Assembly (NCBI GenBank): GCA_025355465.1
Contig: JANXZO010000075.1
Span: forward strand, 51,564 to 115,563
Source of the DNA: Bacteroidales bacterium
Lineage (GTDB): Bacteria > Bacteroidota > Bacteroidia > Bacteroidales > FEN-979
Length of the DNA stretch: 64,000 nt
Reading direction: 5' to 3'
This document shows, piece by piece, positions 1 through 64,000 of this stretch (position 1 is the first letter of the stretch; every line of letters begins with the position of its first letter). The translations under genes and the position numbers were made by a program. The notes beneath the pieces are model-generated. The model worked only from the letters and a program-made list of their open reading frames with translations. It searched no databases and had not been told where the DNA came from.

Positions 1-1038
1 AACCTGAAATATTTTATCGAAAACAGCGGTGAAAACACACTGTTCCTGATCGATGAACTGGGCACAGGAACAGATCCCTCGCTGGGGGGTGCTATCGCGG
101 AGGCAACACTTGAGGCGCTCAACGCGAAACATGCCTGCGGGGTGGTAACCACACACTATTCCAATCTTAAGCTGCTGGCTTCACGGGAACCGGGCATTGC
201 CAACGGGGCCATGCTTTTTGACCTTAAACGGTTGAAGCCGCTCTACAAACTGATCAGCGGAAACCCCGGCAGCTCCTTTGCACTTGAGATCGCGAGGGAA
301 ATCGGCTTCCCGGAGGAGGTCCTGGATGAGGCTCAGAAAAAGACCGGGAAGAGCCAGCTCGATTTCGACCGCGAACTGCAGAACCTGGAGGTTGAAAAGG
401 GAGAGGTCGAGAAAAAATCGACGGAATTAAGAGTAGCAGACGATTTTTTAGGAGAGTTGATTTCGAAATATCAGAAGCTGACCGCCGATCTCGAAACCTC
501 CAAAAAGGAGATTCTTGCCAATGCGCGCCGGGAGGCCAAAGACATCCTCGATAATTCAAACAGACTCATCGAAAAAACCATCCGGGAGATCAAGGAGGCC
601 CAGGCCGAAAAAACGAAAACCAAAGAGATCCGCGCAAATCTCCTGGAAGAAAAACAGAGACTTATACCCGGCGACCCGGATTTAAATCCACCGGCTCCGC
701 AGGTTCAAACCATCTCCATTAATTCTTCAGAAAACCGTCCGGTGCGTCATGCCTATGCCGGCTTCCTGGCCGACCTGCAGGCAAAGCACGAGGGTTTCCG
801 GCTCACGCTCGACCTTCGCGGAAAGCGCGTGGATGAAGCCCTTTCGATTCTACAGCGGTATATCGACGATGCCATCCTGCTTTCGATGAGCGAGGTTCGG
901 ATCCTGCATGGGAAAGGCAATGGGGTGCTGCGACAGGTAACGCGCGATTATCTGCATTCGCAAAAAGAGGTAAAATCAGCCCGCGATGAAAACCTCGAAC
1001 AGGGTGGAGCCGGTATAACAATCGTCAATTTTAAATAG
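1..1038 (+). CDS. mutS2: Endonuclease MutS2, C-terminal ~345 aa (5' end lies upstream of the window)
   Basis: Frame 1 is open from base 1 (NLKYFIENSGENTLFLIDELGTGTDP...TTHY, the MutS ATPase region). A coiled-coil middle follows, then a C-terminal Smr domain (LDLRGKRVDEAL...RILHGKGNGVLR). The listed ORF start at 142 is an internal GTG. Confidence 0.9.
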   Translation, partial: NLKYFIENSGENTLFLIDELGTGTDPSLGGAIAEATLEALNAKHACGVVTTHYSNLKLLASREPGIANGAMLFDLKRLKPLYKLISGNPGSSFALEIAREIGFPEEVLDEAQKKTGKSQLDFDRELQNLEVEKGEVEKKSTELRVADDFLGELISKYQKLTADLETSKKEILANARREAKDILDNSNRLIEKTIREIKEAQAEKTKTKEIRANLLEEKQRLIPGDPDLNPPAPQVQTISINSSENRPVRHAYAGFLADLQAKHEGFRLTLDLRGKRVDEALSILQRYIDDAILLSMSEVRILHGKGNGVLRQVTRDYLHSQKEVKSARDENLEQGGAGITIVNFK

Positions 1039-1101
1039 CAGATAATCCAAATTTTATTATTTTTACCCCGGATATATTCATAATTAACCAATATCAGTAT
1101 C

Positions 1102-1434
1102 ATGAAAGCGATAAAATTTAATGAATCCGAGCTCGAATTCTTGAGAAATCATTACGAGATGGAATTAGTCGATGCCGAAAATTACATCGACGACATTAAA
1201 GGGATTCTGAAAAAATTGGGTGTTATTTCGAAAGAGGTTGCTGCCGAAAAGCCTGTAAAAGCCACTAAGAAACGTGGACGCCCCAAGCAGGAAAAGCAAG
1301 TTGTAAAAGTCGAAAAGATTGCTGAGAAAAAGGAGAAGCCGGCAAAAAAAGCAGTTAAAAAAGCCGCTCCGAAAAAGAAAGCCAAGGCAGTTTCAGTACC
1401 TGCTCCTGCAGTGAGTACGCCTAAGGCTGTCTGA
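1102..1434 (+). CDS. Small K/A-rich protein with an AT-hook-like GRP core (histone H1-like tail)
   Basis: ATG at 1102, 110 aa. A compact N-terminal ~40 aa is followed by a K/A/P/E-rich tail (KKRGRPKQEKQ, KKAVKKAAPKKKAKA). No enzymatic motifs. Confidence 0.55.
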   Translation: MKAIKFNESELEFLRNHYEMELVDAENYIDDIKGILKKLGVISKEVAAEKPVKATKKRGRPKQEKQVVKVEKIAEKKEKPAKKAVKKAAPKKKAKAVSVPAPAVSTPKAV

Positions 1435-2191
1435 TACAAAAAACTTCACTCTCTTCATACCTCGATGCAATTGCGATCCGGGTGCCATTGGCATGCCTGC
1501 TGAAGAGTTCATGAACCAGCCGCGGATCGTTGTTCTCTGCCGATAGATGGGAGAGAACCAGGAACTGCATACCGGGGCGCCTGTGGGTGGTGAACAGATC
1601 CAGCGCCTGGTCGTTTGAAAGGTGTCCCTCCATGCTGCGGATCCGTCGTTTCAGGTAAATCGGGTAATGTCCCGTCTCCAGCATCTCCTCGTCGTAGTTG
1701 GCCTCCAGAAAGGCGGCATGGCACTGACCCAGATGGTGTGCCAGGTGTTCGCAAACAGTGCCAATATCCGTAAACACCCCAACGGTAATATCGTTTCCGC
1801 TCACCGTAAAGCTATGCGGCTCCGAGGCATCGTGAAACTTGGGAAAGGGAAACACCTGAAGGCACCCGATGCGCACCACCTCCGACGCGCTGAATCCAAC
1901 CATCAGCTGAGGCTCCAGGTTCAGCCGGCTGCCACGGTAAGTGGCCTCTGTAATATAAACCGGTATCCTGTATTTCCGCGACAACACCTCGGCGCCCCGC
2001 GTGTGGTCGGTGTGCTCATGGGTGATGAAAATCGCTTTTATCTTTTTGATCGACAACCCCATCCTTATCATCCGTCGCTCCGTTTCGCGGCAGGAGATGC
2101 CGGCATCAACAAGCACTGCCTCGTGTTCATTGCCAATGTAATAGCAATTACCGTTGCTTCCGGAGTTGAGCGAGGCGAAATATAGGGACAT
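1421..2191 (-). CDS. MBL-fold metallo-hydrolase
   Basis: The internal ATG at 2191 gives MSLYFASLNSGSNGNCYYIG. HxHxDH motif present (FITHEHTDHTRG), with later His/Asp ligands. The 64 extra upstream codons of the listed ORF look non-coding. Confidence 0.85.
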   Translation of the reverse strand: MSLYFASLNSGSNGNCYYIGNEHEAVLVDAGISCRETERRMIRMGLSIKKIKAIFITHEHTDHTRGAEVLSRKYRIPVYITEATYRGSRLNLEPQLMVGFSASEVVRIGCLQVFPFPKFHDASEPHSFTVSGNDITVGVFTDIGTVCEHLAHHLGQCHAAFLEANYDEEMLETGHYPIYLKRRIRSMEGHLSNDQALDLFTTHRRPGMQFLVLSHLSAENNDPRLVHELFSRHANGTRIAIASRYEESEVFCIRQP

Positions 2192-2261
2192 TTTGCAAAG
2201 AACGAGAAAAAACCTATCTTTGCAAAGACAGCTTACTGCAGTTCCACCCAAATACCCCTTC

Positions 2262-2702
2262 ATGGCGAGTTCACAAGAGACTTTCAACAAACGTGACAAA
2301 GAGAAAAAAAGATTAAAAAAGCGACTCGACAAAGAGCAGAAAACTGCCGAGCGTAAAGCAAATTCACAAGGGGGAGGCAACATGATCGCCTATGTGGATG
2401 AATACGGGCAGATCACCGATACACCCCCCAATCCGGCCAACCGCAAAAAAGTAGATGCAGGCAGCATTGAAATCGGAGTCCCCAAACGCGAAAAGTTAGA
2501 GGCCATGGCCGTACGCACCGGAAAGGTTGAATTTTTCAACTCCGCCAAGGGGTTTGGATTTATCAAAGAGAACGACACCCAGGAGAAATTCTTCGTTCAC
2601 GTAAACAGCCTCACCGAGGAGATCAGGGAAAACGATACGGTAACTTTTGAGATCGAACGTGGTTTTAAAGGCATGAGTGCCGTACGCGTCAAAAAGATCT
2701 GA
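2262..2702 (+). CDS. Cold-shock-domain protein with a basic N-terminal extension
   Basis: ATG at 2262 (MASSQETFNKRDKEKKRLKKR...). C-terminal CSD with RNP-like motifs (GKVEFFNSAKGFGFI, FFVHVNSL). Confidence 0.8.
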   Translation: MASSQETFNKRDKEKKRLKKRLDKEQKTAERKANSQGGGNMIAYVDEYGQITDTPPNPANRKKVDAGSIEIGVPKREKLEAMAVRTGKVEFFNSAKGFGFIKENDTQEKFFVHVNSLTEEIRENDTVTFEIERGFKGMSAVRVKKI

Positions 2703-2797
2703 ACCGGCACACATACCTGTAACATATCCTGAAACATTTCTGTCCCTACGGGTGGGAAACCAACCAAACGATATTCAGGTTCTTGGTATCTTTGCAC

Positions 2798-3601
2798 ATG
2801 GAAAAAATTGTCTGGTGCCTCTTGCTTATCTCCTCCCTGTTCAATGATGAAGTTTTCGGACAACGGCTCAAAGGAAAAGTGATCTCTTACAAAGACTCCT
2901 ACTATCTCGCCGTTGAAAAATACGGAGCCATAAAAAAGGGAGATAAGCTGGATGACGAAATATACCACGATCAGCAGGTAATGCTTGATCAGACCGGAAA
3001 CATCACGGATGTGATCGATTACAATGCCGACGGTACAATAGACTGCCAGTATAAGGGCAGATACGACTTTGCGGATAACAATTTTGAATCCGTTTACATC
3101 CGTTTTTACCCCGAAAAAACAATCGACAGAAAACCATTCATCCTGGGTTCTGTCAACTACAGCCTGGGAAAAATGGCGGAGATGAATTACAAAACCGATA
3201 CCGCCGGCCGGCCGGTTGAGGAGATCATTACCGATGTTTCCGGAAACATACTGTATAAAATTGAGATCAAAAGGAATGCCGCCGGAAACGTGTATGAAGA
3301 GGATTTTTCCGACGGATCGGATTTTCACTATAAATACGATAGCCACGGCAACCGTACAGAGTGGATGTCGCACTCAGGCGGCGACACCACAAGGGCCAAG
3401 ATCAGCTATGATGAGATGGGGAACATTGCTGAAATTAACAAGGATAACTACTTCAAATCCAAGTTCAGATTTCATTATGATGACTTCAGGTATAAATATA
3501 AGTACGATGACCAGGGAAACTGGATCGAACGGATAGATTACCACAATGGGAAGGCCTTAAGAATCGTTCAGCGATCGATTGAGTATAAAAAGGAGGAATA
3601 A
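2798..3601 (+). CDS. Secreted protein with YD-repeat-like motifs
   Basis: ATG at 2798 (MEKIVWCLLLISSLF, a signal-like N-terminus). Recurrent YxYDxxGN-type motifs (YKYDSHGNRTEW, YKYDDQGNWIER, SYDEMGNIAEI). Confidence 0.5.
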   Translation: MEKIVWCLLLISSLFNDEVFGQRLKGKVISYKDSYYLAVEKYGAIKKGDKLDDEIYHDQQVMLDQTGNITDVIDYNADGTIDCQYKGRYDFADNNFESVYIRFYPEKTIDRKPFILGSVNYSLGKMAEMNYKTDTAGRPVEEIITDVSGNILYKIEIKRNAAGNVYEEDFSDGSDFHYKYDSHGNRTEWMSHSGGDTTRAKISYDEMGNIAEINKDNYFKSKFRFHYDDFRYKYKYDDQGNWIERIDYHNGKALRIVQRSIEYKKEE

Positions 3602-3625
3602 CCGGAAGCCGGCCTCATAAAATCC

Positions 3626-4918
3626 TTACTGCCTCTTGTAAGTCCGCTCTCCGTGACAGCCCGGAGCACAGGAACCACCGTTTTGAAGCACCATGAACCG
3701 AATGGGCATCTCCCATTTCCCGTAAATGACCTTTTCTGCGATGAGGTAGGGGTTCTGCGACCCGTGTACGTTATGGCAGTTGCTGCAGTTCCTGTTTTTG
3801 CTTCCCTGGATATGAAGGTAGTGGAGATTCTGTAACCCGTTCCGGAACCCGGTCGCCGTTTCGCTTGTCTGCTGCATGAGCAACGAGGAGTTGTGACAAT
3901 TGAAACAGAGCGGAAAACTCTCCTTTTTATCTGTTGCATAACCGCCTACAGGATACGAGCCGGAAAGGATGGGATGATTGTTTGAGCCATGCGGAATATG
4001 GCAGGATGAGCAGTTCATTTTGGCGATCTTGCCATGGGTATAAGGGCTGTTTTGCAAGAGCTGCCGGATGTTGATCATGGGTTTGTTCTCGGCAGAAACA
4101 GACTTGTTGTGACAGGTAATACAAACTTTTTCCTCCTCTGCGATCAGCAGATTTTTCTCGGCTGATGCATGGGGCGAGTGACAGTTCATACAATTCTTTT
4201 TTACCTTCATCCCCGGATGTGTATGGGTAGATTCGGTAGCTACCGTCATCACATCTTCATGGCAGCCGGCGCAGAGATCCGGGGTCTTTTCCCGAAGCAG
4301 GCGAGGTTCGTCGGAGCTGTGGCCATTATGACAAATCATGCAATTGCGTTGAAAAGGGGCATGCACGGTTAGGGACTCGGTGAGTTGTTTTTGCTGCTCG
4401 TGACAGGTGAAACAGAGGGACGAGTTATCCGATTTCAGAAGTTTCTTGTAGTCGCTTTCGTGTGTGTCATGACAAGCCTGGCAGTTGCCATCGATAACTG
4501 CCTTGTGCTGCGATTTCTTACCGGTCATGTCTACATCATGACATTCAAGGCAGAGGGTGGCTTTGGGGTATTTCAGCAACTTCTCATTGTCGCTGCTGTG
4601 CGCCTCATGGCATCCGAGACATTTGCCTTTCGCAACGGGGGGATGCAGATTCTTTTTCTCATAGGTGTCGTGGCACTGGTAACAAAGCGCCGGCATCTCT
4701 TCCACGAACTTAAATCCCTTAACCCCTGTTGAAGGATGCTGCAACCCATTCGACTCGTGGCAGCTTCCACACTTTTTGGTGGCGGCATGTTTGTTTAGCT
4801 TCTCCAGCACCACGGCGTGGCATTCCAAACAGTTCTCTGCGCCCGGCGCCGGCAGAAAGCCCGTATTCAGGATGGTAAGGGTAGCCAGAAGAAGCAGCAC
4901 AAGCAAGGGTAGTCTCAT
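3626..4918 (-). CDS. Multihaem c-type cytochrome, 14 CXXCH + 1 C-terminal CX3CH (15 predicted haems)
   Basis: Signal peptide MRLPLLVLLLLATLTIL. CXXCH motifs counted by eye: CLECH, CGSCH, CYQCH, CLGCH, CLECH, CQACH, CFTCH, CMICH, CAGCH, CMNCH, CITCH, CSSCH, CFNCH, CSNCH, plus CAPGCH. The ATG overlaps the upstream gene's stop codon (ATGA at 4915-4918). Confidence 0.9.
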   Translation of the reverse strand: MRLPLLVLLLLATLTILNTGFLPAPGAENCLECHAVVLEKLNKHAATKKCGSCHESNGLQHPSTGVKGFKFVEEMPALCYQCHDTYEKKNLHPPVAKGKCLGCHEAHSSDNEKLLKYPKATLCLECHDVDMTGKKSQHKAVIDGNCQACHDTHESDYKKLLKSDNSSLCFTCHEQQKQLTESLTVHAPFQRNCMICHNGHSSDEPRLLREKTPDLCAGCHEDVMTVATESTHTHPGMKVKKNCMNCHSPHASAEKNLLIAEEEKVCITCHNKSVSAENKPMINIRQLLQNSPYTHGKIAKMNCSSCHIPHGSNNHPILSGSYPVGGYATDKKESFPLCFNCHNSSLLMQQTSETATGFRNGLQNLHYLHIQGSKNRNCSNCHNVHGSQNPYLIAEKVIYGKWEMPIRFMVLQNGGSCAPGCHGERTYKRQ

Positions 4919-6882
4919 TTTCGGTGCCAGTTAAAGTTTCGCACGATCTGAACAAATCCTCCGATAAAGTTAGTCTTTTCATGCAGGTAATCGCGTTCAT
5001 ACAGGTTTAAACCAACCTTTACATACATCTGACGGAACAGAAGGGTGTACTGTGCACGTGCCGTGAGCAGGTCGAGGTCGATCTGCTGGCCTACCTGCTT
5101 GCGGTAAGCAATTTCGAGTGAAATGTTACTTTGCGGGTTGAACTGGAATCCAATGTTTCCGATCACATCGATGAACTGCTGCCGTGTGTTGTCGGCGGTG
5201 AGGGTGTAATCCCGCATGGTTCCGTTCAGCGAATAGGTGATCTTGTTAATGATACTGCCCTGTGCCTGCAGCCAGTACCGCATCAGGCGGTAGGGAACAA
5301 TGGTGCTGGCATAATTTTCATATTCAACCCCGCCGCTCAGGAACTTGTACTCCAGCCTGAATCCAAGGGTGGTCTGGGTAAAGTAGTTCAGCGTGAGGTA
5401 ATCGGTAACCTGCAGGTTTGCATACCCCTGGTTGGCCCATTTAGCATAGACCTCTGCCAGGCGACTGAAAAGTGAAACGCTGGCGCTTACCGACTGGAAA
5501 TTCACGTCATATTTATAGGTGCCCGGGAGCATGGCGATATAGTCAACAAACACGGCGGATTTGTCGGGGATCTGTCCGCCCGGCACACGCTGGATCTCCA
5601 GGTGGTTGTTGTGCGGTAACAGCAGGTAGTCGAAATTGAGCTGATAGATGATGGTCCCGGTAACGTCTCTCACCACCACCGTGCTGATGTCGATATAGGC
5701 CTTATCCAGGAGAATAAGTTGTCCGTCAGTCAAAACATGCTGTTCATGTACCACAGGCATCGGAACCTCATCGCTGGTGTGGTTCTGGCGTTGCCAGTTA
5801 TAGGCGTAACCCAGCATAAGCCTCCCTTTTAACCAGATCTGTTTTTCGTAGGTAATATCGATCCCGGCCCGGGGATTATCCTCGCTGTAAAAAGTATGGC
5901 GGATGCGGTTGTACTCAAGGGTTAGTCCGGAACGGAGGCTCTCATACAGCTGGTGACGCAGCGTTACCCGCGCGGCATTCTGATTGAGGGTTTGCGACAC
6001 CCTTGTGTAATCAAGGAAGTTATAGCTCGTGCTGAGCGTGAAACGTTTCGGCAGGTTCAGGTTAAGGCTCTCATCCACCTGGAACCTCCGGAATGCATCG
6101 GAACCATACTGATCAATACCGGTGATGGAAGAGACAAAGTTATAGTTTCGTTTTTTATCAAAAAAGATGTTGTTGATCAGACTCAGGTTATCGGAGATGT
6201 TCCGGGTGGTGGCAATATTCGCATCCTCCCGGGTATAATCATTGCGGGTGTAAACTAGTTGACTGTTGTCGTAAGCAGTGAATGATTTGTCGATGCGTGC
6301 CTGGAGGTTCTTTTGAAGGGTGAGAAAGGTACGGCCGGTGGCGATCTCCGTCTCATACCACTTTCCCTGCAGGTAGGAGGCCTGAAAAGGAACGATCTTG
6401 TTTGACCATGAAAAGTTTCCGCCGAAATTCACCGTGTTTGAACGAATGTTCGACAGGTTCTCCCGGTTGGCGTAAACATCGTTGTAATTGAAAAAGAAAT
6501 TGAAATTGAAGGGTTTCTGGCGGAATAAGGTAATGTTGGCATCCAGTTTTTTCATGGTCACCACTTCGGCCTGGTCGGGGATAACAAGAAAAAGATCCTT
6601 GCCGATGGTAGGGTTGAATTCACCGCCCAGATCGAGGGAGATGAAATTCGGCGTAAAGAAATAACTGCTGGTGTTAAGCAGGATTCCCCCATAAAAACGG
6701 GAGCTTTTCTGGTAGTTGTAGATTTCATTGGAATAGCCTGCCTGGTAACGGTAATCGGCGCCAAGTTTTACGGCTCCGTTTACACTTTGCAGAGCCCAGA
6801 ATCTGCGCGAAACGGAATAGTCATCGGAGTAACCGAGTAACGGCAGAAGCATCAGAATGCATATGATACGCAATCCTTTCAT
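4915..6882 (-). CDS. Outer-membrane beta-barrel protein, porin-like partner of the flanking cytochromes
   Basis: 655 aa with signal peptide MKGLRIICILMLLPLLGYS. No haem motifs. Alternating hydrophobic/polar beta-strand pattern rich in Y/N/G/T throughout, with an aromatic-rich C-terminus (VQIVRNFNW). Translationally coupled to cytochrome genes on both sides. No family assignment is possible without a search. Confidence 0.65.
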   Translation of the reverse strand: MKGLRIICILMLLPLLGYSDDYSVSRRFWALQSVNGAVKLGADYRYQAGYSNEIYNYQKSSRFYGGILLNTSSYFFTPNFISLDLGGEFNPTIGKDLFLVIPDQAEVVTMKKLDANITLFRQKPFNFNFFFNYNDVYANRENLSNIRSNTVNFGGNFSWSNKIVPFQASYLQGKWYETEIATGRTFLTLQKNLQARIDKSFTAYDNSQLVYTRNDYTREDANIATTRNISDNLSLINNIFFDKKRNYNFVSSITGIDQYGSDAFRRFQVDESLNLNLPKRFTLSTSYNFLDYTRVSQTLNQNAARVTLRHQLYESLRSGLTLEYNRIRHTFYSEDNPRAGIDITYEKQIWLKGRLMLGYAYNWQRQNHTSDEVPMPVVHEQHVLTDGQLILLDKAYIDISTVVVRDVTGTIIYQLNFDYLLLPHNNHLEIQRVPGGQIPDKSAVFVDYIAMLPGTYKYDVNFQSVSASVSLFSRLAEVYAKWANQGYANLQVTDYLTLNYFTQTTLGFRLEYKFLSGGVEYENYASTIVPYRLMRYWLQAQGSIINKITYSLNGTMRDYTLTADNTRQQFIDVIGNIGFQFNPQSNISLEIAYRKQVGQQIDLDLLTARAQYTLLFRQMYVKVGLNLYERDYLHEKTNFIGGFVQIVRNFNWHRK

Positions 6883-6883
6883 C

Positions 6884-7447
6884 CTATTCCTTTTCTGTTA
6901 GAAAATATTTGTTGTTGCCGCCATGCGGATTGTGGCACGTCGTACAGGCTGTAGTTCCGAGTTTTTCATGGGCCGGAGTAACGGTCACCCGCGAAGGTTC
7001 ATGGCAGTAATAACACAGCTCCTGGCTGGTGCGTAAAAGCAGCTTCGGATTTTCTGCCGTATGCGGGTTGTGGCAGGCTGTGCAACTTCCGGAGGCTGCC
7101 GGTCCGTGCCCGAATTTGAATTCAAAGACATCGTGACACTGGAAACACAAGCCGGGCATTGGTTCCGTCAGTTTTCCTTTTCTTCCCTGATCGTGGCAAA
7201 GTCCACATTTTTTATTGGCGAACGGGGGATGAGAGGAGTGTTTTGTCGCAGCGGCTACAGCGGCCAGCTCCTGCAATACAATACTGTCTGTTTTTTTTCC
7301 GTTTTGTTTGGCAACCATCCTCAATGAATCATACTCGGGAGGCACTCCGTCGAAAAACACCGTAAGCGTCTTGTGTGAACATCCCAGCAGAAAGGATATC
7401 AGAATCACCATCAGGGAAAAGACGATATTCTTTTTTACAGGGGTCAT
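6884..7447 (-). CDS. Pentahaem c-type cytochrome lipoprotein
   Basis: ATG at 7447 (the listed first M is a GTG). Lipobox LLGC. Five CXXCH motifs (CGLCH, CFQCH, CTACH, CYYCH, CTTCH). The stop lies 1 nt from the barrel gene's start. Confidence 0.85.
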   Translation of the reverse strand: MTPVKKNIVFSLMVILISFLLGCSHKTLTVFFDGVPPEYDSLRMVAKQNGKKTDSIVLQELAAVAAATKHSSHPPFANKKCGLCHDQGRKGKLTEPMPGLCFQCHDVFEFKFGHGPAASGSCTACHNPHTAENPKLLLRTSQELCYYCHEPSRVTVTPAHEKLGTTACTTCHNPHGGNNKYFLTEKE

Positions 7448-7456
7448 CACACTATG

Positions 7457-8527
7457 CTATTTAGGCAAGATTGAACCGTACACATTGACCTTGTCCGGGC
7501 CATACTGGTTGGTTACAAAAATCAGGTAGTTCAGTTTGTACGCAGGATCTACATATTTCTGGAAATACTTCAGGTCATCGTAATCGATTTCGATATGCGC
7601 AGGAAGCCACATGTCGCCGGGGCCTTTATAGGGTCCGCCGAAGAATAAAAGTACCCTGCCCTCACGATCGAAAATCTGCGTATTCTCAAAGCTTGCGTCA
7701 ACCACATAAAGATTTTCCTCCTTGTCGACGGAAATGCCTTTGGGGCGCACAAACTGCCCGGGGCTTGTACCATTGCTTCCGATCGAGCGGAGAAAGTTTC
7801 CTTCGAGGTCGTATACTTTTACCTTGAAGTCGCCAATATCGCTTACATAAACTTTCCCATTGGCAACATAAAGGTTGGCAGGAGAATAGAGGAACCCCGG
7901 CTCGCCCAGTTCCACCCCGGGCAGGGTTTGAAGAAGCGCGTAGGTCTCTTTGCTATACACAAGCACATTGTTGTTTTTGATGTTCGCCACCCAGATCTTG
8001 TCGCCCGAAACACAAACATCGGTGGGTTTGAATTTATCAGTTTCGCCAAATGCATTGAGATATTTGCCGTTCTCGTCAAAAACAACCACCTGAAGGCGCA
8101 CGCCGTCGGCCACATAAAGCCTTCCAGCTGCATCCACATCACAGTTTAAAGGGAGTTTCAGCTTCCCGGGGCCCGGCGGATCAAAATACCTGAACGTGTT
8201 TTTTTCAAGGTCAATGATCTCTATAATTCCAAGACCGGTGTCGCAGATATATATTTTGCCTCCGTGAACGGCGATTCCATAAGGTTTTTTGATCGGCTTC
8301 ACCGGGGATTCACCGAAAATAAACCGTTGCATGGCGGTCTGCTTCCCTGCCGTCTTCTCAGAGCTGCTGAAGGCGGTCAGAAATTGTATCCTGGCTGTGT
8401 CGGGCGGAGTCGGATAGATGATCACATCCTTCACAACCGGAATTTTATTCAGTCGCGGAGAACATCCGGCTGCAAAGAGCAGCATGAATACAGACAAAAG
8501 CGATACGATGATAGGTTTTCTATACAT
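7457..8527 (-). CDS. NHL-repeat six-bladed beta-propeller lipoprotein
   Basis: ATG at 8527 (MYRKPIIVSLLSVFMLLFAAGCSP, with a lipobox). Repeated NHL motifs (GQFVRPKGISVDKEENLYVVDASFENTQIFDREG, GKVYVSDIGDFKVKVYDLEG, and others). Confidence 0.8.
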   Translation of the reverse strand: MYRKPIIVSLLSVFMLLFAAGCSPRLNKIPVVKDVIIYPTPPDTARIQFLTAFSSSEKTAGKQTAMQRFIFGESPVKPIKKPYGIAVHGGKIYICDTGLGIIEIIDLEKNTFRYFDPPGPGKLKLPLNCDVDAAGRLYVADGVRLQVVVFDENGKYLNAFGETDKFKPTDVCVSGDKIWVANIKNNNVLVYSKETYALLQTLPGVELGEPGFLYSPANLYVANGKVYVSDIGDFKVKVYDLEGNFLRSIGSNGTSPGQFVRPKGISVDKEENLYVVDASFENTQIFDREGRVLLFFGGPYKGPGDMWLPAHIEIDYDDLKYFQKYVDPAYKLNYLIFVTNQYGPDKVNVYGSILPK

Positions 8528-8610
8528 GGCGCGGTATTGCAATATGCAATAAAGAGGAGGGGATAAAAGGGGATCCCTTCCTCTTTATCACCAAAAATCG
8601 GGGCGGTGAA

Positions 8611-9240
8611 TTATTTGTTATGACAGGTCAGGCAAAGCGCACTGGCTGCATTGGTCTTCAGCAGCAGATGAGCAATACCTGTACTGTTGTGCACATCGTG
8701 GCAGGATGCACACTCCATTTTGTTGTTGAACAACATGGTGTTGGTGATGGTTCCCGAACCAATGCCCGAAGGATGGGTGGTCGGATTCCAGAGACCAGGG
8801 TCAGCCGCGGCAAGGGCAGCATCGTAAACAAAGGAGATCGGATGATCATTCCTCAGGTCGTTCCCCAGGTTATTGACGCCCGAAATATAATGGGTTCCGT
8901 TTGTTGTTTGACTGAAATTTTCCAGCGCCACCGTGCCGTCGTGACAGCTCAGACAAAGTTTGGAACTTCCGCTTGGCTGGGTGATCGTTGAGGCTCCGTT
9001 GAAAGTCGGACTTGTGTAGAGCTGGAAAGTAGCAATCGTGAGCTGGTGGTTCCACAGCGGTGCATCAGGTACGCTGATGTTTGCATTGTGAGGAGTGTGA
9101 CAGCAAATGCAGATCTCCCCGGTGGTATTCCAGGATTGTGTTGAAAAATCGTGTGAGGAACCTACAATTGTTTGCCCCAAACCAACATTGGCCAAAAGAA
9201 GAAGTGAAGTCAATGCCGTCAGTAGTTTCGTGATTTTCAT
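8611..9240 (-). CDS. Tetrahaem c-type cytochrome (paired-CXXCH type), paralogous to the N-terminus of the 12-haem protein
   Basis: Signal peptide present. Motifs CICCH, CLSCH, CASCH, CLTCH. Collinear similarity to residues ~20-215 of ORF 12489-14168 (QTIV..H..S....EICI.CH.PHN...PLWN, LCLSCHDGT.AL, NDHPISF.YDAALAAAD). Confidence 0.88.
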   Translation of the reverse strand: MKITKLLTALTSLLLLANVGLGQTIVGSSHDFSTQSWNTTGEICICCHTPHNANISVPDAPLWNHQLTIATFQLYTSPTFNGASTITQPSGSSKLCLSCHDGTVALENFSQTTNGTHYISGVNNLGNDLRNDHPISFVYDAALAAADPGLWNPTTHPSGIGSGTITNTMLFNNKMECASCHDVHNSTGIAHLLLKTNAASALCLTCHNK

Positions 9241-9540
9241 AATGTGTGTCGTTTGTTAAAGAGTTTGATTAATGGTTAAGTTTAATTCAAATGCGCAACG
9301 GGAAAATTTAAATTTTTGGTACGGCTTTCCCAAATACCATACCACAAACAACCTAAATCGGAGATAGTTGCCTGGAGGTGAACTATTTTTGCCCGGATTA
9401 AGTACAAATAGTCATATAACAAATGATGTATATGTCATATAATCAAAGTCATACAACTCCTGCGGTGGGATCTATTCCTGAATGAGGAAGGTTGGTTGTT
9501 TGCGGGGAAGAATCTGACGATAAAAGGGTGTTTCGGGAGT

Positions 9541-9580
9541 TGGGTCAAATAACCCAGTTGTGGATGGGTTATTTGACCCA
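9541..9580 (-). terminator. Strong hairpin / twin dyad just after the response-regulator stop codon
   Basis: TGGGTCAAATAACCCA (9541-9556), an 8-nt spacer, then its perfect reverse complement TGGGTTATTTGACCCA (9565-9580). The RR stop codon is at 9588-9590. No T-tract follows, so a protein-binding role is equally possible. Confidence 0.45.
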
Positions 9581-9587
9581 ATTTTGA

Positions 9588-10967
9588 TCAGAGTTTGTAT
9601 TTTTTCATCTTATACCGGAGGGTGTCGCGGGTAATTCCCAGTATTTTGGCTGCCTTGGTCTGGTTGTGTTCAGCTTTGTTGAGCGATTCGATGATGGTTT
9701 GCTTCTCCAGGTCATAGAGTGACGAGCCCTCAGCCATGCTCCTGACCAGTTCCGCCGAAGGAATTAGCGGATGGGCCGGGTCGCTGTGTAGTTTTACGAT
9801 CTCAGCCGGCAGGTTTTCCACCTGAACTACATCATGGGTCTCAAGAATAACAGCCCTTTCAATGACGTTACGCAGCTCACGGATATTTCCGGGCCAGGAA
9901 TATTTCTCGAGCAGATGCTTGGCATCCGGGTCAATCAACCGGATACTCTTCCTGAACTGGTTGTTGAAATGTGCCAGAAAATGGTCTGAAAGCAGTGAAA
10001 TGTCCTCCGGATGTTCGCGCAATGGCGGGATCATGATCTGAAAAACAGTAAGCCGGTAGAACAGATCTTCCCGGAATGTTTTATCTTCAATGGAACGCTT
10101 AAGATCTTTGTTTGTGGCGGCAATGATACGTATATCAACCGGGATGTCCGCAGTGCCGCTAAGTCTGCGGATGACCCTGTTCTCAATCACCCCCAGCAGT
10201 TTCACCTGGGTTACCATGTTGATCTCGCCAATCTCATCCAGAAATACCGTACCTCCCTCAGCCATCTCGAACAACCCTTTCTTCAGCTTCTTTGCATCGG
10301 TAAAGGCTCCCTGCTCATGGCCAAAGAGTTCACTCTCCAGCAGTGTTTCCGGCAAAGAGGCGCAATTGATGGTAACGAAAGGTTTGTTGCTGCGGTTACT
10401 TTCGTTGTGAATCGCCCTGGCAAACAGATCTTTCCCCGTACCGCTTTCTCCCAGCAACAACACCGTGGTCGTGTTGATCCTGGCGATTTTGTTGGATAGC
10501 TGGATGATCTTGCGGATCACGGGGGAACGGCCAACAATATGGTCGAAGGTCACCTTGTCCTTGTGTTGCCGGCGAAGCAACTGTACCTCGTTGCTAATGC
10601 TGATTTTTTCGCGGATACTGTCGATGATCGCATAGATCTCCTTGAAGGAAAACGGTTTGTTCACATACTCCTGAGCGCCGAGTTTCATCGCCTTCACCGC
10701 CGTGTCGATGGAGCCGTAAGCGGTCATAAAAACGATGTTGGTGTCTTCGTTCATACTACGGATCCTGGAGATGACTTCCAGCCCCTGCATGCCCGGCAGC
10801 TTATTGTCGACAAAGGCGACATCAGGAACCTCCGATTCGCACAACTGAAGCCCCTCTTCACCACTCTCCGCAGTGAAGACAGTGTATCCCAAAGTCCTCA
10901 GTTTTTTCTCAAACGACCAGCGTATCAGCTGTTCATCGTCGATCACAAGAATTTTCAGTGGTTGCAT
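9588..10967 (-). CDS. Sigma-54-dependent response regulator (NtrC family: REC + AAA+ + Fis-type HTH)
   Basis: REC domain (ILVIDDE...AFVDNKLPG). Walker A GESGTGKD, GAFTGA-like loop GAFTDA, Walker B VFLDEIGE. C-terminal HTH (KAAKILGITRDTLRYKMKKY). Confidence 0.92.
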   Translation of the reverse strand: MQPLKILVIDDEQLIRWSFEKKLRTLGYTVFTAESGEEGLQLCESEVPDVAFVDNKLPGMQGLEVISRIRSMNEDTNIVFMTAYGSIDTAVKAMKLGAQEYVNKPFSFKEIYAIIDSIREKISISNEVQLLRRQHKDKVTFDHIVGRSPVIRKIIQLSNKIARINTTTVLLLGESGTGKDLFARAIHNESNRSNKPFVTINCASLPETLLESELFGHEQGAFTDAKKLKKGLFEMAEGGTVFLDEIGEINMVTQVKLLGVIENRVIRRLSGTADIPVDIRIIAATNKDLKRSIEDKTFREDLFYRLTVFQIMIPPLREHPEDISLLSDHFLAHFNNQFRKSIRLIDPDAKHLLEKYSWPGNIRELRNVIERAVILETHDVVQVENLPAEIVKLHSDPAHPLIPSAELVRSMAEGSSLYDLEKQTIIESLNKAEHNQTKAAKILGITRDTLRYKMKKYKL

Positions 10968-11000
10968 CGAAACGTCTAACTTATTTCAGCCAATGCGAAT

Positions 11001-12458
11001 TTATAAATTTGCCGGCAGCGTGATGAAGAAAGTACATCCTTTGTCGGGGTTATTTTCCACCCTGATCTCCCCCTGGTGCATTTCAATGATCTCCTTTGCA
11101 ATAGCCAGCCCCAATCCTGTACCCTGGGTCCTTGTCGTGTAAAAAGGCTTGAAGATATTTTGCAGCTTATCCACGGGGATGCCAATTCCCGTATCCCTGA
11201 CCGTGATCTGCACCGCCTTCTCTGCGGGCAACAACGCCGTGGTATACGTAATGACCCCCTTTTCATCCGAAGCCTGCATGGCATTCAGCCCCAGGTTCAG
11301 CAACACGTTCTCCACCTGTTCCGGATCGAAGAAAAAGCCGGGAATATCCTTACTCAATTCAACCCTGAAGGTAATATTTTTTTTAACACCCTGGTTCTCA
11401 AGAAAAAAAACAACCGACCTCACGATCTCATTGATGTCGGCCTCCTGTGTGTTCAGATCCTTCGACCGGGAGTAATTTAAAAGGTTTGAAACGGCCTTGT
11501 TCACCCGGTTTGCCTGTCGCTGTATCTCTTCCAGCACAGGCTTGTTCTCCGTGTCTTTGGTCTCATCGATGATGATTTCAATGGCATTGGCAATCCCTGT
11601 GATGGGGTTGCGGATCTCGTGGGCCAACCGGGCCGACATCTCCCCGATGGTGGCCAGCTTCTGCGTATTCCTGATCTCCTGCTGATGATAACGCTGGAGC
11701 TCCTTCTGGGTCTGCTGGAACTGCCCCACCATCTCATTGAAACTCTTGCCAAGTTTGCCCAGCTCCGTTGACTTGGGGATCCTGATCCGTTCATCAAGGT
11801 TCCCCTGGTTGATGAGGTTCATGGCAGACTGGAACTGTGTTAGCGATTTCCGCACGATCTTATAATGCAAAACCAGCACAAAACCCATGATCAGGAGGAT
11901 CATAAGAATGGTAAACACCAAACTGAACTGGCGGGTAAAGGCCAGGGTGTCTTCCGGCGAATGCATCGAATAATCAACGCCGATGTATCCCAGAATGGGC
12001 TTGTTCTGCTCATGGCAGGCGTGACACGACGGACCATTTTTCATCCGGATAATCGCCCGCGAAAAGGGAACCGGCAGGTCTTTGTAGATCCTCACAGTTA
12101 CATCGTTGGGGACGGATGCAAGTCTTTTAATGTTCAGGGTATCGAAATCCTTTTTACGGATGCCGTCAGGGTAAAGTACATTGCCGTCGGCATCAATCAG
12201 ATAGGAATGGAGCACCTGTCCGCTTTTGTCGAGTTGGCGAAGTACAGGTTTAATCACCCTGCCATCGTGAACCGCCACGATCTGCTCCTTCATCAGGCGG
12301 AGAACCGACATGATATCCTCCTCTGCATTCTGGTATATTTTCTTACTCAGATAATAGTGATAGGTATAAAACGAAAGAAAGGACATCACGGTGATTACGA
12401 CAATGAGCGTGGCCACAATGCGAAACCGGAAGGAGCTGAAATTGATCTCTATTTTCAT
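11001..12458 (-). CDS. Sensor histidine kinase with a periplasmic CXXCH (putative c-type haem) sensor domain, HAMP, HisKA, HATPase_c
   Basis: Two TM helices (aa ~13-33 and ~178-198) bracket a ~145-aa loop containing CHACH (nt 12012-12026). HAMP domain, H-box HEIRNPITGI, N-box LLNLGLNAMQA, G-boxes DTGIGIP and GTGLGLAIAKE. Confidence 0.9.
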   Translation of the reverse strand: MKIEINFSSFRFRIVATLIVVITVMSFLSFYTYHYYLSKKIYQNAEEDIMSVLRLMKEQIVAVHDGRVIKPVLRQLDKSGQVLHSYLIDADGNVLYPDGIRKKDFDTLNIKRLASVPNDVTVRIYKDLPVPFSRAIIRMKNGPSCHACHEQNKPILGYIGVDYSMHSPEDTLAFTRQFSLVFTILMILLIMGFVLVLHYKIVRKSLTQFQSAMNLINQGNLDERIRIPKSTELGKLGKSFNEMVGQFQQTQKELQRYHQQEIRNTQKLATIGEMSARLAHEIRNPITGIANAIEIIIDETKDTENKPVLEEIQRQANRVNKAVSNLLNYSRSKDLNTQEADINEIVRSVVFFLENQGVKKNITFRVELSKDIPGFFFDPEQVENVLLNLGLNAMQASDEKGVITYTTALLPAEKAVQITVRDTGIGIPVDKLQNIFKPFYTTRTQGTGLGLAIAKEIIEMHQGEIRVENNPDKGCTFFITLPANL

Positions 12459-12488
12459 TCAAACTCTGGTTAACAGGATCTTGTTAAA

Positions 12489-14168
12489 TCAATAGGTTTC
12501 CGGATTGTGATTAAAACCATGACAGGTCAAACGGCAACTGCCATGTCTCACTCCGGTATCGGTGAACTGAATGATTCCTCCCGAAGGGGTAACGATGCCG
12601 GTTCTGAAGTTGATGAGGTTGGAGTTGTTGGTCAGGGTTCCCGGACTGCCGATGCCATGGGCGTCGTGACAAACGTTACAGGGGGCTTTCTCGTCAACGA
12701 TGTGTAGCCGGTGTTCCGGGAAGGTATTGATATTGTTGATGATGTTGTTCCTGTTATGACAGGAATAGCAGAGCGCATAAGCTGCAGCGGTCTCTGTGGT
12801 ATTGTCGGTGGTGATATACTGCTGTTTGAGAATGCGCGGGTAAATTGAGCCATGGGGACCTTTGGGAGAGCCCGTGCCGTCGCTGGCATGACATGCGGTG
12901 CAATACAGAACGGTGGAGGCTGTGTTGGGGGCAATCAGGTTCCCGGTAATTTCGGTGTTGTTGCGGGGTCCCACCACCGGATGAAAGGATGGATTGGTGG
13001 TGGCGAATTCGAGTCGCACGTTGCCCTGTACGATTACCCGGGGCGTAGCCGGGGGCGACATGCCCGGGGTGTTGGTATGGCAGCGGTAACAGATCTCGTA
13101 CTCGTAGAGGGCCGGGTTCACAGGATTTCCGGCCTGGTTGATTCCCTTCAACCCGATCATAAAGCCGTTTACATTGGGGGCTACGGCTGCTGTGTTGTTC
13201 GTTTGGTGTGCATTGTGGCAATCAACACACTCCACGTGGTTGGTAGCCACCAGGGAATTTTCCACCGGGTCGTGGATGCCGGTATACCCATAAACATTAT
13301 GCTTGTACGTTTTTGCAAACTGCGCCTGGATGTTCTTACCGGCCACATTCCCGTTGTGACAATCGAGGCAGTTGTTCTCCTCCGGCTGGAAGTCCATCAA
13401 CCTGAGTTTTCCTCCCGCAGAATGAGGGTTATGACAATTTTCGCAGCCATTCTGAGCCACCGTCGTATAGGCAGTGTGGAACCATGGGTCGGGAGCCACG
13501 CCGTTCCATGTTGCCGTGGAGTTGCGGTGACTGCCGCCGGCCCAGTTTGTGGGCGTATGGCAGGTAAGACAAAGGTTCGACGACTGGGTGGTGGCCACCA
13601 GGAAGGCAGAAAAGTTGTTTTTATGGGGGTCGTGGCAGGAGGTGCATTGTAGCTTTCCGTTCCATAACTTCACAGGGCCCGTGAGGCTGGCAGGGTTTAC
13701 CAGCTGTCCGTCGGCCGCTGCCAGGGCTGCATCATACAGAAAGGAAATGGGGTGATCGTTGGAGATGTCCTTGGTGAGATTGCTGACCCCGGTTGGCATG
13801 GTGGTAACCCCGCCGGCCATGGTGATTGGTGCGCCACGGCTGATGACGCTGCCAAGGGCAATGGTTCCGTCGTGGCACGAGAGACATAAAATCGAGGCTC
13901 CGTCGGGTTGCCCCAGGGTGGCCTGGGTGGTGGAACTGGTGTACAGGGTGTAGGTGAGCCCCGGGTCGAGCCGGTTCCACAGGGGCTGGTCAGGCCGGCC
14001 GTTGTGCGGGGCATGGCAAAAGATACAGATCTCCTGTTCGGTGGTGGCTTTGATCGTGCCGGGACCGGTTACCGAAAGGTTATGCTTGGTCGAAACAATC
14101 GTTTGTGCACTGATGGACAGCGGTATGGTGAGCATCAGCAAAGAGCTGAATTTAATACGTTTTAACAT
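12489..14168 (-). CDS. Multihaem c-type cytochrome, 11 CXXCH + 1 C-terminal CX3CH (12 predicted haems)
   Basis: Signal peptide present. Motifs CIFCH, CLSCH, CTSCH, CLTCH, CENCH, CLDCH, CVDCH, CYRCH, CTACH, CYSCH, CNVCH and CRLTCH. Its start directly abuts the stop of the upstream NHL gene (14168/14169). Confidence 0.9.
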   Translation of the reverse strand: MLKRIKFSSLLMLTIPLSISAQTIVSTKHNLSVTGPGTIKATTEQEICIFCHAPHNGRPDQPLWNRLDPGLTYTLYTSSTTQATLGQPDGASILCLSCHDGTIALGSVISRGAPITMAGGVTTMPTGVSNLTKDISNDHPISFLYDAALAAADGQLVNPASLTGPVKLWNGKLQCTSCHDPHKNNFSAFLVATTQSSNLCLTCHTPTNWAGGSHRNSTATWNGVAPDPWFHTAYTTVAQNGCENCHNPHSAGGKLRLMDFQPEENNCLDCHNGNVAGKNIQAQFAKTYKHNVYGYTGIHDPVENSLVATNHVECVDCHNAHQTNNTAAVAPNVNGFMIGLKGINQAGNPVNPALYEYEICYRCHTNTPGMSPPATPRVIVQGNVRLEFATTNPSFHPVVGPRNNTEITGNLIAPNTASTVLYCTACHASDGTGSPKGPHGSIYPRILKQQYITTDNTTETAAAYALCYSCHNRNNIINNINTFPEHRLHIVDEKAPCNVCHDAHGIGSPGTLTNNSNLINFRTGIVTPSGGIIQFTDTGVRHGSCRLTCHGFNHNPETY

Positions 14169-15179
14169 TTATTTATCTCCTCCGTTCATGAGTTGAAAAA
14201 CCTGAATTCGTGAATTGTAGCTATCCGCAACATAGATCCTGTCGCGGTTGTCGATGAAAATGCCCGAAGGCATCCAGAACTCTCCTTTGCCTTGTCCACG
14301 GGTACCGAAGGCGTAAAGCAGCCTGCCCTGCCGGTTAAAGATCTGCACGGCGCTAAAGATCGCATCGGCAATGTAAATATTGCCATACGAATCGGTGGCA
14401 ATTCCTTTGGGTCGCGCAAAATCACCGCTGCCGTCGCCGGCTTTGCCAAACTGGGAGATGAATTCGCCCTCCGGCGAAAAGATCTGCACCCTGAAATTCA
14501 TGGCATCCACAACGTACACCAGTCCCTGTTTGTCGATCCACAACGCCGCGGGGTAGTTGAATTCGCCAGGGGCATTACCTCTTTTTCCGAATCTTTTAAC
14601 CAACCTCCCTTTTTCGTCCAGCACCGTGATCCTGTGGGCATTCGTCTCCACCAGCCAGATCAGCCGTTCCGAAGGTACCCAAACGATCCCGGTAGGCCTG
14701 CCGAACGTGGAGTCGCTTAACAGACTCAGCGATTTTTTCTCCGGGTTGACCACAAAGATCTTGTTGTGGTAAGAGTCGGTGAAAAGGATGCTGTTCTCCC
14801 TGAACCGGCTGATGCCGACAAGGGAAGGAAAGGTTTTGTACTGCCTGGATTTAAATTGGGTTATTTCACCCACTTTGTCCTTTACCTTGAAGATCACGCC
14901 ATTTTCCTGGTCAAGGATAAAGCTGGTCACCGAATCTTTAACCACCAATGCAACAGGCCGGGTCAGCTCCAATGAATTTTTTCTTCCGAGGATAAAATCG
15001 GCAATACGGGTGCCTAAGCTGCGTTTGGGCTTCACTCCCGTGGTAGCCGGATATTGCCCGATCCATTCAATATAGGGCGCAGATGCTGTGTGCTTTACGA
15101 TGTCCTGGGCCCTTGCGGGAACCCCCGGCAAAATGGTTGCAAAGAGTAAGGAAATAAGTAAGATCCGCTTAAGATGCAT
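14169..15179 (-). CDS. NHL-repeat beta-propeller protein (secreted)
   Basis: ATG at 15179 (MHLKRILLISLLFATILPGVPARAQD). Classical NHL repeats (GEFNYPAALWIDKQGLVYVVDAMNFRVQIF, GDFARPKGIATDSYGNIYIADAIFSAVQIF, GEFWMPSGIFIDNRDRIYVADSYNSRIQVF). Confidence 0.8.
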   Translation of the reverse strand: MHLKRILLISLLFATILPGVPARAQDIVKHTASAPYIEWIGQYPATTGVKPKRSLGTRIADFILGRKNSLELTRPVALVVKDSVTSFILDQENGVIFKVKDKVGEITQFKSRQYKTFPSLVGISRFRENSILFTDSYHNKIFVVNPEKKSLSLLSDSTFGRPTGIVWVPSERLIWLVETNAHRITVLDEKGRLVKRFGKRGNAPGEFNYPAALWIDKQGLVYVVDAMNFRVQIFSPEGEFISQFGKAGDGSGDFARPKGIATDSYGNIYIADAIFSAVQIFNRQGRLLYAFGTRGQGKGEFWMPSGIFIDNRDRIYVADSYNSRIQVFQLMNGGDK

Positions 15180-15265
15180 GAAGGTCCTGATTGTGGAATT
15201 TAACAGCTGCGCAACAACGTGGTACAAAACCAATTTTCATCAAAGTTAAGATTTCGGCAGCATTA

Positions 15266-15281
15266 CTCAAATTTAGTGCCA
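15266..15281 (-). promoter_or_regulatory. Candidate sigma-54 (-24/-12)-like element upstream of the NHL-cytochrome-HK-RR operon
   Basis: The minus strand reads TGGCAC-TAAAT-TTGAG, against the consensus TGGCAC-N5-TTGCW. The -24 box is perfect but the -12 box has A instead of the conserved C. It lies ~85 nt upstream of the ATG at 15179. Weak call. Confidence 0.3.
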
Positions 15282-15443
15282 AAAGGTACCTCAGCGAAAC
15301 AGCGAAGCAGCGAAACAGGAAAAGTTTATTATTCGTCAGTCCGGATTATCCGGGATTGTGGTTTGATATTTGTAAGGTGCGGCGGCAGTTATACAATATT
15401 TCTGCTTCTTTTTCGTAAACTTATCCGGACCAATTCTAAAAAT

Positions 15444-17960
15444 ATGAAAAAAATCTTTGACTTTCTGATATCTTCACAAATGATGTTATTGCTGCTGATG
15501 ACTTTTGCACTGGCCATCGGATCGGCAACTTTTATTGAAGAGAAATTTGATACGGCCACTGCACACCGTGTTGTTTACAATGCCTGGTGGTTCGAGCTGA
15601 TCCTGCTGCTGCTGGCGGTGAATTTTATCGGGTCAATAAAACGATATAACCTCTGGCGCCGGGAAAAAGTTGCCAGCCTGCTTTTTCATCTCGCCTTTGT
15701 CGTGCTGATCATCGGGGCCGGAATTACACGGTATTTTGGTTTTGAAGGTATGATGCACATCCGTGAAGGGGGCTCTTCGCAGGTTATCTTCTGCGAAGGC
15801 AGGGATGGTGCAGGGATGAAAGAGATAACACTCCCGTTTTCGCTGCAGCTCAACGATTTTGTGCTCGACCGTTATGCCGGTTCCATGAGCCCCTCCTCCT
15901 ATGCCAGTGAGGTGACGCTCATCGACACCCGGAAGAATATTCGTGAAGAACACCGGATCTATATGAACCATGTGCTCGATTACGGAGGGTATCGCTTTTT
16001 CCAGTCCTCCTACGACATGGATGAAAAGGGAACAGTGCTCTCGGTGAACCACGACCGTGCCGGCACCTGGGTATCCTACTTCGGATACCTTCTTCTGTCC
16101 ATCGGGTTTGTGGCTACCCTGTTCAGCCGCAACTCAAGGTTCCGCATTCTCAGCAAAGCGATCGACAGGATCCGTGCCGACCGCAAATCCGGCCTTACCG
16201 CCCTGGTAGTATTGCTGTTTATGGTCACCACTTCGGTTTATGCCCAACCGGCCTTGCCAGCGGAACAGCAGGGGGTTCAGGCGCACGTGGGGGCTGCACA
16301 TGCCGAAAAGCTGGGCCACCTGCTGGTACAGACCTTCGATGGCCGGTTTGAACCGATTCATACCCTGGCTTATGATGTGATGCATAAAATTTCGCGCAAA
16401 GATCACTTTCATACAGACCAGAAAGGAGACATGGATGCCGTTCAGGTTTTTGTGGATATGATTATGGATCCTGAATTCTGGAAACAGCAGAAAATTATCT
16501 ATGTACGGGAGAAGCCGGTGAGAGATATCCTCGGTGTAACTGGTGAATATGCCTGTTTCTACGATTTTCTCGATGCGCAGGGGCGGTATAAACTCTCCTC
16601 CTTCGCTGAAACTGCTTTCCGAAAACGGCCGGCAGCGCAAAATGCCTTCGACAAGGAGATCATCAAGGTGGATGAACGGGCCAACATCTGGATGTCGGTT
16701 CAAAATGGTTCACTCCTGAAGATATTCCCGCTTCAGAACGCTCCCAACCACAAGTGGATCAGTTTTGTTGATTCGCTGGCGCAGGTGCCGCTCACCGGAA
16801 AACTCCTGGAGATAAACAAGGACCTTCCGCTTAACCAGTTTGACTACAACAACATGATGCACTACTACATGCAGACAGTTTTTGACGGAGCACGCAACGG
16901 CGACTATGCGCTGGCCGATAAAGCCTTGATGCACCTCTCGGATACCCAGCGGCAGGGAACTCCCGGCACAATCCTGCCCACCCCATCCATGGTAAATACC
17001 GAAATCCGGTACAATAAATCACAGATCTTTGTCACGCTACGTAACATTTATGCAATACTGAGTATTTTGATGCTGATCCTTGCCTTTGTTGACAATCTCC
17101 GGTTAAAAAAGAGCCGGCTGCTCACCCTGGCGCTGAATTTGCTGGCCATCCTGCTCGGTGCCGCCTTCTTATACCATACCTATGGGATGGGACTGCGGTG
17201 GTACCTCACGGGTCATGCCCCCTGGAGCAATGGCTATGAAGCGCTCCTTCTGGTGGCCTGGGGGAGCCTGCTGGCCGGATTCTGTTTCATGCGCTACTCA
17301 AAGATTACCCTGGCAGCCACCGCCGTGCTTGCTTTTATGGTGCTGATGACGGCCGGGCACAGCAGTTACGACCCGCAGCTTACCAACCTTCAGCCGGTGC
17401 TGAAATCCTATTGGCTCATCATTCATGTGGCGGTCATCACGGTGAGTTATGGCTTCCTGGCGTTGGGGTTCCTGCTGGGTATGATCAATATGTGTATCTA
17501 CATTCTAAAGACGGAAGGTACGGCCGCCCGGCTCAATCAGATTATCAAAGAGCTGACGCTGACCAACGAGATGGCGCTCATTATCGGAATCGTACTGGCA
17601 ACCGTAGGCACCTTCCTTGGCGGCGTGTGGGCCAACGAATCGTGGGGACGTTACTGGGGTTGGGATGCCAAGGAGACCTGGGCGCTGGCGATCGTCATCA
17701 CCTATGCCATGATCCTTCACCTGCGTTTTGTACCGGGCATGAAAGGCGGATTTGTCTTTAATGTAGCTTCGGTGATCGGCTTTGGCAGCGTGATCATGAC
17801 CTTTGTCGGGGTTAACTATTACCTGTCGAAAGGACTTCACAGCTATGCCGCCGACGACAACAAGGTTTTCCCGCTCTGGGCCTGGGGAGGGATCGCAGCG
17901 ATCCTGTTGCTGATTGTTGCAGCCTGGTTCCGGGAACGGAGGTTCAAAAATTCGGAGTAA
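15444..17960 (+). CDS. ccsBA: System II cytochrome c biogenesis protein, fused ResB/CcsB-CcsA (CcsBA)
   Basis: ATG at 15444 (MKKIFDFLISSQMMLLLL). The N-terminal part is ResB-like with a large periplasmic loop. The C-terminal part is CcsA-like with a Trp-rich WWD motif (WGRYWGWDAKETWAL) and multiple TM helices. The upstream part of the listed ORF is non-coding. Confidence 0.88.
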   Translation: MKKIFDFLISSQMMLLLLMTFALAIGSATFIEEKFDTATAHRVVYNAWWFELILLLLAVNFIGSIKRYNLWRREKVASLLFHLAFVVLIIGAGITRYFGFEGMMHIREGGSSQVIFCEGRDGAGMKEITLPFSLQLNDFVLDRYAGSMSPSSYASEVTLIDTRKNIREEHRIYMNHVLDYGGYRFFQSSYDMDEKGTVLSVNHDRAGTWVSYFGYLLLSIGFVATLFSRNSRFRILSKAIDRIRADRKSGLTALVVLLFMVTTSVYAQPALPAEQQGVQAHVGAAHAEKLGHLLVQTFDGRFEPIHTLAYDVMHKISRKDHFHTDQKGDMDAVQVFVDMIMDPEFWKQQKIIYVREKPVRDILGVTGEYACFYDFLDAQGRYKLSSFAETAFRKRPAAQNAFDKEIIKVDERANIWMSVQNGSLLKIFPLQNAPNHKWISFVDSLAQVPLTGKLLEINKDLPLNQFDYNNMMHYYMQTVFDGARNGDYALADKALMHLSDTQRQGTPGTILPTPSMVNTEIRYNKSQIFVTLRNIYAILSILMLILAFVDNLRLKKSRLLTLALNLLAILLGAAFLYHTYGMGLRWYLTGHAPWSNGYEALLLVAWGSLLAGFCFMRYSKITLAATAVLAFMVLMTAGHSSYDPQLTNLQPVLKSYWLIIHVAVITVSYGFLALGFLLGMINMCIYILKTEGTAARLNQIIKELTLTNEMALIIGIVLATVGTFLGGVWANESWGRYWGWDAKETWALAIVITYAMILHLRFVPGMKGGFVFNVASVIGFGSVIMTFVGVNYYLSKGLHSYAADDNKVFPLWAWGGIAAILLLIVAAWFRERRFKNSE

Positions 17961-17973
17961 CTTAGGGGCCAGA

Positions 17974-19045
17974 ATGACTGCCACAACGCTATCTCCCTTT
18001 ACCAGTTCCAAATTCCGTTTCTGGGCTTTTATTTCCATGGTGTTACTCGTATTCGTTCACGGGTATATACCTCGGCGACCGTTACCTGCAACCCTGGACC
18101 CTTCCGGGTGAGCCCCTCTCCTTTACCGGATTTACTGAATATTACCTGGCGAATGGTCTCTTCAGGTTCAGGATTCCCATGCTTTTTATCATCTCGGGTT
18201 TCCTGTTTGCCATGCATGACGAAGTCCCCCGGAAAAAACGGATCGGGAAGCGATTCCGTACGCTGTTTTTGCCCTACCTGTTGTGGAGTGCCATCGGTTT
18301 CGGATTTACCTTCGCGCTGGAACTTACTGGCTGGGGCCGCGATCTGGTCTCCTCCTCGGGGGTTGTACAGATAGGTCCGGAACGCACCCTGCTGCCCGAC
18401 TACCATTGGTATGAGATGATCGCCCGGTGGCTGCTCTTCCCGGTGCCTTACCAGCTATGGTTCATCCGTGTCCTGTTTATTTATAACCTGGCCTATCCGC
18501 TCCTGAAATGGTGTGTAACCCATCGCATTGCCCGCTGATTCATTTTCGGCGTCGCGGTATTGATGTGGCTGGGCACCATGGGTTTCATATTTTTCGAGGG
18601 GGAGGGTCTGCTATTTTTCTCACTGGGTATATGGATGCAGAAACGGGGTTTCAACATCGACACACCCGGGCCATGGCTTCGGCCGCTGTGGTGGGGCCTT
18701 GCCTTTATATTCCTGGCAGCTGTTAAGACCTTCCTGGCTTTCAATGGAGCGTCAATGCTGGGTCAGGCTCTTGGCCCGGTCCCGCTGGTGCGATGGAGTA
18801 TGAACAGAACGTGGTTCGTGTGGATGAGCGCCTTCTCGTTTATCATCTATGCACTTCACACACCCCTTCTGGCCTATGTCATCAACCCGGCGCTCTCGCT
18901 GGGCGCGGGAATTCCCGGTTTTCAGCTGCTTACGTTCTTCTGGCTCCCGGTCACCGTCATCATCTTCTGCATTCTCACCGGCGCACTCCTTCGTGCCGTG
19001 GCGCCCAAAGTTTACGGGCTCCTCACCGGGGGGCGGGGGATGTAA
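17974..19045 (+). pseudogene. Acyltransferase-3 family (membrane O-acyltransferase) gene disrupted by a frameshift and an in-frame TGA
   Basis: Three collinear pieces. Frame 1 from ATG 17974 (..FWAFISMVLLVFVHGY) shifts near 18062-18072 to frame 2 (..LGDRYLQPW..FRFRIPMLFIISGFLFAMHDE). An in-frame TGA occurs at 18536-18538. The same frame then continues to 19045 with multi-TM sequence. Confidence 0.7.
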
Positions 19046-19080
19046 CAGGTTCCTGTTCCGGGAACGGAAGAATACCGGCG

Positions 19081-21891
19081 TTACGGCCGCATAATCACCT
19101 CGATGACATTGCCTTGTCCCAGGGCTTTTTTGGCATATTCGTGCACCGACTTGGTTGTCAGGTCTTTTACCTTCTCCTCAAAACCGGTCAGATAATCAAG
19201 GTGGTACAGGTAATAATCAGACAGCGTAACGTTCCACCAGTTATTTTCCTTCATGTCCTCCTGCCGTTGTTTCAGGAAATATTCCCTGGCTTTCTGCAGG
19301 TCCGCTTCAGAAGGGCCATTGGCGATCATGTTTGCAATCTCCTTATGAACGATGCTCACGAGTTTGTCGGCTTTGAGGGGATCGGTGTCGAAACCAACGT
19401 TCAGCATGAAGCCGGGTTCGGGGTATTTGTTCACGTTGTAGGAGACACGAACGCTGTAGGTGCCTCCTTCATCTTCGCGGATTGCCTGAACATATCTCAG
19501 CTCAAGCACATGGCGGATGGCGGCGCCAAAAAGACGATCGTCGGCAGTGAACCCGCAGCTGCCATTGTAGTTTACAAACACCGAAGTACGGGGGGTCTTG
19601 TTTTCCCGCCTGAAGTCGTTTGCCACACGACCTTTCGGTGTGCGAACGCCGTCATCCCGGTAACCATCCATCCGTTTCACCGTGGGCAGTGAAGCGAGGT
19701 ACTTTTCAAGCAGGGGCTTTGCCTTTGCGGGATCGATTTTACCGACGAACTGAAAGGTGAAGTTCCCCGGATCAGAAAACCGCGATTTATACACCGAATG
19801 CAGTTTTTCAAAGGTCACTTCGTTCAATAGCTGATAGCTCATGGGTGTGCGGCGCGGATTGTGGTTGGAAACCATCACCGAGATGGTATCGTTGAAGGCA
19901 CTGCGCGGGTCGGAAGAGAAGTTGATGTAATACGCCTTTAACTTCTCCATCCAGGTGTTGAAATCGGTCTGACTCCAGCGTGGACTGGTGAAGGTGAGAT
20001 AGATCATTTGCAGTGCGGTTTCGAGATCCTTGGGCGAGGTGCGCGAATTGACCATCTCCTGGTCGTCGGAAACGCCCAGCGAAGTCTGTACGCGTTTGCC
20101 TGCCAGCAGCTTGTTCAGGTCGGTGCGGGAATAGCTGCCGATCCCCATTTGTGACAAAGCATCGCCGAGGAAGCCGGCAGTGCGTACTTCATCGTCGGGA
20201 AGCATAGAGGTTCCGCCGGCAGAAAATCCCCGGATGATCAGTTCGTCCTCCTTGATGTCGGTGGGTTTAAATACCACCTTCATGCCATTGGAAAGGGTCC
20301 AGATGGTTCCGAAAGGTGTATTTTCAGCAACGCTCACCACCTTCCCGGGAACAGGTTCCTTCTCCATCAGCTTCTTACCTGCCATGGCATCCACATAAGG
20401 GCCGATTTTGGCGCTGCGGCACGATACCAGCAAAGCAGTGATCTCCTTTTCGCCCGGAATGGTGATACCCTCCTTTTCGGGTCCGGTAACGGTGACAATC
20501 ATGTTATCGTCGCGAACAAAGCCACGGGCCATCTTATTCACCTCATCCAGGGTGATGCCGGGCATCTCTGTCCTGGTAAAATTATATTCGTATTCGATGC
20601 CCGGATTGGGGTTGTTGGTCAGGAAGTTGGATACATTGGGATAGACCAGTTCCCTGTTTTTGCGTTTGTCGCGGTCCATATACCGTGATTCATAATTGCG
20701 CAGGATATTGGCCTTGGCCCGGTCGAATTCACCAGGTGTAAAACCATACTGCTTCAACCGTTCCATCTCTGTAACCAGGGCGGTAAGCGCTTTGATCCCC
20801 TGGTTGTTAGCGGCCTGGGCCATGCCTGAAAAGGCATCCTTGGTACGCGTAAAACCGCCATAAGAGCTGTAAGCCATGAGGAACGGGGGATTTTCGGTGC
20901 GGGCGATCTCCTGCATCCGCTGGCCGAACATGGCGTTGATCAGCATCCTCTCGAGCTGAATGCGCATGTAGCCGAGGTTCTTGTCCTTTTCCGGGATGGC
21001 GTCGTGTTTGTAACTCACATCAACCATGGTCGAGGTAGCCTCCTTGTCCGTAGCGGTGCCAATCAGCGGTTCCTTGTTGTCGGGCACGGCATACTCCTCC
21101 TTGGCGGTCGGGTTCTTTACCGAGGGAATGGTGTTGAAGAGCTTTTTGATCTTGGCTTCCATCACATTTTCGTCGAAATCGCCCACCACAATGATGGCCT
21201 GAAGGTCGGGCCGGTACCATTTCTTGTAGAAGTTTGTGATGGTCTCCTGTTTAAAGTGATTGATGACGGCGGTATCGCCGATCACATTGCGTTTGGCATA
21301 CTTAGACCCCTTGTAAATGATGGGCGCCAGCTGGTTGTCCATGCGCTCCCCGGCCGAACCATACATGCGCCACTCCTCGCGGATCACCCCCCGTTCGAGG
21401 TCCACCTCCGAAGGTACAAAAGAGATGTAGCTCGACCAGTCGTGAAGGATCAGCAGGGCCGAGTCAATGATCCCTTCACGCAAAAGAGGCACATTGGAGA
21501 GGTTGTATACAGTTTGTTCAACGCCGGTGCCTGCATTTACATTGGTGCCAAATTTCACGCCGATGGTGGCGAGGTAATCGAGCAGGGTCTTTTTCGGGTA
21601 GTTTTCGGTTCCGTTGAAGGCCATGTGCTCAGTGAAATGAGCCAACCCGTTCTGGTCATCGTCCTCGAGGATGGCACCCACGTTGTGGGCAATGTAGAAC
21701 TCTCCCCGTTTTTCGGGCAGCTTGTTCGACCGGATGTAATAATGCATGCCGTTCTCAAGGACTCCGGTACGCACTTTGGGGTCGAGGGGCGGCATCTGCT
21801 TCAGGTCGTAGGTTGTCTGGGCAGTTACAAATCCTGCCATGATCACGGTCAGGAGGAGGGCGGAGAGGGTCCGCAGGAGATGGGTTTTCAT
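19081..21891 (-). CDS. M16 (insulinase/pitrilysin) family zinc peptidase, secreted
   Basis: Signal peptide present, inverted zinc motif HFTEH, 936 aa with duplicated M16 halves. Confidence 0.9.
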   Translation of the reverse strand: MKTHLLRTLSALLLTVIMAGFVTAQTTYDLKQMPPLDPKVRTGVLENGMHYYIRSNKLPEKRGEFYIAHNVGAILEDDDQNGLAHFTEHMAFNGTENYPKKTLLDYLATIGVKFGTNVNAGTGVEQTVYNLSNVPLLREGIIDSALLILHDWSSYISFVPSEVDLERGVIREEWRMYGSAGERMDNQLAPIIYKGSKYAKRNVIGDTAVINHFKQETITNFYKKWYRPDLQAIIVVGDFDENVMEAKIKKLFNTIPSVKNPTAKEEYAVPDNKEPLIGTATDKEATSTMVDVSYKHDAIPEKDKNLGYMRIQLERMLINAMFGQRMQEIARTENPPFLMAYSSYGGFTRTKDAFSGMAQAANNQGIKALTALVTEMERLKQYGFTPGEFDRAKANILRNYESRYMDRDKRKNRELVYPNVSNFLTNNPNPGIEYEYNFTRTEMPGITLDEVNKMARGFVRDDNMIVTVTGPEKEGITIPGEKEITALLVSCRSAKIGPYVDAMAGKKLMEKEPVPGKVVSVAENTPFGTIWTLSNGMKVVFKPTDIKEDELIIRGFSAGGTSMLPDDEVRTAGFLGDALSQMGIGSYSRTDLNKLLAGKRVQTSLGVSDDQEMVNSRTSPKDLETALQMIYLTFTSPRWSQTDFNTWMEKLKAYYINFSSDPRSAFNDTISVMVSNHNPRRTPMSYQLLNEVTFEKLHSVYKSRFSDPGNFTFQFVGKIDPAKAKPLLEKYLASLPTVKRMDGYRDDGVRTPKGRVANDFRRENKTPRTSVFVNYNGSCGFTADDRLFGAAIRHVLELRYVQAIREDEGGTYSVRVSYNVNKYPEPGFMLNVGFDTDPLKADKLVSIVHKEIANMIANGPSEADLQKAREYFLKQRQEDMKENNWWNVTLSDYYLYHLDYLTGFEEKVKDLTTKSVHEYAKKALGQGNVIEVIMRP

Positions 21892-21917
21892 AAAGGGAAG
21901 GGTTAGGAATGAATTTA

Positions 21918-23507
21918 TTACCGGTATAAATAACGTTTGATGCTTCTCTTGGGTGTCTTTTCAAATTCAGCCGGGGTGATCTCAAAACCGGCAATGTTGA
22001 TATATTTTGGCAGGCGGTGGTTCAGGTCGTGGATATAGCCCTTAAAGATGGTATCGAGCTCCTCCCGGGTGTGACCGGCCTTTTCCACGGCGTCGTAGTC
22101 GGGACAGATCAGCGCGAGGAGTTTTTCATCACGTTCAATGATCAACGATTCCATCACCATAAAGCGGTTGTTCAGCACCGATTCTATCTCTTCAGGATAG
22201 ATGTTCTTTCCCGACGGGCCCAGGATCATATTCTTACTTCGTCCTTTGATGTAGATGTTCCCATCCCTGTCGATCACCCCGAGGTCGCCGGAATGAAGCC
22301 AGCCATCACTGTCGATGACCGCACGGGTTGCCTCTTCGTTTTTGTAGTAACCCAGCATCACATGGTTTCCGCGCATGAGGATCTCACCGGCCACATGCTG
22401 CGGGTCGGCTGAGTCGATCCGCACTTCCAGTTCATCCACGGCACGTCCGGAGGCGCCAAGCCGGGTCGTCTTCCAGGAGGCATAGGAGATGAGCGGACCG
22501 CATTCCGTCATGCCATAGCCCACGGTGAAAGGGAAGCCCATCTTCTTGAAAAACTGTTCGGCCTGTGTGTTGAAAGGAGCGCCGCCAATGACCAGCTCCC
22601 GGAAGTTTCCGCCAAAAACGGCGATCATTTTATCGCGGATCTTTTTGTACAACAGCAAATTCACGCCCGGAATGGCAAGGAGGATGCGCATCTGCGGCTT
22701 CCTGATCACCGGCAGCAACTGGGTCTTGTAGATCTTCTCGATCACCAGGGGCACCGACAGGATGAGGGCCGGCCGGATCTCCTGGAAGGCCTGCATGATG
22801 ATTTTCGGCGAAGGCGTTTTGGTAAGAAAGGTGATGTCGCACCCCAGGGTGAATGGGAAGAGGAATTCGAAGGCACAACCATAGGTATGGGCCAGCGGCA
22901 GGAATGAGAGTATTTTATCCCCCGGGTTGAGCGGCATATTCCGGTGGGCGTAAAGGATATTTCCCAGTAAACTCTTGTGCTGCAGCATCACCCCCTTCGA
23001 AAATCCTGTGGTCCCCGAGGTATAACTGATCACGGCCAGATCCGGCAAATTTGCATCCTGCCTCCGTGTTCCTGCCTCCGTGTTCCTGCTGAAGAGCTCC
23101 TCAAACCCGGGAATCCTCAGCACCTTCTGAACCAGCGGCATCTCAGCAGGGGTGAGTTCGGCGAAGATGCTCTCTTCAACGAAAAGCATCACCGATTCGG
23201 AATGCGTCACAATATAATGTACGTCGGCTGGTTTGAAATCGGGAAGGATGGGTACGATCACCGCGCCATAGGTAACCGTGGCCAGGTAGATGATACCCCA
23301 GTTGGCTGAATTCTTCCCCAACAGGGCGATTTTATCGCCTTTGCTGATTCCGGACTTACTGAAAATGTTGTGAATGGTGCGAATTCGCGCACCCACTTCG
23401 TCAAAGGTGAAACTCTCACCACCGTAGTCGGTAAGAGCCCGTTTATCGCTGTTCTCAATGATGGCATTCTCAAAAAGTGCAACCAGATTTTCAGTGTTGG
23501 AAATCAT
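21918..23507 (-). CDS. AMP-dependent synthetase/ligase (long-chain acyl-CoA synthetase-like)
   Basis: AMP-binding motif YTSGTTGFSKGV, plus GYGMTE and later GWLHSGDLG motifs. 529 aa. Confidence 0.88.
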   Translation of the reverse strand: MISNTENLVALFENAIIENSDKRALTDYGGESFTFDEVGARIRTIHNIFSKSGISKGDKIALLGKNSANWGIIYLATVTYGAVIVPILPDFKPADVHYIVTHSESVMLFVEESIFAELTPAEMPLVQKVLRIPGFEELFSRNTEAGTRRQDANLPDLAVISYTSGTTGFSKGVMLQHKSLLGNILYAHRNMPLNPGDKILSFLPLAHTYGCAFEFLFPFTLGCDITFLTKTPSPKIIMQAFQEIRPALILSVPLVIEKIYKTQLLPVIRKPQMRILLAIPGVNLLLYKKIRDKMIAVFGGNFRELVIGGAPFNTQAEQFFKKMGFPFTVGYGMTECGPLISYASWKTTRLGASGRAVDELEVRIDSADPQHVAGEILMRGNHVMLGYYKNEEATRAVIDSDGWLHSGDLGVIDRDGNIYIKGRSKNMILGPSGKNIYPEEIESVLNNRFMVMESLIIERDEKLLALICPDYDAVEKAGHTREELDTIFKGYIHDLNHRLPKYINIAGFEITPAEFEKTPKRSIKRYLYR

Positions 23508-23583
23508 GCAGTCAGGGATTTGGGTGCACTAATGTAGTAACAATTTCCCAAAAGAAACAATGAAACGGAGAAATCAGCGCAAT

Positions 23584-24645
23584 TCACTTCCGGAAATAGT
23601 CGACCGTCATTTGAAATGCCGCTTCTTTGCTGTATTTTGGAATAAATCCGAAATCTCTTTCCGCCTTGTTAGTGTTAAAGGTGAAGTCGCTGCAGGTATA
23701 CATCACGGCAAACCGGCTGAATTTGGGGTTGTACTTTTTGACCGGACGGATCAGGAGGGCAAATAATTCGGCCATGGCTCCCATGGCGTAGGCGATGGGG
23801 CGCGGTATCCAGACATTCGCGGGCCGGATCCGGTAACCGGCGCCTTCTACGATGGCGTCAAAAAACCTGAAGAAGTTGGACGGGGGGCCGTCGCTGATGA
23901 AATAGGGCTGGCCGGCAACGGCAGGATTTCCGTTGCGCAGTGCTGCGGCGGCCTCGGCATGGGCCCGTGCGATGTTCCCCACGAAAACGTGCTGTGATTT
24001 TGCACTTCCGTCGCCGAGCCTTACATAGAAGCCACCCCGCGCCATGTTGATCAGCGACCCGATATGAAACGGATCGGCGGGACCATAAACATCGGCCGGC
24101 CGTAACACGCAGGTGGTAAAAATGGCCCCATATCCTGGCATCTTCGTGTTGTTGGCCTCCAGAACCAGTTTTTCGGCGAGACACTTCGACCGGCAGTACA
24201 TATTCGGATGTTCCGCCGGGTAGGGGAGGCTCTCGTCAATATCAACCAGGGGTTTTCCGCCATAGATGGCATCGAGGGAGCTGGTATAAACCAGGTGTTT
24301 CACACCGCGCTGCAGACAGGCGTTTACCATGTTCTCCGTGCCAGTGAAATTTACAGCGCAGACTTCCGCCTCCGGCTTGGTTCCCCAGTCTACGATGGCA
24401 GCCGAGTGGATCACCAGATCGATCCCTTCGCAGGCAAGTAACATGGCAGCGGTGTCGCGGATATCAGCGGTGATTATCTCAAGGCGCGGATCGGTAGGGC
24501 CTTGATACGGCGCCACGTCGAGAAGCCGGAGCCGCGAGAAGGCAATCGGGGAGTCGGCTGCCAGGAGCTCTTTTACGATGGCATTGCCGATGAAGCCGGA
24601 AGCGCCGGTAAGCAGAATAGAGCAGGGAGGTTTTGGGTCATTCAT
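23584..24645 (-). CDS. NAD-dependent epimerase/dehydratase (3-beta-HSD-like SDR)
   Basis: Rossmann motif TGASGFIGN and catalytic YxxxK (YCRSK). 353 aa. Confidence 0.85.
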   Translation of the reverse strand: MNDPKPPCSILLTGASGFIGNAIVKELLAADSPIAFSRLRLLDVAPYQGPTDPRLEIITADIRDTAAMLLACEGIDLVIHSAAIVDWGTKPEAEVCAVNFTGTENMVNACLQRGVKHLVYTSSLDAIYGGKPLVDIDESLPYPAEHPNMYCRSKCLAEKLVLEANNTKMPGYGAIFTTCVLRPADVYGPADPFHIGSLINMARGGFYVRLGDGSAKSQHVFVGNIARAHAEAAAALRNGNPAVAGQPYFISDGPPSNFFRFFDAIVEGAGYRIRPANVWIPRPIAYAMGAMAELFALLIRPVKKYNPKFSRFAVMYTCSDFTFNTNKAERDFGFIPKYSKEAAFQMTVDYFRK

Positions 24646-24712
24646 GACATACTTTGTTCAGAATATTTTGGAGCCGCTAAAATGCTGATAATTTTCGATA
24701 AATTTGACCCCG

Positions 24713-25390
24713 ATGAAAAAAGAGATCTATCTGATCGGCGGAACCGGCACCGAGACCTATCCGGAATTTCACAAACGGATTCTGGCAGCCGCAGAAGCGG
24801 CAATCGTTGAATACAGTCCCGAAAAGCTCTGGCTGACCCTTACCATGGAACCGCCGCCACGGTTGTCGGTCATCCCTTTCAGACGACAGAAAACAGCCGC
24901 CATCTCGGTCATCCGTAAAGACGAGGAAACGACAAAAATGGAACTACTGACGCAGCTTTCCGGCTTCCGGTCGGCCACCACGGTGGAGGAGGCAATACCG
25001 GTAAGCTACAGCAAAAGCTGGAAGAACGGCACCCTCACGCCCGGCATCTGCCTGCTGACCCTTTTCAGGCAAAAACAGGGACTTCCACGGGAAACATTCC
25101 TCGACAGGTGGCACAACAGCCACACCCCGCTGTCGCTGAGAATTCACCCATTGTGGCATTACAACCGCAATGTGGTGACCGTAAGGTTTGGTGCCGCCGA
25201 ACCCGCCTGGGACGGCATTGTAGAGGAGCATTTCCGCACCCGCGCCGACCTCCTCAACCCTTTTCTTTTTTTTGGAAACCCGCTGGTGATCATTCAGCAC
25301 ATGATGGAGGTCTACAGAGATACCAATTCGTTCCTCGACTACAAAACCATTGAGCCCTACCTCGTCCGGGAGTACCACCTGAAATCGTAG
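24713..25390 (+). CDS. Hypothetical protein (possibly an EthD-like C-terminal domain)
   Basis: ATG at 24713 (MKKEIYLIGG; the listed start is a TTG). The coding-looking ORF is more protein-like than the long antisense ORF. Function not recognisable by eye. Confidence 0.45.
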   Translation: MKKEIYLIGGTGTETYPEFHKRILAAAEAAIVEYSPEKLWLTLTMEPPPRLSVIPFRRQKTAAISVIRKDEETTKMELLTQLSGFRSATTVEEAIPVSYSKSWKNGTLTPGICLLTLFRQKQGLPRETFLDRWHNSHTPLSLRIHPLWHYNRNVVTVRFGAAEPAWDGIVEEHFRTRADLLNPFLFFGNPLVIIQHMMEVYRDTNSFLDYKTIEPYLVREYHLKS

Positions 25391-25457
25391 AATCCAACAG
25401 ATCCTCACCGTCCGGGAGCTTCTGCGGGGAGATCCGCAAACAGAAAGGAGAAAAGCC

Positions 25458-25972
25458 ATGATGACAAAAAAATTCCTGCTCCTCTTGATCGCCTTCCGGC
25501 GTCTGCCGGCAATCAGGACTCCTCCTCCTTTCATGTCGCCAGACAGCTTGGCAACTGTTACAATGAGCTCCGGCGCTCCGACTCGGCCATCCGCTTCTAC
25601 AGAAGGGCGCTCAGGATCACCCCTTTCGACCCGAATGTGACCGGGAAGCTGATCAATGTGCTCATTCGTGATGAACAGATATCCATGGCACTTTACTGGT
25701 CGCAGGTATACCTGCAGCATGACTCAGCCTGGATCCCCATTCTGAAGAGGGCTCTGGAGGCTAATCCTGCAAACAACCGGATCCGCTTTAAGATGGCCTA
25801 CCAGTATGACATTTACCTTCGGAAACCCTTCGAAGCCCTGCCCTGGTACCGCGAATTCCTCAAATATCTCACCCCGGAAACGGAGAAACTGTACTACTCC
25901 GCCCTACAGGTTCCCTACAGTGAGTATGCAAAGAACAGAATAAAAGAAATTTCGGGGAACCGGAACAAATAA
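25458..25972 (+). pseudogene. Secreted TPR-like protein, apparently frameshifted near its 5' end
   Basis: ATG 25458 gives a signal-like MMTKKFLLLLIAF. The TPR-like sequence (ARQLGNCYNELRRSDSAIRFYRRALRITPFDPN...) runs in a different frame from about 25500-25530 to 25972, with no start codon of its own. Confidence 0.45.
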
Positions 25973-26044
25973 TCCTTATTTTTACCGATTCAAAATAAAG
26001 AGGTGGCAATTGAGTCGCGAAGCGGTAGAAACAACAAATTATTC

Positions 26045-27664
26045 ATGGAAAACAGACGATTTAACCCTTACCTGCCCATCTGGTTCGCCCTGGTTCTGGT
26101 GGGGGGTGTAGTGCTTGGAATCTTTCTCGGGATGCGCTCAGGCAGCATCATGCCTTTCAAAAAAATTGGAGGCAAGGTGAATGAGGTGATCGACTATGTT
26201 CACAGCAACTATGTTGACACGCTCAGCACGAAGGCGGTGGAAGAGAAAGCCATCACCGGAATGCTCGAAAAGCTGGATCCCCATTCGGTTTACATCTCGG
26301 CCGATGAATTTCACAAGGCCAACGACCCGCTGCTGGGTAGTTTTGAAGGGATTGGCGTACAGTTCCGCCTCGAAAACGATACGGTGGTCGTCATCACGCC
26401 GGTTTCCGGCGGCCCCAGCGAAAAACTGGGCATCCGCGCCGGCGACAGGATCGTAATTGTCGACGGCAAAAAGATCGCCGGCATCAAGATCACCAACAAC
26501 GATGTGATGCGAAAACTCAAAGGGCCCAAAGGCACTGAAGTGAAGGTGAAGATCTTCCGGCGCGGTGTGGCCGGTCTGCTCGATTTCACCATCGAACGCG
26601 ATGTGATCCCCACCTACAGCATGGATGTGGCATACATGGTAGAGCCCGGAGTCGGATACATCCGGCTCAATAATTTCTCCGCCACTACCCATGAAGAGGT
26701 GCACCATGCGCTTCAAACCCTCATCCGGTCCGGCATGAAGAAACTGATCCTCGACCTGCGCGGGAATGGCGGCGGATACCTGAATGCAGCCATCGAGGTG
26801 GCCGATGAGTTCCTGCCCGCCGGCACGCTGATCGTTTACACGCAAGGGATGCACCATGCCCGGGAGGTGGCCAATGCCACGAGCCAGGGCCTCTTCGAAA
26901 AAGGAGAGCTGGTCGTGATGGTCGATGAATGGTCGGCTTCCGCCTCCGAGATCGTGGCAGGCGCCATTCAGGACAACGACCGCGGGACCATTCTTGGACG
27001 TCGCTCTTTTGGGAAAGGACTCGTGCAGGAGCAGCTGAACTTCAAAGACGGGAGTGCGGTACGGCTTACCGTTGCCAGATATTACACCCCTACCGGCCGG
27101 TGTATCCAGAAATCCTATAAGGACGGAGCGGAGGTGTACAACAGCGATTATATACATCGTTACATGAAGGGAGAGCTGGAGCACCCCGACAGCATCAAAT
27201 TTGCCGACTCACTGAAATTCCGCACCCCGAAAGGGAAAACGGTGTATGGCGGCGGCGGCATCATGCCCGATGTTTACATCCCGCTCGAAAAGGACTCTGC
27301 CCTTATCTATTACAACCTCTCTGTGAACAAAGGACTTCTTTACCAATGGGCCTTCGATTATACCGACCGCAACCGGCCGCAGCTGCAGCGTTTCAACGAC
27401 GTTGACAAGTTCGACCGGGGCTTCTTCATCACCGATGCCATGTACCAGGATTACATCCGGTACGCCGCCGGCAAAGGCGTGAAGCACGAAGGGAAAGGGC
27501 TGGCCAAATCAGATCAGCACTGCAAAGTGATGCTGAAGGCCTACATTGGCCGCAACCTGCTCGACAACGAAGGTTTTTACCCCATCATGAACACCATCGA
27601 TCCGGCTTTCAACAAAGCCGTCGAAACCATCAAATTAACTAACCTTAAAGCCCAAATACCATGA
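26045..27664 (+). CDS. S41 family C-terminal processing (tail-specific) peptidase
   Basis: TM/signal anchor, PDZ region, S41 motifs (DLRGNGGGYL, WSASASEIVAGA, GRRSFGKGLVQ). ATG at 26045. Confidence 0.9.
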   Translation: MENRRFNPYLPIWFALVLVGGVVLGIFLGMRSGSIMPFKKIGGKVNEVIDYVHSNYVDTLSTKAVEEKAITGMLEKLDPHSVYISADEFHKANDPLLGSFEGIGVQFRLENDTVVVITPVSGGPSEKLGIRAGDRIVIVDGKKIAGIKITNNDVMRKLKGPKGTEVKVKIFRRGVAGLLDFTIERDVIPTYSMDVAYMVEPGVGYIRLNNFSATTHEEVHHALQTLIRSGMKKLILDLRGNGGGYLNAAIEVADEFLPAGTLIVYTQGMHHAREVANATSQGLFEKGELVVMVDEWSASASEIVAGAIQDNDRGTILGRRSFGKGLVQEQLNFKDGSAVRLTVARYYTPTGRCIQKSYKDGAEVYNSDYIHRYMKGELEHPDSIKFADSLKFRTPKGKTVYGGGGIMPDVYIPLEKDSALIYYNLSVNKGLLYQWAFDYTDRNRPQLQRFNDVDKFDRGFFITDAMYQDYIRYAAGKGVKHEGKGLAKSDQHCKVMLKAYIGRNLLDNEGFYPIMNTIDPAFNKAVETIKLTNLKAQIP

Positions 27665-28232
27665 CCCACGAACTGCCAAAATTGCCTTATGCCATGGAAG
27701 CGCTGGAGCCCTTCATTTCGAAACGCACCATCGAATACCATTATGGCAAACATCATCAGGCTTATGTAAACAACCTGAACAAGCTGATCACCGGCACCGC
27801 ATTTGAAAATTCCTCCCTGGAGGATATCGTACGCACAGCCGCCGGCGGAATCTTCAATAACGGGGCCCAGGTGTGGAACCACACCTTCACTGGAACTGCC
27901 TCAAGCCGCAGGGCGGAGGGGATCCCACTGGCGCACTGGCCGAAGCCCTCGTGAAGAATTTCGGTTCAATATCCGAATTCAGGGAAAAATTCTCAACCTC
28001 CGCCGCCACCCTCTTTGGTTCGGGCTGGGCCTGGCTGATCAGAAAAGAGGATGGATCGCTGGAAATCGTTCAGGAGAGCAATGCAGGCAACCCGCTTAAA
28101 TATGGCGCCACCCCGTTGCTTACCTGCGATGTTTGGGAACATGCCTACTATCTCGACAAACAGAATGTACGGCCCGATTATATCGCCGACTTCTGGAAGC
28201 TGGTGGATTGGAACAGCGTAGCCGGAAGGTAA
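27661..28232 (+). pseudogene. sodB: Fe-type superoxide dismutase with a 1-nt deletion frameshift
   Basis: The N-terminal part is in frame from ATG 27661 (LPKLPYAMEALEPFISKRTIEYHYGKHH...AQVWNHTF). The canonical next residues YWNCLKPQGGG continue in the +1 frame: observed ttc-actggaactgcc around 27886-27900, where ttc-tac-tgg-aac-tgc is expected. The C-terminal part DVWEHAYYL is intact. Q in NGAQVWNH and A in SNAGNP suggest the Fe type. Confidence 0.85.
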
Positions 28233-28234
28233 CG

Positions 28235-28747
28235 TTAAAATTCAAAAGCCAGCCCTATTTTCGGCAGGAAATGAAACTGCTGGAAACTTGCTGCAGCAAA
28301 TACGCTCCACCTCAGGTTGGCGGCTTTGGTGTAGAATGACCAGCCAAAACGGGGGTCAATCACTGGTCCTTTGTCATCACCCCAGCTATCGCCGGTCCAG
28401 GTGCTCCATGAATAACCACCGCGGATAGCGATGTAAGTGTAGTGCGTTTTGGCTTCACTGATGTTGCGCAGGTTGAACCTGAGCTGTCCGTAAATGGTGA
28501 TGTTTTCTGTATTGTAGGTGGAAAGACCTGCCCCCAGCGAAAAGGTGTTGGAAAACTGGTATCCGTGGGTGGTAAACACCTCCAGCATCATCCGGGGATC
28601 GACGTTTTTAGGGAAAGTGGCGCCAACAGCTACTCCGGCATCGAAAAAATAGCCCTTGTTGTGAACGCTGTACGACTTTTTCTTTGCCTGGGCACCCGAT
28701 ACAACAAAACAAAAAAGCAATAGGAAAATGGTAGTCTTTGTCTTCAT
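28235..28747 (-). CDS. Small outer-membrane beta-barrel protein (hypothetical)
   Basis: ATG at 28747 (MKTKTTIFLLLFCFVVSGAQA). Alternating beta-strand pattern with a C-terminal F. Confidence 0.6.
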   Translation of the reverse strand: MKTKTTIFLLLFCFVVSGAQAKKKSYSVHNKGYFFDAGVAVGATFPKNVDPRMMLEVFTTHGYQFSNTFSLGAGLSTYNTENITIYGQLRFNLRNISEAKTHYTYIAIRGGYSWSTWTGDSWGDDKGPVIDPRFGWSFYTKAANLRWSVFAAASFQQFHFLPKIGLAFEF

Positions 28748-28758
28748 CCCGCACATAG

Positions 28759-29952
28759 CTAAATCAGTAAATGGAGCATACAATAGGTGTAAAAGTCCTG
28801 GCCAGCCTCCTTGTGGTCCTTGTTGGGGATGTCTACTTTCATGACATCACAGCCTGCCATTAAAAAGGCCTTGTAGGCGCTGTCGGTATTTTCGTAAGGA
28901 ACAATGGTGTCTTTGGTCGCATGCAGCAGGGTCACCTTTGCCCTGGGCTTCCAGTTGGTGATCTTTCCGTAAACGATCAGACTGTTTTTCTCCAGGGCCT
29001 TGAGGAACTTGACCGTGTTGGGATTTGTTCTGTCGAAGGCCTCCGGCGCCATGATATTGGTGAGTTTGGTCTCGTTCATCATGGCGGTAACCTCATCGGT
29101 GGTATGATTTTTCGAGAGGATCCACTCCTTGTACTTGGAATAAAGCGGCTCCTTAAACATCTTTTTCATGTCCAGGTCCAGGTTTTCTCCATAATCGATG
29201 CCCAGCACCAGTAAAGGGATGGTAACGGGTTGACTGCTGTAATCCTTCAGCACAAAGGTATCGTACGACTTTATCAGGTCGTAGGCGCCACCCCCTGCAA
29301 AAACCTGATCAATCACAAAGGCATCCTGGTATTCGGGGTTGGTCTCCACAAACCTCAGGAAACAAAGCGAGGCCTGGCCCCCCTGCGAATAGCCCATCAC
29401 GGTGACTTTGTGGGCCACCTTTCTGCTGATGGAGGCGAAATACTCTTTGGCAGCCAGCAGCATATCAGCCGAAACCTGGCCTGTGCTTACCACGTCGTAA
29501 TAGGGGTGCGTTTCTCCCTTTGTAGCGCCGTATCCGATATAATCGGGGGCCACCACCACATAGCCGAACAGCGTGAACAGCCCTTCGGTTACGGCCATCT
29601 TCTGCGAAGGAGCCTCATAGTTCGCCCCTAAGGTAAAATGCAACCCGAGGATGGTTCCCAGCCGCTCATAATTCACATCGGTAACCGGGTAAAAAATGGC
29701 GCCCGAGGCAAGGATGGGATTCCCCTTGGGGTCAACGGTGTTGTAAATGATGGAAACGACCCTGATTTTTTTGTTCGGCAAGGCTTTGTAAAGGGTGGAG
29801 TTCGGATTTTGTTTCAGTCGTTCCGCCAGCATGTATTTGTCGATAACCTCCGATTTTTCTACACTGACCAGGAAGAAAAATTCGTTCAGCGGTTCCTTCT
29901 TGCACGAATAAAGGCCAATGATAAGCAGGCAATAAAACAATGTCTTTTTCAT
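28759..29952 (-). CDS. Alpha/beta-hydrolase lipoprotein (secretory-lipase-like)
   Basis: Lipobox (IGLYSC) and nucleophile elbow GYSQGG. 397 aa. Confidence 0.7.
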   Translation of the reverse strand: MKKTLFYCLLIIGLYSCKKEPLNEFFFLVSVEKSEVIDKYMLAERLKQNPNSTLYKALPNKKIRVVSIIYNTVDPKGNPILASGAIFYPVTDVNYERLGTILGLHFTLGANYEAPSQKMAVTEGLFTLFGYVVVAPDYIGYGATKGETHPYYDVVSTGQVSADMLLAAKEYFASISRKVAHKVTVMGYSQGGQASLCFLRFVETNPEYQDAFVIDQVFAGGGAYDLIKSYDTFVLKDYSSQPVTIPLLVLGIDYGENLDLDMKKMFKEPLYSKYKEWILSKNHTTDEVTAMMNETKLTNIMAPEAFDRTNPNTVKFLKALEKNSLIVYGKITNWKPRAKVTLLHATKDTIVPYENTDSAYKAFLMAGCDVMKVDIPNKDHKEAGQDFYTYCMLHLLI

Positions 29953-29978
29953 GATCCGGTAGGGTATTTACGATCCAG

Positions 29979-30590
29979 TTAAAAAAGAAAGGCACAGGTA
30001 AGTTCGAGACCCTGCTGTTTCAGGGCGGCATAGTCTTCGGAATTGATCCGGTTCAGGTTCCAGCGGTATCTTCCTTCGATCTGGAATTTCCACAGGTCGA
30101 AGCCCAACCCTGCACTCACCCCGAAAAAGAATTTGTTGATGTTGCTCTTTACCCACGATTCGTCCTTGTCGAGCAGGTAGAAGATGTCTCCCTGATAATT
30201 GACAATGTAGGAGCCATAAATGTTTCCCAGGACATAGGGCCTGAAGATCTTGCTCAGCTGCAGCCCCACTTTAAAATTGACGGGAAGGTCGATGGTCTGG
30301 ATGGTGGTTATGCAATCTGTTACGTAGATCAGATCTACATCCGTGGTGGAATTGGTGAACACGAGTTCAGGTACCACGGAGTAGTTTACGAAGCCTCCTG
30401 TTTTGTACTGGAAAAGTACGCCAAAGGTCCAGCCCGATTTGGCATCGAAATCGGAATAGTAGCCTTTGCCATAGTTTTCGAGAGAAATGTAGTTAATCCC
30501 GGCCTTAATGCCGAATCTGTAGGGTCGTTGCTGGGCGAAGCCATTGCCCGTTGCCAGAACCACCAGTAGTATTGCGAGTATTTTTTTCAT
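29979..30590 (-). CDS. Outer-membrane beta-barrel (porin family) protein
   Basis: Signal peptide MKKILAILLVVLATGNGFA. Eight-strand-type alternating pattern with a C-terminal F. Confidence 0.65.
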   Translation of the reverse strand: MKKILAILLVVLATGNGFAQQRPYRFGIKAGINYISLENYGKGYYSDFDAKSGWTFGVLFQYKTGGFVNYSVVPELVFTNSTTDVDLIYVTDCITTIQTIDLPVNFKVGLQLSKIFRPYVLGNIYGSYIVNYQGDIFYLLDKDESWVKSNINKFFFGVSAGLGFDLWKFQIEGRYRWNLNRINSEDYAALKQQGLELTCAFLF

Positions 30591-30602
30591 ATCCCTGGGT
30601 CA

Positions 30603-32441
30603 TTATTCCACCGTTACACTTTTCGCAAGGTTTCTCGGTTGATCAACATTGCAGTTGCGCATCACGGCGATGTGGTAGGAGAGCATCTGAAGCGGCACGG
30701 TGGCCAGCAGCGGGATGAGCATCTCCTCCGAATCGGGTATCTCGATGTAGTGGTCGGCCAGCCGTTTCACCGATTCATCTCCTTCGGTGATGATGGCGAT
30801 GATCTTTCCTTTGCGGGCTTTCACCTCTTCGATGTTGGTGATCACCTTGTCGTAGATGCCGCGCCGCGTGGCAATGAACACCACCGGCATCAACTCGTCG
30901 ATGAGGGCGATGGGGCCATGTTTCATCTCGGCAGCAGGGTAACCCTCCGCATGGATGTAAGAGATCTCTTTTAGTTTCAGCGCTCCTTCCAGGGCAACCG
31001 GGAAGTTATATCCCCGCCCGAGGTAAAGGGAGTTCTTCACATCTTTATATATGTGTGCGATGGCCTTGATCTTGTCGTTCAGCTTGAGGATCCGCTCCAC
31101 CTTGGCAGGGATTGCATCAAGTTCAAAAAGCAGCTTGACGAATTCCGATTTGGGCAGGGTCCCTTTTTTCTGCGCAAGCAGGAGTCCGATGAGGGTGAGT
31201 ACTGCAACCTGGGCGGTGAAAGCCTTCGTGGAGGCGACCCCGATCTCGGGGCCGGCGTGGGTGTAAACCCCGGCGTGGGTAGCCCGGGCGATGGAGGAGC
31301 CCACAACATTGCAGATGCCCAGCACAGTGGCTCCCTTCGATTTGGCCAGGTCGATGGCCGCCAGGGTGTCGGCGGTCTCTCCTGATTGCGAAATGGCGAG
31401 TACCACATCATCTTCGTACAACACCGGATTGCGGTAGCGGAATTCGGAGGAGTACTCCACCTCCACCGGGATACGGGCCAGGTCTTCAATAAGGTATTCG
31501 CCCACCAGACCGGCATGCCACGAGGTGCCGCAAGCCGTGATGATGATCCGCTTGGCATTGATGATCTTTTGTTCGTAATCCTTGATGCCGCCCAGCGACA
31601 CGATCCCTTCGGCCACATGAATGCGGCCGCGCATCGAGTCGTAGATGGAACGCGGCTGCTCGTAGATCTCCTTGAGCATAAAGTGATCGAATCCTCCCTT
31701 CTCAATCTCGCTCAGACTCAGCTCCAGCTTCTGAATATAAGGCGTCTGCGACTGATTCCTGATGGTCTTGATCCTAAGATCATGGTCCCGCTCAATAATG
31801 GCGATCTCCTCATCGTTCAGGTAGACGACATTGTTGGTGTACTCCACAATGGGGGTGGCATCGGAGGCGACAAAAAATTCACCTTCGCCTACGCCGATCA
31901 CCATCGGGCTCCCCTTACGGGCGGCAATGATCTTATCGGGAAATTCACGGGCAATGATTACGATGGCATAGGCGCCGATCACCTGGTTGAGGGCGATGCG
32001 TACAGCCTCTTCAACAGCGACATTCTCGTTGCTGATGATGTCTTCGATGAGATGCACCAGCACCTCGGTGTCTGTTTCGCTGGCAAATTTATAACCGCGG
32101 TTGATCAGCTCACTTCTCAGCACGGCGTAGTTCTCGATGATGCCGTTGTGGATAATGGCCAGGGTCTTGTTTTGAGAAAAATGGGGATGGGCGTTGATGT
32201 AGTTGGGTTCGCCATGGGTGGCCCAGCGGGTGTGGGCCATGCCTACATTTCCCGACAGGTTCTTTCCGACCACGTACTCTTCGAGATCGGATACTTTTCC
32301 TTTACATTTATAAATGTTCAGGTCTTCGCTCAGGAGACACACCCCTGCGCTGTCATAACCCCTGTATTCGAGGCGGCGGAGTCCGCTGATGAGAATGGGA
32401 TAGGCATCCCTGGGACCTATATAGGCTACAATTCCACACAT
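30603..32441 (-). CDS. glmS: Glutamine--fructose-6-phosphate aminotransferase
   Basis: MCGIVAYIG N-terminal nucleophile Cys (ATG at 32441), two SIS domains, C-terminal KSVTVE. Confidence 0.95.
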   Translation of the reverse strand: MCGIVAYIGPRDAYPILISGLRRLEYRGYDSAGVCLLSEDLNIYKCKGKVSDLEEYVVGKNLSGNVGMAHTRWATHGEPNYINAHPHFSQNKTLAIIHNGIIENYAVLRSELINRGYKFASETDTEVLVHLIEDIISNENVAVEEAVRIALNQVIGAYAIVIIAREFPDKIIAARKGSPMVIGVGEGEFFVASDATPIVEYTNNVVYLNDEEIAIIERDHDLRIKTIRNQSQTPYIQKLELSLSEIEKGGFDHFMLKEIYEQPRSIYDSMRGRIHVAEGIVSLGGIKDYEQKIINAKRIIITACGTSWHAGLVGEYLIEDLARIPVEVEYSSEFRYRNPVLYEDDVVLAISQSGETADTLAAIDLAKSKGATVLGICNVVGSSIARATHAGVYTHAGPEIGVASTKAFTAQVAVLTLIGLLLAQKKGTLPKSEFVKLLFELDAIPAKVERILKLNDKIKAIAHIYKDVKNSLYLGRGYNFPVALEGALKLKEISYIHAEGYPAAEMKHGPIALIDELMPVVFIATRRGIYDKVITNIEEVKARKGKIIAIITEGDESVKRLADHYIEIPDSEEMLIPLLATVPLQMLSYHIAVMRNCNVDQPRNLAKSVTVE

Positions 32442-32532
32442 GGTGTTTAGATTTTTCAACCAAAGATATCGGAATATAATGGAAATGTCAAATAATAATT
32501 TTCTTCGCGAAGGTAAGTTTCGCAATGAAAAA

Positions 32533-33876
32533 TTATTTGAGCAGGGTGTAGGTCACCTTTAGTTTGAACCGTTCGGGAAACTGTGGACCGGTTCCGTTAA
32601 GCACGATCCTGTTCGGATAAAGCACGCTGCTGGTGGGGTTGTTTACCAGCATATACAAGTCGTATTTGCCGGTGTAATAGTTCGCTAGCACTTTCTGCAT
32701 GTAGCGGGTGATCCGGAAGAAATAGGTTCTTTTCGATTCGTTGTAGGTGCCCCCGAAATACTGCTCGCCTTCGTTGGAGTCGATCAGGAAGGCGATACGG
32801 CCGATACTGTCCTGCCGCACAATGGTGAGCGACGGCGGCGGTCCGTAGTTGGTATCGTTCTCGGCATTCTTGAACAGGATGAGTGCATCGTTGATGATGG
32901 CACGACCCTTTCCGAAGGTTTTCATGAAGGGAAAACGAAGCTTGATCTTCACGCCGGCCAGCCCCTGCAGAAACAACTTGTTGGCTCCCGCTGCGGAGTC
33001 GCGCGAGAGGATCTGGAGCTTCAGGTCCTGGCTTGCGTCCAGGTAGCTGTTGTGGTTGAGGTTCATAAACCGGGTGCAGCTGCTTGTGATCAGCATGTTG
33101 AAGCTGAGCGAATCTCTTGCGGGGTTTTCGCCGTCGTGGTAGTAAGCTACCAGCTGAGAGCTCCCGTCGCCGAGTTTGAAATTAAGCAGGGCGCCGCCGT
33201 AATTCACCGGGGTCGACTGGATGTAGAGCCCCCGCATGAAGTCCACAAAGGCCGAATTCAGGGCCAGTGCGCTCTTGGGCGCATAGAGGATCTTGTTGCC
33301 CAGGTAGTTTGTCATGTTGCTGAGGTTGATCCTCAGGTGGGCAGCCATCTTCTTGCCGCCTACTTTTACGCTGTCGGCCGGATGGGGCGTGAAATTCTGA
33401 TCTGCCAGCAGGGCAGGGTAGGTGTCGAGCCGTCGGTTGGAATAATAGGCCGTGTCGGGTTCAAGCTTCTGGCTGAGTTCCCACACCTTCACATTCTGCA
33501 GGGTGGTGGTGTCGCCGTAATGATCCTGGTAAAAGAGCATCAGCACCAGCGAGTCGAGTACCGGCCGCGGTCCGAAATCGGCGCCCAGCGAAGAGAGGAT
33601 GAACTGGGTGTAAAGGCTGGAGGTCGTCTTCCCGAAAACAGGGTCCATCATGCTGCCGAGGATCAGCGAGGAGGCACGGTCGGTGCGGATCGAATCGACG
33701 CGTACCGAGAAGGCTTCTACCGTACAGGTGTCGGTGGTAAGCACGTTGAGGGTATCGCTGGGAGGCAGCAGGTCGATGCCCAGTTCGTAGGGATCCTTTT
33801 TGCAGGCAAAAAGCGAGAGGATGAGCAGGATGCTGATCAGCAGAGAGGCCGGAAGGCAGGCAAAAATTGATTTCAA
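32533..33876 (-). CDS. DUF4270-like lipoprotein
   Basis: Lipoprotein signal (LSLFACKKD). As I recall, its position between glmS and the short GT5 'glycogen-synthase-like' gene matches the usual Bacteroidota synteny for DUF4270. Family assignment not verified. Confidence 0.6.
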   Translation of the reverse strand: MKSIFACLPASLLISILLILSLFACKKDPYELGIDLLPPSDTLNVLTTDTCTVEAFSVRVDSIRTDRASSLILGSMMDPVFGKTTSSLYTQFILSSLGADFGPRPVLDSLVLMLFYQDHYGDTTTLQNVKVWELSQKLEPDTAYYSNRRLDTYPALLADQNFTPHPADSVKVGGKKMAAHLRINLSNMTNYLGNKILYAPKSALALNSAFVDFMRGLYIQSTPVNYGGALLNFKLGDGSSQLVAYYHDGENPARDSLSFNMLITSSCTRFMNLNHNSYLDASQDLKLQILSRDSAAGANKLFLQGLAGVKIKLRFPFMKTFGKGRAIINDALILFKNAENDTNYGPPPSLTIVRQDSIGRIAFLIDSNEGEQYFGGTYNESKRTYFFRITRYMQKVLANYYTGKYDLYMLVNNPTSSVLYPNRIVLNGTGPQFPERFKLKVTYTLLK

Positions 33877-33899
33877 GCAGGGATTATTTAGCAGTTCAG

Positions 33900-34727
33900 T
33901 TAATCAACAACAACCGGTTCGTTTACCAGCACCTCGTCGTAGAAGTCGTTGTAGGCATCTACGTAACGGTCCATGGGCTGAAAGTCGAGGCAGGGCTTCT
34001 CGGTATCCTTGATGTATTTGATCAGCTCCGGGTTCACAGTGGGCGACCCGATGATCACACCGTCGGAGAAATCGATGGCTGCCTTAATTACATTAACGTA
34101 GTTTGGCGTCTTATAGTGTTTGAGGTCTTTCGCAGTGATCCCTTCGAGTTTCACCTTGGTGGCAAAATCCTTGTGCAGCGTCTCATCAAAATCATCATCG
34201 TAAATGGAATAGATCACCTTGGTTTCACTGAACAGGGGGTTGTCGCAGTAGGCACGCTTGATGTAAAGGGGCGTCAGACTGGTCATCCAGCCGTGGCAAT
34301 GCACAATGTCGGGGCCCCATCCCAGTTTCTTTACCGTTTCGAGCACCCCGCGCGAATAAAAGATCGCCCGTTCGTCGTTGTCGTTGAAAAATTTGTTGCT
34401 CTTGTCGTGAAGCGTGTACTTGCGCTGAAAGTAATCCTCGTTGTCGATAAAATAGATCTGCATGCGGGCCTGCTGAATGGAGGCCACTTTGATGATGAGC
34501 GGATGGTCGGTGTCGTCGATGATCAGGTTCATCCCCGAAAGGCGGATGACTTCGTGAAGCTGGTTTCTGCGTTCGTTGATGCTGCCGTAACGTGGCATAA
34601 ATGTGCGGATTTCCCTTCCCTTTTCCTGGATTCCCTGAGGGAGGTACCGGCCGATAATTCCCATGTGATTCTCTTTCAGATATGGAGTGATCTCCTGCGC
34701 AACAAACAAGATTTTGGCTTTTTCCAT
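33900..34727 (-). CDS. Glycogen/starch-synthase-like protein (GT5 N-terminal domain only)
   Basis: ATG at 34727 (MEKAKILFVAQEITPYLKE). Contains GGL-like region and HCHGWMTSL motifs typical of the GlgA N-terminal half. ~275 aa. Confidence 0.78.
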   Translation of the reverse strand: MEKAKILFVAQEITPYLKENHMGIIGRYLPQGIQEKGREIRTFMPRYGSINERRNQLHEVIRLSGMNLIIDDTDHPLIIKVASIQQARMQIYFIDNEDYFQRKYTLHDKSNKFFNDNDERAIFYSRGVLETVKKLGWGPDIVHCHGWMTSLTPLYIKRAYCDNPLFSETKVIYSIYDDDFDETLHKDFATKVKLEGITAKDLKHYKTPNYVNVIKAAIDFSDGVIIGSPTVNPELIKYIKDTEKPCLDFQPMDRYVDAYNDFYDEVLVNEPVVVD

Positions 34728-35099
34728 GTTTTTCCTCCCGATTTGGTCCCTATTTGAAATTCGCTGCAAAGATAGTAAAAATTTTTCAGATAATTTCCAA
34801 GCGAATAGTGTAAAATAATGACAGTTATTCGATTATAATTTACTATGAACCCGGATGAAAAAAAAATCGCGTTTCTGAGTTTACCTTTTGCCTCCTTTCC
34901 CGATTAAGCATCAAATATCATTTGTAAAGGAGGTTTCTGCACCATGGATTGAGTAAAAAAATGGAGCCGTTTTTGTTCGCAGCACAGCAGAAAACGGATC
35001 GGGTAACAGGGATGTGTTTCCGCAACATAACATTCCGCCGGCGGCTGCCGGGGGCATAAACAGGCAGCAAAGAAGTCAAAACAAAAAAAAACTGAAGTC

Positions 35100-35537
35100 A
35101 TGAAAAAAATTTACACATTGCTGATGGTCACCCTGGTGGCCTTTATGATCACTCCGTTAACCTCAGAAGCAAAGCCTTTCTGGATACATTTCAAAATCGG
35201 CATCTTAGCCAAATGGAACATTACACTGGGAAGCGAATGCGAATCGAGCTGGGGACTTTGTCTTGCCCTGGGCGACAACATGGGACCCAACTATTTCGGG
35301 TACGACGTTGATGTTGACCAGTTTGCCATAAAGATCCCCAAAACTTCACCCGAAGCGAAATATTTCTCCCAGCCCACCTACGAACTCAAAGAGGACTCCC
35401 CTGTTGATCCCAAGCTGGTAGGCAAGTTCACCGGGTTCAATGCCGGCGGCAAAACCCTCACCATCAAAAAGGGCAACTACAAAGTAACCGATACCGGCGA
35501 AGAGTATATCATTACATTTGCCCATACCTTGCGGTAA
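35100..35537 (+). CDS. Hypothetical secreted protein
   Basis: Signal peptide MKKIYTLLMVTLVAFMITPLTSEA. 145 aa, no recognisable motif. Confidence 0.5.
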   Translation: MKKIYTLLMVTLVAFMITPLTSEAKPFWIHFKIGILAKWNITLGSECESSWGLCLALGDNMGPNYFGYDVDVDQFAIKIPKTSPEAKYFSQPTYELKEDSPVDPKLVGKFTGFNAGGKTLTIKKGNYKVTDTGEEYIITFAHTLR

Positions 35538-35541
35538 GCGA

Positions 35542-35611
35542 GAGGGCACACACTGCCCTCCCCTCTGGATCATCTACCGTCCCCAAACCCCTCCCTGCTT
35601 GCAGGGAGGGG
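35542..35611 (+). terminator. Two GC-rich hairpins after the 35100-35537 gene
   Basis: Hairpin 1: GAGGGCA-cacac-TGCCCTC (35542-35560), starting 5 nt after the stop. Hairpin 2: CCCCTCCCTGC/GCAGGGAGGGG (35588-35611). Confidence 0.5.
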
Positions 35612-35658
35612 GCAGGGGGAGGGTAAAAGAGAGTAAATCACACCAAAAATCATCCATT

Positions 35659-36264
35659 ATGAAAAACAACATCATCATCCTCTGCCTGATTCTGCTGGTA
35701 ACCGCCGGCTGCCGGCAAATCGTTTTCTGGAAGTACGACATGCACGCACCGGCGCCTGAAACACCCCAGAGCCTGACAGCCTTTCTCGGGGAGATGAAAC
35801 AGCCCCTTGTCAACCAGTTCATCTTCAGCGACTCAGCCTCCTACCTTAAGTTCATATGGGACCCATTCTTCAGCAAACACCTGATGAACACGGTCTTCTA
35901 CAATGAGGCCGGCTTCCTGAAGGGGTATGTCGATACTGTCAAATGCCAGTGGTCGGGCGGATATTACATTGCCCGGCTGAAAAAGGACACGATTTTCACC
36001 CCCGATACCTCCAACCGCTATCAGTCGCTGCTGAAGGCCCTCATCCCCCTCGGCAGTACCGGTGAAGCCACCGACACCGGCAACTACGATTACACCCTCG
36101 TCGTGACCTGGGGAAAATTCATCGGAAAATACAACGAACGCCTGTTTGCCAATGACCTGGCGGTGAGACAAAACCTGCGGGTAAAGATCCGCATCCTCTA
36201 TGTCAACATCGATATGCAGGCTGCCTGGCACCTGCGCAAAGAGCAGATGCTCCTCTTTAAATAG
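35659..36264 (+). CDS. Hypothetical lipoprotein
   Basis: ATG at 35659 (MKNNIIILCLILLVTAGC, with a lipobox). The upstream part of the listed ORF covers the hairpin region. Confidence 0.55.
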   Translation: MKNNIIILCLILLVTAGCRQIVFWKYDMHAPAPETPQSLTAFLGEMKQPLVNQFIFSDSASYLKFIWDPFFSKHLMNTVFYNEAGFLKGYVDTVKCQWSGGYYIARLKKDTIFTPDTSNRYQSLLKALIPLGSTGEATDTGNYDYTLVVTWGKFIGKYNERLFANDLAVRQNLRVKIRILYVNIDMQAAWHLRKEQMLLFK

Positions 36265-37186
36265 TATCCTTCTGGGCTTGATCTGGGCCCTCCAGAGTAC
36301 AGGCGGAACCGCCGCACAGGAGCTGGTAAACCGCCATACTCTGGTGAAGGACCTGGGGATACTCTCCCGCCCAGGAACCACCAACATCAACCTCAGGATC
36401 TCTCAAACCCTGGGATATTCGGTGAACGGCATCATTACCCTGCTGGTCAACCGCAAGCAAACCGGACAGGTAAACCAGCTCTACCTGCAGCAGGAGCTCA
36501 AATACAGTGCTGTGGTGGAAGACAATGGCCGGTTCAGGATCACCAACACCCTGTCGCATAACCTCGGACTCCTCTTCCTCTTCGACAGCCTTACCCGGTT
36601 CCGCAACGATGAAACCACCCTCACCACCCGCCTCGATATCGCCCTTGGCCACCACGTTGCCTTTAACTTTACCTCCGCACTCTCCACCCGGCTCTTCAAC
36701 GATTACAGCACCCGGGTGACCGACAGCGGTAACCAGGTTCGCATCCTGAATTCGGGTTTCTTCACCCCCCTGCTGTGGCTCCTCTCCGCCGGATTTACCG
36801 GCACCGTGCACAAATGTGGGCGGATCATCCTGGGGCTCTCCTCCGCCAAGCTCACCTGGGTCCTTAACCGGCAGGTTTACCAGGCACAGGGTGTCGAAAC
36901 CTTCTTCGGGGCCCCGCAGCCGAAAGGATACCTGCTCGAATACGGACTGGCCTTGCAACTGCTCATCGACAAAGACCTGTTTCGCCGGGTCCACTGGAAC
37001 TGCGATATCCTGGTGTTTAAAAATTACCTGAAACCGGTAGACCTCACCCTGAAGAACATCTTCACCGTTACCATCAATAAGTTCCTGCAAACCAACATCC
37101 AAACCCGCATATTCTACGAGGAGGAGGTGAGCCGGTCGCTGCAGCTGGAGAACCTGGTTTCGCTCGGCTTTTATTTTAATCTGTGA
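36200..37186 (+). CDS. Putative outer-membrane beta-barrel protein; start uncertain
   Basis: Beta-strand-like sequence ends in SLGFYFNL. It is more protein-like than the 323-aa antisense ORF. The only ATG (36200) overlaps the upstream gene by 65 nt. A signal-like ILLGLIWALQSTGG follows, so the true start may be a non-ATG codon near 36270-36285. Confidence 0.45.
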   Translation: MSTSICRLPGTCAKSRCSSLNSILLGLIWALQSTGGTAAQELVNRHTLVKDLGILSRPGTTNINLRISQTLGYSVNGIITLLVNRKQTGQVNQLYLQQELKYSAVVEDNGRFRITNTLSHNLGLLFLFDSLTRFRNDETTLTTRLDIALGHHVAFNFTSALSTRLFNDYSTRVTDSGNQVRILNSGFFTPLLWLLSAGFTGTVHKCGRIILGLSSAKLTWVLNRQVYQAQGVETFFGAPQPKGYLLEYGLALQLLIDKDLFRRVHWNCDILVFKNYLKPVDLTLKNIFTVTINKFLQTNIQTRIFYEEEVSRSLQLENLVSLGFYFNL

Positions 37187-37287
37187 TCTGTGAATAAATT
37201 CACAGACTATGGTTGAGAGAATGGGCAAAATTGATAATTTTGCGGTCGCTCAGCGCAACCATGTTCATTTACTCAATCCTTACTGCC

Positions 37288-40200
37288 ATGCTTAAGATCA
37301 CCAAACATCCCATTCTCGACATCCCGGATTCTCCCACAACCACCTTTTCCTATAACAACGTACAGGTAACCGGCACCCTTGGTTTTACCATTGCGGCCGC
37401 CCTTCACCAGGCGGGTCACCCGGTGCACAGCCACAGCCTCACCAATCGCGAACGAAGCCTTGAGTGCGGCATCGGGAAGTGCGGCGCATGCGAAATGGTG
37501 GTCGATGGCGAGATAAAAAGGATCTGTATCACACGGGTCGACGGGGTGCAAACGGTGGCTGAGATACCCCGCAACTACGCCCCCCGGGCCGTGCCGGTAA
37601 AAAAGGATGAAGCGCTGAAGGTTTATCGCACCGGCGTGGCCATTATCGGCGCCGGACCGGCAGGGCTGGCTGCCCGCGAAGTGCTGAACCAACATGGGGT
37701 GCCCAACCTGGTGGTGGACAACAACGACAAGATTGGCGGACAGTTCCTCATGCAAACCCACCAGTTCTTTTTCTTCGAGAAGGAAAAGAAGTTTGGTGGC
37801 ATGCGGGGTTTCGACATCGCCGCCACCCTGGCCGGCGATAACCGCGAAGGCATCTTTCTGGACGCTACGGTGTGGGACATCCTGCAGGGGGGGCGCCTCG
37901 CCTTAAAGAACATCCGCACCGGAGAGATCTGGTTTCTGGATGCAGAGTACCTCATTGTGGCAACCGGTGCAGTGCCTTTCATGCCCGCCTTCGAGAACGA
38001 CGACCTTCCCGGTGTCTTCACCGCCGCCGTGGTGCAGAAGATGATGAACAGCGAATTCACCCTCCTCGGAAAGAACATACTCACGGTGGGTGCCGGCAAC
38101 ATCGGCTACCTCACCTCCTACCAGCTCATGCAGGCCGGAGCCAGGGTAAAAGCCATCATCGAGGCCCAGCCGGGGGAAGGCGGATTCCCGGTGCAGGCCA
38201 ACAGGGTGCGCAGACTGGGGATACCCATCCTCACCTCGCACATCCTCATCAAGGCGCTGCCCAACGAAAACCACGATGGCATCGTAGGAGCCGTGGTGGC
38301 CGAATGTAAAAATTTCAAGCCGGTGCCCGGCACCGAAAAGGTGATCGACGGCATCGATGCCATAAACATATGTACAGGGCTGGTACAGGACGACCAGCTG
38401 CTCATCAAAGGTAACGACATCTTCGGCCGCCGCTGTTTCGGCGCGGGCGACGCCATACGGATCGGCGAAGGGACCAGCGCCGTGTTGCGCGGACAACAGG
38501 CTGCTTTCGATGTGCTTCAGGAGATGGGAGAACGGGTCGACTACGACCGCTACCTCACCCTCTCCAAAGAGTATATCGACTCGCAACAGCATCCGGTGCG
38601 TGTCATTGAACAGCCGGCACTGCCCACCCCCGAACGGATCAGCGAAAAGGGGTTCGTGCTCATCGACTGTCTGTATGGCTTTGCCTGCAACCCCTGCGCC
38701 TTTGCCTGTCCGCACGGAGCCATCACCAAATCAAGCACCAGCACCGTGCCGGAGATCGACTTTGCCAGGTGCATCGGCTGCATGGATTGCGTGTTCCAGT
38801 GTCCGGGACTGGCCATCTTTGGCTACAACATCAAAAAGGACTGGCTCTTCCTGCCGATCGAATACGAAGTGAAAGAGAAGGCTGCCTGCTGGCTGGTCGA
38901 TAACCAGGGAAAGAAGCTGGGGGAGGGCTTTGTGGAGAATATCCTGCGCAAAGCCAACAAGACCAACATCGCCAGGGTGAAGTCGCTCGACCTGCATGGC
39001 GCCACCCTGAGTACCGTTCGCGGGTTCATCGTAAAGGAGAACTACCCCGATCCTGTCGAATTCAAACCCTGCCTTCATCAAACACCGGAGGATACCTATG
39101 TTTGTCACTGCGACGACGTTACCATGGGGGAGATCATGGAGACCATCGGCGAACGGAAATTCATCTCGGTGGATGAGGTGAAACACACCACCCGGCTGGG
39201 AATGGGAGCCTGCCGCGGCAAGCGTTGCATCAAGCGGCTCAAGACCACCCTCATGGGATCGGGCATCTCCATCGTAGGCGAGCCCACCCCCCGCGGACCG
39301 CTCTCCAACCAGGTGTCCATGGGCGAACTCTACCCCCGGTCGGTTCACGAGCAGGTGATAACCGGAACCAATGGAAGCAAACCCCAACGAATTCAGGTGA
39401 AATCGCTGGTGGCCGGCGGCGGCATCGGCGGCAGCGCCCTCTTCCGCTACCTCGGTGAGGCAGGACTGGAGCCGGTATTGGTCAACTTTGGCCGGGGCGC
39501 CTCCTGGCGCAACATCGCCGGCGGCAGACCGAACTTCTCCCTGCCCGAACTCAGCGACATCGCCAACCACAACCTGGAGATATTCCGCGGACTGCAGCAG
39601 CTCCACAACATCGATTTCCGCACGATCAACTATGTCACCTTCGCCCACGACGACCTGATGTACAGGGCGCTCACCGACTCCATGGCCTGGTCGGATGCCC
39701 TGATGGTGGAGCCAAAGGATTTCCGGCGCATGATCTCGCCAGGGCTGAATCCCGACATGTCGGGCTACCTTGCTGCCCTGGTTACCCGCAACTGCTGGCA
39801 GGCCACGCCGGGGCGTGTGATCGACCTCATCCGCCGGTTGGGAATCAACAAAGGCGGAAGGGTGGAGGAGGATTGCAAAATGATCGATGTTCACCGGGCG
39901 AACGGCAAATACCGGGTGCTGGTTCAGAACCACGAAAAGCGGTACATCGAATACGAAACGGAGATATTTATCAATGCCATGGGGCCCGAAGGGGAGAAGT
40001 TTGCCCGCCAGCTCGACCTCGAAACAGGCCTCTTTCCCGTTAAACATCAGGCCTTTATCACCCGCCGGCTCCCCATGCTGGGCATTGATGGTGCCCCGCT
40101 GCCCATGCTCATCGACCGGCGTCGGTACAAGGGATTCTCGGCCGTTTACGGACAACAGCTGGCCGAAACCGGACAGATCATCGGCTGCGCCTCCCCTGCC

Positions 40201-40521
40201 ATCGAGCCCATGGAGGCCGACAAGAACATCAAGGTGAACAGCGAAGAGTTCCTCGAGATCGCCTCCGAAATCTTCACCAACTGGATCCCCCAGCTCTCTG
40301 CCGTGGGGTTTCAGGCGGTGTGGGCCGGCTATTACGTGGAACCCCGCATGATCATCGACCCCGCGCTGGGCCTCTTTCTCGGACTTCGCGGACAAGGGTT
40401 CATGCTGGGTCAGTACCTCGCAAAAATGTATGTGGATAAACTTTGCGGAAAACCTACACCCGATTATTTCGACCGGCTGAAACTCACCGGCGACGGGCTA
40501 TTGGAAAAGGCATTCAAGTAA
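37288..40521 (+). CDS. Giant multi-cofactor oxidoreductase fusion: [2Fe-2S] + FAD/NAD(P) pyridine-nucleotide-disulfide oxidoreductase + 2x[4Fe-4S] ferredoxin + BFD-like [2Fe-2S] + DAO-type FAD dehydrogenase
   Basis: Motifs in order: ECGIGKCGACEMVVDG; VAIIGAGPAGLAAR and TVGAGNIGYLTSYQL (two Rossmann folds); CLYGFACNPCAFACP and CIGCMDCVFQCP; CHCDDVT...GACRGKRC; VAGGGIGGSALFRYL followed by a ~370-aa DAO-like region. An alternative ATG exists at 37261; the listed start at 37213 is a TTG. Confidence 0.85.
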   Translation: MLKITKHPILDIPDSPTTTFSYNNVQVTGTLGFTIAAALHQAGHPVHSHSLTNRERSLECGIGKCGACEMVVDGEIKRICITRVDGVQTVAEIPRNYAPRAVPVKKDEALKVYRTGVAIIGAGPAGLAAREVLNQHGVPNLVVDNNDKIGGQFLMQTHQFFFFEKEKKFGGMRGFDIAATLAGDNREGIFLDATVWDILQGGRLALKNIRTGEIWFLDAEYLIVATGAVPFMPAFENDDLPGVFTAAVVQKMMNSEFTLLGKNILTVGAGNIGYLTSYQLMQAGARVKAIIEAQPGEGGFPVQANRVRRLGIPILTSHILIKALPNENHDGIVGAVVAECKNFKPVPGTEKVIDGIDAINICTGLVQDDQLLIKGNDIFGRRCFGAGDAIRIGEGTSAVLRGQQAAFDVLQEMGERVDYDRYLTLSKEYIDSQQHPVRVIEQPALPTPERISEKGFVLIDCLYGFACNPCAFACPHGAITKSSTSTVPEIDFARCIGCMDCVFQCPGLAIFGYNIKKDWLFLPIEYEVKEKAACWLVDNQGKKLGEGFVENILRKANKTNIARVKSLDLHGATLSTVRGFIVKENYPDPVEFKPCLHQTPEDTYVCHCDDVTMGEIMETIGERKFISVDEVKHTTRLGMGACRGKRCIKRLKTTLMGSGISIVGEPTPRGPLSNQVSMGELYPRSVHEQVITGTNGSKPQRIQVKSLVAGGGIGGSALFRYLGEAGLEPVLVNFGRGASWRNIAGGRPNFSLPELSDIANHNLEIFRGLQQLHNIDFRTINYVTFAHDDLMYRALTDSMAWSDALMVEPKDFRRMISPGLNPDMSGYLAALVTRNCWQATPGRVIDLIRRLGINKGGRVEEDCKMIDVHRANGKYRVLVQNHEKRYIEYETEIFINAMGPEGEKFARQLDLETGLFPVKHQAFITRRLPMLGIDGAPLPMLIDRRRYKGFSAVYGQQLAETGQIIGCASPAIEPMEADKNIKVNSEEFLEIASEIFTNWIPQLSAVGFQAVWAGYYVEPRMIIDPALGLFLGLRGQGFMLGQYLAKMYVDKLCGKPTPDYFDRLKLTGDGLLEKAFK

Positions 40522-40558
40522 TTCGCTGAAGCGCCAAGGGGGTTCTTGATAGTCCTTT

Positions 40559-41470
40559 TTACCCCCTGATAAACAACGCTTTAATGATGTGCATGGCCAT
40601 TTTGGGATTTTCTTTCAGGCGGCGCGCGGAGTAACCAAACCACTCTTTGCCAAAGGGAACGTAAACACGCATGGCATGACCCTGGTTCATAATCGATTGC
40701 CTGAGGTCGGGGGTGACGCCGTAAAGCATCTGGAATTCGTATCCCGATTTGGGTACCTTGTACTTCTCAATCAGCTTATAAGCCCCGTCCACCAGCGGTT
40801 TGTCGTGGGTGGCAATGCCGGGGAACATGCCCTGGCTTAACAGGTATTCGAGGTCTTCGAGGTAGTGGTCGTTGACCTCCTGGTATTTTTTATAGGCAAT
40901 GGCTTCAGGTTCCACATAGATCCCTTTGCAAAGGCGGAAGTTGAGGGGGATCTCCCGGTTATGGAGGTCGCTCATCTCCTTAATGTCCTGCAGGGTGCGC
41001 CGCATGTACGCCTGGAGGACGAGTCCGACGTTGGCAGGGAACTCTTTTTTCAGTTTCCTGAAGAGTTCGATCTCCAGGTCGGTGCAGGGGGAGTCCTCCA
41101 TGTCTACCCGCACGAAGTTGTTATGGGCCGCAGCTTTGGCAACAATCTCCCGGATATAGTTGTAACACACCTCCTTATCGATCAATAGTCCGAAACTTGT
41201 CGGCTTCAGGCTATAGTTTCCCCTGATTTTTTCTTTCTCCACCCGTTCGATGATGGCGAGGTAGTCGCGTTTGTTCTCTTCGGCCTGGTCGAGGCGCGTG
41301 ATAAATTCGCCCAGCAGGTCCACAGTCACGCTGATGCCCTGCGCGTTAAGGGCGCGGCACACCACCATGGCATCGTCGATGGTTTCACCGGCAATATATT
41401 TTTTGGAGAAGATCCACACCAGTTTTCTGGGCATGAACGGGAGCATTCGCGTAATGAGCTGATTGATCAT
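40559..41470 (-). CDS. Proline dehydrogenase (monofunctional PutA-type PRODH barrel)
   Basis: 303 aa with characteristic motifs (SLKPTSFGL, VRVDMEDS, LQAYMRRT, RLCKGIY, IATHD, EFQMLYGV, VYVPFG..W..Y..RRLKE). Confidence 0.88.
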   Translation of the reverse strand: MINQLITRMLPFMPRKLVWIFSKKYIAGETIDDAMVVCRALNAQGISVTVDLLGEFITRLDQAEENKRDYLAIIERVEKEKIRGNYSLKPTSFGLLIDKEVCYNYIREIVAKAAAHNNFVRVDMEDSPCTDLEIELFRKLKKEFPANVGLVLQAYMRRTLQDIKEMSDLHNREIPLNFRLCKGIYVEPEAIAYKKYQEVNDHYLEDLEYLLSQGMFPGIATHDKPLVDGAYKLIEKYKVPKSGYEFQMLYGVTPDLRQSIMNQGHAMRVYVPFGKEWFGYSARRLKENPKMAMHIIKALFIRG

Positions 41471-41610
41471 CGGGTCTGTTTTGAAGTTGCTAACGTAGCC
41501 TAAGTCATGCGTTTAAACCGTCATGTTAGGGTCGGTGTGCAAATATACATGGAAATAGGTATTTGGTATTCACGGAATTAATTTTTAATTTTGCAGGCTT
41601 TTTGAAAGGT

Positions 41611-42141
41611 ATGGTGAATTACCCGGAACAATATGATATTCCGTTTAGCGGGTTGAAACAGGGCACTCACCTGTTTGATTTTCTGATCGGTAAAAAGTTC
41701 TTTGAACAGTTTGAATCGTCGGAAATTTCCGATGGCGAGGTAGCTGTTGCGGTGACCATGCAGAAGGAGGATCGGCTTTTCGATCTTCACTTTACGCTGA
41801 AAGGCACTGTTACCGTTCCCTGCGACCGCTGCAACGAAAATATCGGGGTGGCGATCGACGGCACGCAGCGGCTGCTGGTTAAGCTGGGAAGCGGCTATTT
41901 CGAGGAGAGCGAAGATGTGCAGGTGATTCCTGAGACGGACCACCGGCTTGCGCTGGCCGGCTTTCTGTACGAGTATGTGCTGCTGATGCTTCCCGCCCGC
42001 CGCGTTCATCCGGAAGATGAAAACGGAGAGAGCCTTTGCAACCTGGAGATCATCCGCCGGCTTAATGAACTGAACGAACGCCATGACCCGGATCCCCGTT
42101 GGGAGATCCTGAACAAACTAAAAGAAAATCGTAAATCGTAA
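41611..42141 (+). CDS. DUF177/YceD family protein
   Basis: ATG at 41611, immediately upstream of rpmF as is usual. Cys pairs VPCDRCN and ESLCN. The last codons and the stop are supplied by the tandem heptamer aaatcgt-aaatcgt (42126-42139). Confidence 0.85.
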   Translation: MVNYPEQYDIPFSGLKQGTHLFDFLIGKKFFEQFESSEISDGEVAVAVTMQKEDRLFDLHFTLKGTVTVPCDRCNENIGVAIDGTQRLLVKLGSGYFEESEDVQVIPETDHRLALAGFLYEYVLLMLPARRVHPEDENGESLCNLEIIRRLNELNERHDPDPRWEILNKLKENRKS

Positions 42142-42153
42142 ATATTAAGTATT

Positions 42154-42339
42154 ATGCCACATCCAAAACACAAAATCTCGACTACCCGCAGGGATAAGAG
42201 AAGAACCCACGACAAAGCCGTTGCTCCTCAGATCAGCCTTTGTTCCAACTGCGGCGCCCCGGTACTTTACCACAGGGTTTGTTCCGATTGCGGGTATTAC
42301 CGCGGGAAACAGGCTGTCGTAAAAGCTACAGCCGAGTAA
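42154..42339 (+). CDS. rpmF: 50S ribosomal protein L32
   Basis: MPHPKHKISTTRRDKRRTH with zinc-ribbon Cys pairs CSNCG...CSDCG. 61 aa. Confidence 0.95.
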   Translation: MPHPKHKISTTRRDKRRTHDKAVAPQISLCSNCGAPVLYHRVCSDCGYYRGKQAVVKATAE

Positions 42340-42361
42340 ATCTTTTACCAAATCTGAACCA

Positions 42362-43321
42362 ATGAGGATCGGTCTGGATGTTTTAGGGGGTGATTTTGCA
42401 CCAAAGGCTACCTTGCATGGTGCCATCCTGGCTCAGAAGGAGCTCCCCGAATCCGATAAAATCGTATTGATTGGTGATAAAGAGGTTATCCTTTCATTTC
42501 TGAAGATGGAAGGGGTAGATCATCACCTCTTTGACATTGCGGATGCGCCGGACCTTATCCAAATGGATGAGCAGCCTACCAAGGCGCTCGTGAACAAGCC
42601 GAATTCAAGCATCTCGGTTGGTTTTCGCATGCTCAAGCACAAGGATATCCATGCGTTCTGCAGTGCGGGCAGCAGCGGGGCCATGATGGTCGGCTCCATC
42701 TACAGCGTGAATACGATCCAGGGGATCATCCGTCCCTCCACCCCCGCCTACTTTGCAAAGGAGGGCGGCGGGTTTACCGTACTCATCGACGTAGGTACCA
42801 ATCCCGATGCCAAGCCCGATGTGATGTACCAGTTTGGTTTGCTGGGATCGCTCTTCTCGGAACATGTTTACCATGTTAAAAATCCCCGCGTGGGATTGCT
42901 GAACATCGGTTCGGAGGAGAAAAAGGGGAGTCTGACCACCCAGTCGGCCTACCAGCTGATGAAAGATTCGAAAGATTATAATTTTATCGGCAATGTGGAG
43001 GGACGCGAGTTGTTCCGCGACAATGTCGATGTGATCGTTTGCGACGGATTTGTAGGCAACATCGTGCTTAAGCAGATCGAAGCCATGTACCGCGTATTTC
43101 ACAAACGCGGCATCAAAGACGAATACCTGGAACGGTTCAACTACGAAAATTACGGCGGAACTCCCATCCTGGGCATCAACTCCACCGTGGTGATGGGGCA
43201 TGGCATATCCAATGCCAACGCCATCCGCAGCATGATCATCCTCACCCGCGAGGTACACGAGGCAAGGCTTTCGGTAAAGATCAAGCATGCACTGGAAAAG
43301 TATTCGCTTAACAATTTATAA
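42362..43321 (+). CDS. plsX: Phosphate acyltransferase PlsX
   Basis: MRIGLDVLGGDFAP N-terminus, NIGSEEKKG and CDGFVGN motifs, rpmF-plsX-fabH synteny. Confidence 0.95.
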   Translation: MRIGLDVLGGDFAPKATLHGAILAQKELPESDKIVLIGDKEVILSFLKMEGVDHHLFDIADAPDLIQMDEQPTKALVNKPNSSISVGFRMLKHKDIHAFCSAGSSGAMMVGSIYSVNTIQGIIRPSTPAYFAKEGGGFTVLIDVGTNPDAKPDVMYQFGLLGSLFSEHVYHVKNPRVGLLNIGSEEKKGSLTTQSAYQLMKDSKDYNFIGNVEGRELFRDNVDVIVCDGFVGNIVLKQIEAMYRVFHKRGIKDEYLERFNYENYGGTPILGINSTVVMGHGISNANAIRSMIILTREVHEARLSVKIKHALEKYSLNNL

Positions 43322-43364
43322 GGGTTGCTGCGGTACGGCACACACGATTCACAAAGTGTTCTAA

Positions 43365-44354
43365 ATGACAAAAATAAGAGCAAAGATATCGGGTATTCAG
43401 GGTTGGGTACCTCCCTATATTCTCACGAACAAGGAGCTGGAGACCATGGTGGAGACCACCGATGAGTGGATCATGACACGCACGGGGATCCGCGAGCGAC
43501 ACATCCTCAAAGGAGAGGGGCTGGGCACTTCCGACATGGCCGTGGAGGCGGTGAAGGGGTTGCTGGCCAAGACAGGCACCACAGCCGATGAAGTGGAGCT
43601 GCTGATCTGCGCCACCGTGACGCCCGACATGGTATTCCCGGCTACGGCCAACATCATCTGCGATAAGGTAGGCATCAAAAACGCGGTGGGGTACGACCTC
43701 AACGCCGCCTGCTCGGGGTTTCTTTTCGCCCTCGTAACGGCCTCCAAGTTTGTGGAGACAGGTACTTTTAAGAAAGTCATCGTGGTGGGAGCCGACAAGA
43801 TGTCGTCCATTACCGATTATACCAGCCGCGAAACCTGTGTGCTGTTTGGCGATGCCAGCGGCGCCGTGCTGCTCGAACCCACCACCGAAGAGGTGGGAGT
43901 GATGGACTCCCTGCTGCAAAGCGACGGAGCCGGACGGGTTCACCTGCACATGAAAGCCGGCGGATCGGTGAAACCCAGTTCTCACGACACCGTAGATGCG
44001 AAGGAGCACTTTGTTTACCAGGAGGGTCAGCCGGTGTTTAAGTTTGCCGTCACCAAAATGGCCGATGTGGCCGCCGAGATCATGGAGCGCAACAACCTCA
44101 CCAGCGAAGACATCTCATACCTGGTTCCGCACCAGGCCAACATGCGCATCATCGAAGCTACCGCACGCCGCATGGGCGTGGGCAAAGAGCAGGTGATGAT
44201 CAACATCGAACGCTACGGAAACACCACCTCCGGAACCATACCACTCTGCCTCTGGGAGTGGGAGAACAAACTCAAAAAAGGCGATAACATCATCCTCGCT
44301 GCCTTTGGCGGCGGATTTACCTGGGGATCGGTGTGGCTTAAGTGGGCCTATTAA
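43365..44354 (+). CDS. fabH: 3-oxoacyl-ACP synthase III
   Basis: Active-site Cys ([12 protein letters not shown]), His (VPHQANMRI) and Asn (GNTTSGTIP). 329 aa. Confidence 0.95.
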
Positions 44355-44415
44355 GTCTTGTTCATTTCTTTGATCGCCCAAAGAAACTCGCTAGAAATGC
44401 GGCCTAAGGCATTTG
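44355..44415. repeat. 'Empty-site' version of the composite repeat: left arm with hairpin joined directly to the right flank
   Basis: gtcttgttcaTTTCTTTGatcgccCAAAGAAActcgctagaaatgcgg|cctaaggcatttg. The left arm is ~95% identical to 55489-55537. The right flank matches 52671-52683 and 50068-50080. The ~155-bp hairpin element seen at 55538-55691 is absent. Confidence 0.6.
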
Positions 44416-44420
44416 AAAAA

Positions 44421-44523
44421 GAAATAGCGAAATAGCGAGGTAGCGAAATAGCGAAAAATCGTAAATCGTAAGTCGGATGGCCTTCACATTTGTGCATTTG
44501 TGCATCCGTGCATTCGTGCATAG
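44421..44523. repeat. Tandem 8/7-bp repeat arrays (aaatagcg family, aaatcgt family, catttgtg family)
   Basis: aaatagcg aaatagcg aggtagcg aaatagcg aaaaatcg-t aaatcgt aagtcgg ... catttgtg catttgtg catccgtg cattcgtg. Confidence 0.9.
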
Positions 44524-44542
44524 GTACCCTTTCCTATCAATA

Positions 44543-44598
44543 TATACGATAACGGCGTATAAGTATATTGAATATTATACGTTTCATTCGTATATTTG
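44543..44598 (+). promoter_or_regulatory. Twin dyads TATACG-N7-CGTATA plus a TAnnTTTG -7 box upstream of the ATPase gene
   Basis: Dyad 1 at 44543-44561 (tatacg ataacgg cgtata). Dyad 2 at 44576-44594 (tatacg tttcatt cgtata), centres 33 bp apart. TATATTTG at 44591-44598 overlaps dyad 2, 13 nt before ATG 44612. Confidence 0.45.
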
Positions 44599-44611
44599 CT
44601 AAAAATATCTT

Positions 44612-45781
44612 ATGGAAACAGTTCTTTACCGCTATAATCCCTGGTGGACAGGGGTGGTAAGTGAACCGGCGGGAATCGGGAGGCCTTCGGTGGAGGAGCT
44701 CCTTTACGGTCAGCTGGGAAATGACCAGGTGATCTTTATCACCGGGCTGCGACGGATCGGGAAGACCACCCTGATGAAGATGACCATTCACAGGTTGATC
44801 CGGGATTCTGTTACCGACGGCAGACATATTCTTTATGTGAGTCTCGACGATTACCAGCTTCAGAAACAATCCATCATGGATATCGTGGAGGAGTTCAGGA
44901 AGATCAACAAACTGAAGTTTGCAGAGCCTGTCTACCTCTTCCTCGATGAGGTTACCTATAAAGATGATTATGAACTTCAGCTTAAGAACCTGGTGGATGC
45001 GCAAAAAGTCAAGATCATTGCCTCAGCCTCCAGCGCTTCATTGCTGAAGAGCAAGAAAGCATACCTTACCGGACGCCATTTTGATATTGAGGTGAATCCG
45101 CTTACCTTCTCCGAATACCTGGCTTTCAAAGGGATTAATATCCTACCCCAGGATGCCGGACTCACGGAAAATTACTTCGAAGATTTCCTTAAAACGGGCG
45201 GTATTCCGGCCCATGTGCTTACCGGCAATTCCGATTACCTGCGCGAACTGGTCGATGATATCATCTACAAGGATATTGCCGTTAACCAGCAGGTGAAGGA
45301 TGTGCGGGTGCTTAAGGAGTTTTTTCTGCTACTGATGGAAAGGGCAGGGAAACAGTTCAGTATTAACAAGATCGCCCATGTTCTTCAACTCTCACCCGAT
45401 ACGGCCCGTCGATATATCGACCTTTTTGCCGATACCTACCTTATCCACCTCATGAGCCGGCATGGCAAAACCAACGAAAGGATTCTCTCTCCGAAAAAGA
45501 TTTATGCCGCCGATACAGGGATCCGTTGCCTTTTTACTGGCTACCGCGACAAAGGAAGTCTGTTCGAAAATTACATCTACCTGAGAATCCGCCCCCTGGG
45601 ACCTGGATATATCTACGAGAATAAAACGGAGATCGATTTCTACCTTCCCGATAAAACACTCATCGAAGTGAAATACCACAACGAACCCCTCTCCCCGGCT
45701 CAGGAGAAATTGTTTAACAGCTACCCCGCGAAACAAAGGCTGATCATACGAAGTGAGGAAGAGATGCTAGATCTCGGATGA
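44612..45781 (+). CDS. AAA-type ATPase with DUF4143-like C-terminal domain
   Basis: P-loop GLRRIGKTT, Walker B YLFLDEVT, C-terminal nuclease-fold-like region (EIDFYLPDKTLIEVKY). 389 aa. Confidence 0.8.
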   Translation: METVLYRYNPWWTGVVSEPAGIGRPSVEELLYGQLGNDQVIFITGLRRIGKTTLMKMTIHRLIRDSVTDGRHILYVSLDDYQLQKQSIMDIVEEFRKINKLKFAEPVYLFLDEVTYKDDYELQLKNLVDAQKVKIIASASSASLLKSKKAYLTGRHFDIEVNPLTFSEYLAFKGINILPQDAGLTENYFEDFLKTGGIPAHVLTGNSDYLRELVDDIIYKDIAVNQQVKDVRVLKEFFLLLMERAGKQFSINKIAHVLQLSPDTARRYIDLFADTYLIHLMSRHGKTNERILSPKKIYAADTGIRCLFTGYRDKGSLFENYIYLRIRPLGPGYIYENKTEIDFYLPDKTLIEVKYHNEPLSPAQEKLFNSYPAKQRLIIRSEEEMLDLG

Positions 45782-45968
45782 CGGATCACGGATTACGGAC
45801 TTTTTTCATCTGCTGTCTGTCATCTGTCTCAAATCGTCAATCGTTAATCAATCTGACCTTGTGACTTTGTGACTTTGTGACTTTGTGACCTTGTGACCTT
45901 GTGACCCTGTGACCCTGTGCCGTGGTAAAAATAAATTATCAATTATCCATTGTCAATTATCAATTAAT
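45774..45968. repeat. Composite tandem-repeat tract (7-mers acggatN; tctg-rich; 7-mers aatcgtN; 8-mers gtgacNNt; 7-mers aattatc)
   Basis: tcggatg acggatc acggatt acggac (contains the ATPase stop codon at 45779-45781). Then ccttgtga ctttgtga x3 ccttgtga x2 ccctgtga x2 (45857-45921). Then aattatc aattatc cattgtc aattatc aattaat (45934-45968). Confidence 0.9.
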
Positions 45969-46039
45969 GCCTATTTTTGTATTATACTAAAAAGCATAAC
46001 GCTAAATGGTATAACGCTAAAAGGTATAATTTTAAATAT

Positions 46040-47155
46040 ATGATAAACAATCCATTCAGTTACGGAAAGACGGTTGACGGGCCCTATTTTTATGGCCGGG
46101 AGCGGGAGATGGAGGAGATACGGATCTCGATGCAGAATGCCATCAACATAATCCTGTACGCCCCGAGGCGGATCGGGAAGTCTTCGCTGGTGATCAAGGT
46201 GCTGAAGGAGCTCGAGGCGGCTGGTCACCCGGTGGTATACATCGACCTCTTCAAAGTTTCATCGCGCGAAAAGTTCATTGAGCTCTATGCGCGCGAGGTG
46301 GTACGGGGAATGAAGAGCTGGGAGAAGGGGGTTCAGTTTATCAAGGGGGTAATCCGGGGTGTGGAGCCGGTGATGGGTCTCGATCATGCGGGGATGCCTG
46401 AACTGCGCCTCAACATCGATCCGCTGCAGAGCGCCCGGGCCTTCGAAGATATCCTCAACATACCGGGCCGGTCGAAAGGGGAGCGGTGCTGGGTGGTGGT
46501 GTTCGACGAGTTCCAGGAGATCGAAAAACTGGGCGGTGCCGATTTTGAAAAGGAGCTGCGGGCCAGCCTGCAGCATCACAAGAATGCGGCTTACCTGTTT
46601 CTCGGCAGCCAGCGGCACATGCTGCTCAACATGTTTTCGCGCAAAGAGCGGGCCTTTTATAATTTCGGGAAACTCTACCACCTCGACAAGCCACCCGTGA
46701 CCGATTCGGTGGCGTTCGTCGCCCGGCGCTTTGCCGCAGGGGGATACGAAATTGATATACAGATGGCGCAACAGATGGTGGAGCAGACGCACAACATCCC
46801 CTACTACCTGCAATACCTGGGGGCGGAGATATGGGAGAGCGCCCGCCTATCGGGAAAAAAGCCCGTGGAGGTTTACGCCGAAGCCCTCGACCGGCTGCTG
46901 ATCAACCAGGGCGACTACTTCCAGGGAATCCGGAGCCAGCTCACCCCGTTCTATGCAAAACTCCTCACCTCCGTGGCCATCCACGGAGCCGGGAGCTATG
47001 AATCGGAGTTCCTGCAGAAATTCCGCCTCTTCCCTGTCTCCAGCATGCAAAAAGCATATGCCCGCATGATCGACCTCGATATCCTCGAAAAGCGGGAGAA
47101 CCGGTTCTGCATCACCGACCCGTTTTTTGAGATGTGGATGAAACGTCAGAGCTAA
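46040..47155 (+). CDS. ATPase of the archaeal-ATPase/DUF234-like family
   Basis: ATG at 46040 (MINNPFSYGKTVDGPYFYGREREMEEI). P-loop APRRIGKSS, Walker B VVVFDEFQEI, C-terminal winged-helix-like end (FCITDPFFEMWMKRQS). Confidence 0.75.
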   Translation: MINNPFSYGKTVDGPYFYGREREMEEIRISMQNAINIILYAPRRIGKSSLVIKVLKELEAAGHPVVYIDLFKVSSREKFIELYAREVVRGMKSWEKGVQFIKGVIRGVEPVMGLDHAGMPELRLNIDPLQSARAFEDILNIPGRSKGERCWVVVFDEFQEIEKLGGADFEKELRASLQHHKNAAYLFLGSQRHMLLNMFSRKERAFYNFGKLYHLDKPPVTDSVAFVARRFAAGGYEIDIQMAQQMVEQTHNIPYYLQYLGAEIWESARLSGKKPVEVYAEALDRLLINQGDYFQGIRSQLTPFYAKLLTSVAIHGAGSYESEFLQKFRLFPVSSMQKAYARMIDLDILEKRENRFCITDPFFEMWMKRQS

Positions 47156-47273
47156 TGTGGTAATGTGGTGATGTGGTAATGTGAGAATTTGAAGATTTGA
47201 GGATTTGAGAATTATTTCACCCTGTGACCCTGTGACCCTGTGACCCTGTGCCGATTTGTTCACTCGTTCACTT
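47154..47273. repeat. 120-bp tract of 15 consecutive 8-bp units in one register, spanning four unit families
   Basis: aatgtggt aatgtggt gatgtggt aatgtgag aatttgaa gatttgag gatttgag aattattt caccctgt gaccctgt gaccctgt gaccctgt gccgattt gttcactc gttcactt. The first unit overlaps the stop codon (47153-47155). Confidence 0.92.
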
Positions 47274-47291
47274 GGAAAGGGTAAAAGAAAA

Positions 47292-47323
47292 TTTGGAGAA
47301 TAGTAACTTTAAAGTTACCTTTG
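47292..47323 (+). promoter_or_regulatory. Candidate Bacteroidota-type promoter (TTTG ... TACCTTTG) with a perfect 16-bp palindrome, upstream of higBA
   Basis: TTTG at 47292-47295, a 20-nt spacer, TACCTTTG at 47316-47323, ATG at 47342. The palindrome GTAACTTTAAAGTTAC (47303-47318) overlaps the -7 box, as expected for a TA autoregulation operator. Confidence 0.5.
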
Positions 47324-47341
47324 CATCTAATTGAATGATTT

Positions 47342-47683
47342 ATGGAGAGAATCCGCGAAATAGTTGCATACAAAAACTATTTTGAAGACTTCTTAAAGGC
47401 ACAACCCACTAAGGTTCAGAATAAGATCTTCAAAATATTAGAAGCAATTGAAACTTTAGAGAGAATTCCAACAAACTACCTAAAGCTCATCATCGGAACA
47501 GGCGGTCTTTACGAAGCAAGAATTCAATTAGGATCAGACATTTGGCGTGTTTTTTGTTTTTTCGACAAAGGAAAGTTAGTAATCCTTTTAAACGGATTTC
47601 AGAAAAAGACACAGAAAACCCCAAAAAACGAAATTGAGAAAGCAATCACTTTAATGAAAGAGTATTATGAAAACAGAAGCTAA
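47342..47683 (+). CDS. higB: Type II toxin, RelE/ParE superfamily (HigB / Gp49-like)
   Basis: 113 aa. YEARIQLGSDIWRVFCFFDKGKLVILLNGFQKKTQKTPKNEIEKA is typical of Gp49/HigB-type toxins. Overlaps the downstream HTH gene by 17 nt. Confidence 0.78.
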   Translation: MERIREIVAYKNYFEDFLKAQPTKVQNKIFKILEAIETLERIPTNYLKLIIGTGGLYEARIQLGSDIWRVFCFFDKGKLVILLNGFQKKTQKTPKNEIEKAITLMKEYYENRS

Positions 47684-47978
47684 GAAAACAGACATATCTA
47701 CCTGGGCTGAAATTAAAGACAAGGTATATGGAAAAGAAGGAACTGAAAGACGTGATAATCTTGACAGAGAGGTTGAATCATTTAGAATAGGCCTTTTGTT
47801 AAAAAAAGCAAGGGAATCCCGTAATTTGACTCAGGAAGAATTAGGACATTTGGTTGACAAGAAAAGAACATACATATCCCGGGTCGAAAACAATGGCAGT
47901 AATATTACGCTTAGCACTCTTTTTGAAATTGTTGAAAAAGGACTGGGCGGAAAGGTGAATATTTCTATAGAAGTTTAA
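47667..47978 (+). CDS. higA: XRE-family HTH antitoxin (HigA-like)
   Basis: 103 aa with HTH LTQEELGHLVDKKRTYISRVENNGSNITLSTLFEIV. The toxin-first gene order is typical of higBA. Confidence 0.8.
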   Translation: MKTEAKKTDISTWAEIKDKVYGKEGTERRDNLDREVESFRIGLLLKKARESRNLTQEELGHLVDKKRTYISRVENNGSNITLSTLFEIVEKGLGGKVNISIEV

Positions 47979-48139
47979 TATTGAATGCAAGCAATGCAAT
48001 GAATGCATGAGCCTTCTTTTAGCATCTCCTTTTTTCTTTTTTTGCCCTCAGGCCGCGAGGCCATTTCTGTTCACTTGTTCACTCGTTTAAAACAAATTGT
48101 TTAACGCAAAATGTTTATTATCCTTGTTTAAATTAAGTT

Positions 48140-48844
48140 ATGAATCCTTTCATCATCAGGGGTTACAAGGGTAAGAAGTATTTCTGCGACCGGGAGAGTG
48201 AAACTGAGGCCATTGCAGGTGCCATCAAAAATGGCCGCGACATCACGCTGGTGTCGCTGCGCAAAATGGGGAAGACAGGCCTGCTCTTCCACCTTTTCGA
48301 AAAACTGCGTAAGGAGGGGGAGGTGGAGCCGGTCTACCTGGATATTTACCACACGGAGAACCTCAACGGATTGATCGATCAGATGGCCACGGCCCTCTTC
48401 CGGATAAAGAAGAGCTTTGGCGCGCGCATGCAGGAGTTCTTGCGGAACTTTCGCTATGTAAGGCCCTCCGTTACTGTGGATCCGCAAACCGGACTACCCT
48501 CCCTGTCGTTCCAGATAGCAGATGCCAGGGAGGCACGGGGTACGCTCGAGGACCTCTTTGAAATTCTGCAGGAGCGGGGGCGGATTAAGCCCGTGGTGAT
48601 CGCCATCGATGAGTTCCAGCAGATTGCAACCTATCCCGAGCAGCATGTCGAGGCCCTGCTGCGCGGACTGATCCAGTCGCTGAACAATACCCGGTTCATC
48701 TTCTCCGGAAGCAACAAGACACTCCTTACCCGGATGTTCGGCGATGCCGCCCGCCCGTTCTACCAAAGCACAGAGATGATCTGCCGCCGCGGAGAGGAGT
48801 ACTATGTGTACGATGTCTTCTTTTCGAGATGGATGGAGAAGTAG
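48140..48844 (+). pseudogene. Internally deleted paralog of the 46040-47155 ATPase
   Basis: P-loop LRKMGKTG and Walker B VVIAIDEFQQI are retained. After ..PFYQSTEMI the sequence jumps to the family's C-terminal end (YYVYDVFFSRWMEK). Total 234 aa versus 371 aa, so ~130 aa are missing in frame. Confidence 0.5.
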
Positions 48845-48855
48845 GTTTAAGGTAA

Positions 48856-48992
48856 TGTGGGATGTGGGATGTGGGATATGGGATCTGAGATGTGAGATTC
48901 GAGTTCCGAGATTCGAGCTCCGAGTTTCCGGTGACTCGTTCACTCGTTCACTCGTTCACTTTGTAAAATTAATTATCAATTATCAATTATCA
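48856..48992. repeat. Composite tandem-repeat tract: 11 x 7-mers (tgtggga to tccgagt), 4 x 8-mers (cactcgtt), 4 x 7-mers (attatca)
   Basis: tgtggga x3, tatggga, tctgaga, tgtgaga, ttcgagt, tccgaga, ttcgagc, tccgagt, ttccggt. Then gactcgtt cactcgtt cactcgtt cactttgt. Then aaaatta attatca x3. Confidence 0.9.
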
Positions 48993-49018
48993 ATAAGTTT
49001 GCTCCAAATCTCACACTT

Positions 49019-49078
49019 ATGTCTAAAGTTGCGTTGATCTCCGGGGTTACCGGACAGGATGGTAGTTACCTGGCTTAT
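49019..49078 (+). pseudogene. gmd: GDP-mannose 4,6-dehydratase 5' stub (first ~19 codons only)
   Basis: ATG 49019 encodes [20 protein letters not shown], near-identical to the canonical Gmd N-terminus [23 protein letters not shown]. Similarity then stops. TAAGTTTG (-7-like box) lies at 48990-48997. Confidence 0.65.
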
Positions 49079-49084
49079 CAGGTT

Positions 49085-50072
49085 GGTGGAAAGCAAGCCT
49101 CGCCTAAAGAAGTTATACCTTCAGCAGCATAATCCTGAATATACAAGTGTTTACCTGTCGTATTCGGGAAACGGGAATATTAAGCCTGTATCGCCAAGGA
49201 GAGAACGGAAGCGGGAGAGCCTGGTATTAAAGCCCGAAGCAATCGGAAGGTTCGAGGAGTTTCTCACAAAAGCTGCAACCACCGGTCCTGGTTTTCGATA
49301 TTACCCCGATGCACTGGATTATATATTGAAGCTGAGAGATTATTTGAGACGCATTGACCTGATTGCAACCAACTACCTGCCTTCGGTAAAAGGCAACAAG
49401 CTTGATACACTGACGAATGCAGCCGGCACGACACAAAGATTGAGGAGTTCATGAACATCATCAACGAAATCGTCAGTGAAGGGGATGAGAAGATCGTGAT
49501 CTTCAGCCAGTGGGGTCGGTCTTAACCTTCAGGCCGGATCGGTGATTATCAATCTCGATGTGCCCTGGAATCCGGCCGTACTGGAGCAGCGCATCGGCAG
49601 GGTTCACCGTCTTGGGCAAAAGCGCAACGTTAGTGTGATCAACATGGTCTCGGCCGGGACCATTGAACATCGTATGCTCGACGTCCTGAAATTAAAATCC
49701 TCAATGGCTGCGGGCATTCTCGACGGGGGAGAAGATGCCATTTTCATGGGTGAAAGCCGGTTTAAAAAATTCATGTCCACGGTGGGTGAACTGATGAACA
49801 GGGAGGCTGGAGCGGTGAACAGAGCGCCGGAGGTGGTAACTCGTGATCAGGAAGTCCTCACTCCTGAACCGGAGAAATTACTGCATACGCCTGGAGTCCC
49901 GGATGGTTTGGCGGCAGCCGGGGAGCTGGTTGCAAAAGGAATGGACTTTTTATCGACGCTTGCGGCCGCATTGTCGCATCCCGATTCGGTAAAGCAGCTG
50001 ACCGAATCGCTCGTTGCGGAGGATCCCGCCAGCGGGAAGAGCTATTTAAGAATCCCCGTCGTAAAACCCTAA
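49085..50072 (+). pseudogene. SNF2-family helicase C-terminal remnants (frameshifted, internally deleted)
   Basis: Pieces in different frames: ..KIEEFMNIINEIVSEGDEKIVIFSQW (about 49440-49515), then LNLQAGSVIINLDVPWNPAVLEQRIGRVHRLGQKRNVSVINMVSAGTIEHRM (helicase motifs V-VI). The region between IFSQW and GLNLQ is missing. The final codons and stop come from the repeat flank ccccgtcgtaaaaccctaa. Confidence 0.65.
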
Positions 50073-50086
50073 GGCATTTAAAAAGG

Positions 50087-50150
50087 AAATAGCGAAATAG
50101 CGAGATAGCGAGATAGCGAAATTATTTGTGCATCTGTGCATTCGTGCATT
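50087..50150. repeat. 8-bp tandem array (aaatagcg to tgtgcatt families), near-duplicate of 44421-44523
   Basis: aaatagcg aaatagcg agatagcg agatagcg aaattatt tgtgcatc tgtgcatt cgtgcatt. Preceded by the same cctaaggcattt anchor as at 44403. Confidence 0.9.
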
Positions 50151-50221
50151 GATTTTAAAGGCATTCTTGCATTGGTCGCCTGTGACTTTGTACGTTCGTA
50201 GAAATCGTTTACCTTCGCTCG

Positions 50222-50629
50222 ATGGAAAAGCTGGAGAAATTCGACAGGCTGTCGATTGCGATTCTTACTGAGGAGATCGACAAGGCCTTGGAGGAGATCA
50301 GAATTAAGTATGGTCTTGAGGAGTTGGTAGTTGATTTGGTTAAGTCGAATAACATTACGATGACTGCAAAATTAACCGGAAGGGTTTCCGGTGTTCATGC
50401 GAAGAATTTTGAGCACAACATGGCATTGCTGTTTGCTGATTACAACGGACTGCCTGCTGATCTGCTGAACCAGGAGTTTATCAGCAACGGCAAGGGGTTT
50501 ACTGTTATCAGGATTGAACCGCGAAATCCCAGATATCCAATTCTGGCGAGGGGGCTTCTGGATAATCTGGTATATAAATTTTCAGTAATCCAGGTCAAAG
50601 AGGCGTTGGAGAGGAAGAAAAGGGTTTAA
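50222..50629 (+). CDS. Hypothetical protein
   Basis: 135-aa ORF with no recognisable motif. Coding status uncertain. Confidence 0.35.
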   Translation: MEKLEKFDRLSIAILTEEIDKALEEIRIKYGLEELVVDLVKSNNITMTAKLTGRVSGVHAKNFEHNMALLFADYNGLPADLLNQEFISNGKGFTVIRIEPRNPRYPILARGLLDNLVYKFSVIQVKEALERKKRV

Positions 50630-50730
50630 ATGGATGTTTGCTGTAGCCCAATGAACCTGGAAAATCCTGATACCAGATCTTTATACTTTGCACACTTCTA
50701 TTGACGGTAAGTAAGAAAATCTGAAAATCC

Positions 50731-52419
50731 ATGAAAAAGCTATATCTCCTTATTATCATTTTATTTATTGCCGGATCCGTCTACTCCCAGATCGTCTACG
50801 AGGACATCAACAACACTGCTATTTATGAATTCCTGGATGAGTTAGCTAATAACCGGATTATCGAGTTGAATTCGGTCGTGAAACCCTACTCCAGAGCCTA
50901 TATTGCCGCGAAGTTGAGGGAGGCGGAGTTAATAGTTAAGAGTGAAGAGTTAAGAGTTAAGAGTGAGGAGTTAAGAGTTAGGGTGAGCAGGAGGTTGGTG
51001 GAGGAGTTGGAGTTTTATCTGCAGGATTATCAGTTGGAGGGGAAAACAATTCCGGTTACGTATGAGCATAAGGTGGGGTTTATTGCGAAGAATAATCCGA
51101 ATATGAAGGTGGCGTTGAATCCGTTGGCTTTTAATTACAAGGATTCGTTGTTTACCTTTTCGATACGGCCGATATTGGGGGTGCAGTGGATGACGAATGA
51201 GAACGGCGCTGAGTATCACCGCTGGTGGGGTGGGAGTATGTTTGGATACATTGGCAAGAACTTTGGGTTTTATGCCAATATCAGGGACAATGAGGAGAGT
51301 ACGCCTCTGGCTAAGCCGGTTTATTTTACCGAGGCGCAGGGACAGGTTTATAAAAACATGGAAAAGGGTGCTGTGAACTACAGCGAGATGCGGGGGGGGA
51401 TTGTTGCTTCAGTAAGCTGGGGGTCGATCGGGATCATGAACGACCGGGTGGTGTGGGGCGACAACTACCATGGGGCAAATATTCTCTCCGGCAAGGCGCC
51501 GGCCTTTCCCTATCTGCAACTGCACCTGAACCCGGTGAAGTGGTTTGACTTTAACTACATGCATGGATGGCTTAACTCTAATATCATCGACAGCAGCCGT
51601 TCCTATTATATCGATGGGGTTTACCGGCAAACGCTCCGAAATAAATACATTGCTGCGAATATGTTCACCTTTATCCCCTGGCGGGGATTGAATCTCTCGT
51701 TCGGGAATTCGATCATCTACAGTGATATTAATATTAATCCGCTCTATTTTATCCCATTCCTGTTTTACAATGCCGTAGATGCAAGCCGGACAAATTATGC
51801 AGATTATGCAGGTTCCAACTCGCAACTATTCTTCAATATCAGCAGCCGGCAGATCAGGTACCTGCATCTGTTTGTTTCGCTCTATATTGATGAGTGGAAG
51901 ACTTCACGGGTTACTGATCCAAAAAAGAACAACTTTACCAGCCTCAAGGCAGGGTTCAGGTTAAGTGATTTTCCGGTAAAAAACCTGTCGCTTACTGCTG
52001 AGTACACCCGCACCATGCCCATGACCTACGACCATTACATCGCCACCACCACCTTTGCCTCCAACGACTACGTGCTGGGGAATTACATGCGGGAGAATTC
52101 GCAGGAGATCTATGTTGCCCTCGCATGGAGGCCAATCCGGGGACTTTTGATCAACACCTCCTATACACTGGCACAACATGGAGCTGATGTGAAATATCGT
52201 AACAATGCCGGCTACGCCGTGGATGGTGTGCCCTTCCTGAAAAACAAAACCTGGCAGAACAGCGCTTTCGAGCTCTCAGCCAGGTATGAGTTTGTGAGTA
52301 ACGGGTATTTCTTTGTTCAGTATCTAAACGGGGAACAACAAGGGGATGTTAAATACCTGCCGGTATTTATGCATGGCAGGACGAGTACGTTACTCTGTGG
52401 AGTGAACGTAGGGATTTAA
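50731..52419 (+). CDS. Outer-membrane protein, capsule-assembly Wzi-like
   Basis: Signal peptide present. The N-terminal helical motif (IYEFLDELANNRIIELNSVVKPYSRAYIAAKL) resembles what I recall of Wzi-family proteins. A long beta-barrel-like remainder follows. Contains an in-frame heptamer-repeat insertion (see repeat 50929-50984). Confidence 0.55.
   Translation: MKKLYLLIIILFIAGSVYSQIVYEDINNTAIYEFLDELANNRIIELNSVVKPYSRAYIAAKLREAELIVKSEELRVKSEELRVRVSRRLVEELEFYLQDYQLEGKTIPVTYEHKVGFIAKNNPNMKVALNPLAFNYKDSLFTFSIRPILGVQWMTNENGAEYHRWWGGSMFGYIGKNFGFYANIRDNEESTPLAKPVYFTEAQGQVYKNMEKGAVNYSEMRGGIVASVSWGSIGIMNDRVVWGDNYHGANILSGKAPAFPYLQLHLNPVKWFDFNYMHGWLNSNIIDSSRSYYIDGVYRQTLRNKYIAANMFTFIPWRGLNLSFGNSIIYSDININPLYFIPFLFYNAVDASRTNYADYAGSNSQLFFNISSRQIRYLHLFVSLYIDEWKTSRVTDPKKNNFTSLKAGFRLSDFPVKNLSLTAEYTRTMPMTYDHYIATTTFASNDYVLGNYMRENSQEIYVALAWRPIRGLLINTSYTLAQHGADVKYRNNAGYAVDGVPFLKNKTWQNSAFELSARYEFVSNGYFFVQYLNGEQQGDVKYLPVFMHGRTSTLLCGVNVGI
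50929..50984 (+). repeat. Heptamer array inside the Wzi-like CDS, translated as (VKSEELR)x2
   Basis: ttaatag ttaagag tgaagag ttaagag ttaagag tgaggag ttaagag ttagggt. Three heptamers make 7 codons, giving ..LIVKSEELRVKSEELRVRV... The units are reverse complements of the ctcttaa/ctcctca units at 52893-52969. Confidence 0.9.
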
Positions 52420-52517
52420 TCAAACTCTTAATTCTTAATTCTTTTGCTCTCAGGCCAGGCGGGATTTGTACTTTTCTTTTGCTTGTCCAAAAGAAAACTA
52501 CGAAAAGAAAAAGACAG

Positions 52518-52670
52518 CCTGGGCTTTGTAACGACCCACATTCAGCTCAATTCCGAAGCCAGGCAAGCCGTTCGGCTGTAATCGTGTTTCTTCTAATCAG
52601 TTCTTTTCGAGCCTCACTTCGGGCCTGGCTTCTTTCGGAATTTTCGCTGTGTGGGTCCCCGTTATAAAGC
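52518..52670. mobile_element. MITE-like ~153-bp hairpin element, copy A
   Basis: The ends cctGGGCTTTGTAACGAcccac ... gtgggtcCCCGTTATAAAGCC are inverted repeats. Internal arms aattccgaagccaggc / gcctggcttctttcggaatt also pair. About 70-75% identical to copy B. The 62-aa ORF across it looks spurious. Confidence 0.6.
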
Positions 52671-52688
52671 CCTAAGGCACTTGAAAAC

Positions 52689-52728
52689 AATGCACGAATG
52701 TACAAATGCACGTATATGTGGTGTGACC
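52689..52728. repeat. 8-bp tandem array (aatgcacg family, the reverse complement of cgtgcatt)
   Basis: aatgcacg aatgtaca aatgcacg tatatgtg gtgtgacc, directly after the cctaaggcacttg anchor. Confidence 0.8.
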
Positions 52729-52861
52729 GTCATCAAGACTTACGAAGTAAGTTGCAGATGAAGAGTAACGCCGGGTTTTAACCCGGTGACAGGTGCGGCG
52801 CCAGCCGCCCTGGGTGGGAGGGTGGGGCTTGTGCTTCTCAATTCACAAGTACAAATCTAAA

Positions 52862-52969
52862 ATGGCAAAATGCAAAATGGCAAAATCGTAAACTCCTCAC
52901 TCTTAACTCTTAACTTTTAACTCCTCACTCTTAACTGTTAATTCCTAATTCTTAATTCCTAATTCCTAA
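52862..52969. repeat. Tandem arrays: aaaatggc family (8/7-mers) then 11 x 7-mers (ctcctca/ctcttaa to ttcctaa)
   Basis: aaaatggc aaaatgc aaaatggc aaaatcgt ... ctcctca ctcttaa ctcttaa cttttaa ctcctca ctcttaa ctgttaa ttcctaa ttcttaa ttcctaa ttcctaa (52893-52969). The array ends 7 nt before the stop codon of the minus-strand gene. Confidence 0.9.
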
Positions 52970-52976
52970 TTGACTT

Positions 52977-54101
52977 TTACCCCGCTCTCTTCTTCATCGA
53001 CTTAATGACCGTCCAGGGGAGGGTGTGGCTCTTCTTTTGGTTGAAATAGATGGGGATATAGGTGAGGATGAGTCCTGATCCTACCAGGATGGTTGTGCCC
53101 AGGTATAGGTTCAGGTGTTGCATCTCAAAGGAGAGGATGATATAGCAGATGCTTACCAGGAAAAGGATGGCTGTGACCTGTTTGTGGCTGAAGCCGAGAC
53201 TGAGGAGTTGATGATGGATATGGGTTTTGTCGGGGTAAAAGGGGGATTTTCCCTGAAGGATCCGGGTGAGCATCACGCGGCAGGTGTCGAAGATGGGGAT
53301 GATGAGGATACCGAAGGAGACCACCGGGGAGGCTTCGATGTGCCAGGGCAGATTGGCTGAGAGGTTTAGCCCGTTGAAGCGGATCACCATCACCGACATC
53401 ATGAAGCCGAGAAAGAGGGAGCCGGTGTCGCCCATGAAGATCTTGTTCTTCTTCGACCAGAGGTTGAAGCGCAGGAAGGCGAGGAGGGCGCCGATGTTGG
53501 CGCCGCAGATCAGCGCATAACCGGGTTGGTTGTTGATGTAAAACCAGGCGCCGAAGGTGGCAAAGGCGGTGAGGGCCATGGTGCCTGCCAGGCCGTCGAC
53601 CCCATCGATGAGGTTGAAAGCGTTGGTGATGCCCAGGATGAGGAAGAGGGTGAAGAAGATGCTGAGGGGGTAGCTGATCCCGTTTACGCCGAAATAGCCG
53701 TGAAAGCTGGTGAAGCGGATGTCGGCCAGCAGGATGAGGATGAGGGCGGCGATGATCTCGGCGATGAACTTCTTGTAGAAGGAGATGCCCAGGATATCGT
53801 CTTTGATGCCGATGAAGAAGATGATCACGCTGCCGGCAATGAGATACTGGTACTCGGGGAATTCGAAGATCCTCAACAGGAGCGAAGTCGCTACAATGAC
53901 GCTGAGAAAGATGGAGATGCCGGCCAGCCGGGGGGTGGGGAGGGCGTGGGCGGCGCGGAGGTTGGGCTGGTCGTATATCTTACTGTTGTGGGCGATCCTT
54001 ACCAGTATGGGTATGGAGTAGTAACAGAGCAGCAGCGCTACGGCCAGTGCCAGCAGGATCAGTTGATCGTCGGTAAAGATTTTGTGTAAAAGGTCGCCCA
54101 T
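52977..54101 (-). CDS. MraY/WecA-family polyprenyl-phosphate N-acetylhexosamine-1-phosphate transferase (paralog A)
   Basis: Multi-TM protein with family motifs IKDDILG, NAFNLIDGVDGLA, MGDTGSLFLGF, IPIFDT.RV, PDKTHIHH. Confidence 0.88.
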   Translation of the reverse strand: MGDLLHKIFTDDQLILLALAVALLLCYYSIPILVRIAHNSKIYDQPNLRAAHALPTPRLAGISIFLSVIVATSLLLRIFEFPEYQYLIAGSVIIFFIGIKDDILGISFYKKFIAEIIAALILILLADIRFTSFHGYFGVNGISYPLSIFFTLFLILGITNAFNLIDGVDGLAGTMALTAFATFGAWFYINNQPGYALICGANIGALLAFLRFNLWSKKNKIFMGDTGSLFLGFMMSVMVIRFNGLNLSANLPWHIEASPVVSFGILIIPIFDTCRVMLTRILQGKSPFYPDKTHIHHQLLSLGFSHKQVTAILFLVSICYIILSFEMQHLNLYLGTTILVGSGLILTYIPIYFNQKKSHTLPWTVIKSMKKRAG

Positions 54102-54332
54102 CGTTAAAATCAGAGAACAAATAAAGGAAAAAGGTTGCTTTGACCGGCTGCAAAGCTAAGAAATTATTTCCAGATACTGTTTCGATGCTAACATCATGAT
54201 AGGTTATAAATAGGTACAAAAATAAAATAATTCACTATTTTTACCTTTTCCTTGCGTTTTTGTTATAGTAATATTATATTTGCCACCAATAATAATAATT
54301 GTCCCTGAACATTACTTGAACAGCTGCCTTTG

Positions 54333-55448
54333 ATGGATCTGAACCTGCTCCTAAAAATCATTCTCTCACTGGGTGTAGCCTTTGCGATAACGGCCATGCT
54401 TGTGCCTGTGGTGGTGAGTATTGTGAAGGAGAAGGGGGTGGTTGCCCACGAGAATGGCCGCACCTCTCACACCGGCACGATCCCCACCATGGGTGGGATT
54501 GCCATCTTTGCCGGCTTCCTGATCTCGGTTCTGGTATTCTCGGGTTCCGGGTTCCGCGACGACTTCCGCTATGTGATTGCCGGGGCGGTATTTATGCTGA
54601 TGGTGGGAATGAAGGACGATATCCAGGGAATTACCCCATGGATGAAGTTTGCAGGACAGATTATTGCAGCCTTGATCATCATTATACCGGGAGATATCCG
54701 GTTTACAAGCCTGCAGGGGTTCCTGGGGATTGAGGAGATCAGTTATTTCTGGAGTGTGGTGATCTCTTTGGTTACCATTGTCGGGTTGACCAACTGTTTT
54801 AACCTGATCGATGGCATTGATGGACTTGCCTCCGGAATAGGCACCCTGGTATCAGTTACCTTAGGGATTTGGTTTGGATTGGCAGGTCAATTTGGGTTGA
54901 TGTTTATTTGCCTGGCCCTTGTTGGATCGCTGATTGCTTTTTCAATCTACAACATCTGGGGGAAGGAGAACAAAATATTTATGGGGGATACCGGTTCGCT
55001 TGTGCTGGGCTTTATCCTCGCAGCCCTGGTTATCGAATTCAATGAATTAAACGTGGGGGTGCAGACTTCGGTGGATCTCATCTCGGCTCCCGCCATCAGC
55101 GTAGGGATCCTGATCGTGCCGGTTTTCGACACGCTGCGGGTCTTTATGCTGAGGATGTACCGGCTGAAACATCCCTTCAGCCCCGACAAAACCCATGCAC
55201 ACCACAACCTCATCTCCCTCGGGGCTTCTCACCCGCGGGCAACACTATCCCTTATTTTCCTGAACTTCCTGTTCATCGGTATCTCCTTCCTCCTCAACGG
55301 ACTGGGAAACACCTTCGTGCTCCTGATCGTGATGCTGCTTGCGCTGGTGGCCTTCTACCTGCCGGTATTTGTATTGCGGTTTAAGAACAGCGAGGGGAAC
55401 TCTTTTCGCAACTGGGTTGCGAAGGTTTCAATGAATCTTTTTGTTTAA
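54333..55448 (+). CDS. MraY/WecA-family transferase (paralog B)
   Basis: ATG at 54333 (the listed first M is a TTG). Motifs MKDDIQG, NCFNLIDGIDGLA, MGDTGSLVLGF, VPVFDTLRV, PDKTHAHH. Divergent from paralog A across a 231-bp spacer. Confidence 0.88.
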   Translation: MDLNLLLKIILSLGVAFAITAMLVPVVVSIVKEKGVVAHENGRTSHTGTIPTMGGIAIFAGFLISVLVFSGSGFRDDFRYVIAGAVFMLMVGMKDDIQGITPWMKFAGQIIAALIIIIPGDIRFTSLQGFLGIEEISYFWSVVISLVTIVGLTNCFNLIDGIDGLASGIGTLVSVTLGIWFGLAGQFGLMFICLALVGSLIAFSIYNIWGKENKIFMGDTGSLVLGFILAALVIEFNELNVGVQTSVDLISAPAISVGILIVPVFDTLRVFMLRMYRLKHPFSPDKTHAHHNLISLGASHPRATLSLIFLNFLFIGISFLLNGLGNTFVLLIVMLLALVAFYLPVFVLRFKNSEGNSFRNWVAKVSMNLFV

Positions 55449-55537
55449 TTGATCCCTTTTCACTAGCCCTCAAGCCGGGCGGGCCGTATCTTGTTCATTT
55501 CTTTGATCGCCCAAAGAAACGAGCGCTAGAAATGCGG

Positions 55538-55691
55538 ACTGGGTTTTTCGACGACCCACCATCGACTCGATTCCTAAGCCAGTCTAGCCGTTCGGCTATA
55601 ATCATATGGTTTCTTATCAACCTTAACCCAGCCTCACTTCTCCGCCTGGCTTTTGCGGAATCTTCGCCGGGTGGGTACCCCGTCGTAAAAC
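55538..55691. mobile_element. MITE-like ~154-bp hairpin element, copy B
   Basis: The ends actGGGTTTTTCGACGAcccac ... gtgggtaCCCCGTCGTAAAAC are inverted repeats. Internal arms gattcctaagccag / cctggcttttgcggaatc also pair. Flanked on the left by the same hairpin-containing arm found at 44355-44402. Confidence 0.6.
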
Positions 55692-55804
55692 CCTAACCCG
55701 ACTTGCATCCCCAGCTTCGGAATTTAGCCTGTGCCGGGTGGTTCAGTTTTTCGATCCACCTTTTCGGGTAACACAGATTTTTTAACAAACGGGTAGTTTT
55801 TGTA

Positions 55805-56687
55805 TCAACCTTTTTCCCATTGATGAAATGGTTGTGCAGTGATGGTTTTATGATCGATGGTGAAGGTATCCGACTGATCATGCGTTATAAGGCATGCGTT
55901 TTGAACCCCGAAATAATTCATGGCCTCCAATATTCCGTCTATTTCCCTGTCCATATTGTTCTGGTCTAATTGCCAGCATACCTGATAAAGGCCCTTCAAT
56001 TTTCCATTTTGAAATGCGACGAAATCACATTCTTTTTTATCCGAGAAGTAGAAAATCTCAGGTGTTTGCCGTCGCAGATTCAGATAGACCATATTCTCGA
56101 GGAGCCTGCCTTTATCCTCACTAAAAGAAACCGAATTAACATCAATGAAACCGTTATCAATACAGTAAACTTTTTTAGCATTTACAACCTGTATCTTATG
56201 AGAATAGCTGAATTTAGGAACAAAAAAGAAAAAGCAGGCATCGACAAAATAGGAGAGATAGTCCATCATACAGGAGGAAGAGCCAATCTGAAATATTTTT
56301 CTCAGACTGTTACCAGTAATGGGTTTTCCGGTATTTGACACAAGCCATACTGCAAGTTGTTGCAAAACATGGTTGTTTTTTAAATTGTACCGTATTACAA
56401 TATCACGAATGACAATATCATTGAAAGCCTGCATCAGTACCTCAGGCAATCCTGTTTTCAAATATTCAGGAAAGCCTCCCGTTTTCATGTATTTCTCTGA
56501 TGAACTGGCATCCCGGCCCTGGTTTGTAAAAGCAAGATATTCGGTATATGAGAAAGGGAATAATTCTCAATGCATGTGATGTCAGGTCGGCGAAACCTTC
56601 GACAGATCGTGGTAACCCCGAATCCATTTGGGTTAAGCGTTCTTTCTGGGAACCAATTACCTGCTCAATGAATAATTTCGATAACAC
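55805..56687 (-). pseudogene. DUF4143-type ATPase with its P-loop domain deleted
   Basis: The N-terminal ~35 aa (MLSKLFIEQVIGSQKERL...) join, in another frame, to ELFPFSYTEYLAF..KYMKTGGFPEYL and an intact C-terminal region. Compare VNPLTFSEYLAF..FLKTGGIPAHVL in the 44612 paralog. No Walker A or B motif remains. Confidence 0.65.
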
Positions 56688-56757
56688 AACTGCAAAGTTT
56701 TCGTTCGTAAAGTTAACTATTATTCGCTCACAGGAAAAACTTTTATTTATGAAAAAT

Positions 56758-56829
56758 TGATGAGGTGATGAGGTGATGAGGTGATAGTGTGATGAAGTGA
56801 GGGAGTGATGCGGTGATGGAGTAATGCGG
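56758..56829. repeat. 9 x 8-bp tandem array (tgatgagg family)
   Basis: tgatgagg x3, tgatagtg, tgatgaag, tgagggag, tgatgcgg, tgatggag, taatgcgg. All units are in one register. Confidence 0.9.
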
Positions 56830-56852
56830 TCAGTATGCTTTTACAGTAGCGG

Positions 56853-57290
56853 TTATAACATGCCGTGTGTTCTCAGTATTTCGGCAAGATCGGGGTGTTT
56901 CTTTGAGTATTCCCGAAGCAATGTCAAAAGAGTGCGGCTGTTTTCGTCGGCCTTCGCTGCTTGTTCCAAAGCTGGTTTCATAGCGGTACGGCGATCCCAG
57001 ATCATGTACCCCAGCATAAAGAGGAACAGGGTGATTAAAATGCCAAATCCCCAGAAAAAAAGTGTCTTAATGTCATCCAACTGTCTTTGCTGACTTTCAA
57101 ACTTGAATTCCATTTTGGCTTCGAGCGCATTTATTTTGGCTTCGAGTGCACCTATTTTGGCTTCGGTAAGAATGGCACGGTCACGGTCGGCCAAGGTATA
57201 TGGCACTGCCAATTGCTGCTCCTGCGCTGATACCGTGAGGTTAAGTATTGTTAGAAAAAGCAGACTGATATAAACAAGCGCTTTCATCAT
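56853..57290 (-). CDS. Hypothetical membrane protein with a coiled-coil ectodomain
   Basis: Signal peptide, heptad-like EAKIGALEAKINALEAKM, one TM helix (FFWGFGILITLFLFMLGYMIW). 145 aa. Confidence 0.45.
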   Translation of the reverse strand: MMKALVYISLLFLTILNLTVSAQEQQLAVPYTLADRDRAILTEAKIGALEAKINALEAKMEFKFESQQRQLDDIKTLFFWGFGILITLFLFMLGYMIWDRRTAMKPALEQAAKADENSRTLLTLLREYSKKHPDLAEILRTHGML

Positions 57291-57309
57291 ACTTGAATTT
57301 GAAGCGAAG

Positions 57310-57935
57310 TTACAAAATTAATGTAACGTATCCATTCGACCACGAGCTTCTTTTTTGATAACAAGGTGATGGGGTGATCCAGAATACGCGTAAGGTGTCG
57401 AATACCGGGATGGCCAGGATTCCGATAGCCACGGCAGGTGCCGCTCTCAGGGTCATGACTGTTTTGCCCGGGATGGCCGATTCACAAAACTTTATCGTAA
57501 AAAAAGCCAGGATAAATCCAAGGACCAATGCACCGGTGTCGCAGTGGCAATGATCACGAGTTCCAGCTGTCCGGTAAACCAAAACCATAATCCAAAAGTA
57601 AATGTTGCGATTCCGGTAATACCGGCAGCCAGTCCGTCAATCCCGTCGATCAGGTTGATTTCATGGAATCCCAGAAAACCGTGGATATCGGTGATCCGTA
57701 AGTTTCCGAAAAAAATAAGCAGATCAAAAGCAATCAGTTCACCAATAAATTTTTGGGTGGCCGTGAGAATAAGCAAATCATCTTTTACTCCCATAATGAA
57801 TATAATGATCACCGCTACCATGAAAAATTTCAATTCAGGCAGATATGATCCATGCAGGAAAAACAGTGAACTCAATCCCATGGCGGTGAAAATGGCAATA
57901 CCTCCAAGAGTGGGTATGGCTCCGTCATGTGAATC
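57310..57935 (-). pseudogene. MraY/WecA-family remnant (A'), truncated at both ends and frameshifted
   Basis: Begins at ..RDSHDGAIPTLGGIAIF, so ~45 N-terminal codons are missing. Contains VKDDLL and NLIDGIDGLA with an internal deletion. A frameshift near 57590 precedes DTGALVLGF..IPVFDTLRVF, and the sequence decays after that. Confidence 0.7.
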
Positions 57936-59049
57936 CCGGCCGAACCTGCTCCTTAAAATCATTCTCTCACTGGGTGTAGCCTTTGCGATAACGGCCATGC
58001 TTGTACCGGTGGTGGTGAGTATTGTAAAGGAAAAAGGGGTGGTTGCACATGAAAATGGCCGCACCTCTCACACCGGCAGTATCCCCACCATGGGGGGGGA
58101 TCGCCATATTTGCCGGCTTCCTGATCTCGGCCTGGTCTTTTCGGGCTCCGGATTCCGCGACGACTTCCGCTATGTGATTGCCGGTGCAGTATTTATGCTA
58201 ATGGTGGGGATGAAGGATGACATTCAGGGAATTACCCCCTGGATGAAGCTTGCAGGTCAGATTATTGCAGCCCTGATAATCATTGTGCCGGGAGATATCC
58301 GTTTTACCAGCCTGCAGGGGTTTTTGGGGATTGAAGAGATCAGTTATTTCTGGAGCGTGGTAATCTCATTGGTTACCATTGTCGGGTTGACGAACTGCTT
58401 TAACCTGATTGATGGCATTGATGGACTTGCCTCAGGAATAGGCACCCTGGTCTCAATTACCTTAGGGATCTGGTTTGGATTGGCGGGTCAATATGGACTG
58501 ATGTTTATTTGCCTTGCCCTTGTTGGATCCCTGATTGCCTTTTCAATCTACAACATCTGGGGCAAGGAGAACAAGATATTTATGGGCGATACCGGTTCGC
58601 TTGTGCTTGGTTTTATCCTCGCAGCCCTGGTTATCGAATTCAATGAGTTGAATGTGGGGGTGCAGACTTCAGTTGATCTCATTTCAACCCCGGCTATAAG
58701 TATCGGGATTATGATCGTACCCGTATTTGATACACTCCGGGTATTTATTCTCAGAATGTGGCGAAGAAAACACCCTTTTTCTCCAGACAAGACCCATACG
58801 CATCACAATCTGATTAACTTGGGGGCATCTCATCACAAGGCCACGTTATCGCTGATGTTTCTTAATGGTATTTTCATTGCTATTTCATTTGCATTAAACT
58901 CTCTGGGTGCTACGATTCTCTTAACCCTTATCATGGCTTTAGCATTACTGGCATTCTATCTCCCGATTTTTGCCTTTCGGTTTAAGGATAAAGATTCTAC
59001 CCGACTTCGCACGAGACTTGCCAGGGTTACTTCGTTGTTTATTGCTTGA
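57916..59049 (+). pseudogene. MraY/WecA-family paralog B' (~90% nt identity to 54333-55448), with a replaced 5' end and a compensated double frameshift
   Basis: Homology to B starts at gaacctgctcc (57942); the native start codon and promoter are gone. The only in-frame ATG (57916) lies inside the antisense of A'. A G8 run at 58092-58099 (+1) and a -1 about 45 nt later convert TM-helix residues IAIFAGFLISVL into DRHICRLPDLGL. The listed 501-aa ORF (57544-59049) is a read-through artefact. Confidence 0.55.
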
Positions 59050-59056
59050 TTTAATT

Positions 59057-59088
59057 GTGACAAAGTCACAGGGTCACAGGGTCACAAG
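59057..59088. repeat. 8-bp tandem array (gtcacagg, the reverse complement of the cctgtgac family)
   Basis: gtgacaaa gtcacagg gtcacagg gtcacaag, starting 8 nt after the stop of B'. Confidence 0.85.
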
Positions 59089-59126
59089 GGAAAAAGATGT
59101 TATTTCCCCGTATTCAACCTAAACCG

Positions 59127-59768
59127 CTATAAGGCTGTTTTATCAGGTGATTTAATTTTGGAGAAGACTTCAATCCAAAGGATAAATAGCAGGAATATAA
59201 CAATGTAGATGAAAAAATTGAAGAGGTCGTGGTGATCGTATTTTCTTATTCCTAAAATGGATATGGTTTTGTTTGCAAAGTTGGTTCCATCTCTGCTTAG
59301 CCAAGTCAGGTAGGCCATTCTTGAAACATTCAAGGCAAATATTAGTATTAGCCCTAGTAGCACGTAGGGGATCTTAATTTGAATCTTTCCTGGCCATGCC
59401 ATTATAAGGGCTGTATATACTAACATGACTCCTAAACCCAGGCAAGAGAATCCAAGAAAGACCTTAACCCCAGTGCCAACTTGTAAAGCGAATACCCCGT
59501 AATGATAAATATTGGTTTCGAAGGTAAGGTTGGCAATATACCCAAGTTGACCCAATAATGCCTGGGCGGAAATCATCATTATTTTACCTAGGTGATAAAC
59601 CGGGAATGAGATGCTCAAGGCGGACTGAACGAAAGGATTACTTCGAAATATACTAAGAAGTAACAAGGCAGGAAGGGTAAGAATTCCAAGATTAAGTGCA
59701 AATTTTATAAAGGGATGATACTTAGGATTAACCTTGGATAAGACCATTTTGTATGGGAGGATATTCAT
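59127..59768 (-). CDS. Exosortase/archaeosortase-family membrane protein (XrtF-like)
   Basis: 213 aa, polytopic. Cys, Arg and His candidates occur in the exosortase order (GFSCLGLG, ALNVSRMAY, YDHHDLF). The locus also has a DUF3473-type deacetylase. Assignment from memory of the family, not verified. Confidence 0.5.
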   Translation of the reverse strand: MNILPYKMVLSKVNPKYHPFIKFALNLGILTLPALLLLSIFRSNPFVQSALSISFPVYHLGKIMMISAQALLGQLGYIANLTFETNIYHYGVFALQVGTGVKVFLGFSCLGLGVMLVYTALIMAWPGKIQIKIPYVLLGLILIFALNVSRMAYLTWLSRDGTNFANKTISILGIRKYDHHDLFNFFIYIVIFLLFILWIEVFSKIKSPDKTAL

Positions 59769-59812
59769 TTTGAGTTATGCAGAGTAATACGTGAGTTCTT
59801 ATTAAATTTTAA

Positions 59813-60472
59813 CTAAACATCAATTAAATCAGGCCGTTGGGGAAGGTTCTTTAAATACCTGTTAATATTAATCGAAGGCCAGCCAATAATAACAGCAGTT
59901 AAGGCCATAAGTTTAAAATCAAGCCAAATACTTTTATTATTAAGATACCAACTTTCGAGGTCTCCTTTGTATGGAGAAATATTTAATCTGTAAAAGTTTT
60001 CAGCAGTAGTTTTATAATTACCCAACAGGGCTTCTTCATCCCTAAATACAATAGAACCAATACCAGTAATACCTGGCTTTAGTTTTGTAATGTTTCGTTT
60101 TGATTCCTCTGGATAGAAACTAAAGTTACGTGGGGTTAATGGTCTTGGCCCGATGAGACTCATGTCACCCTTAATTACGTTAATAATTTGTGGCAGTTCA
60201 TTTATTTTGGTTCTTCTTAAAAATTTACCAAATGGGAAAACCCTTGGATCGTTCTTTACAGTTATATCTTTGGTCCCCAGGTTAGGGCTATTTTTTAACA
60301 TGGTTGAAAATTTCATCAGCATAAATGGCTTTCCTCCATATCCAATTCTTTCGTGGGTGTAGAATACATAATGTTCTCCTGTTAGTAAAAGTATTATGGT
60401 AATCGGAATAAGGAGTGGAGATAGAAGTAACAATGCGATGATGGAAAAAAGCAAATCGATGATTCTCTTCAT
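59813..60472 (-). CDS. Bacterial sugar transferase (polyprenyl-phosphate hexose-1-phosphate transferase, WbaP/PglC-like)
   Basis: N-terminal TM helix, then KPFMLMKFSTM and DPRVFPFGKFLRRTKINELPQIINVIKGDMSLIGPRP. Confidence 0.88.
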   Translation of the reverse strand: MKRIIDLLFSIIALLLLSPLLIPITIILLLTGEHYVFYTHERIGYGGKPFMLMKFSTMLKNSPNLGTKDITVKNDPRVFPFGKFLRRTKINELPQIINVIKGDMSLIGPRPLTPRNFSFYPEESKRNITKLKPGITGIGSIVFRDEEALLGNYKTTAENFYRLNISPYKGDLESWYLNNKSIWLDFKLMALTAVIIGWPSININRYLKNLPQRPDLIDV

Positions 60473-60532
60473 ATTTATGATTCTGGTTTAAAAGTTTTTT
60501 GCTTTCATTGAATTAATTGGAAGCGTTTTCAA

Positions 60533-61753
60533 TCACATTTGTTGATCAAGACTTTTTCCTTTTTCAATGTGCTCGAAGTTGGGAAGATAGATTTTTAAGA
60601 TTTCTACCACGTCACTTTTCTTTACTTCCATGTTGTTGAATAGTTGCCGGAGGCTAGCGAAGATTTGATCAATTTCCTCAATACTCCTGTTCTTCGATTT
60701 TTTTACCACCCCCAAATTAATAAACGAATCATTATCAAGCTCCTCACTTTCGGTATAGAACTCTTCATAAGATTTCTCACCGGAAGTGGCAGATCCAAAG
60801 AAATATACAGGATAAGATGTCGATGATTCGGTTAGATGGAAGGCTTTTTCCTTTGCCTCTTCCTCAGTTTGGCAGATATCGGGTTCAAGTCCAACGGTGT
60901 TGAGCAGATCAACAACAATTTTATCAAACGGAATCATGTCGTTCTCTTCATCTAACTTGGGAAAAAAGATATCTCCCGATTCTCCCATAATAGAGGCTAT
61001 AAGACATAACTCTCCAGCTTCCTGAGGCGAAACAAAAAAGCGTCGAATCCCTTTTGGACATGACCAGGGTTGTTTTTTTTGTAGTCGCTCTAAAAAGCCT
61101 AGTGGAAGACTACCATTGGAAAAAGCAACATTGGCAAAACGGGCTGTTTTGATAGGGAGCTTATCAGAATAAGCCATTATTAACTCTTCCATCAACTTTT
61201 TACTGGCACCCATTATGTTTACAGGATTGGCTGCTTTATCTGTAGAAACGCAGAAAAAATGTTCCGGTGGCGATTCTAGCAATAAGTCGAGTAATTTTCT
61301 GGCTTGAAGAACATTGTTCTCAATCATCGCTTCAACAGAGTAAATGTCCTTCTCGCTTCGAACATGCTTATGTGCTGCAAAGTTGGCTACAATCTGGAAA
61401 GGTCCATGATGCCGGAATATTTTATTAAAAACAGTATCCCCGAAATTTACCGGATAGGTTATAAACTCCTCTGGAATTTGATACCCTACCGAACTTCGTA
61501 CATCACGAACCAATTCAGTCAGGCCATTCTCGTTGATATCAACAACAACCAGTTTCTTTATCTTATATTTTAGAATAGCTTTAATATAGGAAGAGCCGAT
61601 CGTGCCGGCCCCTCCAATAACTAAAACCGTTTTATCATTGATTCTGGATTGTAGTTGGCTTTCATGTTTCGTGAAATCTTTAGCTAACAGGCTTTCTTGC
61701 CGGCAAGTTATATGATTTCGAATAAAGGAGTCAATATCTAGATTATATTGCAT
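60533..61753 (-). CDS. Polysaccharide biosynthesis protein, CapD/PglF-like NDP-sugar 4,6-dehydratase (soluble form)
   Basis: Rossmann VLVIGGAGTIGSS and family motif VSTDKAANPVNIMGASKKLME. 406 aa. Confidence 0.8.
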   Translation of the reverse strand: MQYNLDIDSFIRNHITCRQESLLAKDFTKHESQLQSRINDKTVLVIGGAGTIGSSYIKAILKYKIKKLVVVDINENGLTELVRDVRSSVGYQIPEEFITYPVNFGDTVFNKIFRHHGPFQIVANFAAHKHVRSEKDIYSVEAMIENNVLQARKLLDLLLESPPEHFFCVSTDKAANPVNIMGASKKLMEELIMAYSDKLPIKTARFANVAFSNGSLPLGFLERLQKKQPWSCPKGIRRFFVSPQEAGELCLIASIMGESGDIFFPKLDEENDMIPFDKIVVDLLNTVGLEPDICQTEEEAKEKAFHLTESSTSYPVYFFGSATSGEKSYEEFYTESEELDNDSFINLGVVKKSKNRSIEEIDQIFASLRQLFNNMEVKKSDVVEILKIYLPNFEHIEKGKSLDQQM

Positions 61754-61759
61754 AAACCA

Positions 61760-62689
61760 TCAATTGTTTTCAAAAGAGTTAAACGTTTTCATTAAACCAT
61801 CCATTGCATTGACTGGCATTTTTTCTATCCCTAAAGCTTGTTTAATTTTATGATTGGAAACAAGATATGACTCTGTTAACTTATTTAATCGCTGGCTGTT
61901 CAAAGGGAGATGTAATAAATCTCCAAGTTGTGCAATGAATCTCATTAAAGTAACTGGAATATTCCTGATCCTTGCTTTCTTATTTTGTGACAATGCCAAT
62001 AATTTTATTATATCATTGGTGGATAGTGCCTCATCATCGGCAACCTGATAAATTCCAGATTCAATTTTCTGATCGAGAAGTTGTTGCACTACAAATATTA
62101 TGTTATCAATTGCGCAAAATGACCGGCTATTAACAAAAGCTCCTAACGGCCAGGGAAGCCCTTTTTGTTGCAATTTAAATAAAAGATTCAGGTTCCCTTT
62201 ATTGCCAGGTCCATGAATCATGCAGGGCCGAAGAATGTAGACTTGTTTATTGGGCGTTGCATGCTGCAAGATATATTTCTCAGCCGCCAGCTTACTTTCG
62301 CCATACGGACCTTTTGGTGAAGGGCTGACCTCCTCTGTCAATACATTTTCCTTTACACTTTCTGCAGCCGCTTTCACAGAGCTAAAAAAGATAAACTTCT
62401 TTGCGGTTGATAGCAAAAACCAGTTAAAAATCCGCTGAGTTAATCCCATATTGATATCAAAGTAATCTTCAGGATTGCCCTGCTTTTTTACATCATGAGC
62501 TTTTCCAGCCAAATGGATAACGGCATCAATTGATGGGACTGCATCCAACTCATTCCAATTGAATGTTTTTTCGATTCCCTTTTTGTGTGTTGTTACAATG
62601 TCCAACCCATAAATGGTATGCTGATCCATTAGTGAATCTACCAGATTATTACCCACAAAACCGTGTACTCCGGTGATAAGTATCTTCAT
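61760..62689 (-). CDS. NAD-dependent epimerase/dehydratase
   Basis: ATG at 62689 (MKILITGVHGFVGNNL) and catalytic YGESK (YxxxK). Confidence 0.85.
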   Translation of the reverse strand: MKILITGVHGFVGNNLVDSLMDQHTIYGLDIVTTHKKGIEKTFNWNELDAVPSIDAVIHLAGKAHDVKKQGNPEDYFDINMGLTQRIFNWFLLSTAKKFIFFSSVKAAAESVKENVLTEEVSPSPKGPYGESKLAAEKYILQHATPNKQVYILRPCMIHGPGNKGNLNLLFKLQQKGLPWPLGAFVNSRSFCAIDNIIFVVQQLLDQKIESGIYQVADDEALSTNDIIKLLALSQNKKARIRNIPVTLMRFIAQLGDLLHLPLNSQRLNKLTESYLVSNHKIKQALGIEKMPVNAMDGLMKTFNSFENN

Positions 62690-62705
62690 GTCAGGTTCAG
62701 ATGTT

Positions 62706-63548
62706 TCAGAGTTCAATCTCCCGGGTTGTGCTCCAATCAACCATTTTATTTGCTTTTTCCACGCTAACAAAATCAAAGTCATTTAAAAGTTTTTGAAATT
62801 TTGCAAAGGAGGATGATAAACCTACATATGATTTAAATTTACGCATCGGAGGTAGTGAATCAATCATCGGTTGATCAGGATCAAAATCTCGGGTATGGAA
62901 ATAGGTCATCATGTAATCTGACCTAGATGTCCAATGTTTGATAAGCCAGTAAGGAAAAAGGCGAAAAAAGCCACCTCCCGAAAACACCAAATTTTTACCA
63001 AGAATGTTTTGAATATTTATCGGAAATTCTTTTATTTGGCTGCCATTGGGCAGTTTTAGTAAAGCAGGTTCAGCTTTGCCATAACTTGCAAAACCTCCAT
63101 AATCATGTCTGGCTGGTAATATGGAACAATCATATTCAAATCCCAGTTCGGTTAATACTTCCAGTGCCCATGTGTTTTTTTTAGTAATGGAAAAACCGGG
63201 AGCACGAAAAGCATTAATCGATTCTCCAATGAGATCCTCAATGAGTTTCTTGGATTTTTCTGTATCCTTTTTGAATGCCTCTCTGTCAAATCTGAAGGCT
63301 AACTCATGCTGATAGGAATGGCAACCGATATGGTGACCATGAGCATGTATAGAGAGTATGGCTTCTGGATGCTTCTCGGCAATCCATCCCAGGCAAAAAA
63401 ATGTTGCTTTAAGGTTGCGACTATCCAATTCCTGAAGAATGTGATTTACTCCTTCGTATATCCTAACCTCATACTTGTCCCAGTTAAAATCAGTGGTAAT
63501 AAAATCACAACTATACCAATCTTCTATGTCGAACGTAAGGATGTTCAT
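62706..63548 (-). CDS. Polysaccharide deacetylase with DUF3473-like C-terminus (exosortase/PEP-CTERM-locus type)
   Basis: NILTFDIEDW N-terminus, His cluster HAHGHHIGCHSYQH, FRAPGFS motif. 280 aa. Confidence 0.82.
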   Translation of the reverse strand: MNILTFDIEDWYSCDFITTDFNWDKYEVRIYEGVNHILQELDSRNLKATFFCLGWIAEKHPEAILSIHAHGHHIGCHSYQHELAFRFDREAFKKDTEKSKKLIEDLIGESINAFRAPGFSITKKNTWALEVLTELGFEYDCSILPARHDYGGFASYGKAEPALLKLPNGSQIKEFPINIQNILGKNLVFSGGGFFRLFPYWLIKHWTSRSDYMMTYFHTRDFDPDQPMIDSLPPMRKFKSYVGLSSSFAKFQKLLNDFDFVSVEKANKMVDWSTTREIEL

Positions 63549-63556
63549 ATTAACAA

Positions 63557-64000
63557 TTACCGAACATCGAAATTTAGTAAGCCATAATTCCAGTTATTAA
63601 ATTCCAATATATCAGAATACATAGCTGAATATTCTTCATTTATTATATCGCAAGTTAACGGAAGCCTTTTTGGCTCAAATCTTTTTGGTACGTGTATCAG
63701 AAGCATCTGAAACAGCTTCATTGGACCAACATACAAAACAATGTCTGCATCTGTCTTCCTTACGATATAACTCACCCCTTTGTATAAAGCCTTAAATGAG
63801 AGACGATCCTTTTGTTTTGCATCTATAAGGTATGCAGTTTTTACACCGTTCTCATCATAGAGTCGATAATAGAATGTTATATCTCCTGTAACAATTTTGC
63901 AATATTCCTGTGTGAATCTGTTATTGCAGAATGCCTCACCTGTGATCAGTTCATACATCGATTGCCTTTCTTTATTATTGGTAATCAATGAAATTATAGC
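63557..64000 (-). CDS. Hypothetical protein, C-terminal part (ORF runs out of the window); possibly an acyltransferase of the EPS locus
   Basis: The frame stays open to base 64000, and the listed start at 63988 is only a TTG. No motif recognised with confidence. Confidence 0.35.
   Translation of the reverse strand, partial: AIISLITNNKERQSMYELITGEAFCNNRFTQEYCKIVTGDITFYYRLYDENGVKTAYLIDAKQKDRLSFKALYKGVSYIVRKTDADIVLYVGPMKLFQMLLIHVPKRFEPKRLPLTCDIINEEYSAMYSDILEFNNWNYGLLNFDVR

Follow-up and report, generated by a model that had tools for sequence, protein, structure and literature searches.

Why are the gene spacers in one zone of an uncultured Bacteroidota genome (probably Bacteroidales or Prolixibacteraceae-like) so densely filled with short tandem repeats, and which processes placed and shaped them? 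The zone covers positions 44355-59090 of a 64,000-nt stretch of DNA (the window). Around 30 arrays with a period of 7 or 8 nt are found there, filling 25% of the intergenic bases (781 of 3149). Arrays with these periods, or multiples of them, take up 936 nt of the zone and 113 nt of the preceding 44 kb. A stricter period-7/8 detector returns 13 arrays in the zone, one in 1-44354 and none in 59091-64000, and Markov shuffles of the zone yield ~ 0.05 arrays per shuffle. In a stringent count of gaps of at least 40 nt, arrays occur in 9 of 14 within the zone (the array at 56758-56830, in a tenth gap, was dropped) versus 0 of 15 (3.3 kb) before it. An initial sequence-only reading had listed at least a dozen arrays, all recovered by TRF with coordinates agreeing to within a few bases. 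Since 15 gaps outside the zone are array-free, tolerance alone does not explain the local density. With a probability of about 0.6, we explain the arrays as STRR-type, slippage-evolving repeats within copied spacer modules, filtered by selection and used as junctions.

A mosaic of copied spacer modules

As long simple-sequence repeats of the STRR type, built from 7-nt and 8-nt units, the arrays form part of a lineage-specific intergenic mosaic, in which a hairpin post-gene element ending in ccctaaggca is followed by arrays in recurring order and then by a promoter. The element, ~ 250 nt long, recurs in either orientation, 3' of genes unrelated to one another. Two full copies lie on the forward strand of the zone: that at 52440-52690 consists of a short hairpin, an inverted repeat, a long imperfect hairpin and the terminus ccctaaggcacttgaaaa, and that at 55449-55700, after the GT4 gene 54330-55448, has no array attached. 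An internally deleted forward-strand copy after fabH (44356-44420, 94% identical to 55489-55537) comprises an inverted repeat (gttcatttctttga..caaagaaac) and the terminus ggcctaaggcatttgaaaaa. It is followed at 44421-44521 by concatenated GAAATAGC (4.5 copies), AAATCGT (2.9) and CATTYGTG (4.4), as delimited by TRF. At 50068-50150, the terminus cctaaggcatttaaaaa, which gives a helicase fragment its stop codon, precedes GAAATAGC (4.6) and ATTTGTGC (3.4).

Unit families had been reported to recur kilobases apart and in both orientations, and self-BLAST upholds this. Positions 44403-44456 pair with 50068-50121 (93% identity); 45888-45922 pair with 47219-47253, and both pair with the reverse complement at 59065-59089, where 2.8 copies of GTCACAGG, the reverse complement of CCTGTGAC, lie between convergent genes (59065-59086). 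Likewise, 50925-50979 pair with the reverse complement of 52891-52945. The latter belongs to the array 52859-52971, composed of AAAATGGC (3.6 copies), one AAATCGT and ~ 11 AACTCTT/TAATTCC heptamers, which are the reverse complement of a family found inside the Wzi-family gene. The reverse complement claimed for aaatagcg + tgtgcatt at 52689-52711 holds for the TGTGCATT half, represented by 2.9 copies of AATGCACA, but not for the other half. Further arrays are TCTTAAT (2.6 copies, 52426-52443), directly 3' of the Wzi stop codon, and an octamer array of ~ 9 TGATGAGG/TGATGGAG units at 56758-56830.

Array units supply three of four stop codons attributed to arrays or their flanks. AAATCGT (2.6 copies, 42126-42143, with rpmF just downstream) overlaps the yceD stop codon at 42139-42141, GATCACG/GATGACG (4.3 copies, 45770-45799) provides that of an AAA_14/DUF4143 ATPase gene at 45779-45781, and the first unit of the mosaic at 47153-47275 contains that of the ATPase gene 46040-47155 (47153-47155). 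The fourth, at 50070-50072, falls in the dispersed element terminus (cctaaggca), outside any array. Upstream of the second ATPase gene, an array of 8.2 octamers grades from GTGACTTT via GTGACCTT to GTGACCCT (45854-45919), and 4.7 copies of AATTATC (45934-45966) adjoin its promoter (TAttTTTG). The mosaic 47153-47275 holds TAATGTGG (3.9), AATTTGAG (4.5), ACCCTGTG (4) and TGTTCACT (2.5), and its family order equals that at 48855-48994, made of ATGTGGG (6.3), GAGATTC/GAGCTCC, ACTCGTTC (3.4) and AATTATC (3.4). The same array-family order stands 3' of two ATPase genes with just 29% identity.

The mosaic architecture is also found in L128, and part of the unit vocabulary is common to the sister species L127, L128 and L161-L170 and a Prolixibacteraceae MAG. 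At non-orthologous sites in the window, L003, L127, L128 and L048, GTGACYYT adjoins TGTTCACT. Such conservation of family order across species at non-orthologous sites is not predicted by pure neutral slippage and indicates that the modules are mobile or selected. The same octamer is present in many phyla, with scrambled controls equally frequent in the one collection tested. The arrays were not born separately at each site; modules were copied around the genome, which explains why the same unit families appear kilobases apart and in sister species.

It is possible, if rather unlikely, that the arrays belong to non-autonomous mobile elements, either a BIME/REP-like mosaic or a MITE with an internal minisatellite, moved by a transposase or recombinase encoded elsewhere, with slippage only adjusting their length afterwards. 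The dispersed hairpin element and the identical order behind the two divergent ATPase genes would fit such a scheme, as would unique flanks common to array copies (44403-44456 and 50068-50121; L161 2148-2417 and L162 1524-1796, 90%), the GTGACYYT arrays of the LacPavin_48_58 MAG, which lie inside a dispersed element with both flanks conserved, and the minisatellite within a MITE documented for Porphyromonas gingivalis (PMC4596501). However, no terminal inverted repeats or target-site duplications were seen around the array blocks, array content varies among copies, and many arrays lack a conserved flank. Moreover, the 20 ORFs of the zone and the 20 largest of the 32 ORFs in 1-41 kb include no transposase, RAYT-like gene or integrase.

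Unit turnover and selection

Within the copied modules, arrays gain or lose whole units and homogenise the units within each array. Strain comparison reveals copy-number differences: AATGAAC is present in six copies in L161, five in L162 and five (one a variant unit) in L165, with gene and flanks identical. AATTATC counts 4.7 copies in the window versus 11.9 in the orthologous L166 spacer. Orthologous arrays keep their position while all units change together; 3' of the same gene, three copies of GACCCTGT in the window face three of CACCCTGT in L166, and TAATGTGG faces GATGTGCC. The ACCCTGTG array, uniform in the window, grades in L003 via TGTTACTC, TGTCACTC and TTTTACCC. Non-consensus variant units are adjacent in 79 cases versus 67.6 ± 5.0 after permutation (30 of 2000 permutations reach 79), a test with no power inside the lineage itself (3 arrays).

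The underlying mechanism is likely replication slippage or unequal exchange. MutS-type mismatch repair cannot remove loops as large as 7-8 nt; a point change in a single unit would then be lost or copied to its neighbours, producing the stepwise 'morphing' along an array. Of the locally active slippage first proposed, the slippage or unequal exchange is supported by copy-number change, concerted unit changes and clustered variants, but the local character is not, as sister species carry the same array type with overlapping vocabulary at other loci. Nor is confinement to accessory DNA supported as a general rule: in array-rich Bacteroidales relatives, flanking genes (30 chosen at random) are mostly housekeeping, with accA, glmS, rlmH, L25, clpB, ribH and others among them.

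Arrays appear to persist where selection allows, mainly in spacers between independently transcribed genes, whereas inside genes they seem to require a unit free of stops on the coding strand and a copy number that preserves the reading frame, as exemplified by the Wzi linker. Here, 7.9 copies of GAGTTAA (50926-50980, forward strand, 21-nt period) lie in frame within the gene 50731-52419 and translate to ELIVKSE ELRVKSE ELRVRVS. In three orthologues this array has equal length and jointly shifted units (GAGTTAA, GAATTAG, TAATTGA), and in Wzi homologues two linkers are hypervariable and contain arrays of 7- and 8-mers that are translated. All 33 YYTGTGAC arrays located within long ORFs run antisense to them since, read in sense, the unit contains TGA, which would close each of the three frames.

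We doubt that the arrays are functional DNA sites, bound by a nucleoid-associated or regulatory protein or serving as UP-element- or insulator-like spacers that set downstream expression. Unit vocabulary and order are maintained from species to species, and the arrays follow the stop codon of one gene and precede the promoter of the next. AATTATC lies directly upstream of promoters in 4 of 4 cases (two of them orthologous), with Bacteroidota-type -33/-7 motifs immediately downstream, and removal of heptamer repeats in Nostoc alters promoter responses (bioRxiv 10.1101/2022.06.06.494920). This placement, like the sense bias of AAATCGT given below, counts against our main reading. Nevertheless, orthologous spacers of close strains differ in copy number, unit sequence and even period, the same units are tolerated within coding sequence, and no candidate binding protein was identified. 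GTGACYYT also lacks a strong orientation bias, the upstream gene of intergenic arrays being co-directional in 49 cases and opposed in 29, or in ~ 40 if about ten antisense 'in-CDS' cases are re-read as 5' ORF over-extensions.

It is very improbable that the arrays act as hypothesised for the TAACTGA repeats of Beggiatoaceae (PMC4679880). A co-directional gene does precede most arrays, and in 7 of 8 lineage cases AAATCGT has the sense orientation of the gene upstream, as tallied from arrays and gene calls. Against this, dinucleotide shuffles fold as well as the eight array blocks examined (z -2.0 to + 0.55) and terminator-like sites show no enrichment (19 versus 18.7 expected), two results that also contradict the terminator role offered by the sequence-only reading. 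There was no Rfam match, unit families occur in both orientations, and arrays lie 60-90 nt upstream of start codons in the window, whereas those of Beggiatoaceae are adjacent to them. Most arrays, we think, have no dedicated function; stop codons in three frames, transcription-unit spacing and A/T-rich tracts upstream of promoters are plausible side effects. They are probably for the most part tolerated slippage products that double as recombination junctions.

Arrays at rearrangement junctions

The suggestion that arrays serve as recombination substrates is strengthened by four strain comparisons, in which they coincide with junctions where gene cassettes have been swapped, inserted or cut short. 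On both sides of a toxin-antitoxin cassette, the homology of the window to L003 stops inside arrays, and the TGTTCACT array at 48068-48087 (2.5 copies) starts exactly where homology to L003 ends; a short AATGCA-type repeat 3' of the antitoxin gene (47984-48007) shows an 8-nt indel relative to L003/L004. L162 and L163 diverge at a GAATTAG array, L163 departs from L161, L162 and L165 at arrays 13 nt past a stop codon, and window positions 52420-59126 are an insertion relative to L128. The arrays may act as short-homology junctions, which would fit their pile-up in the rearranged accessory zone.

Chimeric joins are an unlikely source of breakpoints at repeats in metagenome assemblies, because the arrays are ~ 40 nt long and k values of up to 141 went into the assemblies. 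The Logan assemblies L001 (contig seen in 4 runs) and L002 (contig seen in 2 runs) match window positions 45860-52968 and 47518-52968, respectively, at 100% and without gaps. Although both contigs terminate within long arrays, as short-read contigs do in the longest ones, assembly or sequencing artefacts are practically excluded by the 100% agreement of these independent assemblies, from different runs, over ten internal arrays and by the same array type in relatives' ENA, JGI, Logan and NCBI assemblies. Since several runs of the same strain give identical arrays, these are not hypermutable on short time scales.

Comparison with known systems

Slippage-type 'microsatellite' habits are familiar from cyanobacteria and a small number of further bacterial groups, and the arrays are not a new kind of thing. 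Enterobacterial BIMEs/REP mosaics and the minisatellite-bearing P. gingivalis MITE (PMC4596501) share with the window a few motif families in post-gene spacers and a dispersed hairpin element at gene 3' ends; unlike them, the window mosaic consists mostly of tandem 7/8-mers rather than palindromic units, and the RAYT gene, terminal inverted repeats and target-site duplications were not found here. The GGGAATC/GGGGAYT repeats of Xanthomonas and Nostoc (PMC4692102) are likewise intergenic heptamer arrays with positions conserved between relatives and varying length and sequence, but their units are G-rich and quadruplex-forming, whereas those of the window are A/T-rich or mixed and unstructured.

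The belief that Bacteroidota lacked an equivalent description is overturned by MacGregor 2015 (PMC4679880), who described heptamer arrays, those of TAACTGA among them, in Beggiatoaceae, cyanobacteria and five Bacteroidetes genomes. As in the window, arrays in Bacteroidetes are intergenic; several heptamer families can occupy a single spacer, and close relatives lack the arrays at the corresponding position. The units differ, with no TAACTGA array among the TRF results of the window, and here the arrays are not right at start codons and octamers are equally common. The LSSR of Mrazek et al. 2007, as far as PMC4679880 and PMC4692102 relate them, have units of 5-11 nt with polymerase slippage proposed as their origin, and resemble our arrays in above-chance length, prominent heptamers, intergenic location and non-pathogen hosts with sizeable genomes; the window's lineage, shared vocabulary and mosaic syntax go beyond that survey in the same accounts. 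Similar in organisation are the STRR of heterocystous cyanobacteria (Calothrix, Nostoc, Anabaena), with short tandem units from a limited set of families and many dispersed intergenic arrays per genome, families head to tail and in both orientations. In contrast to these heptamers, units here measure 7 and 8 nt (9 nt in relatives) and have other sequences in a Bacteroidota host, and the arrays are associated both with a hairpin post-gene element and with cassette junctions.

Array density and genomic setting

Tandem Repeats Finder (TRF) recovers every array listed in the sequence-only reading, at essentially the same coordinates and with scores of 30-97. A stringent custom detector places 13 arrays of period 7 or 8 in the accessory zone at 44355-59090; the 44 kb ahead of the zone contain a single array and the final 5 kb lack any, while first-order Markov shuffles of the zone yield ~0.05 arrays with the same detector. 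Counting periods of 7 or 8 or their multiples, arrays cover 936 nt of the zone, including 25% of its intergenic bases, compared with 113 nt in the preceding 44 kb. By the stringent count, 9 of the 14 zone gaps of at least 40 nt (3.2 kb) bear arrays, against 0 of 15 upstream (3.3 kb). As gap number and length are nearly equal, the contrast in density is not due to scarce intergenic space.

An origin of the arrays in faulty assembly is refuted by two Logan contigs of other runs, which align to the window gaplessly and at 100% identity over 45860-52968 and 47518-52968, and both of which terminate inside the longest arrays. Recurrence of the unit families in both orientations is borne out by self-BLAST. 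The claim that arrays supply gene stop codons holds at 42139, 45779 and 47153, where the codon lies in array units; at 50070 it lies within the terminus of a dispersed element. The initial observation is thereby confirmed, and its interpretation is partly upheld, as detailed below.

The zone starts downstream of yceD-rpmF-plsX-fabH; exact-protein look-ups for FabH and L32 gave no match, and PlsX contigs stop just after fabH. Its genes comprise two STAND/AAA ATPases, a Gp49/HTH toxin-antitoxin pair, a truncated ATPase, helicase and gmd fragments, a Y4mA_C gene, a Wzi-family gene (50731-52419), a DUF4143 fragment and three WecA-like GT4 paralogues (52977-54101, minus strand; 54330-55448 and 57544-59049, plus strand), among which the segments 54341-55158 and 57942-58759 are 89% identical. 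Gene remnants fill 48140-50072, with an ATPase carrying a ~140-aa internal deletion and C-terminal fragments of a SNF2-type helicase, the last of which terminates in the dispersed element terminus; the gmd N-terminal fragment (~49026-49060) has kept its promoter motif. A 21-nt repeat (57112-57165, 2.6 copies, 90% matches) lies inside the minus-strand ORF 56853-57290.

Beyond the zone lies a polysaccharide biosynthesis locus (59100-64000) without arrays and with 37% G+C, compared with ~50% elsewhere. The first 41 kb hold multihaem cytochromes, a two-component system, cytochrome c assembly, GlmS and similar chromosomal genes, with no recombinase among the ORFs scanned there. At 3626-18000, multihaem cytochromes (Paired_CXXCH, MtrC/MtrF-like) cluster with NHL beta-propellers, ResB/CcsA and a sigma-54 two-component pair, a set that could serve this Bacteroidota MAG as a module for extracellular electron transfer. 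The Wzi and ATPase proteins have homologues in Bacteroidota/Bacteroidales MAGs, and the host taxon was taken from the names of these homologues. In one relative (L128, Wzi 82% identical), the polysaccharide locus follows 83 nt after the Wzi gene, indicating that 52420-59126 is an insertion relative to L128.

Array turnover and distribution

The protein of one ATPase homologue (P0122) is identical in five JGI samples (3300077323-3300077326 and 3300077572; loci L161-L165), and the AATGAAC array after its gene counts 6 units in L161, 5 in L162 and 5 with one variant in L165, with flanks otherwise identical. Arrays are identical across 4 and 2 runs within a strain, so that they are stable on that time scale, while close strains differ by the 6 vs 5 copies. 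The 4.7 units of an AATTATC array in the window are matched by 11.9 in the orthologous spacer of the relative L166, and downstream of the ATPase gene GACCCTGT x3 and TAATGTGG in the window correspond to CACCCTGT x3 and GATGTGCC in L166. Across the toxin-antitoxin cassette, 96.8% identical between the window and loci L003/L004, a ACCCTGTG array remains in register, homogenised in the window and graded in L003; the sole multi-base indel shown in these alignments falls in another short repeat. The in-frame array of the Wzi gene has equal length in three orthologues, with its units changing jointly (GAGTTAA, GAATTAG, TAATTGA). Within 49 arrays of other genomes, non-consensus variants are adjacent in 79 cases vs 67.6 +- 5.0 after permutation, a value reached by 30 of 2000 permutations in a conditional test on non-seed variants only, the lineage set by itself being without power. 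Taken together, copy-number differences, concerted change and variant clustering point to slippage or unequal exchange, coupled with homogenisation on a local scale, in keeping with the slippage proposed from the sequence alone.

Reading frames appear to act as a filter on where arrays remain. A 7- or 8-nt unit with a stop triplet closes all three frames within three units and, in line with this, 33 of 33 YYTGTGAC arrays inside long ORFs of the genome loci are antisense. In the Wzi-family outer-membrane proteins of this Bacteroidota group (window gene 50731-52419 and its homologues P0001-P0120, which range in length from 542 to 666 aa), two hypervariable linkers of 26-66 aa and 0-80 aa are filled by translated 7-/8-mers, for example NEELGVR x4, FQGFNVSE, NLPTYQLT and NYELRIT. 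The antisense-only arrays and the Wzi linkers together indicate that arrays arise or insert irrespective of location and persist where they are tolerated.

Sister species (L127, L128, L161-L170) carry like arrays with a partly common vocabulary (AAATCGT, TCACTCGT, AATTAGG, TGTGACTT, ACTCTGTG), the more distant L168 building its arrays from different units. Scanning one genome per species for (YYTGTGAC)3 returned at least 120 loci, often several per genome among the matches listed, which include Bacteroidota, Omnitrophota, Planctomycetota, Acidobacteriota, Ignavibacteriales, Verrucomicrobiota, Actinomycetota and others; many additional arrays of period 7-9 accompany these loci. Recurrence of the remaining window units is restricted to MAGs of Bacteroidales and Prolixibacteraceae. 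No special status is claimed for YYTGTGAC, as three scrambled octamers were about equally frequent in a viral collection (5, 4 and 4 matches vs 6). A general confinement of arrays to accessory islands is not borne out in array-rich Bacteroidales MAGs, where 30 randomly picked array-flanking genes are mostly housekeeping. In other phyla, a unit array is often followed by an array of its reverse complement (L094 4618-4688, L051 2601-2715, L011 692-806), which gives such pairs the potential to form long hairpins or cruciforms.

Composite spacers and cassette junctions

The dispersed element that supplies the stop codon at 50070 is ~250 nt long and directly follows genes. A short hairpin comes first, followed by an inverted repeat GTTCATTTCTTTGA..CAAAGAAAC and a long imperfect hairpin, and ccctaaggca forms the terminus. 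Full copies lie at 52440-52690 and 55449-55700, and the copy after fabH (44356-44420) has an internal deletion. Its folding exceeds that of shuffles (z = -3.85), and it has no Rfam match. Further sites occur at L128 2870-3125, in L156 and L160, and in reverse orientation in L161-L164. The inverted repeat GTTCATTTCTTTGA-N4-5-CAAAGAAAC gaaccaaagaaa is also present in metagenome contigs without relation to the window, in one case immediately downstream of a tRNA gene; the metagenome scan found just 12 contigs, mostly of other lineages, and added little on the arrays. The element may represent an undescribed family of Bacteroidota intergenic elements. In LacPavin_0419_WC70L_MAG_48_58 (Bacteroidetes; L012, L024, L059, L069, L105, L120), GTGACYYT arrays of 3-16 units are enclosed by a dispersed element whose flanks are conserved on both sides (gccactaaggcacc...cctggtgaacc, array, ttggtggc...tttcggagtggactca) and which has a 'ctaaggca' motif similar to the terminus of the window element.

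Arrays begin directly past the element terminus at 44421, 50086 and 52689, and self-BLAST shows 44403-44456 and 50068-50121 to be copies of one block at 93% identity, with the flank copied too. Although two of the ATPase genes are no more than 29% identical, the spacers downstream of them agree in the order of their families (TAATGTGG-like, GAGATTY-like, ACCCTGTG, ACTCGTTC). The copied flank and the common spacer order indicate that families recur largely through copying of composite spacers rather than through independent births. A single spacer of L128 has the complete syntax, running from the element through an AAATCGT array, a second conserved stretch, a TCACTYGT array and ACCCTGT units to a promoter. 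Between promoter and start of the ATPase gene 46040-47155, a 15-nt direct repeat (CTAAAAGGTATAACG x2.9, 45987-46029) is kept in homologues L161-L167, unlike the surrounding arrays, and is possibly a gene-specific operator, as judged from this conservation.

At either end of the toxin-antitoxin cassette, homology between the window and L003/L004 stops within arrays. A GAATTAG array marks the exact point where L162 and L163 part, and L163 departs from L161, L162 and L165 13 nt past the stop codon, at arrays. All four breakpoints (4/4) hence fall in array-type sequence, which makes up a quarter of zone intergenic DNA; chimeric assembly keeps a small residual probability as their source. The one identical ATPase gene of L161-L165 has five neighbourhoods, including a ParE toxin, an IS3 transposase, DDE_Tnp_1 and other ATPases, and contigs with its relatives are mostly 1.2-2.5 kb, as expected if the gene is repeat-bounded. 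Sequence comparison thus suggests that the ATPase gene could be a repeat-bounded mobile cassette.

Function and relation to known repeat systems

With a probability of about one in five, arrays and hairpin element would form a BIME-like modular 'punctuation' system specific to an uncultured Bacteroidales clade, in which each independently transcribed cassette would carry a 3' hairpin module and ordered, expandable 7/8-mer arrays, these modules would be the preferred sites of cassette exchange between strains, and the same repeat-generating process would write the hypervariable linkers of Wzi, a surface-polysaccharide protein. If this were true, the repeats would not be filler but would drive variation of the accessory genome and the cell surface in an organised way. 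REP/BIME elements are mosaics of imperfect palindromes at gene 3' ends; the post-gene element folds and recurs after genes, whereas the arrays themselves are non-palindromic, and no RAYT (Y1 transposase) gene was found among the scanned ORFs of the 64-kb window.

A phase-variable contingency locus is opposed by the Wzi in-CDS array, which keeps frame through its 21-nt period and shows no length difference among the three orthologues, and a contingency promoter SSR by the position of intergenic arrays upstream of promoter motifs rather than between the hexamers. Intrinsic terminators, suggested as a role in the sequence-only reading, require a G+C-rich hairpin and a U-tract; eight folded array blocks show no structure exceeding shuffles, and scans for intrinsic terminators and for sigma-70 promoters (a model ill-suited to Bacteroidota) find no enrichment. 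GTGACYYT arrays have no strong orientation bias toward neighbouring genes, and nothing relevant turned up when the zone was searched against Rfam, at gathering and at E-value thresholds, and for tRNAs. An integron cassette array is rejected, with no integrase among the scanned window ORFs, zone genes carrying their own Bacteroidota-type promoter motifs instead of being promoterless, and an element terminus of cctaagg vs the GTTRRRY core of attC. No MITE-type terminal inverted repeats or target-site duplications were obvious by eye in the array flanks shown. CRISPR, with 23-50 nt repeats and unique spacers, does not fit contiguous 7-8 nt units.

Tandem arrays of 5-11 nt units are common in some bacterial lineages and have stayed unexplained for >30 years since STRRs were described. 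The present lineage provides clean natural experiments, with one gene neighboured by 6 or 5 units, orthologous arrays changing units jointly, arrays exactly at cassette junctions and arrays translated into protein linkers. These could serve for measuring slippage and homogenisation rates and for testing whether accessory-genome shuffling is driven by such repeats. In practice, arrays fragment short-read assemblies and give rise to spurious or extended ORFs, a concern when MAGs are annotated. What makes the case useful is this clean evidence from nature on array evolution, together with a testable link to cassette shuffling.

The classic case of heptamer arrays is the STRRs of heterocystous cyanobacteria, with STRR1-3 units CCCCAGT, TTGGTCA and CAACAGT, none of which matches a window array unit (TRF). 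The window shares the STRR trait of many dispersed, mainly intergenic arrays drawn from few common families; it differs in its Bacteroidota/Bacteroidales host. The cyanobacterial unit is a heptanucleotide; here about half of the arrays are heptamers and the remainder octamers, joined by 9-mers in relatives. The LSSR definition (units of up to 11 nt in arrays longer than chance) covers the window arrays, given the 13 stringent arrays vs ~0.05 after shuffling. Heptamer arrays are also on record in Geobacter, and a regulatory effect has been suggested for the Nostoc repeats. Arrays of this kind are known from Xanthomonas and Nostoc (PMC4692102) and, as relayed in two later papers, are the commonest prokaryotic long SSR class, with polymerase slippage proposed as origin (Mrazek 2007, via PMC4679880 and PMC4692102). 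The initial impression that no Bacteroidota equivalent had been described is corrected by heptamer arrays in five Bacteroidetes, with several families sometimes sharing one spacer (MacGregor 2015, PMC4679880). The present arrays therefore belong to the known long-SSR/STRR-type class, to which they add octamers used as much as heptamers, a spacer syntax that recurs and is tied to a hairpin element, the presence of arrays at cassette junctions, and protein linkers encoded by arrays.

Follow-up and report, generated by a model that had tools for sequence, protein, structure and literature searches.

Results

The window, by which we mean the whole 64-kb stretch of Bacteroidales DNA that was analyzed, contains an ATPase_2/AAA-family gene (called at 371 aa in the identical contigs L081 and L082), followed by a 120-bp tract of short tandem repeats and a higBA module with its predicted promoter/operator block (Table 1). 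A truncated paralogue sharing 29% identity with the ATPase precedes the spacer at 48855 to 48960. The repeat tract is outside the promoter/operator block, which is conserved in ∼30 metagenomic higBA loci; the homology of these loci to the window starts at 47284 to 47303, and none of them carries arrays. Exact look-ups of the neighboring AAA_14 ATPase and of FabH returned no new contexts, and L165 and L166, from the nearest species, showed no ATPase–higBA synteny. The contigs L081 and L082, which represent the same strain in six samples, match the window at 100%; they break within arrays, which may hide copy-number variation.

Table 1. Features of the ATPase–higBA locus and of its sister arrays (window coordinates)
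Feature	Position	Strand	Remarks
Family 3 sister array 5′ of the ATPase gene	45854–45922	+	TGACCTTG/TGACTTTG/TGACCCTG ×8.2, ending in GTGCCG at 45917–45922
ATPase_2/AAA-family gene	46040–47155	+	Pfam ATPase_2, AAA_14, nSTAND1
Family 1	47154–47185	+	AATGTGGT, AATGTGGT, GATGTGGT, AATGTGAG; local array starting in the stop codon
Family 2	47186–47217	+	AATTTGAA, GATTTGAG ×2, grading out of family 1; then degenerate AATTATTT, the seam
Family 3	47218–47249	+	(C/G)ACCCTGT ×4; TRF ACCCTGTG ×4.0, 100% identity; member of a dispersed family
Junction of families 3 and 4	47250–47257	+	GCCGATTT (junction GTGCCGATTT); conserved, no repeat unit; identical in L085
Family 4	47258–47273	+	GTTCACTC, GTTCACTT; dispersed family
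Predicted higBA promoter/operator block	47292–47323	+	TTTG 47292–95, palindrome GTAACTTTAAAGTTAC 47303–18, TAccTTTG 47316–23
higB (Gp49 family)	47342–47683	+	
higA (HTH_3)	47667–47978	+	
Family 4 array	48068–48087	+	TGTTCACT ×2.5; window/L085 homology ends here on the right
Spacer 3′ of the truncated ATPase paralogue	48855–48960	+	ATGTGGG ×6, CGAGTTC-type heptamers, ACTCGTTC ×3.4 (family 4)

The first-pass annotation had described the tract as fifteen consecutive octamers, and this was confirmed exactly: positions 47154 to 47273 consist of the units it listed, the first beginning within the TAA stop codon of the ATPase gene (47153–47155) and the last ending 69 nt 5′ of the higB ATG. As had been reported, 14 of the 15 units have a purine at position 1; all 15 have a pyrimidine at position 3. 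In the autocorrelation analysis that the annotation had proposed as a check, self-identity at lag 8 was 0.74, the highest among 120-nt stretches of the window (background 0.248 ± 0.055), with 0.59 at lag 16, 0.50 at lag 24, and 0.10 to 0.35 at all other lags. TRF resolved three period-8 arrays in the tract, with 0% indels. The 120-bp tract is real, and it is two different short tandem-repeat blocks that directly adjoin each other in the space separating two genes.

Several known classes of element were rejected. The tract consists of direct repeats only, and its predicted RNA fold showed no structure in excess of shuffles (z = +0.2); on these grounds, and as no integrase was found among the ORFs searched, an integron attC site was rejected. 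Units of 8 nt that are contiguous do not make a CRISPR array, units lacking G-tracts do not form G-quadruplexes, and families 1 and 2 contain no C, which disqualifies them as Rho-loading sites. Provision of stop codons in three frames was also dismissed as the purpose of the arrays; many contain TAA or TGA, and several that sit beside stop codons contain none. Searches of the whole window against Rfam at gathering thresholds yielded no match, ARAGORN found no tRNA or tmRNA, and Pfam analysis of 30 ORFs between 32.5 and 62.8 kb revealed no integrase, transposase, or reverse transcriptase that could explain the arrays. A scan for sigma-70 promoters and hairpin terminators gave counts not above shuffles and none in the tract, the sigma-70 model being the wrong one for Bacteroidota. 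Elsewhere, at 52521 to 52672, the window holds an attC-like palindrome.

A tandem repeat located between the end of a gene and a promoter could be a phase-variation locus, the ATPase or higBA being turned on or off as the number of repeats changes. We consider this extremely unlikely and rejected the tract as a contingency locus, since the stop codon lies in unit 1, so that copy number leaves the ATPase frame unaffected, and the tract is 5′ of the TTTG/TAnnTTTG elements, not between them. The contigs from six samples are 100% identical, and similar arrays are present in housekeeping operons.

The first-pass annotation had emphasized a strict 8-nt register across four families, with neighboring units differing by 1 to 4 substitutions so that one family grades into the next. 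The actual series of differences is 0, 1, 3, 2, 2, 0, 5, 5, 1, 0, 0, 4, 5, and 1, and the three boundaries that differ at 5 of 8 positions are at about the random expectation. Gradation held only for AATGTGGT to AATGTGAG to AATTTGAA to GATTTGAG; the proposed duplication in place with point mutation fits the gap-free, graded first half but not the whole tract. Lag-8 matches drop to chance from ∼47210 to 47218, at the seam of families 2 and 3. Gradation within a single array was also seen elsewhere, in the L085 ACCCTGTG array, where three copies of GTTACTCT lead to GTCACTCT, TTTACCCT, and GTGACCCT. The strict register carries no information, because adjoining period-8 arrays can always be cut in one frame and the phase of an unrelated unit is arbitrary. 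The odd units AATTATTT and GCCGATTT absorb the spacers between families, and in-register similarity is 2/8 both for GATTTGAG versus GACCCTGT and for GACCCTGT versus GTTCACTC, with another rotation reaching 4/8. The apparent register is thus no evidence for a phased structure.

The annotation had raised the alternative that the period of 8 bp is itself selected, the spacing mattering as a structural DNA element or as phased duplex binding sites. Such selection would suit the strongest lag-8 signal in the window and the near-uniform purine/pyrimidine class of columns 1 and 3, but column homogeneity as high was matched in 16% of trials in which six blocks were given random relative phases (P ∼0.16), and 15 of the 26 period-7/8 arrays in the window have a period of 8, so a run of one period is not unusual. 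Sister spacers mix periods of 7, 8, 9, 14, and 15 and include intervening stretches whose length is not a multiple of 8; the array 3′ of the paralogous ATPase repeats a 7-nt version of the family 1 unit (ATGTGGG ×6); and heptamer arrays (44) are about as frequent as octamer arrays (37) in the loci of the clade. The period of 8 is not conserved. Moreover, a period of 8 bp does not keep phase with the helix and is not expected to give a planar bend, and intrinsically curved DNA was rejected, as autocorrelation peaks occur only at 8, 16, and 24 and lags 10 and 11 gave 0.33 and 0.25. Selection for the spacing is very unlikely in our view; the 8-nt register follows from the adjacency of two period-8 blocks, and we infer that the tract has no phase-dependent function.

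Comparison with other loci separated the two blocks. The first-pass annotation had favored an origin of the whole tract in place, and had named the occurrence of its sub-arrays at separate loci as the sign of fusion instead; this is in part what we found, both at separate loci and in separate genomes. In contigs L083 to L085, from another genome, sub-arrays 3 and 4 with the intervening GCCGATTT adjoin an identical higB, and unrelated DNA occupies the place where sub-arrays 1 and 2 would be expected; homology to the window begins at 47219, within the ACCCTGTG array, and its right-hand limit also falls at a GTTCACT array (48068–48073). The series ACCCTGTG–GTGCCGATTT–GTTCACTY accordingly accompanies the higBA promoter in a second genome in the absence of families 1 and 2, and the family 3 array of L085 is not the same as that of the window.

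The sequence of the second block recurs 1.3 kb upstream and 0.8 and 1.7 kb downstream, as well as in other species. The sister array 5′ of the ATPase gene is 94% identical over 35 nt to positions 47219 to 47253, and the gene is bracketed on both sides by ACCCTGTG...GTGCCG arrays. GTTCACTY arrays lie at 48068 and 48934, and two other species have them as well; the family 4 16-mer is identical at 48938, with related arrays at 48068, L165:6051, L166:3357, and L085:173. Families 3 and 4 recur in the non-syntenic contigs L165 and L166 of other species, where families 1 and 2 are absent, and in L085, L165, and L166 they are preceded by a dispersed element of ∼240 nt and a hairpin. Family 1 is unique to the tract locus except for the 7-nt version at 48855, and family 2 was found nowhere else. 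Sub-arrays 3 and 4 occur apart from 1 and 2 and are duplicated and dispersed; at least two modules have therefore been fused in the tract, and its origin is composite. It marks the seam that joins the ATPase gene to the higBA module, in a decaying accessory island beside a polysaccharide locus.

These findings bear directly on the main reading of the first-pass annotation, that a single ancestral octamer array gave rise in place to all four families, in the manner of a minisatellite, with the register as the trace of this history. A period of 8 that is gap-free over 120 nt and the true gradation of family 1 into family 2 agree with a single ancestor, as does the L085 family 3 array, which grades from GTTACTCT, a unit like the family 4 GTTCACTC save for one indel. 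We nonetheless judge a single ancestral array to be quite unlikely: L085 and other species have families 3 and 4 but lack 1 and 2, family 3 is duplicated 5′ of the ATPase gene, in-register similarity at the 2|3 and 3|4 boundaries is below that of other rotations, and with unrelated units the register cannot, by construction, be lost.

The tract is one example of a wider habit of 7- and 8-base repeats in its clade and not a specially phased structure. The window contains 26 period-7/8 arrays versus 0.7 in shuffles, at a density of 13.4 bp/kb; density was 3 to 38 bp/kb in the closest MAG loci, and 79 bp/kb in L085, a contig of 1.1 kb, versus 1.4 bp/kb for a set of 71 fabH loci from more distant Bacteroidota. 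The arrays are restricted to one clade of Bacteroidales MAGs. They are biased toward the 3′ ends of genes: among neighboring gene ends, 24 of 57 3′ ends and 2 of 35 5′ ends lay ≤10 nt from an array cluster, and arrays stay ∼50 to 100 nt from the next start codon. Copy number changes between relatives, as at the orthologous yceD–rpmF site, where there are from 2.6 to >17 copies of varying units and the array is absent in more distant relatives. Only 3 of 53 array clusters fall within an ORF, all in a Wzi gene, in which a GAGTTAA heptamer array encodes a variable heptapeptide repeat whose copy number varies and which distant homologues lack.

At least ten unit families coexist, and their units are shared between sources to a degree that chance does not explain. 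Scoring sharing by exact canonical matches with a shuffle control, we counted 55 matches across sources against 1.9 expected and a maximum of 13 (∼30-fold, composition-matched); single-linkage clustering of units at a distance ≤1 was discarded as too permissive, since 47 of the 81 arrays ended up in a single chained cluster. The unit AAATGGTG, for example, occurs after fabH and between atpD and atpC in L004, that is, in housekeeping operons. Part of the sharing stems from orthologous sites and from the dispersed composite element that carries arrays. Because units are shared across loci and species beyond chance, local seeding alone is insufficient, and either spread of arrays between loci or the selection or generation of particular units is needed to account for the sharing.

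Discussion

We hold, with moderate confidence, that the tract is non-coding repeat filler running from the ATPase stop codon to the higBA promoter and made of two independently derived blocks joined at ∼47210 to 47218. Block A (47154–47217) would have arisen in place beside the stop codon, where slipped-strand mispairing may have duplicated an octamer whose copies were then point-mutated and the mutants re-amplified (from AATGTGGT through AATGTGAG and AATTTGAA to GATTTGAG). Block B (47218–47273), consisting of ACCCTGTG ×4, GCCGATTT, and GTTCACTY ×2, would be a copy of a composite module dispersed in the genome and in related species, here presumably belonging to the upstream flank of higBA. 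The blocks may have been joined by recombination or duplication through array homology, which is the most likely route since the ATPase gene is bracketed by ACCCTGTG...GTGCCG arrays. MutS-type mismatch repair does not deal with loops as large as 7 to 8 nt, and arrays of such units may therefore be able to grow. The uncultured clade would thus gather 7- and 8-nt arrays in unconstrained DNA, typically between a stop codon and the next regulatory region, with slippage and array-mediated recombination as the mechanism we infer. Against this reading stand the sharing of units beyond chance and the finding of no copy-number polymorphism among the same-strain contigs; in addition, the association with stop codons might point to a function in the 3′ UTR instead of a lack of constraint.

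Function is central to a different explanation, in which a limited repertoire of heptamers and octamers (AAATCGT, AAATGGTG, ACYCTGTG, GTTCACTY, and others) is kept for a dedicated binding factor or laid down by a dedicated process, the tract being a row of functional sites. Candidate factors would be a single-strand nucleic-acid-binding protein reading ∼7 to 8 nt per domain on 3′-UTR or intercistronic RNA, or else a protein that binds double-stranded DNA. The ∼30-fold excess of exact unit sharing across loci and species, the identical units at non-orthologous housekeeping sites, the array starts ≤10 nt from stop codons, and the yceD–rpmF array kept across the clade would all be expected of such a system. 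There is also precedent, as deletion of heptamer repeats in Nostoc altered reporter expression (bioRxiv 10.1101/2022.06.06.494920) and heptamer repeats can be bound by OB-fold cold-shock proteins (PMC4679880). We regard it as rather unlikely, however. Apart from the 7-nt version at 48855, families 1 and 2 of the tract are not found elsewhere; the family 1 unit switches between periods of 7 and 8; and units drift freely within arrays. One family can occur in both orientations relative to flanking genes, e.g., GTCACAGG at 59065, and GATGCAG and CATCCTG, representing both orientations, are found in a single L165 spacer. One array is inside a coding gene (Wzi), the ∼30 homologous higBA loci share the promoter without arrays, and orthologous sites plus the array-carrying dispersed element explain part of the sharing.

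In its fullest form, this explanation would have a probably freshwater Bacteroidales clade maintaining ∼10 conserved units in arrays that are scattered over unrelated sites, essential operons among them, and that usually begin at the stop codon, by means of a dedicated system that either reads 7 to 8 nt per module or adds or copies repeats from a template. We offer this proposal as speculative and lean clearly against it; if true, it would make the clade a tractable second model for the unexplained cyanobacterial STRR, and the tract would be functional sites and not filler.

As to its class, the tract belongs with the intergenic simple-sequence repeats of 5- to 11-nt units, like the cyanobacterial STRR, with slippage and inter-array recombination as the most likely origin. 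The arrays share the properties of LSSR/STRR-like repeats, namely spacer-free copies beyond chance, a non-coding position near the upstream gene end, lineage-specific abundance at many loci, and changes of copy number or unit between relatives. The STRR heptamers of heterocystous cyanobacteria are CCCCAGT, TTGGTCA, and CAACAGT. Heptamers of this kind were reportedly first described by Mazel et al. in 1990. Cyanobacterial STRR proper were rejected for our arrays, whose host is a Bacteroidales relative and whose listed units do not include these three heptamers. Like the STRR and the "contiguous heptamer repeats" of Nostoc (bioRxiv 10.1101/2022.06.06.494920), the arrays are a small set of specific short units repeated in tandem at many unrelated intergenic sites, but here the phylum and unit sequences are others, units are of 7 and 8 nt, gradation is visible, and there is a link to a dispersed structured element.

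Other described repeats resemble the arrays in part. The prokaryotic long simple sequence repeats of Mrázek et al. 2007, as summarized in PMC4679880, have 5- to 11-nt units for which slippage is the proposed origin; that summary shares with our data tandem, spacer-free 7- to 8-nt units that are mostly non-coding and sporadic by lineage, with heptamers prominent, and differs from them in that here an uncultured Bacteroidales carries octamers as commonly as heptamers and several unrelated families per spacer. Rehm et al. 2015 (PMC4692102) described the intergenic heptamers GGGAATC in Xanthomonas and GGGGA(C/T)T in Nostoc, which likewise lie nearer the upstream gene end, many overlapping the stop codon or 0 to 50 bp from it, and differ in length and sequence between close relatives. 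Those heptamers are G-rich and G-quadruplex-capable with one dominant unit per genome (PMC4692102), whereas the present arrays have no G-tract units and at least ten families. TAACTGA heptamers are known from Beggiatoaceae, cyanobacteria, and a few Bacteroidetes (MacGregor 2015, PMC4679880), including a few repeats in Paludibacter, itself one of the Bacteroidales, and they too are short direct intergenic repeats, with Gramella and Aequorivita having long arrays beside other heptamer arrays of the same spacer. TAACTGA sets are mostly of 2 to 6 copies just 5′ of start codons (PMC4679880), unlike the arrays here, which hug stop codons; no TAACTGA units were seen among our arrays. BrickBuilt of Porphyromonas gingivalis, a MITE with an internal 23-nt minisatellite (PMC4596501), is similarly a multi-copy, species-restricted intergenic element of Bacteroidales, in which a spacer-free tandem array is joined to a structured leader and tail. 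Its 23-nt unit is of one kind and its inverted-repeat ends are defined (PMC4596501), whereas units here are of 7 to 8 nt and of many kinds, the tract lacks inverted ends, and arrays here are also found by themselves, apart from the dispersed element. As a resemblance only, GCCGATTT plus GTTCACT is similar to a hairpin-tail module, GGCCATTTCTGTTCA.

The arrays of this clade fill gaps between genes and enter a capsule-assembly gene, and three boundaries of rearrangement or homology seen here fall at arrays. Their non-random sharing of units between species echoes the puzzle of the cyanobacterial STRR, and the clade provides an independent lineage for testing whether such repeats have a function or arise as by-products of mutation. 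Short-read contigs end within the arrays, which bears on MAG assembly quality.

An octamer tract between an ATPase gene and higBA

Cutting positions 47154-47273 every 8 nt returned the same fifteen octamers that had been listed in the first-pass annotation, and TRF reported three period-8 arrays with 0 indels; the 8-nt reading is exact, without a phase slip. The tract begins on the ATPase stop codon and ends 69 nt before higB, both as annotated. Autocorrelation, which the annotation had proposed, gave a self-identity of 0.74 at lag 8, followed only by peaks at lags 16 (0.59) and 24 (0.50), with the remaining lags at 0.10-0.35. The lag-8 value was the highest of any 120-nt stretch in the window (background 0.248 ± 0.055), and the periodic tract is real and far above chance.

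Genes, arrays and associated features (window coordinates unless a contig is named)
Feature	Position	Remark
ATPase_2/AAA-family gene	46040-47155	TAA stop 47153-47155 overlapped by first octamer of tract
higB, Gp49 family	ATG at 47342	69 nt past end of last octamer
higA, HTH_3		after higB
TTTG	47292-47295	in higBA block
Palindrome GTAACTTTAAAGTTAC	47303-47318	in higBA block
TAccTTTG	47316-47323	in higBA block
Spacer	44421-44521	periods 8, 7, 8
Spacer	45770-46029	periods 7, 7/8, 8, 7, 15
Spacer	47984-48117	periods 9, 8, 14
Spacer	48855-48994	periods 7, 7, 8, 7
Spacer	52859-52971	periods 8, 7, 7
ACCCTGTG/TGACCTTG family	45854, 47219, 59065	reverse-complemented at 59065
GTTCACT family	47258, 48068, 48934	
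AATTATC family	45934, 48971	
GAAATAGC then TTTGTGCA	44421, 50086	
ATGTGG family	47154, 48855	
Element of about 240 nt, window	52447-52687, 55469-55705, 44351-44409	partial copy at 44351-44409
Element of about 240 nt, other loci	L165:5442-5682, L165:14575-14810, L166:2880-3125, L085:2-81 and 971-1031	
Gene fragments of island	48140-48844, 49542-50072, 55805-56488	

The shared register does not relate the repeat families

The headline feature of the annotation was a register maintained across four repeat families. An unrelated period-8 unit can be read in any phase, so all abutting period-8 arrays fit one 8-nt frame, and the register across families carries zero information; the odd octamers AATTATTT and GCCGATTT simply take up the spacers between arrays. 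Successive octamers differ at 0,1,3,2,2,0,5,5,1,0,0,4,5,1 positions, a span of 0-5 and not the 1-4 that had been claimed. Five of eight positions differ at the boundaries GATTTGAG/AATTATTT, AATTATTT/CACCCTGT and GCCGATTT/GTTCACTC, about the level for unrelated octamers, and the lag-8 match string is at chance across all three. In-register consensus similarity was 2/8 between families 2 and 3 and between families 3 and 4, and 4/8 in another rotation. The count of a purine at position 1 in 14 of 15 octamers was correct (a pyrimidine column reached 15/15), but such column uniformity was matched in 16% of trials with six blocks at random relative phases. Families were also said to grade into one another; this is true of the series AATGTGGT to AATGTGAG to AATTTGAA to GATTTGAG only, and fails at the other boundaries.

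The tract is a fusion of two blocks

Contigs with exactly the same HigB formed two groups, L081/L082 from the window strain (100% identical to the window) and L083-L085 from another genome. The latter match the window at 96.8% identity from 47219, within the ACCCTGTG array, as far as 48073, and the right-hand end of this homology is also at a GTTCACT array (48068). Upstream of the homology start, L085 carries the hairpin CCGCTCTCCGAGCGG, then GTTACTCT x3, GTCACTCT, TTTACCCT, GTGACCCT, GTGCCGATTT, GTTCACTC, GTTCACTT and the higBA promoter. Thus, families 3 and 4 and the intervening GCCGATTT (block B) travel with higBA, and families 1 and 2 (block A) do not. Block A families had no further occurrence in any fetched sequence, and families 3 and 4 were present in L085 and in L165 and L166, two contigs from other species. 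The whole tract is a fusion, the origin that the annotation had considered less likely; its proposal of in-place duplication plus mutation survives for the graded half, block A.

The ATPase gene has a ACCCTGTG array with a terminal GTGCCG on either flank (45888-45922 and 47219-47253; 35 nt at 94% identity), and direct copies of a single array thus enclose the ATPase segment. A second ATPase_2 gene (48140-48844), whose protein is only 29% identical to the first, is followed by TAATGTGG-type repeats at a 7-nt period (ATGTGGG x6) and, further 3', by an identical 16-mer, GTTCACTCGTTCACTT. The arrays are therefore far more similar than the genes preceding them, and they do not keep one period. Selection for an 8-bp period, which the annotation had offered as an alternative, is not supported, given this change to 7 nt and the mixed periods of other spacers; we infer that the phase has no function.

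The best-supported reading is that the tract would be tandem-repeat filler of all unconstrained DNA from the stop codon to the next promoter. Block A would have grown in place via slippage, mutation and re-amplification, and block B would represent one copy of a composite module with dispersed occurrences. They may have been joined when the ATPase segment met the flank of higBA, with ACCCTGTG arrays supplying the homology for a probable recombination or duplication. MutS-type mismatch repair does not extend to loops of 7-8 nt, and such arrays would thus be able to grow.

Arrays elsewhere in the window

The window holds 26 period-7 or -8 arrays versus 0.7 in shuffles, nearly all of them in spacers of the region 42.1-59.1 kb. 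Other array-bearing spacers are built like the tract but with mixed periods, and unit families recur between them. A GATCACG-type heptamer array (45770-45799) spans the last four codons and TGA stop of an AAA_14/DUF4143 ATPase gene (44690-45781), so arrays extend into coding-sequence ends. Within a Wzi-family capsule-assembly ORF (50731-52419), a GAGTTAA heptamer array (50926-50980, x7.9, super-period 21) translates into ELxVKSx heptapeptide repeats within a hypervariable stretch. Repeat number varies among close homologues, some with additional repeat insertions, and distant homologues had no heptapeptide repeats. Different defence-type genes (AbiEii, AEP-TOTE, HD, SocA) lie beside Wzi in related species.

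L081 (window 45860-52968) and L082 (window 44428-47432) are independent short-read contigs that start and end inside arrays (TGACCTTG, TAATTCC, GAAATAGC). Arrays break assemblies, and copy-number variation could be masked.

A dispersed element and an accessory island

A composite element of about 240 nt recurs just 3' of genes. It combines two hairpins, a small GC one and TTCTTTG...CAAAGAA, with a long imperfect palindrome (about 150 nt; DNA fold -40 kcal/mol, z = -7.2) whose end reads ...CCCCG(T/C)..AAA.CCCTAAGGCATT. In form, the element is similar to an attC site or to a MITE of the ERIC/Correia type. Where the palindrome is missing, at 44395-44420, the element flanks meet directly (GCGGCCTAAGGCATTT), with the look of an empty site. 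The window has three occurrences of CCTAAGGCAYTTRAAAA, all with tandem arrays directly after them.

Three family-4 glycosyltransferase genes (WecA/MraY-like) lie at 54341-54830, 57942-58431 and 52977-54101 (minus strand). Two of them share DNA segments that are 90-92% identical and 3.6 kb apart, heading a polysaccharide-synthesis locus, a hint that the initiating transferase is duplicated or has alternatives. Gene remnants (a truncated ATPase_2, a helicase C-terminal end and a DUF4143-only piece) are consistent with decay of an accessory region that lies between fabH and the polysaccharide locus.

The tract lies outside the higBA control region

The block AATTTGGAGAATTGTAACTTTAAAGTTACCTTTGC is common to about thirty metagenomic higBA loci. 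Its TTTG and TAnnTTTG correspond to the -33 and -7 promoter consensus published for Bacteroidetes, and its palindrome is probably a HigA operator. The thirty or so loci start to match the window at 47284-47303 and none carries arrays, which places the tract outside the higBA control region. The tract's RNA fold was no better than shuffles (z = +0.2), and it matched no Rfam family.

In most metagenomic higBA loci among L086-L156, higB is preceded at a distance of about 40-200 nt by an imperfect palindrome that finishes in ...CGTTATGGCGCATAATA. It resembles an integron attC site, so higBA seems to circulate in those genomes as an integron-type cassette. In the window lineage, tandem arrays occupy this position; no integrase is present in the window.

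A clade-wide repeat repertoire

FabH places the window among uncultured Bacteroidales, with MAGs as best matches (84% identity). The MAG loci closest by FabH (identity at least 81%) carry arrays of 7-8 nt, often starting 0-6 nt past the fabH stop codon; the remaining FabH loci have almost none (array density 3-38 versus 1.4 bp/kb). By a crude gene model, 24/57 gene 3' ends neighbouring an array cluster lay within 10 nt of it, versus 2/35 5' ends. The unit families recur in L165 and L166 (Wzi identity 88% and 82%), though the ATPase-higBA region is not syntenic. Among 81 arrays across clade loci (44 heptamer, 37 octamer), exact unit matches in any rotation and on either strand numbered 55 between sources (expected 1.9 from letters shuffled within units) and 18 within sources (expected 0.7). 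Part of this sharing comes from orthologous sites and part from the dispersed element with arrays behind it; local seeding fails to explain strong sharing between unrelated loci and species. This repertoire is of somewhat greater interest than the tract itself.

The orthologous yceD-rpmF spacer has an AAATCGT-like array (2.6-5 copies) in 6/8 array-bearing clade sequences, overlapping or just beyond the yceD stop; the L004 spacer has ATGTACG x17 or more, and more distant relatives had no array there. An array upstream of rpmF is kept across the clade (L001-L006, L008) with changing units. In the window, the yceD frame enters the AAATCGT array (42126-42143), and a TAA inside the array is its stop codon. 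The L004 octamer AAATGGTG follows fabH and another gene and fills the atpD-atpC gap. These occurrences of AAATGGTG and AAATCGT in housekeeping operons suggest array transfer between loci or a sequence-specific factor for the repeat units. We consider this functional reading rather improbable. One family stands in both orientations relative to flanking genes, which argues against a strictly RNA-level reader and still allows a DNA-level one.

In its defining features, the tract agrees with the prokaryotic simple sequence repeats whose units are 5-11 nt long (PMC4679880), and it is a further case of that known class. It shares a position hugging the stop codon with Xanthomonas and Nostoc heptamer repeats (PMC4692102), and Gramella and Aequorivita have mixed heptamer arrays in one spacer (PMC4679880). 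The reuse of units as a repertoire parallels cyanobacterial STRR and Nostoc heptamer repeats, for the latter of which a regulatory effect has been reported (bioRxiv 10.1101/2022.06.06.494920). BrickBuilt of P. gingivalis demonstrates that a minisatellite within a dispersed element is possible in Bacteroidales (PMC4596501). An attC site, CRISPR array, curved A-tract element and classical phase-variation locus were all rejected as identities for the tract.

Directly past a stop codon at L003:13012-13081, GAGCTGGT/GAGATGGT units are followed 17 nt on by the reverse complement TCACCATC x4, and the opposed arrays form a hairpin.

Follow-up and report, generated by a model that had tools for sequence, protein, structure and literature searches.

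The window analysed here, a stretch of 64,000 nucleotides of Bacteroidales DNA, carries on its plus strand, at 50731..52419, a gene for a 562-aa outer-membrane protein to which we assign a Wzi-like fold on the basis of the open reading frame, an AF2 model and a fold match. In the model (pLDDT 87.3, pTM 0.86) a signal peptide is followed by helices at residues 29-40, 55-73 and 87-99 and by a beta-barrel from about residue 125, which is the architecture of Wzi, a large beta-barrel after an N-terminal three-helix bundle. Wzi is a lectin that binds capsular polysaccharide and is required for capsule retention. The top PDB match found by Foldseek was Wzi itself (2YNK; E 4.2e-11, TM 0.68 on target), with about 10% sequence identity to the E. 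coli protein in the structural alignment. Only this fold search recovered Wzi; a PDB search with the family sequence profile gave no match. The window protein had no match in NCBIfam, and none in Pfam at E<=0.1 or E<=0.01, PF14052 (Caps_assemb_Wzi) included. PF14052 matches 19 of 84 aligned homologues (best E 5.7e-9), and relatives are annotated as 'capsule assembly Wzi family protein'. The term 'Wzi-like' in the initial annotation is therefore justified by fold and by homologues, and not by a direct Pfam match. The convergent neighbour (52977..54101, minus strand) encodes a glycosyl transferase family 4 protein (GT4, PF00953), and three such GT4 genes (PF00953) lie near the Wzi-like gene. These neighbours suggest a polysaccharide-synthesis context, which is syntenic in relatives, where epimerase, Bac_transf, Polysacc_synt_2 and DegT genes are found as neighbours.

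Inside the Wzi-like gene, at 50929..50984 on the plus strand, lies an array of eight heptamers of the ARTTARG family (ttaatag, ttaagag, tgaagag, ttaagag, ttaagag, tgaggag, ttaagag and ttagggt; 56 nt), which covers codons 67-85 at what we refer to as hypervariable site 1. The array begins at position 1 of codon 67 ((50929-50731)/3 = 66) and is translated as LIVKSEELRVKSEELRVRV, in agreement with the initial annotation. Since 7 is not divisible by three, gain or loss of a single unit would in principle put the gene out of frame. Built of TTAAGAG units alone, the array would translate as LRVKS*ELRVKS*, whereas the real one stays open: its stop-free variants are exactly units 3 and 6, where TAA would be in frame. 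Unit 3 (TGAAGAG, 50943..50949, plus strand) differs from TTAAGAG by a T-to-G change that turns the in-frame TAA into GAA, and unit 6 (TGAGGAG, 50964..50970, plus strand), the second unit in which TAA would otherwise be in frame, reads GAG. These two variants give the array a 21-nt super-period, and it is in effect an in-frame coding tandem repeat with a period that is a multiple of three and an open reading frame that is maintained. For 50926-50980, TRF reported 7.9 copies with 83% matches (score 82) at period 7 and 2.6 copies with 94% matches (score 96) at period 21. No perfect heptamer tract in it exceeds 20 nt (2.9 units). Repeats may be mis-sized in metagenome assemblies; since arrays of less than 100 nt normally fall within single reads, this risk is small for the in-gene array. 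The exact protein is on record for 4 contigs, and a scan of JGI metagenomes returned no relative nearer than 88% identity. Since other sequences come no closer than 88% identity, we infer the variability of the window's own array from its relatives.

Units of the same family are found outside the gene. A short non-coding array (52420..52443, minus strand) starts 1 nt past the stop codon of the gene and is antisense to it, and a compound non-coding array (52888..52971, minus strand), composed of AATTAGG/AATTAAG units and then AGTTAAG/AGTGAGG units, ends 5 nt from the stop codon of the convergent GT4 gene and carries stops in all six frames. The in-gene units ttaagag and tgaggag are exact reverse complements of the downstream units ctcttaa and ctcctca, and a 25-nt exact match, AGTTAAGAGTTAAGAGTGAGGAGTT, links the in-gene array to the minus strand of the compound array, so that the kinship originally claimed for these arrays is borne out. 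Three consecutive ARTTARG units with <=3 mismatches occur 17 times in the window, compared with 0.03 expected from shuffles, and every occurrence falls within 50927-50982 (plus), 52420-52440 (minus) or 52888-52971 (minus). Calling the in-gene array 'intergenic-type' was also apt: of the approximately 20 distinct arrays of 7-/8-nt units in the window, nearly all fall entirely or for the most part within intergenic gaps, which make up 11% of the window, and the intergenic arrays begin 0-90 nt past stop codons. The arrays thus behave as prokaryotic long simple sequence repeats do, being head-to-tail, mostly intergenic and built from unit families that recur across loci and genomes. Non-coding ARTTARG arrays are also present in the related loci L001, L016, L084, L087, L094 and others, and among 282 non-gene arrays from 137 related loci the commonest heptamer families are AATTAGG and AACTCTT. 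Of the 22 families seen inside genes, 13 recur exactly among the non-gene arrays, versus 11% for random heptamers; exact matches were used because overlap at <=1 mismatch is uninformative (null 85%). Loci with in-gene arrays also have a higher median density of flanking arrays than loci without (12.8 versus 2.3 bases/kb; Mann-Whitney p = 0.004). Six-frame stops were considered as a general cause of intergenic placement and rejected: the stop content of the 282 non-gene arrays equals random expectation, and the six-frame-stop property is limited to the ARTTARG family itself.

The inverted orientation of the in-gene and compound arrays, and the perfect complementarity given by their 25-nt match, could suggest a cis-acting element in which the in-gene array and the array 1.9 kb downstream pair in the mRNA, or recombine and so invert or disrupt the gene. 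For pairing in RNA or a switch by DNA inversion, the inverted arrangement would have to be conserved. This was rejected, as the downstream ARTTARG orientation is direct in L084/L088 and in L001, inverted in L087 and L094, and of both kinds in L016. No recombinase gene adjoins the Wzi-like gene, and an Rfam scan of 44-60 kb found no family, its one sub-threshold match being a chance hit on a repeat. We therefore hold a cis-acting role to be extremely improbable. Scanned for promoters and terminators, the region 50.0-53.2 kb gave nothing exceeding shuffles.

In the AF2 model the residues encoded by the repeat form the end of helix 2 and the loop leading toward helix 3 of the N-terminal bundle. 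The initial annotation had spoken of a helical segment; this fits the residues up to 73, which are modelled as helix, and does not fit residues 73-82, which are modelled as a loop with pLDDT <50. In order to ask whether longer arrays lengthen the helices, we modelled the homologue P0036, which has a 33-residue version of site 1, and obtained a low-confidence model of this segment with only short helical turns. In the 20-residue and 33-residue versions alike, a confident protein core contrasts with poorly modelled repeat residues. Bushell et al. (2013, PMC3791409) describe the helical bundle of E. coli Wzi as periplasmic and its helices as required for function or stability. By homology to Wzi the repeat segment would likewise be periplasmic, which weakens the earlier rationale of a variable surface protein, in that the segment would not be an extracellular loop.

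Comparison with homologues confirmed that these residues are an insertion or expansion. Measured over 126 loci, the connection between helix 2 and helix 3 (site 1) has 7 residues in 44 distant homologues as against 20 in the window protein, and in a closer clade it ranges from 9 to 36 residues, often as translated 7-/8-nt arrays. A second hypervariable site, in the linker between helix 3 and strand 1 just after FYLQDYQLE (51040..51054, plus strand), is empty in the window gene and holds translated arrays in many homologues, among them GTCACGC x4 in L085, GAATTAG/GAATGAG x8.9 in L137 and a 30-nt repeat in L016. The ARTTARG family itself fills site 2 in the lineage of L137, while at site 1 it is replaced by AATTGAT, at equal position and length, in L002 and L086. 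Unit families at one site are unrelated between lineages, and 8-nt units give 8-residue repeats. These observations bear on the idea that a protein-level repeat, such as a heptad or coiled coil, has been selected for itself and resembles the non-coding arrays by coincidence. The 7-residue period, the charged and helix-friendly ELRVKSE sequence and the modelled helix up to residue 73 would agree with this idea, which we nevertheless judge very improbable given the exact DNA-level identity with neighbouring non-coding arrays, the unrelated peptides at the same site in homologues, each of which matches another DNA repeat family, and the low model confidence across the segment.

Length change by whole multiples of three units, which the initial annotation had predicted, is seen in a related species. 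Three strains (L016, L136 and L134) have 99.08-100% nucleotide identity over 1.85 kb, and two indels are all that separates them, one of 21 nt in the array at site 1 and the other of 30 nt at site 2. Likewise, the barrels of L086 and L089 are 96% identical, and their lengths at site 1 are 7 residues apart. Every length difference measured at the DNA level or between closest pairs is in frame; it is in orthologues of another species that copy-number polymorphism between strains was shown. Substitutions run parallel across units within lineages, which indicates concerted turnover of the units. In five orthologues at approximately 80-92% identity the length of site 1 (20 residues) is identical despite this turnover of sequence, and in the array-bearing 90% cluster P0006 all 14 of the 14 full-length members are 583 aa long.

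The initial annotation had also proposed that the array is a potential contingency site. In a classical phase-variable locus, slippage of one or two heptamers would toggle the gene on and off at high frequency. A unit of 7 nt, which is not a multiple of three, situated early in an outer-membrane protein gene would suit such a switch, and heptanucleotide tracts within Haemophilus influenzae open reading frames have been proposed as phase-variation sites (PMC2651432). The proposal was not supported. The perfect tract of at most 20 nt (2.9 units) compares with 13-14 perfect units in the H. influenzae frames, and the stop-avoiding interruptions break the heptamer register. None of 27 array-bearing loci (0/27) is frameshifted at the array, the length differences measured at the DNA level or between closest pairs are all in frame, and lengths are constant among the five orthologues and the 14 full-length P0006 members. 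The segment would also be periplasmic by homology. We consider phase variation quite improbable at this site.

We think it likely that the array is a domesticated simple-sequence repeat of intergenic type that acts as an in-frame linker of variable length. It would be a translated copy of the heptanucleotide family ARTTARG (AGTTAAG/AATTAGG), which in this Bacteroidales lineage is normally non-coding and located beside stop codons, and it would occupy a permissive place, the helix 2-helix 3 connection in the N-terminal bundle of a Wzi-like outer-membrane barrel. Because a pure array has TAA in every frame, the open reading frame tolerates the array only if every third unit is stop-free, and this results in the 21-nt super-period and in a 7-residue peptide repeat. 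The array would then change where single bases are substituted and where entire blocks of 21 nt are added or removed, presumably as super-period copies slip during replication or recombine unequally, so that the loop would become longer or shorter by 7 residues without a frameshift. It may first have come in from another place or have been amplified de novo on the spot. The segment is probably a tolerated flexible linker whose length variation is presumably near-neutral, although selection on linker length could lie behind the recurrent occupancy of the hotspots and the fixed 20-residue length in the five orthologues.

A stronger form of that last idea is that the number of 7-residue repeats, together with copy number at site 2, sets how far the periplasmic bundle reaches or how flexible it is, and that the variation is itself selected. 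The 21-nt and 30-nt indels between strains whose genes are otherwise identical, the presence of two recurrent hotspots within one protein family, the constancy of the 20-residue length in five orthologues while the sequence turned over, and the requirement for the helices in E. coli Wzi (PMC3791409) would all be compatible with such an adaptive modulator. Contact of the helical bundle with a polysaccharide export partner is one example of what might be tuned. We regard this as rather unlikely, since the repeat residues are predicted to be a low-confidence loop without conserved residues, unrelated unit families at one site fit tolerated insertions better than a selected motif, and no candidate partner protein was identified. 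It is also conceivable, if somewhat doubtful and a little less probable again, that the arrays, instead of arising passively by slippage, are left by an active lineage-specific process that seeds them from a conserved 7-/8-nt repertoire beside stop codons and occasionally in permissive coding loops. If so, insertion or conversion would have struck the two hotspots several times independently. The presence of ARTTARG at site 1 in the window gene and at site 2 in L137 would be one example, and that of AATTGAT at site 1 in L002 and L086 another.

Read as a domesticated linker, the array offers a clean and well-documented case of a non-coding simple-sequence repeat turning into protein sequence. 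It exposes the constraint that shapes such a repeat, as stop codons force a 21-nt super-period and this in turn makes later slippage frame-preserving. It points to the type of site that tolerates such repeats, disordered connections in a periplasmic helical bundle, and it gives an idea of tempo, with single-block indels between strains at 99-100% identity. For annotation, a non-triplet repeat in an outer-membrane protein gene need not mean a phase-variation switch. A wider lead, which may be more interesting, is that uncultured Bacteroidales relatives share a repertoire of 7-/8-nt units stacked in compound arrays behind stop codons.

The in-gene array is a further instance of an already known kind of repeat and not a demonstrated phase-variation site. 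The protein resembles E. coli Wzi (2YNK) in its beta-barrel after a three-helix N-terminal bundle, and polysaccharide-synthesis genes are among its neighbours. It differs in sequence, with approximately 10% identity in the structural alignment, and in falling below the PF14052 model; no repeat-derived insertion in E. coli Wzi is noted in the excerpted text of PMC3791409. The heptanucleotide tracts within H. influenzae open reading frames, (AATTTTG)14 in hmw1A and (AACAACC)13 in the gene of a TonB-dependent receptor (Power et al. 2009, PMC2651432), are likewise built of 7-nt units and located in genes for outer-membrane or surface proteins. They run to 13-14 units without interruption, with a frameshifted allele reported (PMC2651432), whereas the window array has a 21-nt super-period and no more than 2.9 units in perfect succession, and its relatives show only in-frame variants.

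Other parallels are found among prokaryotic long simple sequence repeats, such as the heptamers of cyanobacteria (Rehm et al. 2015, PMC4692102) and the GGGAATC / GGGGAYT repeats of Xanthomonas and Nostoc (Mrazek et al. 2007, as cited in PMC4692102 and PMC4679880). In that class heptamers are over-represented, about 90% of repeats are intergenic and lie tens of nucleotides from a neighbouring stop codon, and length and sequence differ between close relatives, for which polymerase slippage was proposed as the cause (PMC4692102). The window heptamers are similarly mostly intergenic, near stop codons and variable among relatives. Unlike those repeats, they are neither G-rich nor quadruplex-forming, their compound arrays bring many unit families together, and the array studied here is coding. 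A further close system is that of the TAACTGA heptanucleotide direct repeats of Beggiatoaceae, cyanobacteria and some Bacteroidetes (MacGregor 2015, PMC4679880), which are mostly intergenic and near gene ends and which in some Bacteroidetes form 'larger assemblages' where several families of heptamer share an intergenic region. A minority of TAACTGA arrays are inside open reading frames, at the protein periphery, where they are translated as the 7-residue LSVISYQ, and the orientation with stops in all frames is kept out of open reading frames (PMC4679880). The window arrays are again mostly intergenic and close to gene ends, with one translated as a 7-residue repeat. They differ from the TAACTGA repeats in belonging to the ARTTARG family and in adjoining stop codons rather than start codons. 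They also differ in that the open reading frame of the window carries the stop-containing orientation, which is tolerated because every third unit is stop-free, and in that the insertion affects a well-conserved protein, within one of its internal loops, where its turnover is documented by orthologues.

The Wzi-like gene (50731..52419, plus strand, 562 amino acids) is the sole long open reading frame of its region, and the sequence, the reading frame and the repeat calls confirm the in-frame heptamer array that the initial annotation had reported inside it. The array at 50929-50984 (plus strand) reads ttaatag ttaagag tgaagag ttaagag ttaagag tgaggag ttaagag ttagggt; its first base is the first base of codon 67, (50929-50731)/3 being 66, and its translation is LIVKSEELRVKSEELRVRV. 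Tandem Repeats Finder (TRF) calls it at period 7 with 7.9 copies, 83% matches and a score of 82, and at period 21 with 2.6 copies, 94% matches, a score of 96 and the consensus GAGTTAAGAGTTAAGAGTGAA; perfect repetition extends over at most 20 nt (2.9 units) at period 7 and at most 34 nt at period 21. If every unit were TTAAGAG, the translation in this frame would be LRVKS*ELRVKS*ELRVK: 7 and 3 being coprime, one unit in three puts its TAA in frame, which here means units 3 and 6. Units 3 and 6 are exactly TGAAGAG and TGAGGAG, and it is their placement that makes the 21-nt period cleaner than the 7-nt one. The intergenic copy also has the TGAGGAG variant, but with a four-unit spacing and with stops in all six frames; stop-free variants therefore exist in the non-coding pool, and the required register is found only in the coding array. 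All-frame stops as a general trait of the arrays of this lineage were ruled out, since the values equal random expectation.

Neither Pfam nor NCBIfam gives a match for the window protein itself. Its homologues (more than 2,600) all come from uncultured Bacteroidales or Bacteroidota, some relatives carry the name "capsule assembly Wzi family protein", and PF14052 (Caps_assemb_Wzi) is matched by 19 of 84 aligned homologues. The AlphaFold2 model from this 84-sequence alignment (pLDDT 87.3, pTM 0.86) has a signal peptide, helices at 29-40, 55-73 and 87-99 and a large beta-barrel, and the solved structure closest to it is Escherichia coli Wzi (PDB 2YNK; E 4e-11, TM 0.68 normalised to Wzi). The family sequence profile found no match in the PDB, so the relationship to Wzi is distant. 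Three paralogous family-4 glycosyl transferase (GT4, PF00953) genes lie within 6 kb (52977-54101, minus; 54330-55448, plus; 57544-59049, plus), and the pairing of Wzi-like and GT4 genes is kept in relatives, where epimerase, Bac_transf, Polysacc_synt_2 and DegT genes are also present. The name Wzi-like is therefore reasonable for fold and context, though not as demonstrated family membership.

Residues 67-85 are modelled as the C-terminus of helix 2 (helix to residue 73) followed by the loop toward helix 3; pLDDT is below 50 over loop residues 73-82. As described in PMC3791409, the three-helix bundle of Wzi precedes strand 1 and acts as a plug at the barrel's periplasmic end, and experiments showed that it faces the periplasm. 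By homology to this distant structural relative, the repeat-coded loop is probably periplasmic and not surface-exposed. The model of a homologous protein with a 33-residue helix 2-helix 3 connection (P0036) has a confident core like that of the window protein; its repeat-coded stretch is of low confidence (block means 54-68) with only short helical turns, and its second repeat region comes out disordered.

The helix 2-helix 3 connection, hereafter site 1, was located in 126 loci by conserved anchors on either side, its length being the residues between 'KLxEA' and 'NKRQxKEL'; all compared sequences are metagenome assemblies. It is 7 residues long in 44 loci at ~42-50% identity, 9-36 residues in the closer clade overall and 20 residues in the window. 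VKSEELR is absent from every homologue beyond the immediate clade, which bears out the proposal that the repeat-coded residues are an insertion. A second hypervariable position, site 2, lies directly past FYLQDYQLE and is vacant in the window. Many homologues carry evident translations of short DNA repeats at the two sites, such as ELGIRNEELGVRSEELGVRN, SSRVTRHASR (GTCACGC units), NLPTYQPTNLPTYQ (an 8-nt unit), SGFKSQVSGFKSQ and RDTGYEIRDTRYG, and TRF finds in-gene arrays in 27 loci. At one of the homologous loci, L137, the ARTTARG unit family of the window array (AGTTAAG/AATTAGG) occupies site 2 in 8.9 copies and adjoins two other families. It could be argued that the peptide repeat is selected for itself, but unrelated repeat families fill the same site in different lineages and this reading is disfavoured; the length of the linker may have an adaptive role.

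Despite sequence turnover, the length of site 1 is identical in the window and in loci L001, L002, L047 and L087/L089 (~80-92% identity): the units are AGTTAAG in the window, AATTAGG/AATTAAG in L001 and AATTGAT in L002, with parallel substitutions in successive 21-nt blocks, and the L047 array has decayed in part. Where close relatives differ in length, they do so in frame. L086 and L089, with 96% amino acid identity in the barrel, have site-1 lengths 7 residues apart. L016, L134 and L136 represent three strains of a single related species; L016 and L136 are 100.00% identical over 1,872 nt with one 30-nt indel in the site-2 repeat, and L134 is separated from each (99.08% nt identity) by a single clean indel of 21 nt within the heptamer array at site 1, and from L016 also by the 30-nt site-2 indel. 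The 30-nt repeat, whose copy number differs by one between strains that are 100% identical in the flanks, encodes GPSPASTSST, an S/T/P-rich disordered linker in the orthologous protein. All 14 full-length members of the array-bearing 90% cluster P0006 have 583 amino acids, and a frameshift at the array was found in 0 of 27 array-bearing loci. In the L087 gene, about 400 nt in, the codon for a conserved tryptophan is instead an in-frame TGA (GVH*MSNENG), and L089, identical apart from this, keeps W. The stop reflects a pseudogene or else a sequencing error, and is unconnected with the array.

The in-frame 21-nt block indels in relatives support the gain or loss of units in multiples of three suggested in the initial annotation. 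Its further suggestion, that the array is a contingency site for phase variation, is not supported: the tract is far shorter and less pure than the in-ORF tracts proposed for phase variation in Haemophilus influenzae, (AATTTTG)14 and (AACAACC)13 (PMC2651432), off alleles were not seen among the loci compared, and the segment, to judge from Wzi, is probably periplasmic.

A search of the whole window for three ARTTARG units with at most 3 mismatches gave 17 matches versus 0.03 expected from shuffles, confined to the in-gene array (plus), an array directly past the stop codon of the Wzi-like gene (52420-52440, minus) and an intergenic array (52888-52971, minus). The downstream units are indeed exact reverse complements of the in-gene units, and a 25-nt string of the in-gene array recurs without mismatch on the minus strand of the intergenic one. 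These arrays might be thought to act as an inverted pair, but array orientation is not conserved among relatives, and we disfavour this reading. The window holds ~20 arrays of 7- or 8-nt units, clustered at 44-59 kb with almost none in 1-44 kb. The other arrays fit the description "intergenic-type", almost all lying wholly or mostly within the ~11% outside long ORFs; a few overlap a stop codon or an ORF 5' end. They begin 0-90 nt past a stop codon and are composites of two to four unit families joined head to tail (44421-44521, 45770-45966, 47153-47250, 48855-48994, 50086-50150, 52859-52971, 56758-56830 and 59065-59086). The families AAATAGCG, AATGCACG, AAGGTCAC, ACCACGGC, AAATCGT, AATTATC and ACGCGTC are found again in non-coding arrays of relatives (Bacteroidales MAGs at 60-90% protein identity), apparently a repertoire that these genomes share. 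AATTAGG and AACTCTT (= AGTTAAG) are the two commonest heptamer families among 282 non-gene arrays of the fetched loci. An exact non-gene array match exists for 13 of 22 in-gene unit families versus 11% for random heptamers (uncorrected for relatedness and redundant contigs), and flanking arrays are denser where the gene carries an array (median 12.8 versus 2.3 bases per kb; p = 0.004, ignoring phylogeny and redundant contigs). Given the translated arrays, the family matches and the flank density, the process that generates or spreads the repeats is clearly not confined to non-coding DNA, as had been proposed.

Elsewhere in the window, a 77-aa ORF (48804-49037, plus) is nearly all heptamer/octamer arrays (ATGTGGG, CGAGTTC, ACTCGTTC, AATTATC) and can almost certainly be discounted as a gene; the Rfam sR33 model gave a sub-threshold match on its repeats (48862-48925), dismissed as chance. 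A 21-nt tandem repeat that is not heptamer-based (57112-57165; 2.6 copies, 90% matches) is contained in a 145-aa ORF (56853..57290, minus). An 8-nt array (CAGCGAAA x4; 15292-15322) and a 15-nt array (x2.9; 45987-46029) fall within the first ~100 nt of the long ORFs 15219..17960 and 45977..47155, respectively, whose true starts may be downstream of them. At 44612-50072, AAA_14/DUF4143 and ATPase_2/STAND-like ATPase genes stand in a run with repeat arrays between each, including a fragment (49542..50072) with only the end of a Helicase_C domain; the run looks like a variable or degraded island adjoining the polysaccharide genes. The G+C content drops from ~0.50 to 0.37-0.42 at the window end (56001-64000).

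The best-supported interpretation of the window array is the domestication of a simple-sequence repeat: an ARTTARG array would have joined a permissive helix-helix connection, with a stop-free variant in each third unit keeping the frame open, and present change would consist of point substitution and the gain or loss of 21-nt blocks, producing a 7-residue length polymorphism. Since the frame-preserving interruptions break the heptamer register, slippage would favour the 21-nt, in-frame register.

The array belongs to the already known prokaryotic heptamer simple-sequence repeats. Heptanucleotides are described, in PMC4692102 and PMC4679880 citing Mrazek et al. 2007, as the over-represented class of long prokaryotic simple-sequence repeats, and as mostly intergenic. 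Those of Xanthomonas and Nostoc lie tens of nt away from the stop codon next to them and differ from one close relative to another (PMC4692102). TAACTGA arrays were reported in Beggiatoaceae, cyanobacteria and five Bacteroidetes, including inside listed ORFs, at the protein periphery; an array oriented so that every frame has a stop cannot, as noted there, encode protein, and some Bacteroidetes have compound heptamer assemblages (MacGregor 2015, PMC4679880). Particular to the present case, the window array makes a stop-containing unit translatable through a 21-nt super-period, its host is a conserved outer-membrane protein that carries it in an internal loop, and the Wzi-like gene has two recurrent hotspots across its clade, with block-wise indels evidenced at the strain level.
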